Below, one piece after another: positions 1 through 48,449 of a DNA stretch of 48,449 nucleotides. The DNA lies in assembly GCA_001768615.1 (NCBI GenBank), contig MELE01000041.1:43108-91556 (forward strand), in the 5' to 3' direction. The stretch's first letter is position 1; each line of letters opens with the position of its first letter. A program made the position numbers and the translations under genes. This stretch comes from Acidobacteria bacterium RIFCSPLOWO2_12_FULL_67_14b (GTDB lineage: Bacteria > Acidobacteriota > Vicinamibacteria > Vicinamibacterales > UBA2999). A model generated the notes under the pieces. The model made no database searches. It was given only the letters and a program-made list of their open reading frames with translations, and was not told the DNA's origin.

Positions 1-24
1 GATGGCGTCGAAAGCGGGGGTCAC
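1..24 (-). CDS. 5' end of a gene running off the window, probably hydroxysqualene dehydroxylase HpnE
   Basis: GTG at 24 overlaps the hpnD stop (GTGA) and reads MTPAFDAI, like the start of an FAD-binding fold. The hpnCDE order is established, but only 8 codons are visible. Confidence 0.45.
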
Positions 25-863
25 GCGCGGGCGGAACGGTTCAAACCGATGGCCGACAGCTGCGTCCGCGCCCACCTCGTCAGCGCAATGCGCGCGCGGA
101 CCGCCTTGGGCACGCGAATCACTTCGGTGAACACGTCGTAGCCGCGCTGCTCGATGCGCTGGAGGATCTCGAAGTAGATGCCGCCCATGATCTCCGCGGC
201 CACCAGGCGGCGGGCTTCGGCCGGCGGCATCGCCTGCGCCGCGGCGTTGAACAACTGCCGGGCGCGCTGGCACTCGTGCGCCAGCAGCCGCCGCACCGGT
301 TCGGTCACCTGGCCGGCGCGAAGGGCGTCTTCGGTCACGCCAAAGCGCGCCAGATCCTCCTGCGGCAGGTAGACGCGGCCGTTGGCAAAGTCGACGGCGA
401 CGTCGCGGATGATGTTGGTCAGCTGCAGGGCCAGCCCCAGGTTGATCGCGTAGTCGCGCGATCGCGAGTCGCGGCAGCCGAAGACCTCGATGCAGATCAG
501 GCCGACCGCCGAGGCCACGCGCCGGCAATACCCGACCAGCTCGTCGAAGGTGTCGTAGCGCGATCGATGCAGGTCCATCTCGACCCCATCGACGAGATCG
601 TCGAAGGGCTGGCGCGAAAGCTGAAACGTCGCGACAAACGGTTTCAGGTGCTGGCCCTGCGGGGTCGTCGGCGCATCGGGGCCGAACAGGCGGCCCACTT
701 CGACCCGCCACGCCGCGATCGACGTCTCGGCGACCGCCCGATCGGCCGCCTCGTCCACCGCGTCGTCCACGGCGCGGCAGAAATCCCACACCACGCCGAT
801 GGCCTGGCGCTCGTCCGCGGGCAGGACTAGGAATGAGTACGAGAAGGAGGTGTCGCGCGCCAC
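21..863 (-). CDS. hpnD: Presqualene diphosphate synthase (squalene/phytoene synthase family)
   Basis: Motifs TSFSYSF, DFCRAVDDAVD, YCRRVASAVG and LQLTNIIRDV..D...GRVYLP. Start placed at GTG 863; the upstream part of the ORF overlaps hpnC. Confidence 0.85.
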   Translation of the reverse strand: MARDTSFSYSFLVLPADERQAIGVVWDFCRAVDDAVDEAADRAVAETSIAAWRVEVGRLFGPDAPTTPQGQHLKPFVATFQLSRQPFDDLVDGVEMDLHRSRYDTFDELVGYCRRVASAVGLICIEVFGCRDSRSRDYAINLGLALQLTNIIRDVAVDFANGRVYLPQEDLARFGVTEDALRAGQVTEPVRRLLAHECQRARQLFNAAAQAMPPAEARRLVAAEIMGGIYFEILQRIEQRGYDVFTEVIRVPKAVRARIALTRWARTQLSAIGLNRSARA

Positions 864-1735
864 AGTGCCGTGCCCCAAGCTATCACTATTGCGTCGGCCG
901 CGCCGAGCCTCGGGCGGGCGGTGAACACGTCGAATCCCGAGCGCTCGAGGCGTTCCAGCATGCGGGTCCCGCCGAGCCAGGTCGCGCGCAGCTCGTAGCG
1001 CAACCGGCCGGACACGCCGTCGCAGACCGCGCGGCCGTCGGCGAAGAGCGCGCGGGTCCGCTCCCCGCAATCACGCATCGCCGCCGCCCAGGCGGCCGTC
1101 ATGCGGCCGCCGTCGAGCACCGAGGGCTCGGCGGCGTGAGGCCGCCAGGCCTCTTCCGGCACGTAGAGCCGGCCGCGCGACCAGTCGATCGCGAGGTCCT
1201 GCCAGAAGTTGGTGAGCTGGAGCGCGGTGCAGACGGCATCCGAGGCGCGGTCGAGGGCGTCGTCGCGGTAGCCGCTCAGCCGGAGGACGAGGCGGCCCAC
1301 CGGGTTCGCCGATCGCCGGCAGTAATCCAGCACGTCCGCCCACGTGGCGTAGCGCGCGGTCGTGACGTCCTGGGTGAACGCGCTCAGCAGGTCGTCGAGC
1401 AGCGACAGCGGCAGGTCGAAGCGGGTCACCGTGTCGTGGACGGCGAGGAACACGTCCTGCGGCGCGCGATCGTCGTGAAGCCGCGCGCGCCACTGGTCGA
1501 GCAGGTGAAGCCGCTCGCCGACGGCCCGGCCGGGCTCGTCGGCGTAGTCGTCCGCAATCCGGGCGAACGCGTAGATGGCAGCCACGTGCGGCCGCAGGTG
1601 CGCCGGCATCAACCGGGAGGCCACGGGAAAGTTCTCGTAGTGCGAGTGCGCCAGCTGCAGGCAGCCGGCGTACGCCTGCTGCAAGTCGGCGGATACTGTA
1701 GGGCACCCCTTTATGGGGTGCCGGAACCCTGTCAC
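827..1735 (-). CDS. hpnC: Squalene synthase HpnC (hydroxysqualene synthase)
   Basis: HYENFPVAS, YAFARIADDYADE, YCRRSANPVGRLVL, LQLTNFWQD. GTG 1735 overlaps the upstream stop (GTGA). The N-terminus contains a REP-derived insert. Confidence 0.88.
   Translation of the reverse strand: MTGFRHPIKGCPTVSADLQQAYAGCLQLAHSHYENFPVASRLMPAHLRPHVAAIYAFARIADDYADEPGRAVGERLHLLDQWRARLHDDRAPQDVFLAVHDTVTRFDLPLSLLDDLLSAFTQDVTTARYATWADVLDYCRRSANPVGRLVLRLSGYRDDALDRASDAVCTALQLTNFWQDLAIDWSRGRLYVPEEAWRPHAAEPSVLDGGRMTAAWAAAMRDCGERTRALFADGRAVCDGVSGRLRYELRATWLGGTRMLERLERSGFDVFTARPRLGAADAIVIAWGTALWRATPPSRTHS
1698..1722 (+). repeat. GTAG-footed REP-like palindrome within the hpnC 5' end
   Basis: GTAG-GGCACCCC-TTTAT-GGGGTGCC, a perfect 8-bp stem. 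Confidence 0.75.
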
Positions 1736-2271
1736 CACGGTGTTTCGGCGACACCCGCGCGATGGTTCGCGGCCCGCGCCATCGTGAACAGCAGATCGGA
1801 CAGGCGATTCAAATAGACGATCGCAACGGGCTCGACGGCGCCGGCGCCGAGCGCGAGCACCGATCGCTCGGCGCGGCGGCAGACCGTGCGCGCGAAGTGC
1901 AGGGACGCGCCCGCGGCGGTGCCGTCCGACAGGATGAAGTGGCGCAGCGGCGCGATCTCGGTGTCGAGCCGATCGATCCAGCCCTCGAGGCGGGCGATGC
2001 TCTGCTCGTCGATCACGATCTTCTCCACGCGCGTCGCGATCTTGTGGGACGGATCGGCCAGCCGCGCGCCGAGGGCGAACAGGTCGCGCTGCAGCGCCAG
2101 GCAGATGTCGTCGAGATCCTTCGGCAGGCCCGCGGCGCGGACCACGCCGAGACAGGCCTGGACCTCGTCGACGTCGCCGTAGGCCGCCACCCGCGGGTGG
2201 GTCTTGCTGACGCGCGTGCCGTCGAAGAGGCTGGTGTCGCCGGTGTCGCCCGTCTTGGTGTAGATAGACAC
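1732..2271 (-). CDS. ATP:cob(I)alamin adenosyltransferase, PduO type
   Basis: Signature SIYTKTGDTGDT, AYGDVDE, ARTVCRRAER, YLNRLSDLLF. GTG 2271 lies 7 nt below a TATAAT. Confidence 0.92.
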   Translation of the reverse strand: MSIYTKTGDTGDTSLFDGTRVSKTHPRVAAYGDVDEVQACLGVVRAAGLPKDLDDICLALQRDLFALGARLADPSHKIATRVEKIVIDEQSIARLEGWIDRLDTEIAPLRHFILSDGTAAGASLHFARTVCRRAERSVLALGAGAVEPVAIVYLNRLSDLLFTMARAANHRAGVAETPW

Positions 2272-2278
2272 TGATAGG

Positions 2279-2284
2279 ATTATA
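2279..2284 (-). promoter_or_regulatory. Perfect -10 box (TATAAT), leaderless promoter of the pduO-hpnCDE operon
   Basis: TATAAT 7 nt upstream of the GTG start, with no Shine-Dalgarno sequence. Confidence 0.6.
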
Positions 2285-2292
2285 GGCGGCCA

Positions 2293-2318
2293 AGGCGGGT
2301 CTGCAGACCCGCCTCTAC
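2293..2318 (-). repeat. REP family GTAGAGGCGGGTCTnnAGACCCGCC, copy 1
   Basis: Palindrome with a GTAG foot; related copies at 3000, 32049 and 36383. Confidence 0.8.
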
Positions 2319-2327
2319 GCACCACAC

Positions 2328-3011
2328 TTGCCCTCGACTCGACGCACTCCTCAGCTGCCTGCGCCCGCGATGCGGCAGCGTTTCAGGCGCAACTTGCTGG
2401 CGTGGTACCGCAAGCACGGACGCGACCTGCCGTGGCGCAACACCGACAACCCGTACCACATCCTCGTCTCGGAGATCATGCTGCAGCAGACGCAGGTCGA
2501 TCGCGTACTGCCGAAGTACCACGAGTGGCTGGGCAAGTACCCGAGCTTCGCCGTGCTCGCCGAGGCCCGGCCCGCGGACGTGACGAAGACCTGGTACCCC
2601 CTCGGCTACAACATTCGTCCGAAGCGCCTCCAGTCAATCGCCCAACAGGCGATGGAGAAACACGACGGCCGCCTGCCGTCCGATCACGAGACGCTGATGT
2701 CGTTCACGGGCATCGGTGCCTACACCGCGGGCGCGATTCGCAGCTTCGCGTTCCGCGAGCGCGCCGCCATCCTCGACACCAACGTCGCGCGCGTGCTGTT
2801 CCGCATCTTCGTCGCGAAAGGCGATCCAAAGGCGCACGCGATGAAGAAGCGGCTGTGGGCGCTCTCGGCCGCGGTGCTACCGCAGAAGCACGTCTTCGAC
2901 TTCAACCAGGCGTTGATGGACTTCGGCGCCATGCACTGCAGCGCGAGAAGGCCGAAGTGCCCGACCTGCCCGATGAAGGGGTTTTGCCGGTCCGACGACA
3001 GGCGGGTCTAA
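2328..3011 (+). CDS. mutY: A/G-specific adenine glycosylase (MutY-like HhH-GPD catalytic domain only)
   Basis: RDLPWR, VSEIMLQQTQV, GIGAYTAGAI, LDTNVARV, FNQALMDFGA, and a 4Fe-4S motif C-x6-C-x2-C-x5-C. Start uncertain (TTG 2328 or ATG 2370). Confidence 0.85.
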   Translation: MPSTRRTPQLPAPAMRQRFRRNLLAWYRKHGRDLPWRNTDNPYHILVSEIMLQQTQVDRVLPKYHEWLGKYPSFAVLAEARPADVTKTWYPLGYNIRPKRLQSIAQQAMEKHDGRLPSDHETLMSFTGIGAYTAGAIRSFAFRERAAILDTNVARVLFRIFVAKGDPKAHAMKKRLWALSAAVLPQKHVFDFNQALMDFGAMHCSARRPKCPTCPMKGFCRSDDRRV

Positions 3012-3042
3012 AGACCCGCCTCTACTGAAGACCCGCCTCTAC
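3000..3042 (-). repeat. REP copy 2 plus a half copy, between convergent mutY and mutT
   Basis: AGGCGGGTCTAAAGACCCGCCTCTAC followed by AAGACCCGCCTCTAC; contains both stop codons. Confidence 0.8.
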
Positions 3043-3414
3043 CAACAGCGCTATGAGCGCGCGGTCGGCGGCGGGAAACGACAGCGCTTGAAGCTCCGGG
3101 CGCGGCACCCACCGGACCTCCTGCCCGATCATCGGCTTCGGCACGCCCTCGAAGACACAGCGGTAGAAGAACAACTCGACGGTCTTCTCCGGATACACGT
3201 GGGTCACGGTGTGCACGAGCGCGCCGACCTCGCCGACGATGGCGAGCTCTTCGAAGAGCTCGCGCCGCAGCGCTTCGGCATGGGTCTCGCCGTCGTGGAC
3301 CTTGCCGCCGGGAAACTCCCAATCGCCCGCCAGGTGCGTGCCGTCCGGCCGCAACGTCAGCAGAAACGCATCGTCCCGCTCGACCACGGCGGCGACGACG
3401 ACGACCGGGCTCAT
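3022..3414 (-). CDS. mutT: MutT/NudG-family (d)NTP pyrophosphohydrolase
   Basis: Nudix box WEFPGGKVHDGETHAEALRRELFEEL and FPAAD. ATG 3414 overlaps the upstream stop. Confidence 0.82.
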   Translation of the reverse strand: MSPVVVVAAVVERDDAFLLTLRPDGTHLAGDWEFPGGKVHDGETHAEALRRELFEELAIVGEVGALVHTVTHVYPEKTVELFFYRCVFEGVPKPMIGQEVRWVPRPELQALSFPAADRALIALLVEAGLQ

Positions 3415-4436
3415 CGGGGCGCGGACGGTCCGGCCGGCACCGGCTGCACCCACGCGAGCGCGCCGTTGGACTCGATGATCTTCGCGCGGACGTAGCCCTC
3501 GTCGCCCGTGAAGGTGTAGCTCGCCGACGGCGTCGTCGCTTCGCGGAGCACCCGTCCCTGCCGGCCGATGAACTGGATGCGGTACTTGCTCGACGGCTGC
3601 TCCCGCACGGCGACGCTGAGCCCGCTCGCCGTCGATTCCAGCGAGCGCAGCTCGACGCCCGTGGAGGCGTAGAACTCGCCGCGATCGAGCGCCTCGACGA
3701 TGGCGCGCGGATCGAGCCTCGGCGCGCGCACGTAGACCCATCCCTTGCCGGGCCTGGGCGCCGCCGGATCCTCCGGCCGCTTGAAGTAGTGCGCGTCATC
3801 CACGGCGATGCCGTACAGCAGCTTGCCGCTCGAGAGGATGCGGTCCCACGTGTCCTCGAGGCCGGCCACGCCGCCGCCGCCGAGGTTGTTCACCTTGGGA
3901 TGGCCGTTGAAGACCTCGAAGAGCCGCGTGCGCTGGATCTGCCCGAGCTCATCGGGCGAGATCGCCCAGCCGAAGTTGGGATGGTTGATGCTGGGCACAC
4001 CGCGGGCGTCGCGGATCGCATCCACCATGCGCTGCACCATGTCGACGACGGACCTGCCGCCGGGAGGCGGTACGAAGCGTTCCACCTCGAGGCCGTTGAC
4101 GTGGATCGGCTTGTCGCCGAAGCGATCCGTCACCTCTTCGCCCTTGAGGACGAGGAACTTGTCGTCGGCGCCGTGCAGGGCATTCAAGCCGGTGACGCTG
4201 GTCAGGTAGTTGTGATCGGTCAGCAGGACGAATTGGTACCCGCGCTCGCGATACCACCTCACGACGTCGTCCGGAGTCGAATCGCCGTCGCTGTTCAGAG
4301 TGTGCGTGTGGAGGTTGCCCTTGTACCAGACGGCCTGGGGCCTGGGGCTTGGGGCTTGAAACGCGGATGTGACGGCCACCGCAGACGCGAATGCGACCAC
4401 GAGGAGAGCGATCCGGGCATTTGAGATCTGCGTCAT
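3411..4436 (-). CDS. Secreted PHP-domain metallohydrolase (CehA/McbA-like)
   Basis: Signal peptide, WYKGNLHTHT..SDG, LTDHN, NHP, DDAH. Confidence 0.8.
   Translation of the reverse strand: MTQISNARIALLVVAFASAVAVTSAFQAPSPRPQAVWYKGNLHTHTLNSDGDSTPDDVVRWYRERGYQFVLLTDHNYLTSVTGLNALHGADDKFLVLKGEEVTDRFGDKPIHVNGLEVERFVPPPGGRSVVDMVQRMVDAIRDARGVPSINHPNFGWAISPDELGQIQRTRLFEVFNGHPKVNNLGGGGVAGLEDTWDRILSSGKLLYGIAVDDAHYFKRPEDPAAPRPGKGWVYVRAPRLDPRAIVEALDRGEFYASTGVELRSLESTASGLSVAVREQPSSKYRIQFIGRQGRVLREATTPSASYTFTGDEGYVRAKIIESNGALAWVQPVPAGPSAPR
4332..4359 (+). repeat. Heptamer tandem (GGCCTGG/GGCTTGG) x4 in the coding linker after the signal peptide
   Basis: ggcctgg ggcctgg ggcttgg ggcttga, encoding QAPSPRPQA. 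Confidence 0.55.
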
Positions 4437-5326
4437 CTGAGTGTGGCCTCGGCCCGCGCATCATTCCATACCAACGTGACTTTCGTTCCACTATCGGCGA
4501 AGTCCCGATGCACGTAACCAAGGCCGACGATCGCGCTTTGCGCCGGAGAGACCACGGCGCTCGTGACCCGGCCGATGTCGCGATCGCCTGAGAGGATTCG
4601 GGCGTCGCGCGGGATGGACAAACCTGAAGGTTTGTCCCCACCAGCAGCGGCCTTCCAGCGCACCAGTTTCCTGGCGACGCGGCCGCCGCCACGGTGCGTC
4701 ACCCGGACGATCACTTCCTGCCCGACGTAGCAGCCCTTCGTGAACGAGATGGCGCGGTCTTCGATGCCGGCTTCGAGGGGAATAGTCTCTTCGTTCATGT
4801 CGACGAGGAACTTCGGCACGCCGTCTTCGACGCGGACGACCTCGTAGGTGTCGAGATCGACTTCGGGCGGCATCGGAGACAACGGGCTCTCCCCCCGCAC
4901 AGCGAACACCGTGAGAGCGGAGCCCGGAGCCCGGCCTGCCCTGAGCGTCGTCGAAGGGAGCCCGGAGCCCGGTCCGACGACCGTCCACACCGACAGGCGC
5001 GCGCTCTCGTCGCTGACCTGGACATCCTCCGTGAAGATCAAACCGTCCAGCCGATCGCGCAACGACGCGGCCAGGGGCGCGGGGACGTCCAGCAGCAGGC
5101 GCGCGCCGCGGGCCAGGACGTTCATGTCGGTGATCATGCGGCCCTGGGGCGTCAGGTACGCGGCATAGCAGCCCTGCCCGTCGGCCAGGGCCGCCACGTC
5201 GTTGGTCACGAGGCCCTGCAGCCACGCCGCGCGATCGCGGCCCGCGACAGCCAGGACCCCGCGATCCACCCGCCTCACTGCGCCGCCCGTTGTCCGGAGA
5301 GCCCGGTAGCCGTCGAGGGAAAACAT
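4433..5326 (-). CDS. ygfZ: YgfZ/GcvT-like folate-binding Fe-S cluster repair protein
   Basis: Signature KGCYVGQE and WLQGLVTND, YLTPQGR. Carries two repeat-derived inserts. Confidence 0.85.
   Translation of the reverse strand: MFSLDGYRALRTTGGAVRRVDRGVLAVAGRDRAAWLQGLVTNDVAALADGQGCYAAYLTPQGRMITDMNVLARGARLLLDVPAPLAASLRDRLDGLIFTEDVQVSDESARLSVWTVVGPGSGLPSTTLRAGRAPGSALTVFAVRGESPLSPMPPEVDLDTYEVVRVEDGVPKFLVDMNEETIPLEAGIEDRAISFTKGCYVGQEVIVRVTHRGGGRVARKLVRWKAAAGGDKPSGLSIPRDARILSGDRDIGRVTSAVVSPAQSAIVGLGYVHRDFADSGTKVTLVWNDARAEATLR
4616..4641 (-). repeat. GTGG-footed palindrome GTGGGGACAAACCTTCAGGTTTGTCC inside ygfZ
   Basis: 10-bp perfect stem; same element at 8418, 25580 and 42202. Confidence 0.85.
4918..4972 (+). 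repeat. CCTGCCCTGAGCnnnGTCGAAGGG element (4935-4958) embedded in a GGAGCCC heptamer array inside ygfZ
   Basis: Same element at 19242 and 31231; a GGAGCCC array also occurs at 13699. Confidence 0.75.
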
Positions 5327-5341
5327 GTTCTAAGCTGAGTC

Positions 5342-7021
5342 GTGACCCTGTCCCATCTTACCGGCGTTGCCCTGGCGGTTGTCGTGACGGCGTCCAGCGC
5401 CGCGGCCCAGCCGCCCCCGCCGTTAGTGCCCGACGCGGGCGGCACGCAGTTTCTCGTGTTCCTCCGCTCGCAACCCGTCGGCCGCGAAGAGGTCCTCGTG
5501 ATCCGCCTGTCGGATCAGTGGGTGGTCCGCGGCTCGAGCCGTCTCGGGCCGCCCATCGACATCACCACCCGGCATGCCGAGGTGATTTACGACCTGGAAT
5601 GGCGGCCGCGGTCGCTGCTCGTCGACGGCATCGTCCGCGGACAGGACGTCACGCTGAAGACAACATTCGACGGCGGCAAGGCGTCCAACGTGATCGCGGT
5701 GCAGGGCACGCCGCAAACGAAGGTGGATCCCGTCTCGGCGGATCCGGTCGTGCTGCCGAACGCGTTTCTCGGATCGTACGCGGCGCTGGGCCGAAGGCTG
5801 CAGGGCATGAAGGCCGGCGCCGAACTGCGCGGCTACATCGCGCCGCAAGGCGAGGTCGCGGTGAAGATCACCGCGGTGGCCCAAGAGCGGATGGAAACGC
5901 CGAAGGGCGGCTTCCCCGCCACCCGCTACTCGCTGACGTTCTCGAGCCCGCCGCCGGCGGGCGACCTGCCGCTCGTCATCTGGACCAACAGCGGCGGCGA
6001 TTTGCTGCGCCTCAGCATCCCGTCGCAGACCCTCGAGATGGCGCGCGAAGACATCGCTTCGGCGGCATCGAGGACCGCATCGTTCTCGATCCCCGGTGAT
6101 GAAGCCGTGCAAATCCCGGCGATGGGCTTCAACATCGCCGCCACCGTGACGAGGCCGCCCAACGCCACCGGCAAGCTGCCGGTCGCGGTGCTCATCGGCG
6201 GCTCGGGCCCGACCGATCGCGACGAGACCGTCGCCGGCATTCCCGTGTTCGGCCAGATCGCGCGCGACCTCGTGAACGCCGGCTTCTACATCGTGCGCTA
6301 CGACAAGCGCGGCGTGGGCCAGAGCGGCGGCCGCACCGAATCGGTCACGCTGGCCGACTATGCCGAAGACGTCCGTTCGGTGCTCTTCTGGCTCGGCAGG
6401 CAGAAGGACGTGGACAAGGACCGCGTCGCCCTGGTCGGCCACAGCGAAGGCGCGAGCGTCGCGTTGCTGACGGCCGGGCGCGAGCGCGATCGCGTCTCCG
6501 CTCTGGCGCTGCTCTCGGGTGTCTCCACCACCGGCGCCGATCTCGTGATCGAGCAGCAGAAGCACCTCCTCGCGCAGATGAAGATCGACGATGGGCAGCG
6601 GGCGGAGAAGCTGGCGCTGCAGGAGCGGATCAACCAGGCGGTGATCAAGGGCACGGGATGGACCGACATTCCGGATTCGGTCCGGCGCGTGGCGGACACG
6701 CCGTGGTTTTACAGCTTCCTGACGTTCGACCCGGCGAAGGCGATGCGCGACGTGCGGCAGCCGGTCCTGATCGTGCAGGGCGAGCTCGACAGGCAGGTGC
6801 CGCCGCACCATGCCGACAAGCTCGCGCAGATGGCGCGCGAACGGAAGACCAAGGCGGCCGTCGACGTCGTGAAGGTGCCCGGCGTCAACCACCTGCTTGT
6901 CGCCGCCAAGACCGGCGAAGTGGCCGAATACGCCACGCTCGGCCCGGAGGCGAGGGTGTCGCCGGACGCCACCTCGGCCCTCGCGGCGTGGCTCACGAAG
7001 AATCTGGCTGCCTCCAAGTAG
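5342..7021 (+). CDS. Secreted alpha/beta-fold hydrolase
   Basis: Signal peptide, GSGPTDRD, RYDKRGVGQS, nucleophile elbow GHSEG, QGELD, GVNH. Confidence 0.85.
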   Translation: MTLSHLTGVALAVVVTASSAAAQPPPPLVPDAGGTQFLVFLRSQPVGREEVLVIRLSDQWVVRGSSRLGPPIDITTRHAEVIYDLEWRPRSLLVDGIVRGQDVTLKTTFDGGKASNVIAVQGTPQTKVDPVSADPVVLPNAFLGSYAALGRRLQGMKAGAELRGYIAPQGEVAVKITAVAQERMETPKGGFPATRYSLTFSSPPPAGDLPLVIWTNSGGDLLRLSIPSQTLEMAREDIASAASRTASFSIPGDEAVQIPAMGFNIAATVTRPPNATGKLPVAVLIGGSGPTDRDETVAGIPVFGQIARDLVNAGFYIVRYDKRGVGQSGGRTESVTLADYAEDVRSVLFWLGRQKDVDKDRVALVGHSEGASVALLTAGRERDRVSALALLSGVSTTGADLVIEQQKHLLAQMKIDDGQRAEKLALQERINQAVIKGTGWTDIPDSVRRVADTPWFYSFLTFDPAKAMRDVRQPVLIVQGELDRQVPPHHADKLAQMARERKTKAAVDVVKVPGVNHLLVAAKTGEVAEYATLGPEARVSPDATSALAAWLTKNLAASK

Positions 7022-7174
7022 GTTCACGGTTCATCGTTCAGGGTTCAGGGTTCACCAGGTTCAGGGTTCAGCAGGTTCAAGGTTCTTCAAGTCCAGTGGC
7101 TTGCCAGGAAGGGGCACAACGGGCGTGCGAGAACCAAGTGAACCTTGAACCCTGAACTTGTGAACCGTGAACCC
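7021..7174. repeat. Inverted pair of heptamer arrays (GGTTCAN)n ... (NTGAACC)n
   Basis: About 9 GGTTCA units at 7021-7085, a spacer of about 45 nt, then about 6 GAACC units at 7130-7174. Confidence 0.85.
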
Positions 7175-7209
7175 GCGTAAGTGTGGGAGTATGTGCGCGG
7201 AGTCCCTCT

Positions 7210-7548
7210 ATGCCCATTGCTGAACGCCAGGTTGGCGCCGTGACCGTGATCGACCTCTCCGGGAAGCTCGCGTCGAGCGAGGAGAGCGGAAAACTGAAGG
7301 ACAAGGTGAGCAGCGTGTTCTTCCAGGGTCGGAAGCAGGTCCTGGTCAATCTCGGCGGGCTCACCTACATGGACAGCGGCGGCCTCGGTGAGCTGGTGGC
7401 GTGCCTGGCCACCGCCAAGCGGTCTGGCGGCGCCATCAAGCTCGCCAACCTGGGCAAGCGCGTCCAGGACCTGCTGATCATGACCAAGCTGCTGGCCGTC
7501 TTCGACGTCTACGACACGGAGGCGGAGGCGCTTACGAGTTTCAAATAG
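7210..7548 (+). CDS. STAS-domain anti-sigma factor antagonist
   Basis: VTVIDLSGKL, phosphoacceptor motif YMDSGGLGELV, LLIMTKL, EAEAL. Confidence 0.9.
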   Translation: MPIAERQVGAVTVIDLSGKLASSEESGKLKDKVSSVFFQGRKQVLVNLGGLTYMDSGGLGELVACLATAKRSGGAIKLANLGKRVQDLLIMTKLLAVFDVYDTEAEALTSFK

Positions 7549-7554
7549 ACCACC

Positions 7555-7687
7555 ACGGTTCACGGTTCAGGGTTCACGGTTCACGGTTCATCAGGTTCTC
7601 GGTTCATCAGGTTCTCGGTTGGTCTGAGTGAACTTGAAGAGCCTGAACCCAAAGAACCCTGAACCCTGAACCGTGAACTCTGAACCT
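7555..7687. repeat. Second inverted pair of GGTTCAN / TGAACC heptamer arrays
   Basis: GGTTCAC/GGTTCAG units at 7555-7620, then TGAACCC units to 7687. Confidence 0.85.
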
Positions 7688-7692
7688 GCAGC

Positions 7693-10368
7693 TCATCTTC
7701 CACAGCGCAACCACATCTCGTTGACGCGATCGCGGAGGCGCACCGCGGCGTCGGCGTAGCTTTCATCCTCGCCGAACGCCAGCGGCGCGCCGAACGACAC
7801 CTTGATGCGGTGGCCGCTCCACGGCCACAGGACCTTCCAGTTGAACGCGCGGTTGCGCGGCCAGACTTCGTACACGCCCTTGAGCGACACCGGCACGATC
7901 GGCACGCCCATGTGTCGCGCCAGGATCGGCGAGCCCTTCTTGAACTTCTTCACCGTGCCGTCGATCGAACGCTCCCCTTCCGGAAAGAGGATCAGGACCC
8001 GGCCGTGCTTCAACCCGAAACCCCCGGCCTTCATCGCGGGCACCAGGTTCGAGTCGGCATCAACGGGCACGCAGTTGACCGTTCGCGCGACCCACTTCGT
8101 GAACGGCGTCTCGAAGTACTCGACCGCGCCGACGAAGAACATGTTGCGGAACGCGCGGTACGGCAGGACACCGCACACGAAGATCGGATCGAGATAGCTC
8201 TGGTGGTTGGGGCTGATGATGTACGGGCCGTCCCTCGGCAACGATTCGAGTCCGGAGACGTCGACGCGGCCGAGCAGCAGGCGCACCACTCGCGAGGCGA
8301 CAAACAGGATCGGCGCCGCCACGGGCTTGCGTTCGAGCAGACCGCCCAGGATCGGATCGGTGGCCGGCGGCAGGTCCTTCAGGATTGAAGCCCACGACTC
8401 GTCGGTCGTGGAAGCAGGTGGGGACAAACCTTCAGGTTGGTCCGCGCCCGGCCGCACTGCGTCGACGAGGTGGCGGACCGTGAACACCTCCGCCGCAGCG
8501 GCCCTCGACACCTGCACCAGGAAACGCTGCTCGAGCTCGGTGAGCAGCTCCACGCGCTCCATCGAATCGAGTCCGAGGTCGAGCTCGAGGTTGGCCTCCG
8601 GCCGCACGCGCGCGCCGGGGCGCACGCGGCCCTCGATCACCCGGGCCGCCGCCGCGGCATGCGCATCCTCGAGCCACGCCTGATCGGCTTCGGGCATCGG
8701 CGCGGTGGCCTCCTGCGCCGCCGATCGATGCCGCTCGCGAACCAGGCGCTCCACCTCGTGCCGCTTCACCTTCCCCGTGGTCGTTCTCGGCAGCGGATCG
8801 AACCAGATGTCGTAGCTGAGCACGCGCTTGTGCGACGGCAGGCCGACGGCCCGGCCCTCGAGCTCGAACCGCAGGATGTCGCCGGTGTTCACGATCTGTT
8901 TCTCGCGCATGAGATCCATGTTCGGGACCACCACCGCGTGCAGCCGCTCGGTCGTCGGGTGGCCGGGGCTGGCCAGCCCCATCACGCACAGCTCCTTGAC
9001 GAACGCCGACTGGCGGTAGTGCGCTTCGACCTCCTCGGGATAGATGTTCTTGCCCGACGCGAGCACGATCATTTCCTTCTTGCGGCCGGTAATGGTGATC
9101 CGCCCGCCGTCGTCCATCCGCCCGAGGTCTCCGGTGAGGAACCAACCGTCGCTCATCACCGCCGCCGTGGCGTCTGGGCGCTTGTAGTAGCCCGGCGTCA
9201 CGATGGCGCCACGAATCGCGATCTCGCCGTCGACGTCTTCGCTCTCGGCGGCGCGAATCTGGATCTGCACGCCTGGCAACGCCCGCCCCACCGTGTCGAT
9301 GTGCGCCTCGTTTGGCGTGTTCATGGTGGCGGCGCCGCTCGTTTCGGTGAGGCCGTACGCCTGCACGATGGTGAAGCCCAGGGAATACAGGTCGCGGCCG
9401 ATGGCGGGGTCGAACTTCGAGCCGCCCGTCACGAAGAGGCGCATGTGGCGCCCCAGCAGGGTGTGGACCCGGGCAAACGCCAGCCGACCGATGTTGACGC
9501 CGACGCGGCGCAGCCGGAAATTGACGGCCATCAGGACGGCGAACACGAGCCGCGTGACCAGCGCCGACTTGCCGACCTGCTCCATCACACGTTGGTGGAT
9601 CAGGTAGAAGAACTGCGGCACGCAGCAGAAGATCGTGATCCGCCGCTCGCTGAGCGCGCGCATGAGCTCGGTCGAATTCACCGACTCGAGGAAGACGACG
9701 CGGGCGCCGACCGCGAAGGGCAGCAGCAGGTTGGCGAGCTGCGCCAGCGCATGAAACAGCGGCAGCACGCCCAGAATGCCGTCGCGGTCGGTCACATCCA
9801 CCACCGCGAAGGCAGCGTCGCGCTCGGCGAGCAGGTTGGCGTGGGTCAGGACGACGCCCTTGGGATCGGACGTCGTCCCGGACGTGTAGAGGATTACCGC
9901 CACCGAAGCCGGTGCCACAGGTGCGTACGGTGCCTGGGGTGCCAAGGGGGTTGGTGCCAGGGGTGCCGAGTGCAGATCCTGGATCTGAATCGGGAGGTCG
10001 GCCACGGCCTCGCGCGCCACCGCGGCGAGCCGCGCGTTCACGAACAGGATCTTCGCGCCCGAATCACCAACGATCGTCGCCACCTGTCTGGCCGAGTAGT
10101 TGGTGTCGAGCGGCACGGCGACGGCGCCGAGGCTGAGGATGCCGAGGTAGGCCGCGCACCAGTGCGCGTCGTTGTCGGCGAGGATCGCGCAGCGGTCGCC
10201 GACGGCCACGCCCTGGGTCGCGAGCCAGGCCGCCCGCGCCCGCGCCATCGACCGCAGGTCCGCGTAAGTGAAGCGATCGATCGCATCCCGCCTCTGGATC
10301 TCGACGGCGGGGCGATCCGCGAAGCGGGTGGCGGAGGCTTCGAAGACCTCCCAGAAATTGGCAGCCAA
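7693..10368 (-). CDS. Long-chain acyl-CoA/ACP synthetase fused to an acyl carrier domain and a PlsC-type acyltransferase
   Basis: YTSGTTSDPKG, YGLTET, TGDLG, GRKKE (AMP-binding); LGLDSMERVEL (phosphopantetheine Ser); NHQSYLD and FPEGERS (acyltransferase). Confidence 0.92.
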   Translation of the reverse strand: MAANFWEVFEASATRFADRPAVEIQRRDAIDRFTYADLRSMARARAAWLATQGVAVGDRCAILADNDAHWCAAYLGILSLGAVAVPLDTNYSARQVATIVGDSGAKILFVNARLAAVAREAVADLPIQIQDLHSAPLAPTPLAPQAPYAPVAPASVAVILYTSGTTSDPKGVVLTHANLLAERDAAFAVVDVTDRDGILGVLPLFHALAQLANLLLPFAVGARVVFLESVNSTELMRALSERRITIFCCVPQFFYLIHQRVMEQVGKSALVTRLVFAVLMAVNFRLRRVGVNIGRLAFARVHTLLGRHMRLFVTGGSKFDPAIGRDLYSLGFTIVQAYGLTETSGAATMNTPNEAHIDTVGRALPGVQIQIRAAESEDVDGEIAIRGAIVTPGYYKRPDATAAVMSDGWFLTGDLGRMDDGGRITITGRKKEMIVLASGKNIYPEEVEAHYRQSAFVKELCVMGLASPGHPTTERLHAVVVPNMDLMREKQIVNTGDILRFELEGRAVGLPSHKRVLSYDIWFDPLPRTTTGKVKRHEVERLVRERHRSAAQEATAPMPEADQAWLEDAHAAAAARVIEGRVRPGARVRPEANLELDLGLDSMERVELLTELEQRFLVQVSRAAAAEVFTVRHLVDAVRPGADQPEGLSPPASTTDESWASILKDLPPATDPILGGLLERKPVAAPILFVASRVVRLLLGRVDVSGLESLPRDGPYIISPNHQSYLDPIFVCGVLPYRAFRNMFFVGAVEYFETPFTKWVARTVNCVPVDADSNLVPAMKAGGFGLKHGRVLILFPEGERSIDGTVKKFKKGSPILARHMGVPIVPVSLKGVYEVWPRNRAFNWKVLWPWSGHRIKVSFGAPLAFGEDESYADAAVRLRDRVNEMWLRCGR
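8418..8443 (+). repeat. GTGGGGACAAACC-family palindrome in the ACP-acyltransferase linker
   Basis: GTGGGGACAAACCTTCAGGTTGGTCC (one mismatch), read on the opposite strand as DQPEGLSP. Confidence 0.82.
9911..9967 (+). repeat. GGTGCnnnn nonamer array in coding sequence (APLAPTPLAPQAPYAPVAP)
   Basis: Six GGTGC units with mostly 9-nt spacing. Confidence 0.65.
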
Positions 10369-10394
10369 CGACTAGACGATACCGTATTCCTTTG

Positions 10395-10606
10395 CATCGA
10401 CGATTGCCGATCGACCGATTGACGATTGTTTGGTGATTGGGAAATCGACGATTGATGGATTCGATCCTTCAATGTCGATTGTGTAAATGGTCGGCGAATC
10501 GCCGGCCAATCGCCCGATTCGGCAATCGTGATAATCGAATCAGTCAATCGCCCGATTCGACGATCACGAAACAGTCGCCCAATCAGTCGATCGCCAAATC
10601 GACAAT
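10395..10606. repeat. Degenerate intergenic array of GATTG units followed by inverted CAATC units
   Basis: cgattg/gattcg repeats in the left half and caatcg/aatcag in the right half, about 8-nt period, lower GC. Confidence 0.7.
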
Positions 10607-10632
10607 GTGTCTGTAGGCCCCACTGCGGCGGG

Positions 10633-11385
10633 TTACTCCCTGGCTGATCGAATGCTGAACGACACGGCGCCGCCGCCCGGCAGGATCACCGGCGACGCCG
10701 AGACGCGCGCGCCGGCGATCTTCACCGTGGCGGCGCGGCCGGCGAGGATGCCAACCGCCGCCCCGGCGATGACGTCGGTTGAAAAGTGCGAGTTGGCCTG
10801 AAGGCGCGCGCCGGAGATCAGCACCGCCGCGGCGTAGGCGGGCACGGCGCCCTTCCAGCCGAAGTGGCGTTGCATCACCGTGGCCGCCGCGAATGTGCCG
10901 GCGGTGTGACCGGACGGGAACGATCGGGCCTCGCCGTCCGGGCGTTGCCGGTTCACCGCGTACTTCACCGCCACCGTGGTTATGCCCGCCACGAGTTCGG
11001 CCTCGAGCAGGTCGCCGCCGAGCGCCGCCATCCGTGTGTTCCCGGCGGCACGCCCGGCGACGTAGGTCGCCAGCGCGCCGCCGCCCAGCAGCCATTCCTG
11101 CCCCATCGTCCTCGCCCACCCGTCGAGGGTGGTCTTCAGAAACGTCGAACAGCTCGCGGAGTAGGTCAGCGTTTCATCGAAGGGCGCCACGAAGAGGGCG
11201 ACGGCCGCGGCGGCGGTCAGCAGCGGCAGGCTTTCGCTCGACGCCATCGACTTGAAGTCGCTGCCGACGGTCTCGAGGAACTTCCGGACCGGCCCCGGCT
11301 GCGGGGCCGCATCCTGCGCCGCCGACGGCCGCGGCAGCGCCAGCATGACCATGACCAGCCAGAACGCCAGGGGGAGACGTCTCAT
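10633..11385 (-). CDS. PAP2-family membrane phosphatase
   Basis: Motifs KYAVNRQRP, SFPSGH, ARLQANSHFSTDV; signal peptide. Confidence 0.88.
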   Translation of the reverse strand: MRRLPLAFWLVMVMLALPRPSAAQDAAPQPGPVRKFLETVGSDFKSMASSESLPLLTAAAAVALFVAPFDETLTYSASCSTFLKTTLDGWARTMGQEWLLGGGALATYVAGRAAGNTRMAALGGDLLEAELVAGITTVAVKYAVNRQRPDGEARSFPSGHTAGTFAAATVMQRHFGWKGAVPAYAAAVLISGARLQANSHFSTDVIAGAAVGILAGRAATVKIAGARVSASPVILPGGGAVSFSIRSARE

Positions 11386-11442
11386 AGGGTGTCCGCCGGC
11401 CGGACGGCCGAGTTATATCATTGACCCCGACTCGCTGACGCG

Positions 11443-12708
11443 ATGCGTCCCAAACCTTCCGCTCTCATCGTCTCGCTGATCGTGGTGGTTGCCGCCGAGG
11501 GCGTGAGCGCGCAGTCCCGCCGGCAGGAACCTGTCCCGGCGGGTTCTGCCACCATCGCCGGAGTCGTGCTGGACGCGCAGACCGGCGAGCCCCTCGCCGA
11601 TGTCACTGTCGTTCTAGGCGAACCTCGGTCGATGAGGGCACGCGAGGTCAAGACCAACAGTAACGGCGCGTACGAGTTCGTGAAGATCGCCGGCGGTGAA
11701 TACAGCGTCATGGCGTGGAGCCCGTCACATGTCCGCCAGTGTCACGGCGCGACGGATCTGTTCCGCCTGCGATGTGTGTACGTGTCCGTGGTGCCCGACC
11801 AGGAACGGTCGGGAATCGACTTCCGGCTGGTGCGCGGCGCCACCATCCGCGGCCGGGTCGTCGATCCCGACGGCCGGCCTGTCGCCCGCGCGTACGTGTG
11901 GCTGGCCGGACAGGTCATCTCGGGCAGGCCGGACGTGACGCGATCGGACGGTAGCTTCGAACTCACCAACATTCTCGGCGAGGACGTGAAGGTGGCGGTC
12001 GACGCGGCCTCCTCACCCGACATGCCGCGAGCCCCCGCCATCTACTATCCGGGCGTGCTGGATCCGCAGGAGGCCGAGACGGTCGACGCTCGTCCTGGCG
12101 CGATGACCACGGGCCTCTCGATCGTGCTGCCGCGCATCGCCTCGAACGCGATCACGGTGCGCGTGTCCGGGGGCGTCAAAGCTGACGACCTGGTCGCACG
12201 GCTGATCTCGATTCAGCCTCGCATGACCAGGCGCATCGACCTTTCGGGCGACAGCACCGGCACCGTGCGGGGCCTCCAGCAGGGGCGCTATTTTCTTTCG
12301 GCGCAGGCCGGATCGCCCGACGGCCGGCTCGCCGGCTTCGAAGTGGTCGACCTCGTCAACGACACGCACGACGTCGCCATGGCGTTGCAGCCTGCAGGGC
12401 GCATCACCGGGAGGATCGTCGCCCGGAGCGGCGGCCTGCCGCCGGTCGACGGCGTGCGCGTCGCCGCGGCCTGGGTCGACGACGGGATCGAGGTCGATCC
12501 GCTGGTTCCCGATCACGCAGCGGTCGCGGCCGACGGCCACTTCAGCATCGACGGCCTCTTCGGCACGCGTGCGCTGCAGCTGATGGGTCTGTCTCCCGAG
12601 TGGCAGGTGCACGCCGTCATGCGGAGCCGCAGCGATATCACCACGACCGGCGTCGACGTCCGCCCGGACACGACGGTGGAGGTGACGATCGTCCTCTCCC
12701 GCCGGTAG
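11443..12708 (+). CDS. Secreted protein with carboxypeptidase-regulatory-like (Ig/prealbumin-fold) repeats
   Basis: Signal peptide; repeated GxIxGRVVDxxGxP and YYPGV motifs. Confidence 0.75.
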   Translation: MRPKPSALIVSLIVVVAAEGVSAQSRRQEPVPAGSATIAGVVLDAQTGEPLADVTVVLGEPRSMRAREVKTNSNGAYEFVKIAGGEYSVMAWSPSHVRQCHGATDLFRLRCVYVSVVPDQERSGIDFRLVRGATIRGRVVDPDGRPVARAYVWLAGQVISGRPDVTRSDGSFELTNILGEDVKVAVDAASSPDMPRAPAIYYPGVLDPQEAETVDARPGAMTTGLSIVLPRIASNAITVRVSGGVKADDLVARLISIQPRMTRRIDLSGDSTGTVRGLQQGRYFLSAQAGSPDGRLAGFEVVDLVNDTHDVAMALQPAGRITGRIVARSGGLPPVDGVRVAAAWVDDGIEVDPLVPDHAAVAADGHFSIDGLFGTRALQLMGLSPEWQVHAVMRSRSDITTTGVDVRPDTTVEVTIVLSRR

Positions 12709-12732
12709 ACAACGATATGATGGAATCCCTCG

Positions 12733-13737
12733 ATGCCAGCACCCCTCCGCATCGCGTTCCTGGGCTGTGGCTTCATTACGCGAGTCCATAGCCGCAACCT
12801 GAGGCGATTCCGATCCGAGATCGTCTGCGGCTACGCCAGCCGCGACAGGGCCAAGGCCGCCGAGTTCTGCGGCAGGTACCGGGGCACGGGCACGTACGAC
12901 GACTACGCGGCGGCGATCGGCGATCCGAAAGTGGATGCGGTGGTGATCGCGGTGCCGCCGACATTCCATTTGAACCTGACGCTCCAGGCGCTGGCGGCCG
13001 GCAAACACGTGCTCGTCGAAAAGCCGGCGTATCCCTCGATCGGCGATTACGAGGCTGTGCGCGAGGCCCGCGACCGCGCCGGGCGCGTGGTGCTCGTCGG
13101 CGAGAACGATCACTACAAGCCGCTGGCCGTGGCGCTGCGAAAACTGCTGGCCGACGGCGTGATCGGCGAGATGGTGTTCGGCCATTTCAGCAGCATCGTC
13201 AAGCGCCTGAAGGCCGCGGACGACTGGCGCAACGACGAGACCATGGCCGGCGGCGATGCGTTCTTCGAAGAAGGGATCCACTGGCTGCACCTCGCCGCCA
13301 GCCTCGGCCCGACGATCACGCGCATCGAGGGCTTTCGGCCCGCCGCCTCTCGCGAGGGCCCGGATCGGCGCGTCAAAAGCATGATGGTGGCGTTCGAGTA
13401 CGACAACGGCGCCGTCGGCTCGCTCTATTACTCCCGTGAGATTCCGTCGCTGCTGAAGGGCCTGCGGCTGTCGAAGTTGTACGGGCGGCACGGCATCATC
13501 ACGTTCGAGTCGAACGGCATCGTGCTGCTCGTCCGCGGACGGGGCTTTCCCCGCGTGATCTTCCCGGGCTTCCGCGACATCCGCGGCTACCAGGCGATGT
13601 ATCGCGACTTCCGCCGGTCGATCGTCGACGGCACGGCGCCGCAGATGAGCCTGGAACGGGCCATGGAAGATCAGCGGCTGATGGATCAGATCTATGGCGG
13701 AGCCCGGAGCCCGAAGCCCGGAGCCCGGCGACAATGA
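12733..13737 (+). CDS. Gfo/Idh/MocA-family oxidoreductase
   Basis: IAFLGCG, DAVVIAVP, AGKHVLVEKP, GGDAFFEEGIH. Confidence 0.9.
   Translation: MPAPLRIAFLGCGFITRVHSRNLRRFRSEIVCGYASRDRAKAAEFCGRYRGTGTYDDYAAAIGDPKVDAVVIAVPPTFHLNLTLQALAAGKHVLVEKPAYPSIGDYEAVREARDRAGRVVLVGENDHYKPLAVALRKLLADGVIGEMVFGHFSSIVKRLKAADDWRNDETMAGGDAFFEEGIHWLHLAASLGPTITRIEGFRPAASREGPDRRVKSMMVAFEYDNGAVGSLYYSREIPSLLKGLRLSKLYGRHGIITFESNGIVLLVRGRGFPRVIFPGFRDIRGYQAMYRDFRRSIVDGTAPQMSLERAMEDQRLMDQIYGGARSPKPGARRQ
13699..13728 (+). repeat. GGAGCCC heptamer x4 forming the C-terminal tail of the Gfo/Idh/MocA gene
   Basis: ggagccc ggagccc gaagccc ggagccc. Confidence 0.7.
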
Positions 13738-13738
13738 C

Positions 13739-15235
13739 GTGAACACGGCGTTCGACATCATCATCGTCGGGACCGGCGCCGGCGGTGGCACCATGGCGCG
13801 TGCGCTCGCCGGGTCGGGCGCGCGCATCCTCGTGCTCGAGCGCGGTGACTTCGTCGCCCGCGAAGACCAGAACTGGAACCCCGAGGCCGTGTGGAAACAG
13901 CTGCGCTACCGCACGACCGAAACATGGCTCGACGAAACCGGCAAGGCGTTCCGCCCGTACACGCACTACTGTGTCGGCGGCAACACCAAGTTCTGGGGCA
14001 CGGTGCTCTACCGTCTGCGGCGCGAAGACTTCCAGGCCGTCGAGCACATCGACGGCATCTCACCGGCGTGGCCGATCGACTACAACACGCTGGCGCCGTA
14101 CTACGATCGCGCGGAACAGATGTACAGCGTTCACGGCCAGGCGGGGATCGACCCGACCGAACCGCCGCGCGGTCCCTTTCCCCATCCGCCCGTTCCCCAC
14201 TCGCCCGTCATCCAGGACCTCGTCGATCGGCTCCGGCAGCAGGGCCTCCATCCGTCGCCGCTGCCGCTCGGGCTGCTCGACGGCTGCATCCTCTGCAACA
14301 CCTGCAACTCCTTCCCGTGCAAGATCCACGCGAAGAGCGACGCCGAGGTCTGCGGCATTCGTCAGGCCACCGCGCACGCGACCGTCGAGCTGTGGACCAA
14401 CGCCAGGGCACGCCGGCTGATCACGGACGCGAGCGGCCGGCGGATCGAGTCGGTGGAAGTGGAACGGCCCGGGGAGACGTTCCGCGTGTCGGCGCCGCTC
14501 GTGATCGTGTCGTGCGGCGCCGTGAACTCCGCGGCGCTGCTGCTGCGGTCGGCCACCGACAAGCATCCGGCCGGCCTCGCCAATTCCTCGGGCCTCGTCG
14601 GCCGGCGCTACATGGCGCACCTGGCGACGATGATGCAGGGGTTCCATCCGTTCCGGCGGAACGACACGGTGTTCCAGAAGACGGTGGCCATCAACGATTT
14701 CTATCTCAAGGGCCCGAACACCAAGTACCCGCTCGGGCAGATCCAGTCGCAGGGGCGCACGCACGGCGTGATGGCGCAAACCGTCGTGCCATCGGTGCCG
14801 GTGTGGGCCTACGACGCGTGGGTGGCCCGCGGCGTCGACTGGCTGGCGATGTCGGAAGACCTGCCGCAGCCCGACAACCGCGTCACCGTCGATGCGAACG
14901 GAAAGATCCGATTGACCTACCGCGCCAACAACCTTACCGCCCACATGCAGCTGGTGAGCGAGACGAAGAAGATCCTGCGCCAGCTGGGCTTCTGGGTGGT
15001 GATGACGCACTCGCACAAGGCGAAGAACACGACGCACCAATGCGGGACCCTCGTGTTTGGCGCCGACGCGCGCGAATCCGTGCTCGACCCGTACTGCCGC
15101 GCCCACGACGTCGAGAACCTCTTCGTCGTCGACGCGTCGTTTTTCCCGTCATCGGCCGCCGTCAATCCCGGCCTGACCATTGCCGCGCAGGCGCTCCGGG
15201 TGGCCGACCACATTCTGGGGTCGGAATCGGCGTAA
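13739..15235 (+). CDS. GMC-family flavoprotein oxidoreductase
   Basis: FDIIIVGTGAGGG, VGGNTKFWG, CxxCxxC, HQCGT, NLFVVDASFFPSS.AVNP.LTI.A. Confidence 0.9.
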   Translation: MNTAFDIIIVGTGAGGGTMARALAGSGARILVLERGDFVAREDQNWNPEAVWKQLRYRTTETWLDETGKAFRPYTHYCVGGNTKFWGTVLYRLRREDFQAVEHIDGISPAWPIDYNTLAPYYDRAEQMYSVHGQAGIDPTEPPRGPFPHPPVPHSPVIQDLVDRLRQQGLHPSPLPLGLLDGCILCNTCNSFPCKIHAKSDAEVCGIRQATAHATVELWTNARARRLITDASGRRIESVEVERPGETFRVSAPLVIVSCGAVNSAALLLRSATDKHPAGLANSSGLVGRRYMAHLATMMQGFHPFRRNDTVFQKTVAINDFYLKGPNTKYPLGQIQSQGRTHGVMAQTVVPSVPVWAYDAWVARGVDWLAMSEDLPQPDNRVTVDANGKIRLTYRANNLTAHMQLVSETKKILRQLGFWVVMTHSHKAKNTTHQCGTLVFGADARESVLDPYCRAHDVENLFVVDASFFPSSAAVNPGLTIAAQALRVADHILGSESA

Positions 15236-15284
15236 TCCCGGCACGCCGGGTGTAGGATCGGGCTCCACCAACGGAGGAGCAGTC

Positions 15285-16637
15285 ATGACCGTGTCTCCAT
15301 GGACCGCGGCCGCTCTGGCGGCGGCGCTCGTCTCGACGCTGGCGGCGGCGCCGGCCGCGCAAACCGGACCGACGATCAAGTTCACCGAGACGAAGCTGGC
15401 CAACGGCCTGCGGGTGATCCTCTCGGAGGATCACACCGCGCCGGTGTACTCGATCGTCGTGCACTACAACGTCGGCTCCCGCGACGAACGCCAGGGCCGT
15501 ACCGGGTTCGCCCACCTGTTCGAGCACATGATGTTCAAGGGCTCCGAGAATGTCGGGCCCGGCGAGCACTTCATGCTCATCTTCAACACCGGCGGCAACA
15601 TGAACGGCACCACCAACAAGGACCGGACGCTCTACTTCGAGACGCTGCCGTCCAATCAGCTGGACCTCGGCATCTTCCTCGAAGCCGATCGCATGCGGTC
15701 GCTCGCCATCACGAAGGAGAATCTCGACAACCAGCGCAACGCCGTGCAGGAAGAGCGCCGCCAGGGGCTCGACAACCAGCCGTACGGCCGCACCGACGAG
15801 GTGATCGACGAGCTGGCGTACGACAACCCGGCCTACGAGCACTCGGTGATCGGCTCGATGGCCGACCTCAACGCGGCGTCGGTGGAAGATGTGGCCGCGT
15901 TCTTCAAGACCTATTACGCCCCCAACAACGCCGTGCTTGCCATCGTCGGCGACATCGATCCGAAGGTGACGCTCGAGAAAGTCCGGAAGGCCTTCGAGCC
16001 CATTCCCGCGCAGCCGGCGCCGCCGAAGGTGGACATGACCGAGCCGAAGCAGACGGCCGAACGCCGCCTGTCGCTCGACGATCCGCTGGCGCGGCTGGCG
16101 CGCGTCGACATCGCCTTCAAGGTGCCGCCGCGCACGTCCGAGGATGATGACGCGGTGCGGGTGCTGGGCACGATCCTGTCGAACGGCCGCAGCTCGCGGT
16201 TCTTTCAGAAGGTGGTCCGCGAGCAGCAGCTGGCGGCCAACGTCACGGCGGGCCGCGATAGCGCCGTGGGACCGGGCCTGTTCTTCGTCACCGCCACCGT
16301 GGCGCCCGGCAAGACCGCGGCGGCCGTCGAGGCCGCCGTGCTGGCGGAGATCGAACGGGTCAAGGCCGGGCCGATCGAGGATTGGGAGATCGAGAAGGCG
16401 CGCAACAACTCGAAGCGGACCGTCGTCGGCGGGCTCACCAGCTCCCTCAATCGCGGCACCCAGCTGGCGGAGTTTGCCTCGATCTTCAACGACACCGCGC
16501 GGATCAACCAGCGCATCGACCGCATCGCCCGCGTGACCGCCGCCGACGTGCAGCGCGTGGCCGCGGCGTACTTCACCGCCGAAAATCGCACGGTCGTCAT
16601 CACGCAGCCAAAGCCGGCGACGAAGGGAGGCCAGTAA
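15285..16637 (+). CDS. M16 (pitrilysin-family) zinc peptidase, catalytic subunit
   Basis: GFAHLFEHMMFKGS (HxxEH), NGTT..DRT.Y; GGAGGAG RBS; signal peptide. Confidence 0.92.
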   Translation: MTVSPWTAAALAAALVSTLAAAPAAQTGPTIKFTETKLANGLRVILSEDHTAPVYSIVVHYNVGSRDERQGRTGFAHLFEHMMFKGSENVGPGEHFMLIFNTGGNMNGTTNKDRTLYFETLPSNQLDLGIFLEADRMRSLAITKENLDNQRNAVQEERRQGLDNQPYGRTDEVIDELAYDNPAYEHSVIGSMADLNAASVEDVAAFFKTYYAPNNAVLAIVGDIDPKVTLEKVRKAFEPIPAQPAPPKVDMTEPKQTAERRLSLDDPLARLARVDIAFKVPPRTSEDDDAVRVLGTILSNGRSSRFFQKVVREQQLAANVTAGRDSAVGPGLFFVTATVAPGKTAAAVEAAVLAEIERVKAGPIEDWEIEKARNNSKRTVVGGLTSSLNRGTQLAEFASIFNDTARINQRIDRIARVTAADVQRVAAAYFTAENRTVVITQPKPATKGGQ

Positions 16638-18115
16638 TGAGCGCGCGCACACGGCTCGTCATCATCGCCAGCGCCGCCGCCATCGTCGCAACCGCCGCGG
16701 GCCCGGCCGGCCAGGCGCCGCCGCAGATTCCGCCGCCGACGCAGACGATCACGATGAAAGGGAAGGCGCCGGTCTCGAACGCGGTCCTCAAGGTGTCGTT
16801 GCCGAAGCCGCTGGAGGCCGACCTGCCCAACGGCCTGCACGTGATGGTGATCCAGGATCCGCGGGCGCCGCAGGTGACGATCCAGCTCGTGATCCGCGGG
16901 GCCGGCGGCTACTACGATCCGCCGGATCAGTATGGGCTCGCCCAGTTCACGGCGGCCAACCTGCGCGAGGGCACCGCGAGACGCACTTCAACGGCGATCG
17001 CCGAACAGCTCGAGCGGCTTGCCGCCACCGTGACGGTGAACGCGGCGATGTCGTCGGAAGAGGCGACGCTCAACGCGTCGGCCTTGCGCGAGCACTTCGA
17101 CGAGGTGCTCGACCTCGCGGCTGACGTGCTGCTGTCGCCGGCGTTCCCTGAACAGGAGCTCACGCGCTACAAGGCGCAGACCCGCGCGCAATTGCAGCAG
17201 CAGCGCGCGAACCCCACCTTCCTCGCGTTCGAGCGCTTCAGCCGCGCCGTCGCCGACGGCCACCCCGACGGCCGCATGGCGCCCGCCGTCGAGGCGCTCG
17301 ACAAGACCACGCGCGACGCGCTCGCGGCGTTTCACAAGTCCCACTACGTGCCGGATCACGCGGCGATCGCCATTACCGGCGACATCACGATGGCGGCGGC
17401 GCTCAAGGCGGTGCAGGCCCGGTTCGGCGCGTGGGCGAAGGCCGGCGCGCCCGAACCGTCGGTGAGCGATCCGGTGGCGGTGGCGGACCCCGGCGTGTTC
17501 CTCGTGGCGCGCCCCGCCTCGGTGCAGACCAGCCTCGTCGTCGGCGTCCAGGCCATCCGCTACACGGATGCGGACTTCTACGCGATGACGGTGCTGAACA
17601 AGATCATCGGCGGCGGGCCGACCGGACGGCTGTTCCGGCACCTCCGCGAAGAGAAGGGCTACACCTACGGCGCCTCGTCCCAGATCGACGCCCGCCGCTT
17701 CCGCGGCACGTGGATCGCCAGCACGAACGTGCGGTCGGAAGTGACCGAGGCGGCGCTGCGGGATTTGCTCGACGAGCTCAGGCAGGCGCGCGAGATCCGC
17801 GTCCCCGATCAGGAGTTCGCCGACGCGAAGCGATCGATCGTCTCGGCCTTCGCCCTCGCCTTCGAATCGCCGCAGGCGCCGGTGACCAACGCCCTCACCC
17901 GCTGGCGCTACGGCCTGCCCGCGGACTACTGGGACAAGTACCCGGAACGGATCATGGCGATCACCCAGGACGAGGTGCAGGCGATGGCGAAGAAGTATCT
18001 GGATCCGAAGAAGCTGCAGATCATCGCGGTCGGCGATCGGGCAGCCGCGGAAGCCGTGCTGCTGAAGCTGGGCCGCCTGCAGGTCTTCGACGCCGACGGG
18101 AGGAAGATCCAGTAG
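16637..18115 (+). CDS. M16 peptidase partner subunit (no HxxEH)
   Basis: LPNGL, GLAQFTA in place of HxxEH, RLFRHLREEKGYTYG; TAATG coupling with the upstream gene. Confidence 0.88.
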   Translation: MSARTRLVIIASAAAIVATAAGPAGQAPPQIPPPTQTITMKGKAPVSNAVLKVSLPKPLEADLPNGLHVMVIQDPRAPQVTIQLVIRGAGGYYDPPDQYGLAQFTAANLREGTARRTSTAIAEQLERLAATVTVNAAMSSEEATLNASALREHFDEVLDLAADVLLSPAFPEQELTRYKAQTRAQLQQQRANPTFLAFERFSRAVADGHPDGRMAPAVEALDKTTRDALAAFHKSHYVPDHAAIAITGDITMAAALKAVQARFGAWAKAGAPEPSVSDPVAVADPGVFLVARPASVQTSLVVGVQAIRYTDADFYAMTVLNKIIGGGPTGRLFRHLREEKGYTYGASSQIDARRFRGTWIASTNVRSEVTEAALRDLLDELRQAREIRVPDQEFADAKRSIVSAFALAFESPQAPVTNALTRWRYGLPADYWDKYPERIMAITQDEVQAMAKKYLDPKKLQIIAVGDRAAAEAVLLKLGRLQVFDADGRKIQ

Positions 18116-18135
18116 GGCGGAACTTCAGTTCCGCC
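18112..18135 (+). repeat. GTAG-footed REP-like palindrome providing the TAG stop of the M16 partner gene
   Basis: GTAG-GGCGGAACT-TC-AGTTCCGCC. Confidence 0.75.
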
Positions 18136-18162
18136 TTCAGCCTAGTCGGTCAGTTCCGCCGA

Positions 18163-18737
18163 TCAGAACGAAAACGCCAACGCGGCAAACGGCCCGATCA
18201 TCTCGAGGTCGGGATTGTGATCGCGCCCTTCCCGATGGTTGTTCGACAGGTGCAGGAAGCGCGCCCCGAAAACGGCATGGCCGTTCGATCCGATGCGGCG
18301 CATCATGCCGGCGCTCGCCTGGTAAAGGTAGTTGAACTTCGTGCCGTTAGGCGGCGTCGGCAGGTCTGACCACGAGATGCCGGGGCCTGTCTCCACGAAG
18401 GCGTTCCACGTTTCGCGGCCGGCGAACCGCCACCGCACCAGCGGCGAAAACCCTTGCACGAACGCGCCGGGCGTTTGCTGGAACACGCGCAGGTGGCAGA
18501 ACTCGACGCCGATGCCGAGGCCGTCCCTGACCGCGCCCCACAACGCGGCGGTCCCCTCGACGAGCGACTCGCGCCGCCCGTTCAGGTTCCAGCTTTCGAC
18601 CATCGGCGAAACCCGAATTCGACGCCCACCGTCCCTCGGCCGAAGGGATCCCGTGGCTGCCGCGCCTCCACGGAAACTCCGGCCGCCAGCATCAGCAGGG
18701 CGCCGGCCAGGGCCCGCCGGGCAACACCCTTCACCAT
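18163..18737 (-). pseudogene. PagL-like lipid A 3-O-deacylase / acyloxyacyl hydrolase beta-barrel, frameshifted near 18612
   Basis: The signal peptide MVKGVARRALAG... is in one frame, while the barrel with FLHLSN and a C-terminal Phe (LAFSF) is in another. One added G in GAATTCGGG restores EFGVSPMVESWN. Confidence 0.7.
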
Positions 18738-18756
18738 CCGGCATAGTATTGACCGG

Positions 18757-19095
18757 ATGCTTCGCGCCGCGACGCTCGCCGGCTTCATGCTGCTGCTGGC
18801 CTGCGGGGCCGCGGCGCAAGGGGTCGACTACAGCCTCGACGCCACCGTCACCTTCTACGGCGACAACACCGAGTTCTTCAATCCCTTCAGGAAAGGCGAG
18901 ACGATTCTCGGCGCGCCCGCGCTCGTCGGCGGCGAAGCCAGGACCAGCGATCGCCTCGCCATCCGCGCGCGGCTTCGACGATGTGCGCCCGGTGCTGGCG
19001 CTGGTGGTCGGCGGGCCGCGCTCGCGCCTGATCCTGGGGACGCTGGAGACCGTTCGCCGCGCGGGTCGGGTTGGACAGATAATGAAGGCGCATGA
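18757..19095 (+). pseudogene. Frameshifted and truncated exported/outer-membrane protein
   Basis: Signal peptide and FYGDNTEFFNPFR are protein-like up to about 18968. The plausible sequence continues in another frame (FDDVRPVLALVVG) and is cut off at the next gene. Confidence 0.5.
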
Positions 19096-19667
19096 AAGCG
19101 CGATCCTTCAGCCACGTCGGCATCACGGTCCGCGACTTCAACACCTTCGTCCGCTTCTACTGGGACGTGTTCGGATGCCCGCTGGTCGGCGTCTCGGACA
19201 CGCCGCCTGAGCGCGTCCGCAGCTTCTTCGGCGTGCAGCCGCCTGCCCTGAGCGACGCCGCCTCTCCAGGTGGAGGCGGCGGAGTCGAAGGGGCGCCCAG
19301 CTGCAAGATCGGCTGGATTCGCGTGCCCGGCGGCGCCGTGCTCGAGATCTTCGAGTTCCAGCCGCAGCAGCCGCACGTGCAGGGACCGTGGAACCGCGTC
19401 GGCCTCACCCACTTCAGCCTCAACGTCCGCGACACGCAGAAGTGGCACGACTATCTCGTGCGCAAGGGCGTCGAGATCGTGTCGAAGCCGGAGCGCTCCC
19501 CGCGCGGCCACACCTTCTTCTTTGCCAAAGACTGCGACGGCAACCTGATCGAGTTGATGGACCTCGGCTACATGCACTACGTCCTCGACTGGCTGGGCCC
19601 GCTCGGCGGGTTGCTGTTCAGGCGAGGGATGTACAAGCAGTACTACGAGACACACAGAGATTTCTAA
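19092..19667 (+). CDS. VOC/glyoxalase-family protein
   Basis: SHVGITVRD..FY, LEIFEF, GLTHFSLNV, FFAKDCDGNLIEL. Confidence 0.85.
   Translation: MKARSFSHVGITVRDFNTFVRFYWDVFGCPLVGVSDTPPERVRSFFGVQPPALSDAASPGGGGGVEGAPSCKIGWIRVPGGAVLEIFEFQPQQPHVQGPWNRVGLTHFSLNVRDTQKWHDYLVRKGVEIVSKPERSPRGHTFFFAKDCDGNLIELMDLGYMHYVLDWLGPLGGLLFRRGMYKQYYETHRDF
19242..19292 (+). repeat. CCTGCCCTGAGC...GTCGAAGGG element with an inner hairpin, in frame in the VOC gene
   Basis: 51 nt encoding PALSDAASPGGGGGVEG; inner stem CGCCGCCTC / GAGGCGGCG. Confidence 0.78.
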
Positions 19668-19751
19668 GAGGCCTGTCCACAAGATTCTGTGGCGTAAGCT
19701 CTCTTCGAAAAGTATTTAGAAAAAGAGTCTTCTCTGTCTCTGTGTCTGTGG
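19650..19751. repeat. AT-rich intergenic element with CACAGAGA ... TCTCTGTG inverted ends between convergent genes
   Basis: acacacagaga at the left, tctctgtctctgtgtctgtgg at the right. Confidence 0.5.
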
Positions 19752-19757
19752 CGTTGT

Positions 19758-20282
19758 TTACGTCGTTGGCCAGGTCTCGGTGGGCGGCTCAGGAACCGAC
19801 AGGAACTGGAACGCGAGGTTCGAAACCAGGCAGTACCCGACGAAATAGTAGAAGCCGGTCCCGATCACGGCATCCAGGTTGTCGGTGGCCTTCGACGCCA
19901 GATACGCGATGAAGACGCCGACCGCGAACACGTCGGCCATCGCCCACTTGCTCACCGACCTGACAAACAGGTAGAGGCGATACTTCGTTGCCGGCGACTT
20001 GAGCATCAGGATCGCGCCGAGCATCACGGCCTTGATGAGCGGCACGATGACGCTGAACAACAGCACGAGGCCGGCCACGAAGTAGTTGCCCGATTCGTAG
20101 AGGCTTCGCACCGCCTGCAGTACGTTCTGGGTCTGCCGGAAGATCTCCTTGTTGAAGACCGGAAGGGTCGCCGTGATGGTGAGCGCCGGCAGCCCCAGCC
20201 CGGGCACCAACAGGCCGAGCGAAACCAGCGTGAGGGCGATCGCCGCCTTGTTCCGTGTGCTCATGTGGGCAATCTCAGCCAT
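19758..20282 (-). CDS. Paraquat-inducible protein A (PqiA)-like membrane protein
   Basis: Four TM segments, FSVIVP..K, SKWAMADVF; alternative ATG at 20264. Confidence 0.78.
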   Translation of the reverse strand: MAEIAHMSTRNKAAIALTLVSLGLLVPGLGLPALTITATLPVFNKEIFRQTQNVLQAVRSLYESGNYFVAGLVLLFSVIVPLIKAVMLGAILMLKSPATKYRLYLFVRSVSKWAMADVFAVGVFIAYLASKATDNLDAVIGTGFYYFVGYCLVSNLAFQFLSVPEPPTETWPTT

Positions 20283-21482
20283 CTACCGCCGTGCGGCGTA
20301 GGCCTTGGACTGCTGCGCCACCAGGTCGAGCAGGTTCCCCATCGCGAGGTTGACGTCGACCAGGTGCAGGCCCCAGTTGGCGAGCGCCTTGCCGACGGCG
20401 CCGAGGTCGCCGGTGATGTCGTCGACGCGCGGGTCGGCGGGATTGCCGTTGACGGTGATCTCGAGGTAGGTCGCGTTCTCGTTGGCCGCGCACCTCGCGG
20501 TCAACAGGCCCGGCACGCTGACCCACGGCGTGTCGACCGTCTTGTCCGCGGCCCACGGCTTGATCGCGGCCGTGCCGGTGATGGTCCGTCCGGAATTCGA
20601 GAGGTACGCGCGCAGCGGCGCCGGACCGTCACCGAGCGTGACGGGGTTTGTGCACGAGCCCGAATTGGTGGCGGGATCCTGCGCCTTGCCGAACAGCGTA
20701 TTCGGCGGCGGCGTGACGGTCGATCGGAACGCCGAGAAGTTCACCACGCACCCGATCTGACCCGGCTTGCGGCAAAGCGGGATCTGCTTGAAGGCGCCGC
20801 CCACGTCCCTGCCCTTCGGCACTTCGAGGGTCGCGCCGAGGATCAACGCCGACACGAGCTGTTTCTGCACCGGCTTGCCTTCCACTTCCTGCCTGATCAG
20901 CTCCATCAGCACGTACGAGCCCTGCGAGTGGCCGATGATGACCACGCCGCGGCCCTGGTTGTCGTGCTGCAGGTACGACCGCCACGCGTCCCGCACATCG
21001 TCGAACTGCACGCCGCGCTCGAACGGCATGTTGGCGCCCGCCAGCCGCTTGCGCAAGCCGGTGAGCGTCAGCTGCCGGTATAGCGGCGCGTAGGTACGGC
21101 ACTTCGACGCGAACCGCGCGAACTGCTGGGCCACGACGTTCAGCTCCGCCGGGTCCGCCGTCATGTCGCTGTTGTCGGTCGGATCCGTCGAGATCGTCGG
21201 GTAGGCGTAGAAGCAGTCGATCGGCGCCTTGGGATCGGCGGTGAAGGTCTCGCGCGTCAAGGTGCCGTCGGCGGCCACCACCGTGGCCGTGAGATCGATG
21301 TCACACGCATCGCCCTTGCGCCCGGGCCGGCAGAGCCACGACTTGTCGTCGCGATAGTCGTTGGGCTTCGGCGCCTCTGCGGCGGCGGGCTGGGCCGTCG
21401 GGGCCGACTGCGCCAGCATCGTAGGTGTCGTGAACGCCCACGATGCCACTGCTACCAGAGCAAGAGCGATGCGTCGTGTCAT
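20283..21482 (-). CDS. DUF3089-family secreted alpha/beta hydrolase
   Basis: WLCRP, DCFYAYPT, YAPLYRQ, GHSQG, GLHLVD; good RBS. Confidence 0.82.
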   Translation of the reverse strand: MTRRIALALVAVASWAFTTPTMLAQSAPTAQPAAAEAPKPNDYRDDKSWLCRPGRKGDACDIDLTATVVAADGTLTRETFTADPKAPIDCFYAYPTISTDPTDNSDMTADPAELNVVAQQFARFASKCRTYAPLYRQLTLTGLRKRLAGANMPFERGVQFDDVRDAWRSYLQHDNQGRGVVIIGHSQGSYVLMELIRQEVEGKPVQKQLVSALILGATLEVPKGRDVGGAFKQIPLCRKPGQIGCVVNFSAFRSTVTPPPNTLFGKAQDPATNSGSCTNPVTLGDGPAPLRAYLSNSGRTITGTAAIKPWAADKTVDTPWVSVPGLLTARCAANENATYLEITVNGNPADPRVDDITGDLGAVGKALANWGLHLVDVNLAMGNLLDLVAQQSKAYAARR

Positions 21483-21573
21483 TACTGCTGTCCTCCCTTG
21501 TGACCAGCGTGCGAAGCGATAAGGACGCTACTCGGCAGTGTTGCCCTTGTCAATGGGTGTAAACTCCGCGGAG

Positions 21574-22005
21574 ATGAAAACCCTGGCATTCATGTTGGTC
21601 ATCGGCGCCACGCTGGTGCAGACGCCGGCCGCCCGTCCGCCGACGCGGAACGTCGGCACCATGAGCGACCTCATGGTGAAAATCATCTACCCCGCCTCGG
21701 ACGCGCTCTTCTACATCGAGTCGCGGACGCCGAAGACCGACAGCGAATGGACCGTGCTCGAAGGCCAGGCGCTGATGGTCGCCGAGTCGGCCAACCTGCT
21801 GATGCTGCCCGGCCGCGCGCGCGATCAGAAGCAGTGGCTGGCCGATTCAAAGCTCATGCTCGACGCCGGCGCCGCGGCCGTGTCCGCCGCAAAGGCGCAT
21901 GATGTCGCCGCCGTCGTGGCTCTGAGCGACCAGTTGCTGGAATCGTGCACCTCGTGCCACCGGCACTACAGGTCTGACTATGGAAAACCGAAGCCGCCGG
22001 GTTAG
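21574..22005 (+). CDS. Periplasmic class II (c'-like) cytochrome c
   Basis: Signal peptide, helical sequence, C-terminal CTSCH heme motif. Confidence 0.75.
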   Translation: MKTLAFMLVIGATLVQTPAARPPTRNVGTMSDLMVKIIYPASDALFYIESRTPKTDSEWTVLEGQALMVAESANLLMLPGRARDQKQWLADSKLMLDAGAAAVSAAKAHDVAAVVALSDQLLESCTSCHRHYRSDYGKPKPPG

Positions 22006-22492
22006 CCGGCTCGCGGCATTCGCCGTTGCGGTCACGCTCGCCGGTGCGGGCCCGGCGCTCGCGCAGGGAAGCGCCGTGGTCCTCTACACGTCCACGGAAC
22101 AGATCCCGTTGAAGGCGTACGCCGAGCTGCTTCGCTCCGGCGTGATGCGGCTCGCCAGCGGCGCCGTGAAGGACATCCCGGTAATCGCGGATTTCCGCAT
22201 GGTGCGGTGTTCGTTGACGGGCTGGCGGCCGGGTCGGGCGGTCGTCGCGTCGGAAGCGCTGTTCAAGAGCGAATACGCCGAGCGGCGCCTGCTGCCGATC
22301 GCCACGAGACAGATCGGCGTCACGGCCCTCGAGGTGCGCATCGCCGATCTGGAGAGTCCGGAAAAGATCGCCGAGCTGCTGGCCGCGGTTGGCGTGCCGG
22401 AAGGCGGAGAGACGGGCTACTTCTTCTTCACGCTGGCCGCCGACGGCCTCACACGCTACTACCCGTTCAAGTTCAAGCGGCCCGCCCGCTGA
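21980..22492 (+). CDS. Hypothetical secreted protein
   Basis: Signal peptide ending ALA-Q; host-like codon usage. Confidence 0.6.
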   Translation: MENRSRRVSRLAAFAVAVTLAGAGPALAQGSAVVLYTSTEQIPLKAYAELLRSGVMRLASGAVKDIPVIADFRMVRCSLTGWRPGRAVVASEALFKSEYAERRLLPIATRQIGVTALEVRIADLESPEKIAELLAAVGVPEGGETGYFFFTLAADGLTRYYPFKFKRPAR

Positions 22493-23945
22493 CACGCACG
22501 CGCCGCTTCACGCGCCGCCACGCCGCCGTCATCGTCGTCGTGCTCAGGAGCATGCCGCCAAGGCTCAGCACAATCACGACGATGTCCCAGAGGGGACGGC
22601 GATGGTAGAGGAACGGAAAGTCGAAGCTGTGGAGGCCGTGATAGAGCCAGCGGTTGAGGCGGCTGAGCGTCTCCTCCTTGCGGGCGATGGCGCCGCGTTT
22701 CGGATCCAGGTAGAGCCAGGTGTGCGGCGGATCGTGGTATCGCACGCGCAGCACCGGCAGCGATAACCGTCCGGCCCGATCGTAATAGTACGAATCGTAC
22801 CGGTCCATCCAGAGCACGCCGTCGATGCCGACGCCGCTCATGGCGTCACGGGCCGCGCCGAGCATTTCGTCGGCGTGCAGGGCCGGCTGCGGGCCCATCA
22901 CGGGATGCTCGACGGAGACGATCCCGGCCTCGGCCCGCAGGTAATAGCGGCCGCGGAAGCGCACGAGCTCGATTTCTTTCGGCATCGCGGGCGCGTACGC
23001 CGCCAGCGCGGGCCGCAGCTTCTCGAGGGGCACGTCGCTGAGGCGGATGGGGCCCTGCGACACGGCCTCGCGTTGCGCCCGGGTCGGCGTGGTCCCGGGG
23101 CTCCAATCCCACGGATCCATTGACAGCAGCCCGCTGAAGATCCACGTGATCGTGGTGGCGCCGAACACCAGACCGGCGTAGTGATGCCACCGCATCATCC
23201 CGGCGTAGGGCGATCGGTAGCGCCGGTTCCTGAGCCGGTAGCGCCGTAACGGAGCGTATCGCCAGAGGCCCCACCCCAGTCCCGCCAGCGACATCACCAC
23301 GCCGGCGATCGAGAGCCAGATGATCGATTGCGCCCACAGCGACGACTGGCGGCGGAACGGCGTGAAATAGACCCAGTGGAAGACGGCGCCGAGATAGCCC
23401 CATCGCCGTGTGCTCGCGGTCGACTTCATCACGACCTCGCCGCTGCGCTCGGCGACGTAAACCGTCGTGCCGTCGCGATCGCCGAGCGCGATCCGGTGCA
23501 CAGGCATCTGTCCGCGCACGGCGAACGTCCACTGGTCCGCATCCTCCAGGCGGGTGTCGTAGCGAATCGCCGCGGCCTCGCCGCCGGCAAAGGCGCGCGC
23601 GATCGCCAGGGCGCCACCGGCATTCACCGGCGCGAGCGGGTCGCCGGTATCAGCAAAGAACGTCCGGGCAGTGCCCGGCGCCGTGACGCGGAACACGGGC
23701 CGCGGGCCGAGGGTCGTGATGATGAGGCGCGTCGCGCCGGAAGCGATCGATCCGGGTTCGACCCGGATCGAGGCGGGGTCGAGCGGCGAGAGGCGGGCCA
23801 GCCGCTCCGCGGGATCGAGCGCGGGCATCCGCGCGTAGATCATGACGATCCCCGACGCGAACCAGACGAAGACGAGCGCGCCACCGGCGATGCCCAGCCA
23901 GCGGTGCGTATAGATGAGCGATCGGGCGACCCGATGCCGTCTCAC
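22473..23945 (-). CDS. PepSY-associated TM helix protein (iron-uptake associated)
   Basis: HRWLG, WFASG, HWVYF, WHHYAGL, RWLYHGLHSFDF. Confidence 0.85.
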   Translation of the reverse strand: MRRHRVARSLIYTHRWLGIAGGALVFVWFASGIVMIYARMPALDPAERLARLSPLDPASIRVEPGSIASGATRLIITTLGPRPVFRVTAPGTARTFFADTGDPLAPVNAGGALAIARAFAGGEAAAIRYDTRLEDADQWTFAVRGQMPVHRIALGDRDGTTVYVAERSGEVVMKSTASTRRWGYLGAVFHWVYFTPFRRQSSLWAQSIIWLSIAGVVMSLAGLGWGLWRYAPLRRYRLRNRRYRSPYAGMMRWHHYAGLVFGATTITWIFSGLLSMDPWDWSPGTTPTRAQREAVSQGPIRLSDVPLEKLRPALAAYAPAMPKEIELVRFRGRYYLRAEAGIVSVEHPVMGPQPALHADEMLGAARDAMSGVGIDGVLWMDRYDSYYYDRAGRLSLPVLRVRYHDPPHTWLYLDPKRGAIARKEETLSRLNRWLYHGLHSFDFPFLYHRRPLWDIVVIVLSLGGMLLSTTTMTAAWRRVKRRVRVSGRAA

Positions 23946-24016
23946 GACGCTCCCATTTTTCGAGGTTGTACCATAACCGGCGTGTTCGCGTACACTGATG
24001 CGGACGCGACCTCGCT

Positions 24017-24355
24017 ATGTGGACCCTTCAAGCCATCGATCCTCCTGATGCCTCGCTCACGTTTCGCTTGTTGCCGGGGACACTGAAGACCCTGGGACGG
24101 GCCCCGCGTGCCGACTTCGTCGTCGACGCCGCGCTCGTCTCGCGGGTGCATTGCCGGTTCGTCCTCAGCGAAGAGAATCAGCTCGCCATCGAAGACCTGG
24201 GCAGCACGAACGGCACCTACGTGAACGGCCGGAAGGTCGTGCGCAGCACGCTGAACGACGGCGACAAGATCAAGGTCGGCCGCGTCGAATTCCGCGTCAA
24301 TGCCGAGTCGAACGCGCAGCGCGGCGGCAATCCCAAGGCTACCTGGTCCTTGTAG
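24017..24355 (+). CDS. Stand-alone FHA-domain protein
   Basis: LGR, VSRVH, DLGSTNGTYVNG, LNDGDKIKVG. Confidence 0.9.
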   Translation: MWTLQAIDPPDASLTFRLLPGTLKTLGRAPRADFVVDAALVSRVHCRFVLSEENQLAIEDLGSTNGTYVNGRKVVRSTLNDGDKIKVGRVEFRVNAESNAQRGGNPKATWSL

Positions 24356-25007
24356 CGAGGTACTCGAGCACAAACGGATTGGTGCGCCGTTCGTGCCCGA
24401 TCGTCGTTTCGGGTCCGTGCCCCGGGAACACAGGCGCGGCGTCGTCGAAGGCAAACAACACCTCGGTGATCGACCGCATCAGCGTCTGGTAGTCGCTGCC
24501 GGGCAGATCGGATCGTCCGATCGAACCCGCAAACAGCGTGTCACCCACGAACAGGCTGGGCACCCCGGCGCCGGTCACGCCCGGCGTCACGACAAGACAC
24601 ACGCCGCCCGGCGCATGCCCTGGCGTGTGATGCACCGCGACGGCATGGTCGCCGAACCGGATCGGATCGGTACCCTCGTAATACCGATCCACGGGTGGCG
24701 GGGCCTCGACCTGCAGCCCGAACAGCGCCCCGGTCTTCACGGCGTTGTCGTAGAACACCTGATCGTCCCTGTGCAAGTGAACCGGCGCGCCCAGCGCCCG
24801 CTTCGCCCGCGCCACTCCCGACACGTGGTCGACATGCGCGTGCGTCAGCAGGATGTGCGTGACGTCGAGGCGCTCCGCCTTGACGAACGCCAGCAGCTGG
24901 TCGACCTCGTCTCCCGGGTCGATGAACACGGCTTTCCGGGTCCGCTCGCATCCGAGGATGAAGCCGTTCTTGAAAAACGGCCCGACCGCCGCGCTTTCGA
25001 GGATCAT
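24339..25007 (-). CDS. Metallo-beta-lactamase-fold hydrolase (glyoxalase II / YcbL-like)
   Basis: THAHVDH, TPGHAPG, GDTLFAGSIGRSD, PGHGPETT. Confidence 0.9.
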   Translation of the reverse strand: MILESAAVGPFFKNGFILGCERTRKAVFIDPGDEVDQLLAFVKAERLDVTHILLTHAHVDHVSGVARAKRALGAPVHLHRDDQVFYDNAVKTGALFGLQVEAPPPVDRYYEGTDPIRFGDHAVAVHHTPGHAPGGVCLVVTPGVTGAGVPSLFVGDTLFAGSIGRSDLPGSDYQTLMRSITEVLFAFDDAAPVFPGHGPETTIGHERRTNPFVLEYLATRTR

Positions 25008-25026
25008 CAGGGTAGGATAGCAGGCG

Positions 25027-25377
25027 ATGGTGATTGTGGCGGTCGACGACCTGATGTTCTCGTCGCGGATCTCGAGCGCGGCGAAGGCGCTGGGCGTGGA
25101 GATCGCGTTTGCCCGATCGCCCGAGGCCGTGGTGGCCGCCGTCCGGGAGCGATCGCCGCGCCTGGTGATCCTCGACCTGAACAGCCAGCGCGTGCGGCCG
25201 CTCGAAGCCGTGGCCGCGCTCAAGGCGGATGCCGCGCTGGCGTCGGTGCCGACCGTGGGGTTCGTCTCGCACGTGCAGGCGGACCTGATCGCGCAGGCGC
25301 GGGCGGCCGGCATCGATCAGGTGCTGGCGCGATCGGCATTCGTGCAGCAGCTGTCCGAGTTGCTGCAGGAGGCATGA
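25027..25377 (+). CDS. Atypical single-domain receiver (CheY-like) protein
   Basis: VAVDD, PRLVILDL, AR.AG.D; the conserved Lys appears replaced (VLARS). Confidence 0.7.
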   Translation: MVIVAVDDLMFSSRISSAAKALGVEIAFARSPEAVVAAVRERSPRLVILDLNSQRVRPLEAVAALKADAALASVPTVGFVSHVQADLIAQARAAGIDQVLARSAFVQQLSELLQEA

Positions 25378-26408
25378 TGCTGCCCACCGCCCTCGACGTC
25401 TACGACGCGCGGCGACGGCTGGCGCCGCACCTGCGGCCCACGCCGATGCTGCCGTCCTCCTGGTTGTCGTCGATCGCCGATGGCAGCGTTTTCCTCAAGC
25501 TCGAGTCGCTCAACCTGACGCACTCGTTCAAGATCCGGGGGGCGCTCAACGCGGCGTTGAAGCTGGTCGAGAATCACGACGACAAACCTTCCGCCTTCGC
25601 GCCTAGCGCTTCGGCGGACAAGGCAGGTTTGTCGCCACAAGCCCAGGGGTCGCCACAAGCCCAGACGCTGGTAACCGCATCGGCCGGCAACCACGGGCGG
25701 GCGCTCGCACTGGCGGCCGAGAAGCTCGGGCTCGCGTGTGTGGTCTTCACGCCCGAGAAGGCGCCCGAAGCGAAGAAGAACGCGATCCGCCGGCACGGAG
25801 CCGTCCTGCATGAGTGCGACGACTACGACGCGGCGGAAAAGCAGGCGCGCGAGTTCGCAGCGGCGGAGGGCGCGGTCTACATTTCGCCCTACAACCACCC
25901 GGACGTGATCGCCGGCGCGGGCACGGTCGGCCTCGACATCCTCGAGGCGATGCCGTCCTTCGAGGTCGTGGTCATCCCGCTGGGCGGCGGCGGGCTGTCG
26001 AGCGGCATGGGGCTGGTGATCAAGGCCGCCGCGCCGCAGGCCACCATCGTCGGCGTCGAGGTCGAAGCGTCCTCGCCGTTTACGCTCAGCCTCGAGGCCG
26101 GACGCATCACCGGGATCACGCCGAGACCATCGCTCGCGGATGGCCTGGTCGGCAACCTGGAGCCCGGATCGATCACGTTCCCGCTGGTGAAGCAGGTGGT
26201 CGACTACGTCGTCACGGTGAGCGAGGACGACCTGACGCGGGCCATGCGCGGGCTGGCCGCCGAGGAACACCTGATCGTCGAGGGCGCCGGCGCGGCGGCC
26301 ACGGCGGCGATCATGTCCGGCAAGGCGTCGGCGCCCGGCCAGCGGGTGATCGCGCTCGTCACCGGCGGCAACGTCGACTTGCCGAAGTGGCTGTTTGCCG
26401 TCAGTTGA
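25374..26408 (+). CDS. PLP-dependent threonine/serine dehydratase
   Basis: FLKLESL..THSFKIRGA, SAGNHG, PLGGGGL, EGAGA, TGGN; has a repeat-derived insert. Confidence 0.9.
   Translation: MMLPTALDVYDARRRLAPHLRPTPMLPSSWLSSIADGSVFLKLESLNLTHSFKIRGALNAALKLVENHDDKPSAFAPSASADKAGLSPQAQGSPQAQTLVTASAGNHGRALALAAEKLGLACVVFTPEKAPEAKKNAIRRHGAVLHECDDYDAAEKQAREFAAAEGAVYISPYNHPDVIAGAGTVGLDILEAMPSFEVVVIPLGGGGLSSGMGLVIKAAAPQATIVGVEVEASSPFTLSLEAGRITGITPRPSLADGLVGNLEPGSITFPLVKQVVDYVVTVSEDDLTRAMRGLAAEEHLIVEGAGAAATAAIMSGKASAPGQRVIALVTGGNVDLPKWLFAVS
25580..25664 (-). repeat. Nested palindromes (GACAAACC family with a CCGCCTTCGC element in its loop) plus a 16-bp direct duplication, in frame in the dehydratase
   Basis: CGACAAACCT [TCCGCCTTCGCGCCTAGCGCTTCGGCGGACAAGG] CAGGTTTGTCGCCAC; GTCGCCACAAGCCCAG occurs at 25631 and 25649. 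Confidence 0.8.
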
Positions 26409-26467
26409 CGAGGGTTCCTCACGGGGGTTCCTCACGAGGGTTCCTCACGAAGGTTCCACGGAGGTTC
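26409..26467 (+). repeat. 13-mer tandem array (CGAGGGTTCCTCA), 3 full and 2 degenerate units
   Basis: Direct reading of the sequence. Confidence 0.85.
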
Positions 26468-26469
26468 TA

Positions 26470-27015
26470 GTGATTGCGGGCCGGTTTCAACCGATCGAGG
26501 CATTCCGCGACGGGCTGCCGACAAAGGCGCGCGATCTGCAGACGGCGCAAACCGTGATGCTGCACCCGGTGGCTGAACTCGATCGCCGTTTGATCGGGAT
26601 TTTCCATCCGTCATTACTGACGGTATTCGACCTCGTCAATCACGAAGGCCAATGGCTTGCGGCCTGTGAGTTCGTTCCAGCACGGACGCTCGCGGCTGTG
26701 TTTGCGGGCGAGCCGTGCAACCCCAGGCGCGCCATTGAAATCGTCGCCGAGATCGCCGATGGCGTTGCCGAGTTGCATGCCCACGGCGTCAGCCACGGCG
26801 AGATCTCGAGCGCCAGCGTCCATCTCACGCTCAAAGGGAAAGCCAAGCTGTGCCTGACCACGGCACGAACCACCTCAGATCCGAGCCGCGACATTCAGGG
26901 CCTGCGACTTCTGCTCCACCAGATCGCGGGCCGGGCATTCCCAGAGCTGGTCGAAACGGAATCGGCACCGGTCCTAGCCGCACTGCTGAGGAACCTCCGT
27001 GAGGAACCTCCGTGA
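26470..27015 (+). CDS. Ser/Thr protein-kinase-fold protein lacking catalytic residues (pseudokinase)
   Basis: IAGRF, HPSLLTVFD, EFVPARTL, IADGVAELHAHGVSHGEIS (cf. HRDLKP), KAKL without DFG. Confidence 0.65.
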   Translation: MIAGRFQPIEAFRDGLPTKARDLQTAQTVMLHPVAELDRRLIGIFHPSLLTVFDLVNHEGQWLAACEFVPARTLAAVFAGEPCNPRRAIEIVAEIADGVAELHAHGVSHGEISSASVHLTLKGKAKLCLTTARTTSDPSRDIQGLRLLLHQIAGRAFPELVETESAPVLAALLRNLREEPP

Positions 27016-27076
27016 GGAACCTCCGTGAGGAACCCCCGTGAGGAACCCTCGTGAGGAACCTACGTGGGGAACCTAC
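26987..27076 (-). repeat. 13-mer tandem array (TGAGGAACCTCCG) x7, the inverted counterpart of 26409-26467
   Basis: TGAGGAACCCTCG is the exact reverse complement of CGAGGGTTCCTCA. Confidence 0.88.
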
Positions 27077-27789
27077 TTCCGGAGAGGTTGCGACGGGCGG
27101 ATCTCGATGCGGCTGGGCAGGCTTCGCGCCGGGTGGTTCATCACGTCGACGATGACCTGGGCCACGTCTTCGGGCAGCAGCTTCCAGTCGGCGCCGTCGC
27201 CGGCCTCGCGGCCCGAGAATTCGGTGGCCACCGACCCCGGCATCACGTACGTGACGCGGATGTTGTCGTAGCGCAGCTCCTGCATCAGCGCCTCGCTGAA
27301 CGCGTTGAGGCCGGCCTTCGACGCGCAGTACGCCGCGCCGCCCACGAACGGGTTCCGGCCGGCCAGGCTGCTGACGTTGACGATCCACCCGCCGCCCCGC
27401 GCCCGCAGGTGCGGAATCGCCGCCTTGCAGCAGTGGAACACGCCGGTGAGGTTGACGCCGATGATGCGGTGCCACTCGTCGTGGGGCATCTCGGCAATCG
27501 GCACGCCCACACCGACACCGGCGTTGTTGACGAGCGCATCGAGGCCGCCGAAGCGCTCGACGGCGGTGCGCATGGCCAGCTCCACCGACGCCGCGTCGCG
27601 CACGTCGCAGACGAGGCCGGCGATGCGGCCGGGATCGCCGCAGGCGGCGCCCAGCGCGTGCTCCGCCCGCATCACGCCGCCGGTGGTGGTCGCCGTAATC
27701 GCGACGTGGTCGCCCTGCCGCAACAGCGCGTCCGCCACCGCATACCCGATGCCCCTCGCACCACCCGTAATCAAAGTGACTCGCGCCAT
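27073..27789 (-). CDS. SDR-family oxidoreductase
   Basis: TGGARGIG, LVNNAG, NVSS, YCASK. Confidence 0.92.
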   Translation of the reverse strand: MARVTLITGGARGIGYAVADALLRQGDHVAITATTTGGVMRAEHALGAACGDPGRIAGLVCDVRDAASVELAMRTAVERFGGLDALVNNAGVGVGVPIAEMPHDEWHRIIGVNLTGVFHCCKAAIPHLRARGGGWIVNVSSLAGRNPFVGGAAYCASKAGLNAFSEALMQELRYDNIRVTYVMPGSVATEFSGREAGDGADWKLLPEDVAQVIVDVMNHPARSLPSRIEIRPSQPLRK

Positions 27790-27807
27790 GCCTATAGAAT
27801 AGTCCCC

Positions 27808-28656
27808 GTGGCGACCATCGTCATTCTTGGTGCGGGAGACACGGGAGCGGCGCTGGCGCGGCAGCTGGCCGCCACCGACATCGTCTCGCGCATCGTGCTG
27901 GTGGACGACATGGCGGCGGTGGCGGCGGGCAAGGCCCTCGACGTCGCGCAGTCGGGGCCCGTCGACGGCTACACGACGGCGTTATCGGGCACGAGCGACG
28001 TCGCGGCGGTCGTGGGCGCGGCGGTGGTCGTGTTTGCGGATCGCGTGGGCCCCCCGCCGGCCGATTGGCAGGACGAGGCCGGGCTCGCGCTCGTGAAGCG
28101 CGTGGCGGGGTTGAATCAGGTCGCGCCGCTCGTGTGCGCCGGCGCGTCGCAGTCGTCGCTGGTGGAGCGCGGCGTCAACGAATTGGGGATCTCCCGGACG
28201 CGCCTGTTCGGGTCCGCGCCGGAAGCGCTGCGGTCCGCGGTGGTCACGATCTGCGCGCTCGAGGCGGGCGCCGCGGCGGCGGATGTCTCGCTGTCGGTGC
28301 TGGGCCGGCCGCCGCAACATGTGATCGTTCCCTGGGACGAGGCGGCCATTGCCGGCCGCTCGGCGACGGCGGTGCTGTCGGCCGCGCAACTGGCGCGCCT
28401 CGACGCGCGCGTGGCCCGGTTGTGGCCGCCCGGGCCGTACACGCTGGCGGCCGCCGCCGCGCGGGTGATCCGGACCGCCATCACGCGCAGTCCGCGCGTG
28501 CACACCGTGCAGGTGGCGGTCACCCGCGACGAAGGCACGCCCGGGCGTTCGGCGATGATGCCCGTGACGCTGCTGCCGTCGGGCATCGAGCGGCTCGTCG
28601 AGCCCGTGCTGTCGGCCCGCGATCGCGTGCGCTACGAAACCACCCTTCGTCAGTAG
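27808..28656 (+). CDS. Malate/lactate dehydrogenase-family homolog with a degenerate active site
   Basis: ILGAGDTG, IVLVD, AGKALD; the catalytic His motif and substrate-loop Arg residues are not recognisable. Confidence 0.7.
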   Translation: MATIVILGAGDTGAALARQLAATDIVSRIVLVDDMAAVAAGKALDVAQSGPVDGYTTALSGTSDVAAVVGAAVVVFADRVGPPPADWQDEAGLALVKRVAGLNQVAPLVCAGASQSSLVERGVNELGISRTRLFGSAPEALRSAVVTICALEAGAAAADVSLSVLGRPPQHVIVPWDEAAIAGRSATAVLSAAQLARLDARVARLWPPGPYTLAAAAARVIRTAITRSPRVHTVQVAVTRDEGTPGRSAMMPVTLLPSGIERLVEPVLSARDRVRYETTLRQ

Positions 28657-29309
28657 GCTTCTGCAGACAGGTCCCGCTCGAAAATCTCGCAAAAGCGCGA
28701 AATCAGGCGGTCTTCGACGTCGGCCATGGCCGGGGTGCGGCCGAGCTGGGCGGCGAGCGAGGTCACGCCGCGGTCGGCGATCCCGCACGGGACAATCAGC
28801 TTGAAGTAATCCACGTCCGTCGTCACGTTGAAGGCAAAACCGTGGCTCGTGATCCAGCGCGAAATGCGGACGCCGATTGCCCCGATCTTCCCGGCCCCGA
28901 TCCACGTGCCGCTCAGGCCCGTAATCCGCCCGGCCTCGATCCCGTAATCCGCGCACACGCGGATCATTACCTCTTCGAGATCGCGCACGTAGCGATGCAC
29001 GTCCCTGCGGTCCGGAGTGAGATCGACGATGGGATACCCGACCAGTTGCCCGGGCCCGTGATAGGTCACGTCGCCGCCACGCCCGGTCTCGAACACCTCG
29101 ACGCCAAGCGACGAGAGCCGATCCGGCGTGGCAAGAATGTGCGACCGGCCGTCTTTCTTGACGCCGATCGTCAGGACGTGGGGATGCTGAAGCAGGAGCA
29201 ACGTGTCGGGAATGCGGCCGGCCTTGCGATCGTCGACCAGCGCGCGCTGCACCTCGAGCGCCTCCGCATACGGAACCAGGCCGAGCCGGCGAACTTGTAA
29301 AGACGTCAC
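28650..29309 (-). CDS. lipB: Lipoyl(octanoyl) transferase
   Basis: LQHPHVLTIG, RGGDVTYHGPGQLVGYP, KIGAIG, SHGFAFN, IVPCG. Confidence 0.95.
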   Translation of the reverse strand: MTSLQVRRLGLVPYAEALEVQRALVDDRKAGRIPDTLLLLQHPHVLTIGVKKDGRSHILATPDRLSSLGVEVFETGRGGDVTYHGPGQLVGYPIVDLTPDRRDVHRYVRDLEEVMIRVCADYGIEAGRITGLSGTWIGAGKIGAIGVRISRWITSHGFAFNVTTDVDYFKLIVPCGIADRGVTSLAAQLGRTPAMADVEDRLISRFCEIFERDLSAEAY

Positions 29310-30541
29310 ACGCTGGCGGGGTCGAAGTTCTCGAGGCCTTTCTTCACGTCCGCCATGAACTGATCCGCCACCGCGCCATCGATCAGGCGATGGTCGTAGC
29401 CGAGCGTCAGGAACCCCATCAGGCGGATCCCGATCGCATCGTCGATGACGACGGGGCGCTTCTCGATGGTCCCGACACCGAGAATCGCGACCTGGGGCTG
29501 GTTGATGATCGGCAGCCCGAACTGCGCGCCGAAGTTGCCGGGGTTGGTGATGGTGAACGTGCCGCCATGCACCTCCTCGGGATTGAGCTTCTTCGCGCGC
29601 GCGCGGTCGGCCACGTCCTGGATCGCCTTCGACAGGCCGAGCAGGTTCTTCTCGCCCGCGCCCTTCACCACCGGCACGATCAGGCCGTGCTCGAGCGCCA
29701 CCGCGATGCCGAGGTTGATGTCCTTCTTGTAGACGATGGTGTCGCCGTCAATCGAGGCGTTGACGATGCGGTGCGCACGCAGCGCGTCGACCACGACCTT
29801 GGCGATGAACGAGGTGTAGGTCAGCTTCGCGCCGTTACGTTCGTAGTCGTCTTTCTTGGCCTGGCGGATCTGATCGACCTGCGAGTAGTTGACCTCGAAC
29901 ACCGAGTAGACGTGCGCCGACGTGCGGCGGCTGAGCACCATGTGCTCGGCGATCTTCTTGCGGATCACCGGCATCGGCACGACGTCGTCGCCGGCCATCC
30001 GCGCCACCACCGGCGCCGGGGCGGCGGCGCCGTCGATATAGCCGAGGATGTCCTGCTTGGTCACGCGCCCGCCGATGCCCGAGCCGGCGATGCGGCCGAT
30101 GTCGACGTTGTGTTCCTTGGCGATGCGGCGCACGAGCGGCGACGATTTCTGCTTGTCGGAAGGTGCGTCAGGTGCAGCGGGTGCAGCGGGTGCGTCAGGG
30201 GCAGCCGGTGCGTCAGGTGCAGCGGCCGCGGGCGGCTTGGCCGGACCCCCATTGGCACTTGATGCACGTGTTGCACCCGATGCACCTGCGGCGGGCGCTT
30301 CGCCCGCCGTGCCGATCGTCGCGACGACGCTGTTGACCGGCACCGTCTCGCCTTCCTTGACGGCAATCTCGGTCAGCACCCCCGCGGCGGGCGACGGGAT
30401 CTCGGCATCGACCTTGTCGGTCGAGATCTCGAACAGCGGCTCGTCGCGATCGACCGCATCGCCCACCTTCTTGATCCAGCGGACGATGGTGCCTTCCGCG
30501 ATCGACTCGCCCATCTGGGGCATGACTACGGGTGTGGACAT
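29306..30541 (-). CDS. 2-oxo-acid dehydrogenase E2 (dihydrolipoamide acyltransferase, SucB-like)
   Basis: Lipoyl domain STDKV, E3-binding domain SPLVRR..GSG.GGRVTK.D, catalytic DHRLIDG. Confidence 0.92.
   Translation of the reverse strand: MSTPVVMPQMGESIAEGTIVRWIKKVGDAVDRDEPLFEISTDKVDAEIPSPAAGVLTEIAVKEGETVPVNSVVATIGTAGEAPAAGASGATRASSANGGPAKPPAAAAPDAPAAPDAPAAPAAPDAPSDKQKSSPLVRRIAKEHNVDIGRIAGSGIGGRVTKQDILGYIDGAAAPAPVVARMAGDDVVPMPVIRKKIAEHMVLSRRTSAHVYSVFEVNYSQVDQIRQAKKDDYERNGAKLTYTSFIAKVVVDALRAHRIVNASIDGDTIVYKKDINLGIAVALEHGLIVPVVKGAGEKNLLGLSKAIQDVADRARAKKLNPEEVHGGTFTITNPGNFGAQFGLPIINQPQVAILGVGTIEKRPVVIDDAIGIRLMGFLTLGYDHRLIDGAVADQFMADVKKGLENFDPASV
30162..30290. repeat. Inverted pair of nonamer arrays (GGTGCnnnn ... 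GCACnnnnn) forming the E2 linker
   Basis: About 7 GGTGC units at 30162-30223 and 4 GCAC units at 30255-30290. Confidence 0.65.
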
Positions 30542-30547
30542 AAATCA

Positions 30548-30589
30548 GCCTTCGGCCTTCGGCCTTCTGCCTTCTGCCTTCTGCCTTCA
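30548..30589 (+). repeat. Heptamer array (GCCTTCT/G) x6 between lpdA and E2
   Basis: Direct reading; the last unit contains the lpdA stop. Confidence 0.85.
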
Positions 30590-32032
30590 AATGTGGATCG
30601 CGGCGCCATGCGCCGCATGCGCCGCTTCACCCACCGCCTCCGACATGGTCGGGTGCGCGTGGATGGTCCGGATCAATTCCTCGACGGTCACTTCCATCCT
30701 GAGCGCCATCACCGCCTCGGCCACCAGCTCGGTGGCGCGGGGACCGATGATGTGCACGCCCAGCACCTCGTCGTACTTCTTCTCGGCGACGATCTTGACG
30801 AAGCCGTCGGTTTCGCCGGCCATGCGCGCCCGCGCCAGGGCGCGGAACGGGAAGGTGCCGATGCGGACGTCGTGCCCCTGCTCGCGCGCCTGCGCCTCGG
30901 TGAGGCCGACGCTGCCGATCTCGGGGTCGCTGTAGGTGCAGCGCGGCACGTGATCGTAGTTGATGGGCTGCACGGCCTGGCCGGCGATGCGCTCGGCCAG
31001 GACGATGCCCTCCATCGACGACACGTGCGCGAGCTGGTAGTGAGGCCCGCCCATCGTGATCACGTCGCCGATCGCCGAGATGCCCGGCACGTTGGTGCGG
31101 AACATCGAGTCGACGACGACGTAGCCGCGATCCATCTTGAGGCCGAGCGCCTCGGCGCCCAGGCCCTCGGTGACCGGCCCGCGTCCGGTCGCGACGAGCA
31201 GGAGGTCGAAGGCGAGTGTCTGCGACTTGCCCTGCCCTGAGCCTGTCGAAGGGCCCGCGGTGTCGACCTCGATGTCGACGCCCTTCGCGCCGGTCGTGGC
31301 GGAGGTGACCGTCGATCCGGTGAGCACCTTGATGCCGCGCTTCTTGAACGTCCGCTCGAGCTCGGCCGAGACGGCCTCGTCTTCGCCGGGCACCAGCCGC
31401 GGCAGCAGCTCGATCACCGTCACCTCGCTGCCGTAGCTCTTGAAGATCGACGCGAACTCGACGCCGACGGCGCCGCTGCCCATGATCCCGATCGACTTCG
31501 GCACGTACGGCAGGTGGATCGCCTCGTCGCTGAAGATGATCCGCTTGCGGTCGGCCTCGATGCCGGGCACGCTGCGCGGCGCCGAGCCGGTCGCCACGAC
31601 GAGGTCCTTCTTCGCCGTCAGCGCCTGCTTGCCGCCGTCGTGCAGCGTGACCTCGACGCCGTGCGGGCCGATCAGGCGCGCGCTGCCCTTGATCCAGTCG
31701 ATCTTGTTCTTCTTGAAGAGCATTTCGATGCCGCCGGTGAGGCCCGACACCATCTTGTCCTTGCGCGCGTGCACGGCGGGCATGTCGATCGACACGGCGG
31801 CGCCGTCGATGCCGGTGAGGCCCCACTCTTTCGCGCCCTGCGCCACCTTGAGCGCGTGGGCGTGCTCGAGCAGCGCCTTGGTCGGGATGCATCCCCAGAT
31901 GAGGCAGGTGCCGCCCAGCGCCCTCTGGCGCTCGACCACGGCCACGGTCAGGCCCAGCTGCGCCGCGCGAATGGCGGCCACGTAGCCGCCCGTGCCGGCG
32001 CCAATCACTACCACGTCGTACTCGTTCGCCAA
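30587..32032 (-). CDS. lpdA: Dihydrolipoyl dehydrogenase (E3)
   Basis: GGTCLIWGCIPTK, GSGAVGVE, HAHPTMSE; TTG 32032 with an AAGGAG RBS. Confidence 0.95.
   Translation of the reverse strand: MANEYDVVVIGAGTGGYVAAIRAAQLGLTVAVVERQRALGGTCLIWGCIPTKALLEHAHALKVAQGAKEWGLTGIDGAAVSIDMPAVHARKDKMVSGLTGGIEMLFKKNKIDWIKGSARLIGPHGVEVTLHDGGKQALTAKKDLVVATGSAPRSVPGIEADRKRIIFSDEAIHLPYVPKSIGIMGSGAVGVEFASIFKSYGSEVTVIELLPRLVPGEDEAVSAELERTFKKRGIKVLTGSTVTSATTGAKGVDIEVDTAGPSTGSGQGKSQTLAFDLLLVATGRGPVTEGLGAEALGLKMDRGYVVVDSMFRTNVPGISAIGDVITMGGPHYQLAHVSSMEGIVLAERIAGQAVQPINYDHVPRCTYSDPEIGSVGLTEAQAREQGHDVRIGTFPFRALARARMAGETDGFVKIVAEKKYDEVLGVHIIGPRATELVAEAVMALRMEVTVEELIRTIHAHPTMSEAVGEAAHAAHGAAIHI
31231..31253 (+). repeat. 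CCTGCCCTGAGCCTGTCGAAGGG element in frame in lpdA (PSTGSGQ)
   Basis: Matches the copies at 4935 and 19242. Confidence 0.8.
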
Positions 32033-32048
32033 CACCCGCTCCTTGACC

Positions 32049-32128
32049 AGGCGGGTCTACCGCCTCCGCCTAGCTACGGCGAGTCTCGCCGAAGCGCTTC
32101 GCGCGAAGGCGGAAAGACCCGCCTCTAC
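32049..32128 (-). repeat. GTAG REP whose loop holds a head-to-head pair of CCGCCTTCGC-family elements
   Basis: AGGCGGGTCT [32060-32112] AAAGACCCGCCTCTAC. Confidence 0.8.
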
Positions 32129-32172
32129 CCGTGAATGCAACCCCTCAATGTCGCTCGGAACAGAACGGAACG

Positions 32173-32421
32173 TCAAGTCGCGGTTGGGCCTTTCTTGATC
32201 GACGACAGCGGGACGAACGTCTGCTGGGGATCGGGACGGGCGGGCGCCTGCGGATCCACCTTGCCCTTGAGCTCGCCGTGGTCGTACTTGAGCTGCCAGT
32301 ACATCTCGGTGATCTGCGCCAGCTGCCGGGCGGTCCGCCGCGCCTGCGCGAACGCCACCACGGCGACCAGCAGGGCCGAAACCGCGACGATCCAGAGTCC
32401 CGTTATATCCACGTGCGCCAC
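32173..32421 (-). CDS. Small single-TM hypothetical protein
   Basis: Hydrophobic N-terminal helix followed by YWQLKY..GELK and FVPLSS. Confidence 0.6.
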   Translation of the reverse strand: MAHVDITGLWIVAVSALLVAVVAFAQARRTARQLAQITEMYWQLKYDHGELKGKVDPQAPARPDPQQTFVPLSSIKKGPTAT

Positions 32422-32448
32422 ATTGAACTGTAACTGAAAACTCCAAAC

Positions 32449-32483
32449 TGAACTCTGAACTCTGAACTCTGAACTTTGAACTC
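32449..32483 (+). repeat. Heptamer array (TGAACTC) x5 in a divergent promoter region
   Basis: Direct reading; related to the TGAACC arrays at 7.1-7.7 kb. Confidence 0.8.
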
Positions 32484-32505
32484 TCCGCCGTTATACTCCA
32501 TTCGA

Positions 32506-33888
<1,383 letters not shown>

Positions 33889-33907
33889 ATCCCCGCCGCC
33901 AGCCGCG

Positions 33908-34207
33908 CTACTTCTTCGGAAGGATCGCGTCTTTCAGCTGCTTGACGATCCGCGCCTTGACGACGGTCTTCGCGGGAATCTGGATTTCCTGCTTGGTCGC
34001 CGGGTTGCGCCCGACGCGCGCCTTGCGGTGCTGCACGACGAGCTTCACCATGCCGGGAATGACGAACTCGCCCGTGCGCTTCAGCTCCTTCTCGCACAGG
34101 ATCGCCAGTTCGTCGAAAAACTCGCGCGACTGCGTGCGCTTGACGTCGAACCGCTCGGCGAAGTGTGAAAAGAGCTCCGACTTGCCCATCCTTCGGGCTT
34201 CGTCCAT
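33908..34207 (-). CDS. HU-family DNA-binding protein
   Basis: KSEL, RKARVGRNPAT...IQIPAK.VVK. Confidence 0.92.
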   Translation of the reverse strand: MDEARRMGKSELFSHFAERFDVKRTQSREFFDELAILCEKELKRTGEFVIPGMVKLVVQHRKARVGRNPATKQEIQIPAKTVVKARIVKQLKDAILPKK

Positions 34208-34295
34208 CGTGTCCCCCTGCTCAGTGCCGCACGGCGCGGCGTATCGGTAAAGCGGAGCGTATGCTAACCCCGGCGATAGGGGCTGTCAATCACAG

Positions 34296-34330
34296 TAAAG
34301 GCAGAAGGCAAAAGGCACAAGGCAGAAAGC
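34296..34330 (+). repeat. Heptamer array (AGAAGGC-like) x5, reverse complement of the 30548 array
   Basis: taaaggc agaaggc aaaaggc acaaggc agaaagc. Confidence 0.7.
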
Positions 34331-34345
34331 ATTACACTGCCGTTC

Positions 34346-34681
34346 ATGTCCATTGAGACATTTCCGAACCCGCGGCCCGAACGCGACTTCGAAATCGCGA
34401 TCGACTGCCCCGAGTTCACCTCGATGTGTCCGAAGACAGGCCTCCCCGACTTCGGCGTCATCCGCATCCGCTACGTGCCCGATGCGCGCTGCATCGAGCT
34501 CAAGTCCCTCAAATACTATCTGCTCGAGTTCCGGAACAAGGGAATTTTCTACGAGGCGGCCACCAACCAGATTCTCGACGACCTGGTCGCCGCCTGCGCA
34601 CCGCGGCGCATGACCGTGACCGGCGATTTCACCGCGCGCGGCGGCCTCACCACGAAGGTCACGGCGAGCTTCGGTGACTGA
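34346..34681 (+). CDS. queF: 7-cyano-7-deazaguanine reductase (preQ1 synthase)
   Basis: [14 protein letters not shown], QueF motif [11 protein letters not shown]. Confidence 0.93.
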
Positions 34682-34949
34682 CGAGCCGGTGCGCGTCCCG
34701 ATTGAAGACGCGATCGACCTGCACAGCTTTGCGCCCCGGGACGTCGCCTCCGTCGTCGACCAATACCTGCACGCGGCGCGCGACGCGGGCTTTTCGCAGG
34801 TGCGGCTGATCCACGGACGAGGCACGGGCGCGCAACGCGCCGCGATCCAGCGCCTGCTCCGCACACATCCCCTGGTTGAACGCTATTGGGACGCCCCGGA
34901 ATCACACCTGGGCGCCACGCTGGTGGGGCTCAAGCGCCCCGGCTCTTAA
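34674..34949 (+). CDS. Small Smr-domain protein
   Basis: [20 protein letters not shown]. Confidence 0.88.
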
Positions 34950-35770
34950 CCGACCGCTGGACGCACGCCCGAGAGACGGTGCCGCTTCTCGGGCTCAGGC
35001 GGGTCGTCCTCCGAACGCTCGGACCCATCGTCGGGCGTGCCGCGCCGGAAGGCGGGTCCGGCGATCGTTCGGGCGATGGCGTCGAGCTGGCCATGCAGTT
35101 CGGAAGTCCGCAGCGCCGACACCGGCACGCCAGAGTTCACCGCCGACGCCACCGTGCGGTAGTCGCTGCCGAGGGTGTAGTCGATGGTCAGCCCGAGCAC
35201 CCGTTCGATCTGCGCGGTGGACATCACGCCGAACTCCGACGCGCGGTTCAACACGATCTTCAGCCGCTCGCCGACCACCCCCGCCAGCTTCACCGCGTCG
35301 ATCAGCCGCTGGAGGTTTCGCAGGCACGGGACGTCGGGGTTCGCCACGAGCATCACCATGTCCGACGACTGCAGCGCGATGGCGGTGCACGCCGCAATCG
35401 TGCTCCCGGCGTCGATGATCACGAACTCGTAGAGCGCGTTGAGGCACTTGAGCATCTGCTCGATGCCCTCGACGTCCCGCGGCGCGGGACGGCCGTACTC
35501 GTCGCCCGCGGCCATCACGTGCAGGCCACAGTCGTGCTCGGTGACGTATTTCGAGACGGCCCCTGGATCCATCCACGACAGTTGATCGATAACGTGAAGC
35601 ACCGTGTGCCGGGGCCGCAGTCCCAGGAACAGGGCGACGTCGCCGGGGCCGGTCTTCAGGTCGATGACGATGGTGGGGCGGCGGGTGATGCGGCGGAGAT
35701 CCGCCGCCCCGTTGACCGCGAGTGTGGTGGTGCCGGTGCCGCCCTTGGTGCCGAGAAAACTCACGATCAT
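34946..35770 (-). CDS. CpaE/MinD-like ATPase (no receiver domain)
   Basis: Deviant Walker A GTKGGTGTTTLAVN, IDL, GDVALFLGL, FVIIDAG, IVLNR; start at ATG 35770. Confidence 0.8.
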   Translation of the reverse strand: MIVSFLGTKGGTGTTTLAVNGAADLRRITRRPTIVIDLKTGPGDVALFLGLRPRHTVLHVIDQLSWMDPGAVSKYVTEHDCGLHVMAAGDEYGRPAPRDVEGIEQMLKCLNALYEFVIIDAGSTIAACTAIALQSSDMVMLVANPDVPCLRNLQRLIDAVKLAGVVGERLKIVLNRASEFGVMSTAQIERVLGLTIDYTLGSDYRTVASAVNSGVPVSALRTSELHGQLDAIARTIAGPAFRRGTPDDGSERSEDDPPEPEKRHRLSGVRPAVG

Positions 35771-35784
35771 GGAGCGATGCAGAC

Positions 35785-35799
35785 GCAACCCGTGTGCCA
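35785..35799 (-). promoter_or_regulatory. Sigma-54 -24/-12 promoter for the CpaE-like gene
   Basis: TGGCAC-ACGGG-TTGC, exact consensus spacing. Confidence 0.7.
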
Positions 35800-36002
35800 G
35801 AGGGGAAAAGCCGTGCACACACGAATGGGGCGGGCCGAACGGGGCCCGCCCCAGGGGTTCCGATCGTTGCACATCTGTAAGCGCGTCCACGCGATTGGTG
35901 GGTGGGAGGCGCCTCGCCGGAGGGCGCGGCCGAGCTGGCCCGCCGCCGCTAAGTCGATGCAGATGGGCGGGTTCCGGCGGCGCCGAGGCCCTCGGGCGGC
36001 CG

Positions 36003-36018
36003 CGGCACGTCACTTGCT
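36003..36018 (+). promoter_or_regulatory. Sigma-54 -24/-12 promoter for the small protein gene
   Basis: CGGCAC-GTCAC-TTGCT. Confidence 0.7.
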
Positions 36019-36054
36019 CTGTGGCTGGTACTCCCTGGAGCGTCACCAATAACC

Positions 36055-36252
36055 ATGGCCACTACACCTCAATCGTTCGTTCGTCCCGCGAAAGATGAGT
36101 GGGGTGTCTACGACCCCCAGCAAGCCGGCCTGGCGGCGCTCTTCGCGAGGCTCGACTCGAAAGACGCCTCCGCGAAACTGCAGGCCAAACCCGACGACGC
36201 CGTCGTGGCGCCGCCGGCGCTGCCGCGGCCGACCCTTCGCGACGCAAAGTAA
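36055..36252 (+). CDS. Small hypothetical protein (65 aa)
   Basis: Has its own promoter and terminator; protein-like core DEWGVYDPQQAGLAALFARLD. Confidence 0.65.
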   Translation: MATTPQSFVRPAKDEWGVYDPQQAGLAALFARLDSKDASAKLQAKPDDAVVAPPALPRPTLRDAK

Positions 36253-36273
36253 CCCTTCCTCAACGTCCCTCTG

Positions 36274-36307
36274 GGAGGCGCTCCATGACGGCGCCTCCTT
36301 TTTTTTT
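36274..36307 (+). terminator. Rho-independent terminator
   Basis: GGAGGCGC stem, 9-nt loop, GCGCCTCC, then T9. Confidence 0.85.
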
Positions 36308-36382
36308 GTACGGCCGGCGGCACCCCTGGTCGTCCGCCAGCGCCACGCGCGTCGATCCGGTGACGGCGCTGCGGCTCGAGTA

Positions 36383-36407
36383 GTAGCGGCGGGTCTATAG
36401 ACCCGCC
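36383..36407 (+). repeat. GTAG REP copy (GTAGCGGCGGGTCTATAGACCCGCC)
   Basis: Same stem as the copies at 2293, 3000 and 32049. Confidence 0.78.
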
Positions 36408-36427
36408 TGCGGATATGATCGCGTGTC

Positions 36428-39058
36428 ATGTGCGCGCGGCTCATCGCTCTCGTGCTTGCGGTGCTCGTCTCGGGGTCGCTTGGCGCCCAGACGCCAACGG
36501 CCCCGGCCGCGATTCAATCCCCCGAGGCGTTCTTCGGGTTCCGGATGGGCGCGGATCGCGAGCTCGCCGACTGGCCCTCCCTGCAGCGCTACGTCGAGAC
36601 CGTCGCCGCCGCCTCGGATCGTGTAGACCTCGTCGATGCCGGCCCGTCTACTGAGGGACGCCGGCTGATCGCGGCCATCGTGACCGCGCCCGACAACCTC
36701 GCGCGCCTGGAAGAGATCCGGGCCAACAACATGCGGCTCGCCGATCCCCGCACGCTCGACGAGGCGGCCGCGATGGCCATGGCGGAGCGGCAACCGGCCA
36801 TCATCGCCATCGGCATGAGCATCCACGCGACGGAGATCGGCGCGACGCAGGCGGGGCCCGAGCTGCTCCACACGCTGGCCACCTCCCAGGATCCAGAGGT
36901 GCTCCGCACTCTCCGCGACATCGTCCTGATCCTCCTCCCGTCGCTCAACCCCGACGGCCACGTGATCACCGTCGATTGGTACCGGAAATGGAAGGGCACG
37001 GAATTCGAAGGCACCGGCATGCCGTGGCTGTACCACCGCTACGTCGGCCACGACATCAACCGCGATGCGTTCATGATGAACATGGCGGAGAACCGCACGC
37101 TGTCGGACTTCTTCTACCGCCGCTGGCATCCGCAGGTGTTTCTCACGATGCACCAGATGGGACCACGTGGCCCGCGGTTCTTCGTGCCGCCCAACATCGA
37201 TCCGATCGACCGCAACTACGACCCGCTGATCTGGCGGACCGCCGGCCTGCTCGGGCATGCGATGGCGCTGTCGCTCGAAGAGGATGGCCGCTCCGGCGTG
37301 CTCCAGAACGCGCTCTACGATTACTACTGGCCCGGCTACGAAGATTCAGCGCCGCTGGGCCATAACACCGTCAGCCTCCTCACCGAAGCGGCGGGGGTGC
37401 GCGTGGCGTCGCCGATCAACGTCGCCGCCGATCAGCTCGTCGGCGGCCGCGGCTTTCCCGATCACCGGCCGTCGACGACGTTTCCCCATCCGTGGCCCGG
37501 CGGCGACTGGCGCCTGCGCGACATCGTCGACTACGACCTGTCGGCCGCGCGCGGCCTGCTCGTTGCGGTCGCGCGCTACCGCGTGGAGCTGGTGCGCAAC
37601 TTCTATCGCATGGGCCAACGGCAAGTCGCGCTCGGGCTCAAGGGCGGGCCGTTCGCGTACATCATTCCGCCCGATCAGTTCGACGGGCACGCGGCGCGCA
37701 AGCTGATCCAGCTGTTGATCGAAGGCGCCGTGGACGTGCAGCGGACCCTCGAACCGTTCCGCGTCGCCGAAACCGTCTACCCGCAAGGCACCGACATCAT
37801 CCTGATGGCGCAGCCCTATCGCGCCTACGCCAAGACGCTGCTCGAAGTGCAGGAGTACCCCGTTCGCCGCCCCGCTCCGGGCGCCCCCGCCGATCGGCCG
37901 TACGACGTGGCGGGATGGACCCTGCCGCTGCAGATGAACGTCAGGGTCGATCGCATCGATCAGTATTTCGAGCCGCCGCCGACGACGCGGCTCGACCGGG
38001 CGCCCGTGGCCACCGCCCAGGTCTGGGGCGACACGAAGAAGGCCGGCTACTACGTGATCGACGGAAGGGGCAACGCGCCGAGCATCGCGATCAACCGGCT
38101 GCTCAACACCGGCGCCCGCGTGGCGTGGAGCACGGCGCCGATCGATCTGCAGGGATTCCACTACCAAGTGGGCGCCCTCGTCGTGGCCGACGCCAAGGGC
38201 GTGCGTGAAGCCGTTGCCGGGATTGCGCGCGACCTCGGCCTGCGCGCCACGGCCGCCGCCGGCCGCCCGCCGCAGGGGACGCGCGCCCTGTCGCGGGTGC
38301 GCGTCGGGCTGTACAAGCCCTGGGTCGAGAACATCGACGAAGGGTGGACGCGCTGGCTCCTCGAACAGTACGAGTTCCCCTTCGAGACGATCGCCGACGC
38401 GGACATCAAGCGCGGCGGCCTGCGCGACCGCCTCGACGCGATCGTGATTCCCGACCAGAGCGCCGAGCGGCTGATCAACGGGCACCCGGCCGGAACCATG
38501 CCTCCCGACTACGTGGGCGGCCTGGGCATGGAGGGCGCCGACATGCTGCGGCGGTTCGTCGACGCCGGCGGCACGCTGGTGGCCCTGGATTCGGCGAGCG
38601 AGTTTGCGGTGAACCTGCTCGGCGCGGCCGTGAAAGACACCACGCGCGGCCTGCCGCCCAACGAATTCTTCTGCCCGGGATCGGTCGTGCGGCTCGAGCT
38701 CGAGGCGGATCCATTGACCATGGGCGTGCCGGCGGAGACGGCAGGCTTCTTCAGCTTCGGCGGCGCCTTCGAGCTGGCGCCCGCGGCGTCAACCTCGCCC
38801 GAATCCTCGCCCTCGGCCACCGCTCGCATCGTCGGACGCTATTCGAAGAAGGACGTGCTCCTGAGCGGCTGGCTCGAGGGTGAACGGGTGATCGCCGGCA
38901 AGGGCGCGATGGTGGAGGTGACGTCGGGCCAGGGCCGGGCCGTGCTCTTTGCCTTCCGGCCGCAGCACCGCGGCCAGTCTCACGCGACGTTCCGCTTGTT
39001 CTTCAACGCCCTGCACACGGCCCAGAGCGCAGTTCCTGCGACATCTCGCAGCCGTTAG
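36428..39058 (+). CDS. Secreted M14-family zinc carboxypeptidase with a C-terminal GATase-like domain
   Basis: Signal peptide, SIHATE (HxxE), SLNPDG, GHDINRD, HQMG, YDVAGWTLP. Confidence 0.88.
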   Translation: MCARLIALVLAVLVSGSLGAQTPTAPAAIQSPEAFFGFRMGADRELADWPSLQRYVETVAAASDRVDLVDAGPSTEGRRLIAAIVTAPDNLARLEEIRANNMRLADPRTLDEAAAMAMAERQPAIIAIGMSIHATEIGATQAGPELLHTLATSQDPEVLRTLRDIVLILLPSLNPDGHVITVDWYRKWKGTEFEGTGMPWLYHRYVGHDINRDAFMMNMAENRTLSDFFYRRWHPQVFLTMHQMGPRGPRFFVPPNIDPIDRNYDPLIWRTAGLLGHAMALSLEEDGRSGVLQNALYDYYWPGYEDSAPLGHNTVSLLTEAAGVRVASPINVAADQLVGGRGFPDHRPSTTFPHPWPGGDWRLRDIVDYDLSAARGLLVAVARYRVELVRNFYRMGQRQVALGLKGGPFAYIIPPDQFDGHAARKLIQLLIEGAVDVQRTLEPFRVAETVYPQGTDIILMAQPYRAYAKTLLEVQEYPVRRPAPGAPADRPYDVAGWTLPLQMNVRVDRIDQYFEPPPTTRLDRAPVATAQVWGDTKKAGYYVIDGRGNAPSIAINRLLNTGARVAWSTAPIDLQGFHYQVGALVVADAKGVREAVAGIARDLGLRATAAAGRPPQGTRALSRVRVGLYKPWVENIDEGWTRWLLEQYEFPFETIADADIKRGGLRDRLDAIVIPDQSAERLINGHPAGTMPPDYVGGLGMEGADMLRRFVDAGGTLVALDSASEFAVNLLGAAVKDTTRGLPPNEFFCPGSVVRLELEADPLTMGVPAETAGFFSFGGAFELAPAASTSPESSPSATARIVGRYSKKDVLLSGWLEGERVIAGKGAMVEVTSGQGRAVLFAFRPQHRGQSHATFRLFFNALHTAQSAVPATSRSR

Positions 39059-39118
39059 CGTTGCAGTTTCTACGACGCGTTTCCGGCGCCAGGCCGGGAC
39101 TGTCAGCAAAACGGGCGG

Positions 39119-41536
39119 TTGCCACGCGGCGGCCCGTTTGCAGGACCCCGGCGCGTGGAATCCCCCACAGGCCCGTTCGCACCCGGAGACACCGTCACCG
39201 CCCGCGGCGAGCAGTGGAAGGTCAGCAGCGCCGATCGATTTGCCGGCTGCGCCGTGATCACGCTTGATGGCACAGGCGCGTCGAACGCCGGCGTGCGATC
39301 CACGCTGATCGCGCCGTTCGACACGATCGCCAAGGTCGTCTCCGGGAAGCCGCTCAGGCGGAGCCGCAGCTCGACGCTGCGCATCGCCCGCGCCGCGATC
39401 GCATCCGCGCGCCCCGCATGCGGCATCTGGACCGCGGCGGCGGCGAAGGTCGACCTGCTCGCGTATCAACTCGAGCCCGCGTTGGCGGTGCTCGCCGGCG
39501 CCACGCGCGTGCTCCTGGCGGATGCCGTTGGCCTGGGCAAGACCATCCAGGCGGGGCTGATCCTCACGGAACTGCTGGCGCGGGGCCTGGTGGATCGCGC
39601 GCTCATCCTCACGCCGGCTGGATTACGGGACACCTGGGCGGCCGAGCTGCGCAATCGGTTCGACCTTCGCCCGATCGTGTTCGACCAGGCGTCGGTGGCG
39701 ACCGCGCTCCATGGCCTGCCCGCCGGCGTCAACCCCTGGGCGTCGCACGCCATCGTGATTGCGTCGATCGACCTGGTGAAGCGGCCGGAGGTGCTCGCCA
39801 CCGTGGAAGGGGCGCCGTTCGACCTGGTGATCGCGGACGAGGCCCACCACCTGACGCCGGGAAGCGACCGCGGCGCGGCGGTGGAGCGCCTGGCCTCGCG
39901 CGCGCCTTGGGTGGTGCTGGCGTCGGCGACGCCGCACTCCGGAGACGATGCGGCATTCAACTACCTGACCCGGATCGGCGGCTCCGGCGATCGCATCACC
40001 GTGTTCCGCCGGACCCGTCACGAAGTGGGTGCGGGCATGGGCCGTCGCGTGCACCTGCTCGCCGTCACGCCATCAGGGGCGGAATCGCGCATGTTGCGCG
40101 CGGCGGAAGCCTACGCCCGCGCGATTTGGAACGGTGTGGGACAACGCGATCGCGGGGCGCGGCTGCTGGCCATCCTGCTGGCGCGGCGCGCCGCGTCGAG
40201 CGCCACCGCGCTCGAGCGCACGCTGACGCGCCGGCTCCACCTGCTGTCGGGCCGGGACGATCCGGCGGCGGAGCAGGCGTCGCTGCCCTGGGAAGACGCC
40301 GAGGAGGGCGACGGCGATGTGCCGGCTGAACTGCTGGGCGCGGCCGGCTTCGACGATCGGGCCTCCGAACAGTGCGTCCTCGAAGAGCTCGTCGCGGCGG
40401 CGACGGCGGCGCGCCACCACGCGTCGAAGATTCGGCTGATTGCGCGCCTGATTCGGCGCGTGCGTGAGCCTGCCGTGATCTTCACGGAGTACCGCGACAC
40501 GCTCGATGCGCTGGTGGAGGCGCTCGGCGGCGGCCACCGGATCCGGACGCTGCACGGCGGGCTGTCTGCCGGCCTTCGCCACCTGGCCCTCTCGGCGTTC
40601 ACCCACGGCGACGCCGACCTTCTGATCGCCACCGACACGGCGGGTGAGGGGCTCAACCTGCATCATCGCTGCCGGCTTGTGATCGATGTCGAGCTGCCGT
40701 GGAATCCGCGGCGGCTCGAACAGCGCGTGGGCCGCGTCGATCGCCTTGGCCAGACGCGGCGCGTCCACGCGATCCGGCTGCTCCACCGCGGGACCGTGGA
40801 AGAGACGGTGCTCGCGCGCCTGGAACGGCGGCGCATTCGCGCGGCCGCGGCGTTGGACGGCGAGCCCGACGCGTGGTTCGGCGAAGAGGATGTCGCGGCG
40901 GCGGCGTTAGGAGCGGCCGGGTGGCCGTCGCGCGCGCCGGCGCGGCTGGCATCCGCGGTGGTCGTGGCGGCGGCCGCCGAGGTCGAACGCGTTGCCCGCC
41001 AGCGTGCCGGCGGCAGCATGCGCGCAGCGCGTCGCGCGGTGTTGAGCCTTCCACGGCATCCCGCGAGGGCCGCGGCCCGCATGCTGCTCCTCTACCACTT
41101 GCGATCGGTGGGGCCGCTCGGACGAACGGCGGACGAATCGTTGCGCGCGCTGCTCGTCGAGCTGAGCCACAGGCCAACGACCCGTCGTGACTGGCAGGCG
41201 CGCATCGCCGATCTCGACCGCGATCCCCGGGTTCGGGCCGTGCTCGCGCACGAAGGCCTGAGGCACGCGGCGGAGATCGACTCGCAGCTCGCAGCGTTGC
41301 GCGAAGCCGTCCGGCAACGGGTGCAGGTGATCCGGGATCGCCTCCATCGCACGCTGCCGCGCGAGCTTCAGCCATCCATGTTCGATCGCCGCGTCGAGCG
41401 CGGCGCGATCCTCCATCAGCAGGCGATCGCCCGCCTGGACGCCGCGCTACGCCGCCGCATCGACGCCGTGACGCCTGCGGCGCCGCCGACGGTTCCGCGT
41501 CCGGTGTTGACGGCCGCCTGGCCCCTCGAGGTCTAG
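39119..41536 (+). CDS. SNF2-family helicase/ATPase (DrmD-like)
   Basis: YQLEP, LLADAVGLGKT, DEAHH, SATPH, IFTEY, GEGLNL, WNP..LEQRVGRVDR.GQ; start may be GTG 39155. Confidence 0.88.
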   Translation: MPRGGPFAGPRRVESPTGPFAPGDTVTARGEQWKVSSADRFAGCAVITLDGTGASNAGVRSTLIAPFDTIAKVVSGKPLRRSRSSTLRIARAAIASARPACGIWTAAAAKVDLLAYQLEPALAVLAGATRVLLADAVGLGKTIQAGLILTELLARGLVDRALILTPAGLRDTWAAELRNRFDLRPIVFDQASVATALHGLPAGVNPWASHAIVIASIDLVKRPEVLATVEGAPFDLVIADEAHHLTPGSDRGAAVERLASRAPWVVLASATPHSGDDAAFNYLTRIGGSGDRITVFRRTRHEVGAGMGRRVHLLAVTPSGAESRMLRAAEAYARAIWNGVGQRDRGARLLAILLARRAASSATALERTLTRRLHLLSGRDDPAAEQASLPWEDAEEGDGDVPAELLGAAGFDDRASEQCVLEELVAAATAARHHASKIRLIARLIRRVREPAVIFTEYRDTLDALVEALGGGHRIRTLHGGLSAGLRHLALSAFTHGDADLLIATDTAGEGLNLHHRCRLVIDVELPWNPRRLEQRVGRVDRLGQTRRVHAIRLLHRGTVEETVLARLERRRIRAAAALDGEPDAWFGEEDVAAAALGAAGWPSRAPARLASAVVVAAAAEVERVARQRAGGSMRAARRAVLSLPRHPARAAARMLLLYHLRSVGPLGRTADESLRALLVELSHRPTTRRDWQARIADLDRDPRVRAVLAHEGLRHAAEIDSQLAALREAVRQRVQVIRDRLHRTLPRELQPSMFDRRVERGAILHQQAIARLDAALRRRIDAVTPAAPPTVPRPVLTAAWPLEV

Positions 41537-41543
41537 CTCGCGC

Positions 41544-44500
41544 GTGGTGCCCGGGCTCCGCGGTCGGCTCGTCTCTCACGCCTACGTCGAGCAGCAGCTC
41601 CTGCCCGCGCTCGCGCGATCCGGACCCGACGCCGTCCACACCGCCGCTGCCCGCCGGCTCGGGCAGTGGTGGCGGCGGGTGAACCGTGCGCTCGGGCCGG
41701 CTTCCAGCGCCCGTGCCATCCTCGATGTGGCCGTCGCCCCGATGCTGGCGATCCTGGGCTACGGAACGCCGGCCCTCTCGTCACACGAGTGGGGCCTCGA
41801 CGGATCGATCGGTCCATCCGGCACGGCCCTCGTCGTGCTGCCCTGGTCCAGGTCGCCGGATTCGGCCTGGACCAGCGTGCTGCGGGCGGGCCTCGCCTCG
41901 AGCGCCCGCTGGGCGCTCGTCACCAACGGCCACACGCTCCGCATTGTCGACCTCTCGCGCGCGTGGACGCGTCACTCAGTGGAATTTCACCTCGGCGCGG
42001 CGCTCAGCGACGAGAAGGGCGTGGCGGCGTTGCTGGAACTCGCGAGCGCGCCGGCCGTCACCGGCGAAGCGGCCGTGGGCCGCAGCCTGGCCGCCGTGAT
42101 TGCGGAGTCGGATCGCTTCTCCGCGCGCGTCTGCCAGTCCCTCGGCAACGGCGTGCTGGCGGCCCTTCCGCAGCTGACGCAGGCGCTCAGCGCTCGTCCT
42201 CGTGGGGACAAACCTTCAGGTTTGTCCGGACCAGGCGAGAGCCCCTTCGACCAGGCGCTCACGGTGATCTACCGCGTGCTGTTTCTCCTGTTCGCCGAGG
42301 CGCGCGGGCTCGTGCCGATCTGGAACGACGTGTATCGCGAGGCGTACACGATCGACGCGCTCTGCCGGCGCGTGATCGAGCGGCCGGGCGCGCCCGGCCT
42401 GTGGGCCTCTCTTCAGGCGATTTCCCGGATGGCGCATTCGGGTTGCCGCGCCGGCGATCTCGACGTGACGGCGTTCAACGGCCGCCTGTTCTCGCCGTCG
42501 CAGACGCCGCTCGCCGACCGGCACCTGGTGCCCGACTCGGTGGCGCAAGCAGTGGTGCTGGCGCTGGCGACCATCGAGTCGCCCACCGGCCGCCATCGCA
42601 TCGCCTACCACGACCTCGGTGTCGAGCAGCTCGGCTCGGTGTACGAGCGCGTGCTCGAGCACGAGCCTGCGCGCCCGCCTTCGCCAGGGGCTCCGGCGAG
42701 GCAGGCGGGGCGGACGATCGTCCTGACGAAGACGTCCACCGAGCGCAAGTCCACGGGCAGCTTCTACACGCCTCGCGCGCTCACCGAGTTTCTCGTCCGG
42801 CGCACGCTCCATCCGCTCGTCGACGGCCGGACGGCCGACGAGATCCTCTCGCTGCGCGTCGTCGATCCGGCGATGGGCAGCGGCGCATTCCTCGTGGCCG
42901 CGTGCCTGTACCTCGCCGATCAGTGCGAGCACGCGTCGGTCCGGGACGGCGACTGGCACGCCGGCGAGGTGACGATGGCCGATCGCATCGGCCTTCGACG
43001 GGCGGTCGCGGAGCGATGCCTCTACGGCGTCGACGTGAATCCCACGGCGGTGCAGCTGGCGCGGCTCTCGCTGTGGCTCACCACCCTGGCCTCCGATCGC
43101 CCGTTGACGTTTCTCGATCACCACCTCGCCGTCGGCGACAGCCTGATTGGCGCCCGACTGCCCGATCTCGCCGGCCCGCCGCGCGCCACGCCCTCGCGAT
43201 CCAGGCGTGCCGTGCCGCAGCTCCCGTTGTTCGAGGACGATGTGGCACACATCGCGCGTGAGCGCGTGCTGCCCGAGCGCATCCGGCTTGCGCTCCAACC
43301 GTCCGACACGCTGGATGCGGTGCGGGCAAAGGAGCGGACGCTGGCGGCGCTCACCGGACCGGATGGCCCGTTCGCGAAATGGTCCGCGGCCGCCGACGCG
43401 TGGTGCGCGGCCTCGTTGTGGCCGGGATCGCCGCCCTCGCGCGCGCTGGTGGCCGAAGGCCTGGCCGGCGCGCTGGGCGCCGCGACCACCCTGCCGCGCG
43501 CGCAGATCGAGCACTGGCTGGCCGAGGCCCGCTCGATTGCGCGCAGGCACGCCGTGTTCCATTGGGAGCTGTCGTTTCCGGAAGTGTTCTTCGACGCGGC
43601 GGGACGGCCGCGCCCCGACGGCGGGTTCGACGCGGTGATGGGCAACCCGCCGTGGGACATGCTGCGCGCCGACACTGGATCGGCCGGCGACCGCCGGTCG
43701 GACCGCGATCGCACCGCGTCGTTGCTCCGCTTCTTCCGATCGTCGGGCACGTACGGCTGCCAGGGCAGCGGCCATCCCAACCGGTATCAGCTGTTTCTCG
43801 AGCGGGCGTGGCAGCTCGCCCGGCCGGAAGGGCGATGGGGAATGATCCTGCCGTCGGGGATTGCGACCGATCACGGCAGCGCCCTCCTGCGCCGGCGGCT
43901 GTTCGAGCGGCACACCGTGGATACGTGGCTGGGCTTCGACAACCGCCAGGCGATTTTCCCGATCCACCGGAGCGTCCGCTTCGTGGTGATGGCCGGCACC
44001 AATGGCGGTTCGACCGAACGGCTCGACATGCGTTGCGGCCTGCAGCACGCCGGCGTGCTCGAACGGCTGCCGAGCTCGCCGAACGACGGCGGCGCGCCGC
44101 GACCGATCTGCGTAACCCGTTCCCGGCTCGAGGCCTGGGACCCGGATCACCTGACCGTGCCCGAGATCACCTGCCAGGAGGCGCTTGGCATCCTCACCCA
44201 TGCCGCGGAGGTCGCACCTCGGCTCTCGTCGGCCGAGGGGTGGGGCGCGCGATTCGGGCGCGAGCTGAATGCGACCGACGACCGGCCACATTTCGTCGCG
44301 CGCCCGCACCCCTCGGCCCTGCCGATCGTCGAGGGCAAGCATTTGCGGCCGTTCCGGGTGGGGATCGACGAGACCACCGCCGCCATTCCGCGCGCGATCG
44401 CCGAACGGCTGATCGACTCTCGAACCAGCTTCGATCGCGTGCGGCTGGCATACCGGGACGTGGCCAGCGCGACCAACGCCGTCACGCTGATCGCCGCGCT

Positions 44501-44933
44501 GCTGCCGCGCCACACGCTGTCGACGCACACCCTGTTCTGCTTGAAGACCCCGCTCGACCTGCAGGCCCAGTGGTGCCTGCTCGCGCTGCTGAACAGCCTG
44601 GTGGCGAATTATCTCGTGCGGCTCCACGTCACCACGCACGTGACCACCGCCCTGATGGCGCGCCTGCCGGTGCCCAGACCGTCACGCCGGTCGAGCGCCT
44701 GCCGCGAGCTCACCGCCCTCGCCCGCGTGCTGGCCGCTACAGGCATCGACGCCGCCCCCGACGCCTACGCCCGGCTCAACGCCGTCGTCGCCGAGCTGTA
44801 TCAACTCTCTTCAGGTCAATACGAACACATCGTGTCGAGCTTCCCCCTCTTATCGAACGATCTACGACAGCGTTGCCTACAAACCCACAAACAAGCCACG
44901 GAAGCACGGAAAGGACTTCTGATTGCTCGGTGA
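41544..44933 (+). CDS. Large N6-adenine DNA methyltransferase (Eco57I/type IIG, DrmMI-like)
   Basis: LGSVYE, RKSTGSFYTP, motif I VVDPAMGSGAFL, LYGVD, FHWELSFPEVF, motif IV GFDAVMGNPPW, C-terminal TRD-like region. Confidence 0.9.
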   Translation: MVPGLRGRLVSHAYVEQQLLPALARSGPDAVHTAAARRLGQWWRRVNRALGPASSARAILDVAVAPMLAILGYGTPALSSHEWGLDGSIGPSGTALVVLPWSRSPDSAWTSVLRAGLASSARWALVTNGHTLRIVDLSRAWTRHSVEFHLGAALSDEKGVAALLELASAPAVTGEAAVGRSLAAVIAESDRFSARVCQSLGNGVLAALPQLTQALSARPRGDKPSGLSGPGESPFDQALTVIYRVLFLLFAEARGLVPIWNDVYREAYTIDALCRRVIERPGAPGLWASLQAISRMAHSGCRAGDLDVTAFNGRLFSPSQTPLADRHLVPDSVAQAVVLALATIESPTGRHRIAYHDLGVEQLGSVYERVLEHEPARPPSPGAPARQAGRTIVLTKTSTERKSTGSFYTPRALTEFLVRRTLHPLVDGRTADEILSLRVVDPAMGSGAFLVAACLYLADQCEHASVRDGDWHAGEVTMADRIGLRRAVAERCLYGVDVNPTAVQLARLSLWLTTLASDRPLTFLDHHLAVGDSLIGARLPDLAGPPRATPSRSRRAVPQLPLFEDDVAHIARERVLPERIRLALQPSDTLDAVRAKERTLAALTGPDGPFAKWSAAADAWCAASLWPGSPPSRALVAEGLAGALGAATTLPRAQIEHWLAEARSIARRHAVFHWELSFPEVFFDAAGRPRPDGGFDAVMGNPPWDMLRADTGSAGDRRSDRDRTASLLRFFRSSGTYGCQGSGHPNRYQLFLERAWQLARPEGRWGMILPSGIATDHGSALLRRRLFERHTVDTWLGFDNRQAIFPIHRSVRFVVMAGTNGGSTERLDMRCGLQHAGVLERLPSSPNDGGAPRPICVTRSRLEAWDPDHLTVPEITCQEALGILTHAAEVAPRLSSAEGWGARFGRELNATDDRPHFVARPHPSALPIVEGKHLRPFRVGIDETTAAIPRAIAERLIDSRTSFDRVRLAYRDVASATNAVTLIAALLPRHTLSTHTLFCLKTPLDLQAQWCLLALLNSLVANYLVRLHVTTHVTTALMARLPVPRPSRRSSACRELTALARVLAATGIDAAPDAYARLNAVVAELYQLSSGQYEHIVSSFPLLSNDLRQRCLQTHKQATEARKGLLIAR
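42202..42227 (+). repeat. GTGGGGACAAACCTTCAGGTTTGTCC palindrome in frame in the methyltransferase (GDKPSGLS)
   Basis: Identical to the ygfZ copy. Confidence 0.88.
42675..42709 (+). repeat. CCGCCTTCGC-family element in frame in the methyltransferase (PPSPGAPARQAG)
   Basis: CCGCCTTCGCCAGGGGCTCCGGCGAG resembles 25591 and 32060-32112. Confidence 0.6.
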
Positions 44934-45024
44934 AATCTCACCAAGCAGGTTCCGCCGCGGCAGAGCCGCGCCGGGAGGCACCGCTCCGCGCGCATGTGAG
45001 GCGTCCTGGTGCCGGGCGAACCCA

Positions 45025-45122
45025 ACGCAACGAGGGGGTGATTTCAGAAAAAGCGGGAAGATTACGGTGCGCTTCATGAGCGCATCCCAACGCTTTTTGC
45101 TGAAATCACCCCCTCGTTGCGT
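45025..45122. repeat. Long near-perfect inverted repeat (31/32-bp arms) between convergent genes
   Basis: ACGCAACGAGGGGGTGATTTCAG-AAAAAGCG ... CGCTTTTTGCTGAAATCACCCCCTCGTTGCGT. Confidence 0.85.
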
Positions 45123-45158
45123 GTGAGCCGCAGCGTACGCCGAACGAACGCGGCGTGA

Positions 45159-46094
45159 CTATTTTCTTGCCGGGCCCTCTTCCCACGGTTTCAGCACCGC
45201 GTACAGCGTCGAGATGATTGGCGTCGGCAATCCGTGCTTCTGCGCGCGGCGCACGGCCGCGCCTTGCAGCGCCTCAACCTCGATGCGCTTACCCTGCTCG
45301 AGGTCGATCAGCAGCGACGAGCGCGTCGTGGGCGGGATGTGGTCCATGTACTCCTTCAGCGTGTCGAACCGATTGGCTGAGATCGTCACGCCCTCGGCTT
45401 TCGCGATCGCCGCCACCTCGCGCGAGCAGGCGTAGAAGGTATCCCGCGCCCGCGGGTCCTTCCACAGGTGTCCGATCGGCAGGCGGGCGGCGCCGGTGAA
45501 TCCGGAGAACGCCACCAGGTAGACGAACTTGTCCCAGATCGGCACGCGCGCGTCCGGCACCGGGGTCACCTGGATGTCCGCGGTCGCCAGCACGTCCGCC
45601 AGGGCCTGCACGCGCGGCGTGATGCGGCGGCGATCGCCAAACACCTCGCCGAAGATGATCGACCGGTGCACGCCGGTCTGCACGATCAGCCCCGGCGCCT
45701 CGAGCGCAGTGGCCACGTAGGTCGTGCCGCCGAGCACGCGGGGCCCGCCCACCACCGCCGCGACTTCGTCCACGCTGTCGACGCCGTTCTGGAGCGTCAG
45801 CACCACGGTTTCCGGACCCATCATGGGCGCCAGCATCGGCAGCGCCGTCAGGTTGTCGTAGGCCTTCACCGAGACGACGGCCACGTCCACGGGACCGACC
45901 CGGGCCGTGTCGCTGTCGGCGGCAGCGCGGACGATGAAATCGCCGAGCTTGGCGCTCTTCACCTCGAGGCCCTTCGACCGGATGGCCTCCAGGTGCGCGC
46001 CGCGGGCGATGAACGTGACGTCCTGCCCCGCCCGCGCCAGTCTGGCGCCGAAGTAGCCGCCCACGGCCCCCGATCCCAATATCGCAAAACGCAT
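45159..46094 (-). CDS. panE: 2-dehydropantoate 2-reductase
   Basis: ILGSGAVGGYFG, VKAYD, LQNG, IWDK, SSLLIDLEQGKRIEVEAL.G. Confidence 0.9.
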   Translation of the reverse strand: MRFAILGSGAVGGYFGARLARAGQDVTFIARGAHLEAIRSKGLEVKSAKLGDFIVRAAADSDTARVGPVDVAVVSVKAYDNLTALPMLAPMMGPETVVLTLQNGVDSVDEVAAVVGGPRVLGGTTYVATALEAPGLIVQTGVHRSIIFGEVFGDRRRITPRVQALADVLATADIQVTPVPDARVPIWDKFVYLVAFSGFTGAARLPIGHLWKDPRARDTFYACSREVAAIAKAEGVTISANRFDTLKEYMDHIPPTTRSSLLIDLEQGKRIEVEALQGAAVRRAQKHGLPTPIISTLYAVLKPWEEGPARK

Positions 46095-46167
46095 GCAGCA
46101 AATGCTGCCACGGAACCACTCTGCCGTGTGCGCTTTTACGGCACTGGCTTGGTGCTAGAATTCGCTC

Positions 46168-47910
46168 ATGGCGGCCCGCCTCGTGGCCTATCTGGTGGCG
46201 TGCATCGTCGGCGTCACCTTCATCGCCGGGCTCATCGTCGGCGCCCAGCGCGAAGACGACGGCGCGGTCGATCTGATCGTGATCAACGGCCGCGTGTATC
46301 CGGGTACGGGCGACATCGAGCTCGCCGAGGCCGTGGCCGTGCGCGGCAACAAGGTGATTCGCGTCGGCAGCAACCGCGAGATCCAGCGGCTGCGCCGCGC
46401 GCAAACCACCGTGATCGACGCCAGGGGCGGCGCGGTGGTTCCGGGCTTCAACGACGCGCACGCGCATTTCATCAGCGGCGGCCTCGCCCTCGATCAGGTG
46501 AGCCTGCTCGAGGCCACGACCCTCGACGACATCCGGGACACGGTCCGCGTGTGGGCCGAGGCGCATCCCGAGCGCGACTGGATTGTCGGCCGTGGCTGGT
46601 ACTATCAGCCGTTCGCCGGCGGCCTCCCCACGCGCCAGCTGCTCGATGCGCTGGTGCCCGATCGCCCCGCGTACCTCACCGCCTACGACGGCCACACCGG
46701 ATGGGCGAATTCGCGCGCGTTGAAGCTGGCGGGGATCACGCGGCGGACGAAGAACCCCGCCAACGGGATCGTGGTCCGCGATCCGCGCACCGGCGAGCCG
46801 ACCGGCGTGCTCAAGGAGGGCGCGATGCAGCTGATGCGCGCCGCCGCGCCGCAGTCCACCCGCGAAGACAAGGTCGCCGCGATCCGCGCCGGCCTCGGCG
46901 AAGCCCATCGGTTCGGCGTCACCAGCGTGCAGAACGCCGGCGGCTCGCCGGAAGACCTGCAGCTTTACGACGAGCTGCGCAAGCGCGGCGAGCTCACGCT
47001 GCGCGTCTACCAGGCGCTCTCGGCAAACGCGTCGCTCACCGAAGCGGATCTCGATCGGCTCGACGATGTGCGGACACGGTTCGCCGACGATCCGCTGTTG
47101 AAGACGGGGGCCGTGAAGCTGATGGCCGACGGCGTGATCGAGTCGCACACCGCGGCGATGCTGGACCCCTACGCGAACCGTCCCTCGACCAGGGGCGCCC
47201 CGAATTTCACGCCCGAGCAGTTGAACCGCGTGGTGGCGATGCTCGACCGCCGCGGCTGGCAGGTCATGACCCACGCCATCGGCGACGCGGCGGTGCGGAT
47301 GGCGCTGGACGCCTACGAGGCGGCGGCCGAGGCCAATCCCGCCCCGGAACGCGGGCGCCGCCATCGGATCGAGCACATCGAAACCGTCGACGTGGCGGAC
47401 ATCATGCGCTTCGGCGCGCTGGGCGTGATCGCGTCGATGCAGCCGCTGCACGGCTTGCCCAGCCCCACGCCCGACGATGTGTGGAGCACCAGCCTCGGCC
47501 CCGAGCGCGCCGCGCGCGGCTGGGTGTGGCACAGCATCGCCAGGGGCGGCGGCAGGCTCGCATTCGGGAGCGACTGGCCAGTCGTGACGATCGATCCGCT
47601 CATGGGCCTGCACGCCGCCATCAACCGGACGACGCTGGACGGGCTGCCGGCGGGTGCGTGGCTGCCCGCTGAACGCCTCCCGCTTCGCACGGCGATCGAC
47701 GCCTACACGCGCGACGCGGCGTGGGCCTCGTACGACGAGCTGCGCAAGGGCACGCTCACGCGCGACATGCTCGCCGACCTCGTCGTGCTGTCGGAAGACA
47801 TCTTCGAGCTGCCGCCGGCCCGCATCACCGACGCCCACGTCGTCGTGACCATCGTCGACGGCAAGGTCGTCTACCGGCGCGATTCCGCGGACGCCACGAC
47901 CACTCACTAG
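46168..47910 (+). CDS. Amidohydrolase 3 family (YtcJ-like)
   Basis: PGFNDAHAH, DGH..W.NS.AL, K..ADG, HAIGD, RIEH, FGSDWP. Confidence 0.9.
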   Translation: MAARLVAYLVACIVGVTFIAGLIVGAQREDDGAVDLIVINGRVYPGTGDIELAEAVAVRGNKVIRVGSNREIQRLRRAQTTVIDARGGAVVPGFNDAHAHFISGGLALDQVSLLEATTLDDIRDTVRVWAEAHPERDWIVGRGWYYQPFAGGLPTRQLLDALVPDRPAYLTAYDGHTGWANSRALKLAGITRRTKNPANGIVVRDPRTGEPTGVLKEGAMQLMRAAAPQSTREDKVAAIRAGLGEAHRFGVTSVQNAGGSPEDLQLYDELRKRGELTLRVYQALSANASLTEADLDRLDDVRTRFADDPLLKTGAVKLMADGVIESHTAAMLDPYANRPSTRGAPNFTPEQLNRVVAMLDRRGWQVMTHAIGDAAVRMALDAYEAAAEANPAPERGRRHRIEHIETVDVADIMRFGALGVIASMQPLHGLPSPTPDDVWSTSLGPERAARGWVWHSIARGGGRLAFGSDWPVVTIDPLMGLHAAINRTTLDGLPAGAWLPAERLPLRTAIDAYTRDAAWASYDELRKGTLTRDMLADLVVLSEDIFELPPARITDAHVVVTIVDGKVVYRRDSADATTTH

Positions 47911-47934
47911 CGGCTTCACAGACACCCAGCCCCG

Positions 47935-48449
47935 ATGGAGAGCTACGCCCGCGGCCCTCGCTCGCCGCTGCTGGCCGCCACGATCGGCGAGTTGCTGGCC
48001 GCCACTGCCGAACGGGTGCCGGGCGCGCTGGCGCTCGTCTCGCGTCATCAGAACCAGCGCTTCACCTACGCGCAGTTGCTCGCCGCCGTCGACCGCACTG
48101 CCGGCGGGCTGATCGATCTCGGCCTGGTGCCGGGCGATCGGATCGGCGTGTGGTCCACCAACTGCGTGGAATGGATCCTCTTGCAGCTGGGCGCCGCGCG
48201 GGCCGGCATCGTGCTCGTGAACGTCAACCCGGCATACCGGTCCCACGAGCTGGGCTACGTGCTGCGCAAGTCCGCCATGAAGGCGCTGTTTCTCTGGCCG
48301 GAAGACGCGCGATCGAACTACCGGCAGATCCTCGACGAGGCGCGCCCCGGCAACGACGCCGCCCTCCGGCACGCCATCGACTTCGACGGGGAACCCTGGC
48401 GGCGCCTCCGCGCCAGCGGCACCCGGCCGGACGCGCCGATCGATCCGCA
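47935..48449 (+). CDS. AMP-binding acyl-CoA synthetase, 3'-truncated by the window edge
   Basis: Own translation: MESYARG..TIGELL..RFTYAQL..GLVPGDRIGVWSTN..EW..QLGAARAG.VLVNVNPAYR..EL. Confidence 0.85.
   Translation, partial: MESYARGPRSPLLAATIGELLAATAERVPGALALVSRHQNQRFTYAQLLAAVDRTAGGLIDLGLVPGDRIGVWSTNCVEWILLQLGAARAGIVLVNVNPAYRSHELGYVLRKSAMKALFLWPEDARSNYRQILDEARPGNDAALRHAIDFDGEPWRRLRASGTRPDAPIDP

What the first reader, a model, noticed from the sequence alone, without database searches (positions are those of the whole stretch)
4616..42227. A 26-bp palindrome family found only inside protein-coding genes, always in frame
Seen: GTGGGGACAAACCTTCAGGTTTGTCC occurs four times in unrelated genes and never intergenically in this window. 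The sites are ygfZ (4616-4641, GDKPSGLS), the acyl-ligase/ACP/acyltransferase linker (8418-8443, read on the other strand as DQPEGLSP), the threonine dehydratase (25580-25638) and the DNA methyltransferase (42202-42227, GDKPSGLS). Every ORF stays open. Known: REPs have a GTAG/GTGG foot plus a hairpin, are spread by RAYT HUH transposases and are normally extragenic; Rickettsia palindromic elements are the classic in-frame exception. Inference: this is a mobile micro-element that writes peptide inserts into protein loops. No RAYT gene is in the window.
Basis: partly seen in the sequence, partly recalled or inferred. Interest (0 to 1): 0.78.

Follow-up and report, generated by a model that had tools for sequence, protein, structure and literature searches.

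The report
REP hairpins translated inside genes
A small mobile DNA hairpin of the well-known REP type is scattered through this soil acidobacterium, mostly between genes, but about a third of its copies sit inside working genes and are read as a short loop peptide; this has been described before in other bacteria.

Summary
The four sites are real and all lie in frame in genuine genes: two exact 26-mers, one copy with one mismatch, and one 59-nt composite copy. The title claim fails at genome scale. The 5.3-Mb genome (a Vicinamibacterales MAG) holds 131 short copies. Of these, 84 have no coding frame through them and 39 lie deep inside ORFs, against 2541 of 4000 random windows.

The unit is sharply bounded: GTGG-S-GACAAACCT-TY-AGGTTTGTC-S, with a covarying closing pair. 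This is a REP. In three congeners (G044, G050 and the unpublished G047) a 166-170-aa RAYT gene is bracketed by inverted copies. I found no such RAYT in this genome or in its two closest relatives.

Intragenic copies are read almost only in one frame: 37 of 39 here and 27 of 27 in other MAGs, giving GGDKP(S/L)GLS or DKP(E/K)GLSP. Orthologue alignments show lineage-specific loop or linker inserts, with one linker invaded repeatedly.

Intragenic GTAG/GTGG REPs were described by Di Nocera et al. 2013, and this scan has met them on other genomes. Verdict: a new member of a known kind.

Three points stay open:
- how a 26-nt unit stays in frame
- why orthologous copies stay intact
- where the RAYT is

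The parts
4616..4641 (-). Short REP copy, exact consensus (G..C closing pair, TC loop). Read forward in frame as GGDKPSGLS in the YgfZ/GcvT-like gene.
   Evidence: The insert is shared with G002 (as the long form), G005 and G004, and is absent in the other 26 of 30 aligned orthologues.
4433..5326 (-). Host gene 1: a YgfZ/aminomethyltransferase-fold protein. The insert lies between GCV_T and GCV_T_C.
   Evidence: Pfam. PDB relatives.
8418..8443 (+). Short REP copy with one mismatch in the right arm. The gene on the - strand reads it in reverse as ADQPEGLSP.
   Evidence: It lies in the linker between PP-binding and Acyltransferase. The same linker carries copies in at least six other congeners, with differing subtype or number.
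7693..10368 (-). Host gene 2: a fusion of AMP-binding, PP-binding and acyltransferase domains.
   Evidence: Pfam.
25580..25638 (-). Composite long copy of 59 nt: foot GTGGC, arms 25581-25589 and 25625-25633, and a 35-nt loop holding an inner hairpin module (about 25590-25619). The gene on the + strand reads it as DKPSAFAPSASADKAGLSP.
   Evidence: DNA fold -21.8 kcal/mol, z -4.55. Shared with G002 and G005, degenerate in G045, absent in the rest of the 30 aligned orthologues.
25374..26408 (+). Host gene 3: a PLP-dependent threonine dehydratase or serine racemase-like enzyme. The insert replaces 3 residues of the solved TdcB structure and is predicted to be disordered.
   Evidence: Pfam. PDB 2gn0 alignment: query 57-85 is unaligned. 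AlphaFold2: pLDDT below 50 at residues 70-94, between helix 52-68 and strand 98-102.
25631..25666 (+). An 18-nt tandem duplication (GTCGCCACAAGCCCAGGG twice, the second copy imperfect) that includes the foot of the long copy. It encodes SPQAQG-SPQAQ.
   Evidence: Read directly. Absent from the G002 and G005 orthologues.
42202..42227 (+). Short REP copy, exact consensus. Read forward as RGDKPSGLS in the N-terminal region of the methyltransferase.
   Evidence: The site is empty in G002 and filled by the other subtype (C..G, TT loop) in G005. Contigs of runs X1, X3 and X5 bridge it with the copy present.
41544..44933 (+). Host gene 4: an Eco57I/N6_Mtase-type DNA methyltransferase of 1129 aa.
   Evidence: Pfam. 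A match was found in 31 of 36 congeners.

Best explanation
This is a family of repetitive extragenic palindromes (REPs). The unit is a 26-nt single-strand hairpin: foot GTGG, one covarying closing pair, a 9-bp stem GACAAACCT/AGGTTTGTC and a TT or TC loop.

Shown here: the family is dispersed in about 130 copies in this genome and in up to about 130 copies in congeners. In three congeners it brackets a RAYT (HUH-Y1 tyrosine transposase) gene in inverted orientation. About 30% of copies lie in frame in real genes, in loops or linkers, and are absent from most orthologues.

Inferred from what is known of RAYT/TnpA-REP and IS200/IS605 enzymes: a RAYT copies the hairpin as single-stranded DNA. Copies land anywhere. 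Those that break genes are purged. Those that keep the frame and encode the hydrophilic, turn-forming peptide G-D-K-P-x-G-L-S survive as neutral passengers on protein surfaces. The other frames give stops, or TNLxVC, or WGQTFRFV.

The 59-nt 'long form' is the same hairpin with a second, independent hairpin module nested in its loop. In-frame arrays of 18-nt half-units probably grow by slippage between the two GGT triplets that lie 18 nt apart.
For: Anatomy:
- 131 loci at up to 3 mismatches, 79 of them exact.
- The boundaries are sharp at 26 nt. The closing pair is C..G in 60 and G..C in 59 of 125 copies. The foot is GTGG in 118 and GTAG in 7 of 125.
- The hairpin is predicted for all four window copies.
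- There is no target-site duplication: flank repeats of 2 nt in 4 of 131 copies, against 9 of 131 in a shifted control.

RAYT link:
- G044 locus L286 (108.4 bits on NF047646, cut-off 80), G050 L287 (101.6 bits) and unpublished G047 L290 (103 bits) each carry a 166-170-aa ORF.
- GTGG-hairpin copies lie about 50 nt upstream, and hairpin-CCAC copies start 3 nt after the stop.

Distribution:
- 27 of 37 genomes of the genus have the arms, with 0 hits for the reversed control pattern.
- 0 of 16 genomes from other families of the order have them.
- A scan of public contigs hit Acidobacteriota/Vicinamibacterales MAGs almost exclusively.

Intragenic copies:
- 39 of 131 are deep in ORFs. 31 of 34 host ORFs scanned have Pfam hits, including IleRS, GcvP, PriA, Mfd, UvrD, YidC and LarC.
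- Frame: 37 of 39 use the GAC-AAA-CCT frame. Binomial p is 7.5e-16 against 1/3 and 1.4e-9 against 1/2. The same holds for 27 of 27 deep copies among 124 copies in 108 public MAG loci.
- The peptide is not kept on its own. All 198 six-frame DKPxGLS hits have 2 or fewer DNA mismatches to the arms, and no hit of the looser motif has 4 or 5.

Inserts are lineage-specific. The PALP insert maps to a loop predicted to be disordered.

Precedent: PMC3733652 reports intragenic GTAG REPs, a GTGG foot variant, and hosts such as UvrA/D, helicases, tRNA synthetases and pseudouridine synthases.
Against: - No RAYT flanked by this REP was found in this genome. Its five Y1 genes each carry their own unrelated inverted repeats.
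- The best match to the REPtron RAYT is 45% identical in G000, 44% in G005 and 34-35% in G002, G004 and G046, although G000, G002 and G005 hold 116, 129 and 67 copies.
- A 26-nt or 59-nt unit without target duplication cannot by itself keep a reading frame. Net length differences between filled and empty loops are +9 to +39 nt, never a clean +26 or +27.
- The frame bias of 64 of 66 is stronger than I can show peptide tolerance alone to give.
- Orthologous copies in G000, G002 and G005 keep identical arms while their flanks differ by about 20%. A neutral passenger should not do this.
- No filled/empty polymorphism was seen in contigs of four metagenome runs, so recent movement in this lineage is not shown.
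- Intergenic copies show no preference for convergent or downstream gaps: 52 tandem, 16 divergent and 12 convergent, against a background of 1070, 466 and 270.
Confidence: 0.78

Rival explanations
1. The hairpin itself is functional inside genes. It would be a DNA- or RNA-level signal kept by selection at domain boundaries, for example a translational pause made of rare codons plus a stable stem, an RNase or gyrase site, or a binding site for a host protein. Intragenic copies would then be maintained rather than merely tolerated.
For: - Orthologous copies in the YgfZ-like and PALP genes keep their arms identical in G000, G002 and G005. In the PALP composite copy the differences fall in the apical loop and bulge, while flanking coding DNA of the syntenic block is 72-84% identical.
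- G004 keeps the YgfZ stem through a change on both sides (GACCAACC/GGTTGGTC).
- Variation across copies follows stem pairing (the GACACACC/GGTGTGTC subfamily), not codon degeneracy. Third-codon positions 10, 13, 16 and 19 are 98-100% invariant.
- The copies sit in linkers and loops.
Against: - Only two shared sites were examined.
- Copies were found by similarity to the consensus, so decayed ones are missed by construction.
- The G045 PALP copy has decayed.
- 10 of 37 congeners have no copy at all and their orthologues work without the insert.
- Gene conversion among about 130 copies, or re-insertion, would give the same pattern.
- At two shared sites the subtype differs between species.
Confidence: 0.12
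2. The single reading frame is set by the insertion mechanism rather than by selection. The enzyme would target a short sequence that in coding DNA falls in a fixed codon phase, for example GG of Gly codons on one strand and CC of Pro codons on the other, or it would replace a stretch of equal phase by templated repair.
For: - 64 of 66 deep intragenic copies use one frame, in both orientations.
- In that frame the foot GG occupies codon positions 1-2 (Gly) when read forward, and its complement CC occupies positions 1-2 (Pro) when read in reverse. This follows directly from the sequence.
- Filled loops are not a clean +26 nt.
- The same linker or loop is hit again and again, with different subtypes.
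Against: - Flanking positions of intergenic copies show only weak base preferences and no target motif.
- GG dinucleotides occur in all codon phases in a 67% G+C genome. This is an inference and was not counted.
- The sister family GTAG-AGGCGGGTCT uses at least two frames: 13, 4 and 1 of 18.
- Repeated hits in one linker are also what selection for tolerant sites predicts.
Confidence: 0.08
3. The repeated feature is a selected peptide motif (G-D-K-P-x-G-L-S), or a DNA-uptake-type signal enriched in genes, rather than a mobile hairpin.
For: The peptide is the same in 64 of 66 intragenic copies. Uptake sequences in other bacteria are known to sit in genes with a frame bias; this is recalled and was not checked here.
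Against: - 84 of 131 copies are not in any coding frame.
- No copy keeps the peptide with diverged DNA: 0 of 198 strict hits have more than 2 mismatches.
- The unit is a hairpin with a foot and brackets a RAYT gene.
- The copy number of about 130 per 5.3 Mb is far below that of known uptake sequences (recalled).
Confidence: 0.02

Closest known systems
Intragenic GTAG-tagged REPs (Di Nocera, De Gregorio and Rocco 2013, BMC Genomics 14:522, PMC3733652), most numerous in Opitutus terrae
   Same: - Small hairpin with a GTAG/GTGG foot, tens to hundreds of copies, and several families in one genome.
- Copies lie entirely within ORFs of known proteins and encode 7-9 residues when single or 20-30 when grouped.
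- Hosts include UvrA/D-type helicases, tRNA synthetases and pseudouridine synthases.
- The authors argue that the copies sit in flexible linkers or loops.
- Within a family the same peptide recurs (VGPALAAG; VAGVADP...PGSASPA) in supplement 3.

Read: abstract, passages and supplement 3 part 1.
   Different: - Different phylum (Acidobacteriota, Vicinamibacterales) and different sequence.
- I measured the intragenic share (39 of 131) against random positions, and the frame use (64 of 66). I did not find either analysis in the passages I read.
- New here: a composite form with a nested second hairpin, in-frame arrays of 18-nt half-units, and repeated invasion of one linker across species.
REP/REPIN-RAYT systems (REPtrons; Nunvar 2010, Bertels and Rainey 2011, Ton-Hoang 2012, Messing 2012; these four recalled, not read here)
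   Same: - Hairpin plus conserved 5' tetranucleotide.
- A single-copy RAYT gene bracketed by inverted copies, seen in G044, G050 and G047.
- The family is confined to one genus.
- Subfamilies are defined by compensated stem changes.
   Different: - About 110 of 131 copies are singlets rather than inverted doublets; there are 6 inverted and 5 direct neighbour pairs within 150 nt.
- A third of the copies are intragenic.
- The cognate RAYT is not found in the three copy-rich genomes closest to the window.
Rickettsia palindromic elements (RPE; Ogata 2000/2002, Claverie and Ogata 2003; known to me through citations in PMC3733652 and recall)
   Same: Palindromic repeats inserted in frame in functional genes and translated as surface peptides. 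They are lineage-specific relative to orthologues.
   Different: - RPE-1 is far longer (recalled as 100-150 bp) than this 26-59-nt element.
- RPEs end in CGTC, not GTAG/GTGG, and have no associated transposase according to PMC3733652.
- They occur in obligate intracellular alphaproteobacteria.
TIR-flanked tyrosine transposases (TIRYTs) of Acidobacteria (PMC3733652)
   Same: Four of the five Y1 genes of this genome are flanked by long inverted repeats of 21-53 nt unrelated to the REP. This matches the Acidobacteria group described in that paper.
   Different: These genes are not linked to the element studied here. They are context, not its mobiliser.

Membership tests
REP (GTAG super-family) | Short (20-40 nt) palindrome able to form a stem-loop | tested here: met
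   A 26-nt unit with a 9-10-bp stem and a 2-4-nt loop. The composite copy is 59 nt.
REP (GTAG super-family) | Conserved tetranucleotide GTAG (or a close variant) at one end | tested here: met
   GTGG in 118 and GTAG in 7 of 125 copies. The GTGG variant is recorded for O. terrae in PMC3733652.
REP (GTAG super-family) | Many dispersed copies, family-specific stem, compensated stem variants | tested here: met
   131 loci. The closing pair covaries, 119 of 125 being complementary. A GACACACC/GGTGTGTC subfamily exists.
REP (GTAG super-family) | Extragenic location (the classical definition) | tested here: not met
   39 of 131 copies are deep in ORFs and 84 of 131 lie outside any coding frame. PMC3733652 shows that this feature is not strict for the family.
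REPtron (RAYT with its REPs) | A RAYT gene bracketed by inverted copies of the same REP | tested here: met
   Met in congeners G044 (L286), G050 (L287) and unpublished G047 (L290).
REPtron (RAYT with its REPs) | The same arrangement in the genome of the window | tested here: not met
   There are five Y1 genes, none with a copy within 300 nt. The best match to the REPtron RAYT is 45% identical and carries a different REP. The assembly is 92% complete, in 258 contigs with 13,646 N, so absence is not shown.
REPtron (RAYT with its REPs) | RAYT family membership and catalytic motifs | tested here: met
   NF047646 scores of 101.6-108.4 bits against a cut-off of 80. H-V-H (or H-A-H) and a GYYD tyrosine are visible in the ORFs. 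That these are the catalytic motifs is recalled.
REPtron (RAYT with its REPs) | The enzyme cuts and joins the hairpin; copies move | not testable with these tools
   Only indirect evidence: the MTase site is filled in G000 and G005 and empty in G002.
Rickettsia palindromic elements | Long palindromic unit (recalled as about 100-150 bp for RPE-1) with a CGTC end | tested here: not met
   The unit is 26 or 59 nt with a GTGG end.
MITE | Terminal inverted repeats of an IS, with a target-site duplication | tested here: not met
   No flank duplication: 0 of 131 copies at k of 3 or more. The whole unit is one hairpin.

The most novel reading that the evidence does not exclude
The intragenic hairpins are not passive. 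In this lineage the REP would have become a maintained 'linker cassette': a nucleic-acid structure kept intact at domain boundaries by selection or by continual conversion. It would persist without its cognate RAYT, be always placed in one codon phase, and accept a second hairpin module in its loop. If so, a selfish REP would have been turned into a reusable building block of protein linkers, possibly with a role in co-translational pausing.
Probability: 0.1. Interest if true: 0.65.

Novelty: new member of a known kind. Interest (0 to 1): 0.36.

Why it matters
This is a clean, quantified example of a REP family that colonises coding DNA in a little-studied soil phylum. It comes with a measured coding share, an almost absolute reading-frame bias replicated in independent genomes, and an identified REPtron in congeners.

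It gives a tractable case for three open questions about REPs:
- how a unit whose length is not a multiple of three ends up in frame
- whether intragenic hairpins are maintained or merely tolerated
- whether REP populations stay uniform after the RAYT is gone

For annotation, it warns that 9-aa to 29-aa lineage-specific inserts in housekeeping enzymes of these MAGs are repeat-derived.

Tried and rejected
- Population polymorphism. I laid contigs of four metagenome runs (X1, X3, X5, X6) on window 25000-43000. Contigs bridge both copies with the element present and no empty allele is listed. Two X6 contigs end at 25604 and 25606, inside the long hairpin. Contigs drop rare variants, so this says nothing about mobility. 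No RNA holder was listed.\n- Rfam. No family reached its gathering score in the window.\n- Frameshifting insertions. 19 intergenic copies have same-strand coding flanks, with frame offsets of 5, 8 and 6 for 0, 1 and 2. There is no excess of the +2 shift that a 26-nt insertion into an ORF would leave, so I rejected the idea that many 'intergenic' copies are fresh gene disruptions.\n- My first local classifier (150-nt flanks) and a greedy gene caller (81% coding) were too crude. I replaced them with the ORF-based classifier. That classifier still misses the YgfZ and PALP copies of the window, so the intragenic counts are lower bounds.\n- G000 Y1 genes on C47 and C48 have a copy about 700 nt away. 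It lies outside their own inverted repeats, so I rejected them as cognate.\n- Exact insertion length. Filled and empty orthologous loops are too diverged (nearest species 72-84% nucleotide identity) to give a clean boundary.\n- Literature. Searching for Vicinamibacter* together with repetitive and palindrom* found 0 papers. Searches for REP/RAYT with in-frame, intragenic or reading frame gave PMC3733652 as the only paper that, by its listing, treats intragenic REPs directly.\n- The scan's own index holds no look-alike of this sequence.
Full report
**1. Observation**

The 26-mer GTGGGGACAAACCTTCAGGTTTGTCC is present exactly at 4616-4641 (- strand) and 42202-42227 (+). A copy with one mismatch lies at 8418-8443 (+). 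None of 100 shuffles gave a match. The fourth site, 25580-25638, is a 59-nt composite: the same foot and arms enclose a 35-nt loop that is itself a hairpin. The arm GACAAACCT occurs 7 times in the window, all at these four sites, against 0.15 expected.

All four sites lie in ORFs with Pfam domains on both sides or around them:
- a GCV_T/GCV_T_C YgfZ-like protein
- an AMP-binding, PP-binding and acyltransferase fusion
- a PALP enzyme
- an Eco57I/N6_Mtase methyltransferase

The peptides read GGDKPSGLS, ADQPEGLSP (reverse orientation), DDKPSAFAPSASADKAGLSP and RGDKPSGLS.

**2. Genome-wide census**

The window is C41:43108-91556 of a 5.31-Mb assembly with 258 contigs, 67% G+C and 92% completeness. 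The foot-plus-hairpin pattern with up to 3 mismatches gives 131 distinct loci: 79 exact, 32 with one mismatch, 14 with two and 6 with three.

A profile of the 125 copies with 2 or fewer mismatches shows a sharply bounded 26-nt unit:
- The foot is GTGG in 118 copies and GTAG in 7.
- The closing pair is C..G in 60 and G..C in 59.
- The loop is TT in 59 and TC in 54.
- The flanks are nearly unconstrained.

There is no target-site duplication. About 110 copies are singlets; there are 6 inverted and 5 direct neighbour pairs within 150 nt. Sixteen composite copies carry the 35-nt loop.

**3. Coding or not**

No gene caller was on hand, so I trained a codon log-likelihood model on long ORFs. I called a copy 'deep intragenic' when one stop-free frame runs through it with at least 40 codons and a positive coding score on each side.

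| Class | Copies (of 131) |
|---|---|
| Deep intragenic | 39 |
| Near a gene end or weak | 8 |
| No coding frame through the copy | 84 |

The same test on 4000 random 26-nt windows gives 2541 deep intragenic. The odds ratio is 0.24, p = 2e-14. The test misses two of the four window copies, so the counts are lower bounds.

Of the 34 host ORFs outside the window, 31 have Pfam hits at E of 1e-5 or better. They include IleRS, GcvP, PriA, Mfd, UvrD, an AddA-like helicase-nuclease, YidC, LarC, gamma-glutamyltranspeptidase, two aminotransferases and an RluA-type pseudouridine synthase. Many copies lie inside the domain envelopes.

Intergenic copies sit in tight spacers, and the loop TAG sometimes supplies the upstream gene's stop. 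The types of their flanking gene pairs mirror the background. So the family is depleted in genes. It is neither confined to genes nor excluded from them.

**4. One reading frame**

- 37 of the 39 deep copies are read in the frame GAC-AAA-CCT. Twenty-two are forward (GGDKP[S/L]GLS) and 15 reverse (DKP[E/K]GLSP).
- One copy, in an AraC/AlkA_N linker, uses frame B.
- One doubtful ORF without a Pfam hit uses frame C.
- Of the six orientation-frame combinations, four or five are stop-free. The bias is therefore far from chance: p = 1.4e-9 even against one half.
- An independent sample of 108 public MAG loci holding 124 copies gives 27 deep intragenic copies, all in this frame.

The peptide is not conserved on its own. 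All 198 six-frame DKPxGLS hits have 2 or fewer DNA mismatches to the arms, and a looser motif shows no class with 4-5 mismatches.

**5. Inserts relative to orthologues**

- YgfZ-like gene. The copy is present in G000, G005, G004 (degenerate, with a stem change on both sides) and G002. It is absent from the other 26 of 30 aligned orthologues. In G002 it is the composite form, exactly 33 nt longer.
- Acyl-ligase linker. Copies occur in G000, G002, G004, G008, G024 (degenerate), G051 (one and a half copies) and G044, with differing subtype or number. G044 carries an in-frame array of 11 left arms and 4 right arms in 249 nt.
- PALP gene. The composite copy is shared by G000, G002 and G005, differing only in the apical loop and bulge. 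It is decayed in G045 and absent elsewhere.
- Methyltransferase. The site is filled in G000, filled by the other subtype in G005 and empty in G002.

The PALP insert replaces three residues of solved TdcB (2gn0) just after the helix that follows the PLP-lysine motif. AlphaFold2 predicts it as a coil with pLDDT below 50. Rows from unpublished G047 appear in these alignments, but no statement depends on them.

**6. What moves it**

G000 has five Y1_Tnp genes. One, on C178, scores 109 bits on NCBIfam REP_Tyr_transpos, above the cut-off of 80. One on C174 scores 80.2. The other three score below the cut-off. Each is flanked by its own inverted repeats, and none has this REP within 300 nt. This matches the TIR-flanked Y1 transposases that PMC3733652 describes in Acidobacteria.

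Searching ten congeners gave the answer. G044 (L286), G050 (L287) and unpublished G047 (L290) each have a 166-170-aa RAYT scoring 101.6-108.4 bits. GTGG-hairpin copies lie about 50 nt upstream of the start, and hairpin-CCAC copies begin 3 nt after the stop. This is a textbook REPtron. The three proteins are 65-83% identical.

A 49-54% identical RAYT in G018 carries one copy in frame at its own C-terminus and one just after it. It sits inside arrays of a related, shorter hairpin.

No closer relative exists in the assemblies of G000, G002, G005, G004 or G046. The best matches are 45%, 34%, 44%, 35% and 34% identical. This is so even though G002, G000 and G005 hold 129, 116 and 67 copies. Five congeners with no copy still have other RAYT-like genes.

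**7. Related repeats in the same genome**

The inner module of the composite form is GTCCGCCGAAGCGC-nnn-GCGCGAAGGCGGA, two stems separated by a GAA/GAA internal loop. It is a family of its own, with 48 hits at about 46 places. It is often nested in other outer stems. Seventeen copies are deep intragenic, read as SAFAxxASADK or LSAEAxxAKAE.

An unbiased count of perfect hairpins shows sister families with the same T(T/C) loop. The largest is GTAG-AGGCGGGTCT..AGACCCGCCT, with about 100 copies. Eighteen of these are deep intragenic: 13 read GGSxDPP, 4 read EAGLxxR and 1 reads another frame. The genome is thus REP-rich in the way described for Opitutus terrae.

**8. Mechanism**

Shown:
- hairpin anatomy
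- a genus-restricted, copy-number-variable family
- a REPtron in congeners
- lineage-specific, in-frame, loop-located inserts
- a single frame
- no conservation of the peptide alone

Inferred:
- RAYT-mediated copying of single-stranded hairpins
- purging of disruptive copies
- survival of those encoding a hydrophilic Pro-x-Gly turn

The 18-nt half-unit arrays fit slippage between the GGT at positions -1 to 2 and the GGT at positions 17-19 of the unit (read directly).

Not explained:
- how a unit of 26 or 59 nt (both 2 mod 3) stays in frame
- why filled loops are +9 to +39 nt rather than +26 or +27
- why orthologous copies keep perfect arms while flanks diverge by about 20%
- why the subtype differs at two shared sites

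Selection on the hairpin, gene conversion, or re-insertion at the same spot could each account for the last two points.

**9. Comparison with the literature and verdict**

Di Nocera et al. 2013 (PMC3733652) report the following; I read the abstract, passages and supplement 3 part 1:
- REPs entirely within ORFs in several species, most in O. terrae
- a GTGG foot variant
- hosts rich in repair helicases, tRNA synthetases and pseudouridine synthases
- the argument that the copies sit in linkers or loops

Their supplement shows recurring peptides per family. I found no analysis of frame bias or of coding share against chance in the passages I read. Searches for Vicinamibacter* with repeat terms found nothing.

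This scan's earlier notes list similar in-frame REPs in other phyla and other hairpin repeats in this same genome. The finding is therefore a well-supported new member of a known kind. Its title claim ('only inside genes') is wrong, and a few mechanistic loose ends are worth a closer look.

Noticed in passing
window about 32062-32131 (module 32084-32113, +): A copy of the inner hairpin module (TCTCGCCGAAGCGCTTCGCGCGAAGGCGGA) nested in a different outer stem. It lies in the gap between the ORFs ending at 32035 (-) and starting at 32506 (+). The module family has 48 hits in the genome, 17 of them deep intragenic.
   Followed up: partly
G000 genome-wide (for example C3:4743, C14:30916, C47:16513): A sister REP family with a canonical GTAG foot, GTAG-AGGCGGGTCT-TY-AGACCCGCCT. 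It has about 100 copies, 18 of them deep intragenic: 13 read GGSxDPP, 4 read EAGLxxR and 1 reads another frame. Smaller GCGGAACT and GGCGGGAC families share the same loop.
   Followed up: partly
L234:3650-4450 (G000:C178:15149-15949): The only G000 RAYT well above the NCBIfam cut-off (109 bits). It is bracketed by tandem and inverted copies of another hairpin, GCGACGGCTTTAGCCGTCGC, which shares the CTTTAG loop of the element studied.
   Followed up: partly
L001-L004 (G000 C47, C189, C48, C174): Four further Y1-transposase genes, each flanked by its own inverted repeats of 21-53 nt. The C48 protein has a C-terminal helix-turn-helix-like tail. They resemble the TIR-flanked tyrosine transposases reported for Acidobacteria.
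   Followed up: partly
L061 (G044:C13, acyl-ligase linker): A 249-nt in-frame stretch holding 11 left arms and 4 right arms of the element, mostly as 18-nt units GTGGCGACAAACCTNNAS. It is translated as repeated GGDKPx / RGDKPL.
   Followed up: partly
L237:1150-2134 (G018:C489): A RAYT gene whose C-terminal tail contains one copy of the element in frame (IDKPKGLSPQ...), with a second copy just after the stop. Both flanks carry arrays of a shorter related hairpin, CGGACCTTTAGGTCCG, with a 24-nt period. The contig ends in the array.
   Followed up: partly
window 39155-44933: A gene for an SNF2/ResIII-type helicase (39155-41536) lies directly upstream of the Eco57I-type methyltransferase. The methyltransferase has a match in 31 of 36 congeners, in the syntenic block in G002. 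It therefore looks like a conserved chromosomal gene rather than a mobile defence island. I did not check the helicase pairing in congeners.
   Followed up: no
window 25604-25606: Two contigs of run X6 end inside the long hairpin, whereas contigs of X1, X3 and X5 run through it. The hairpin may break short-read assemblies.
   Followed up: no
window 45289-48372 (-): A 1027-aa open frame on the - strand has no Pfam hit and overlaps real + strand genes (Amidohydro_3 at 46168-47910). It is a shadow ORF typical of high-G+C DNA, not a gene.
   Followed up: partly
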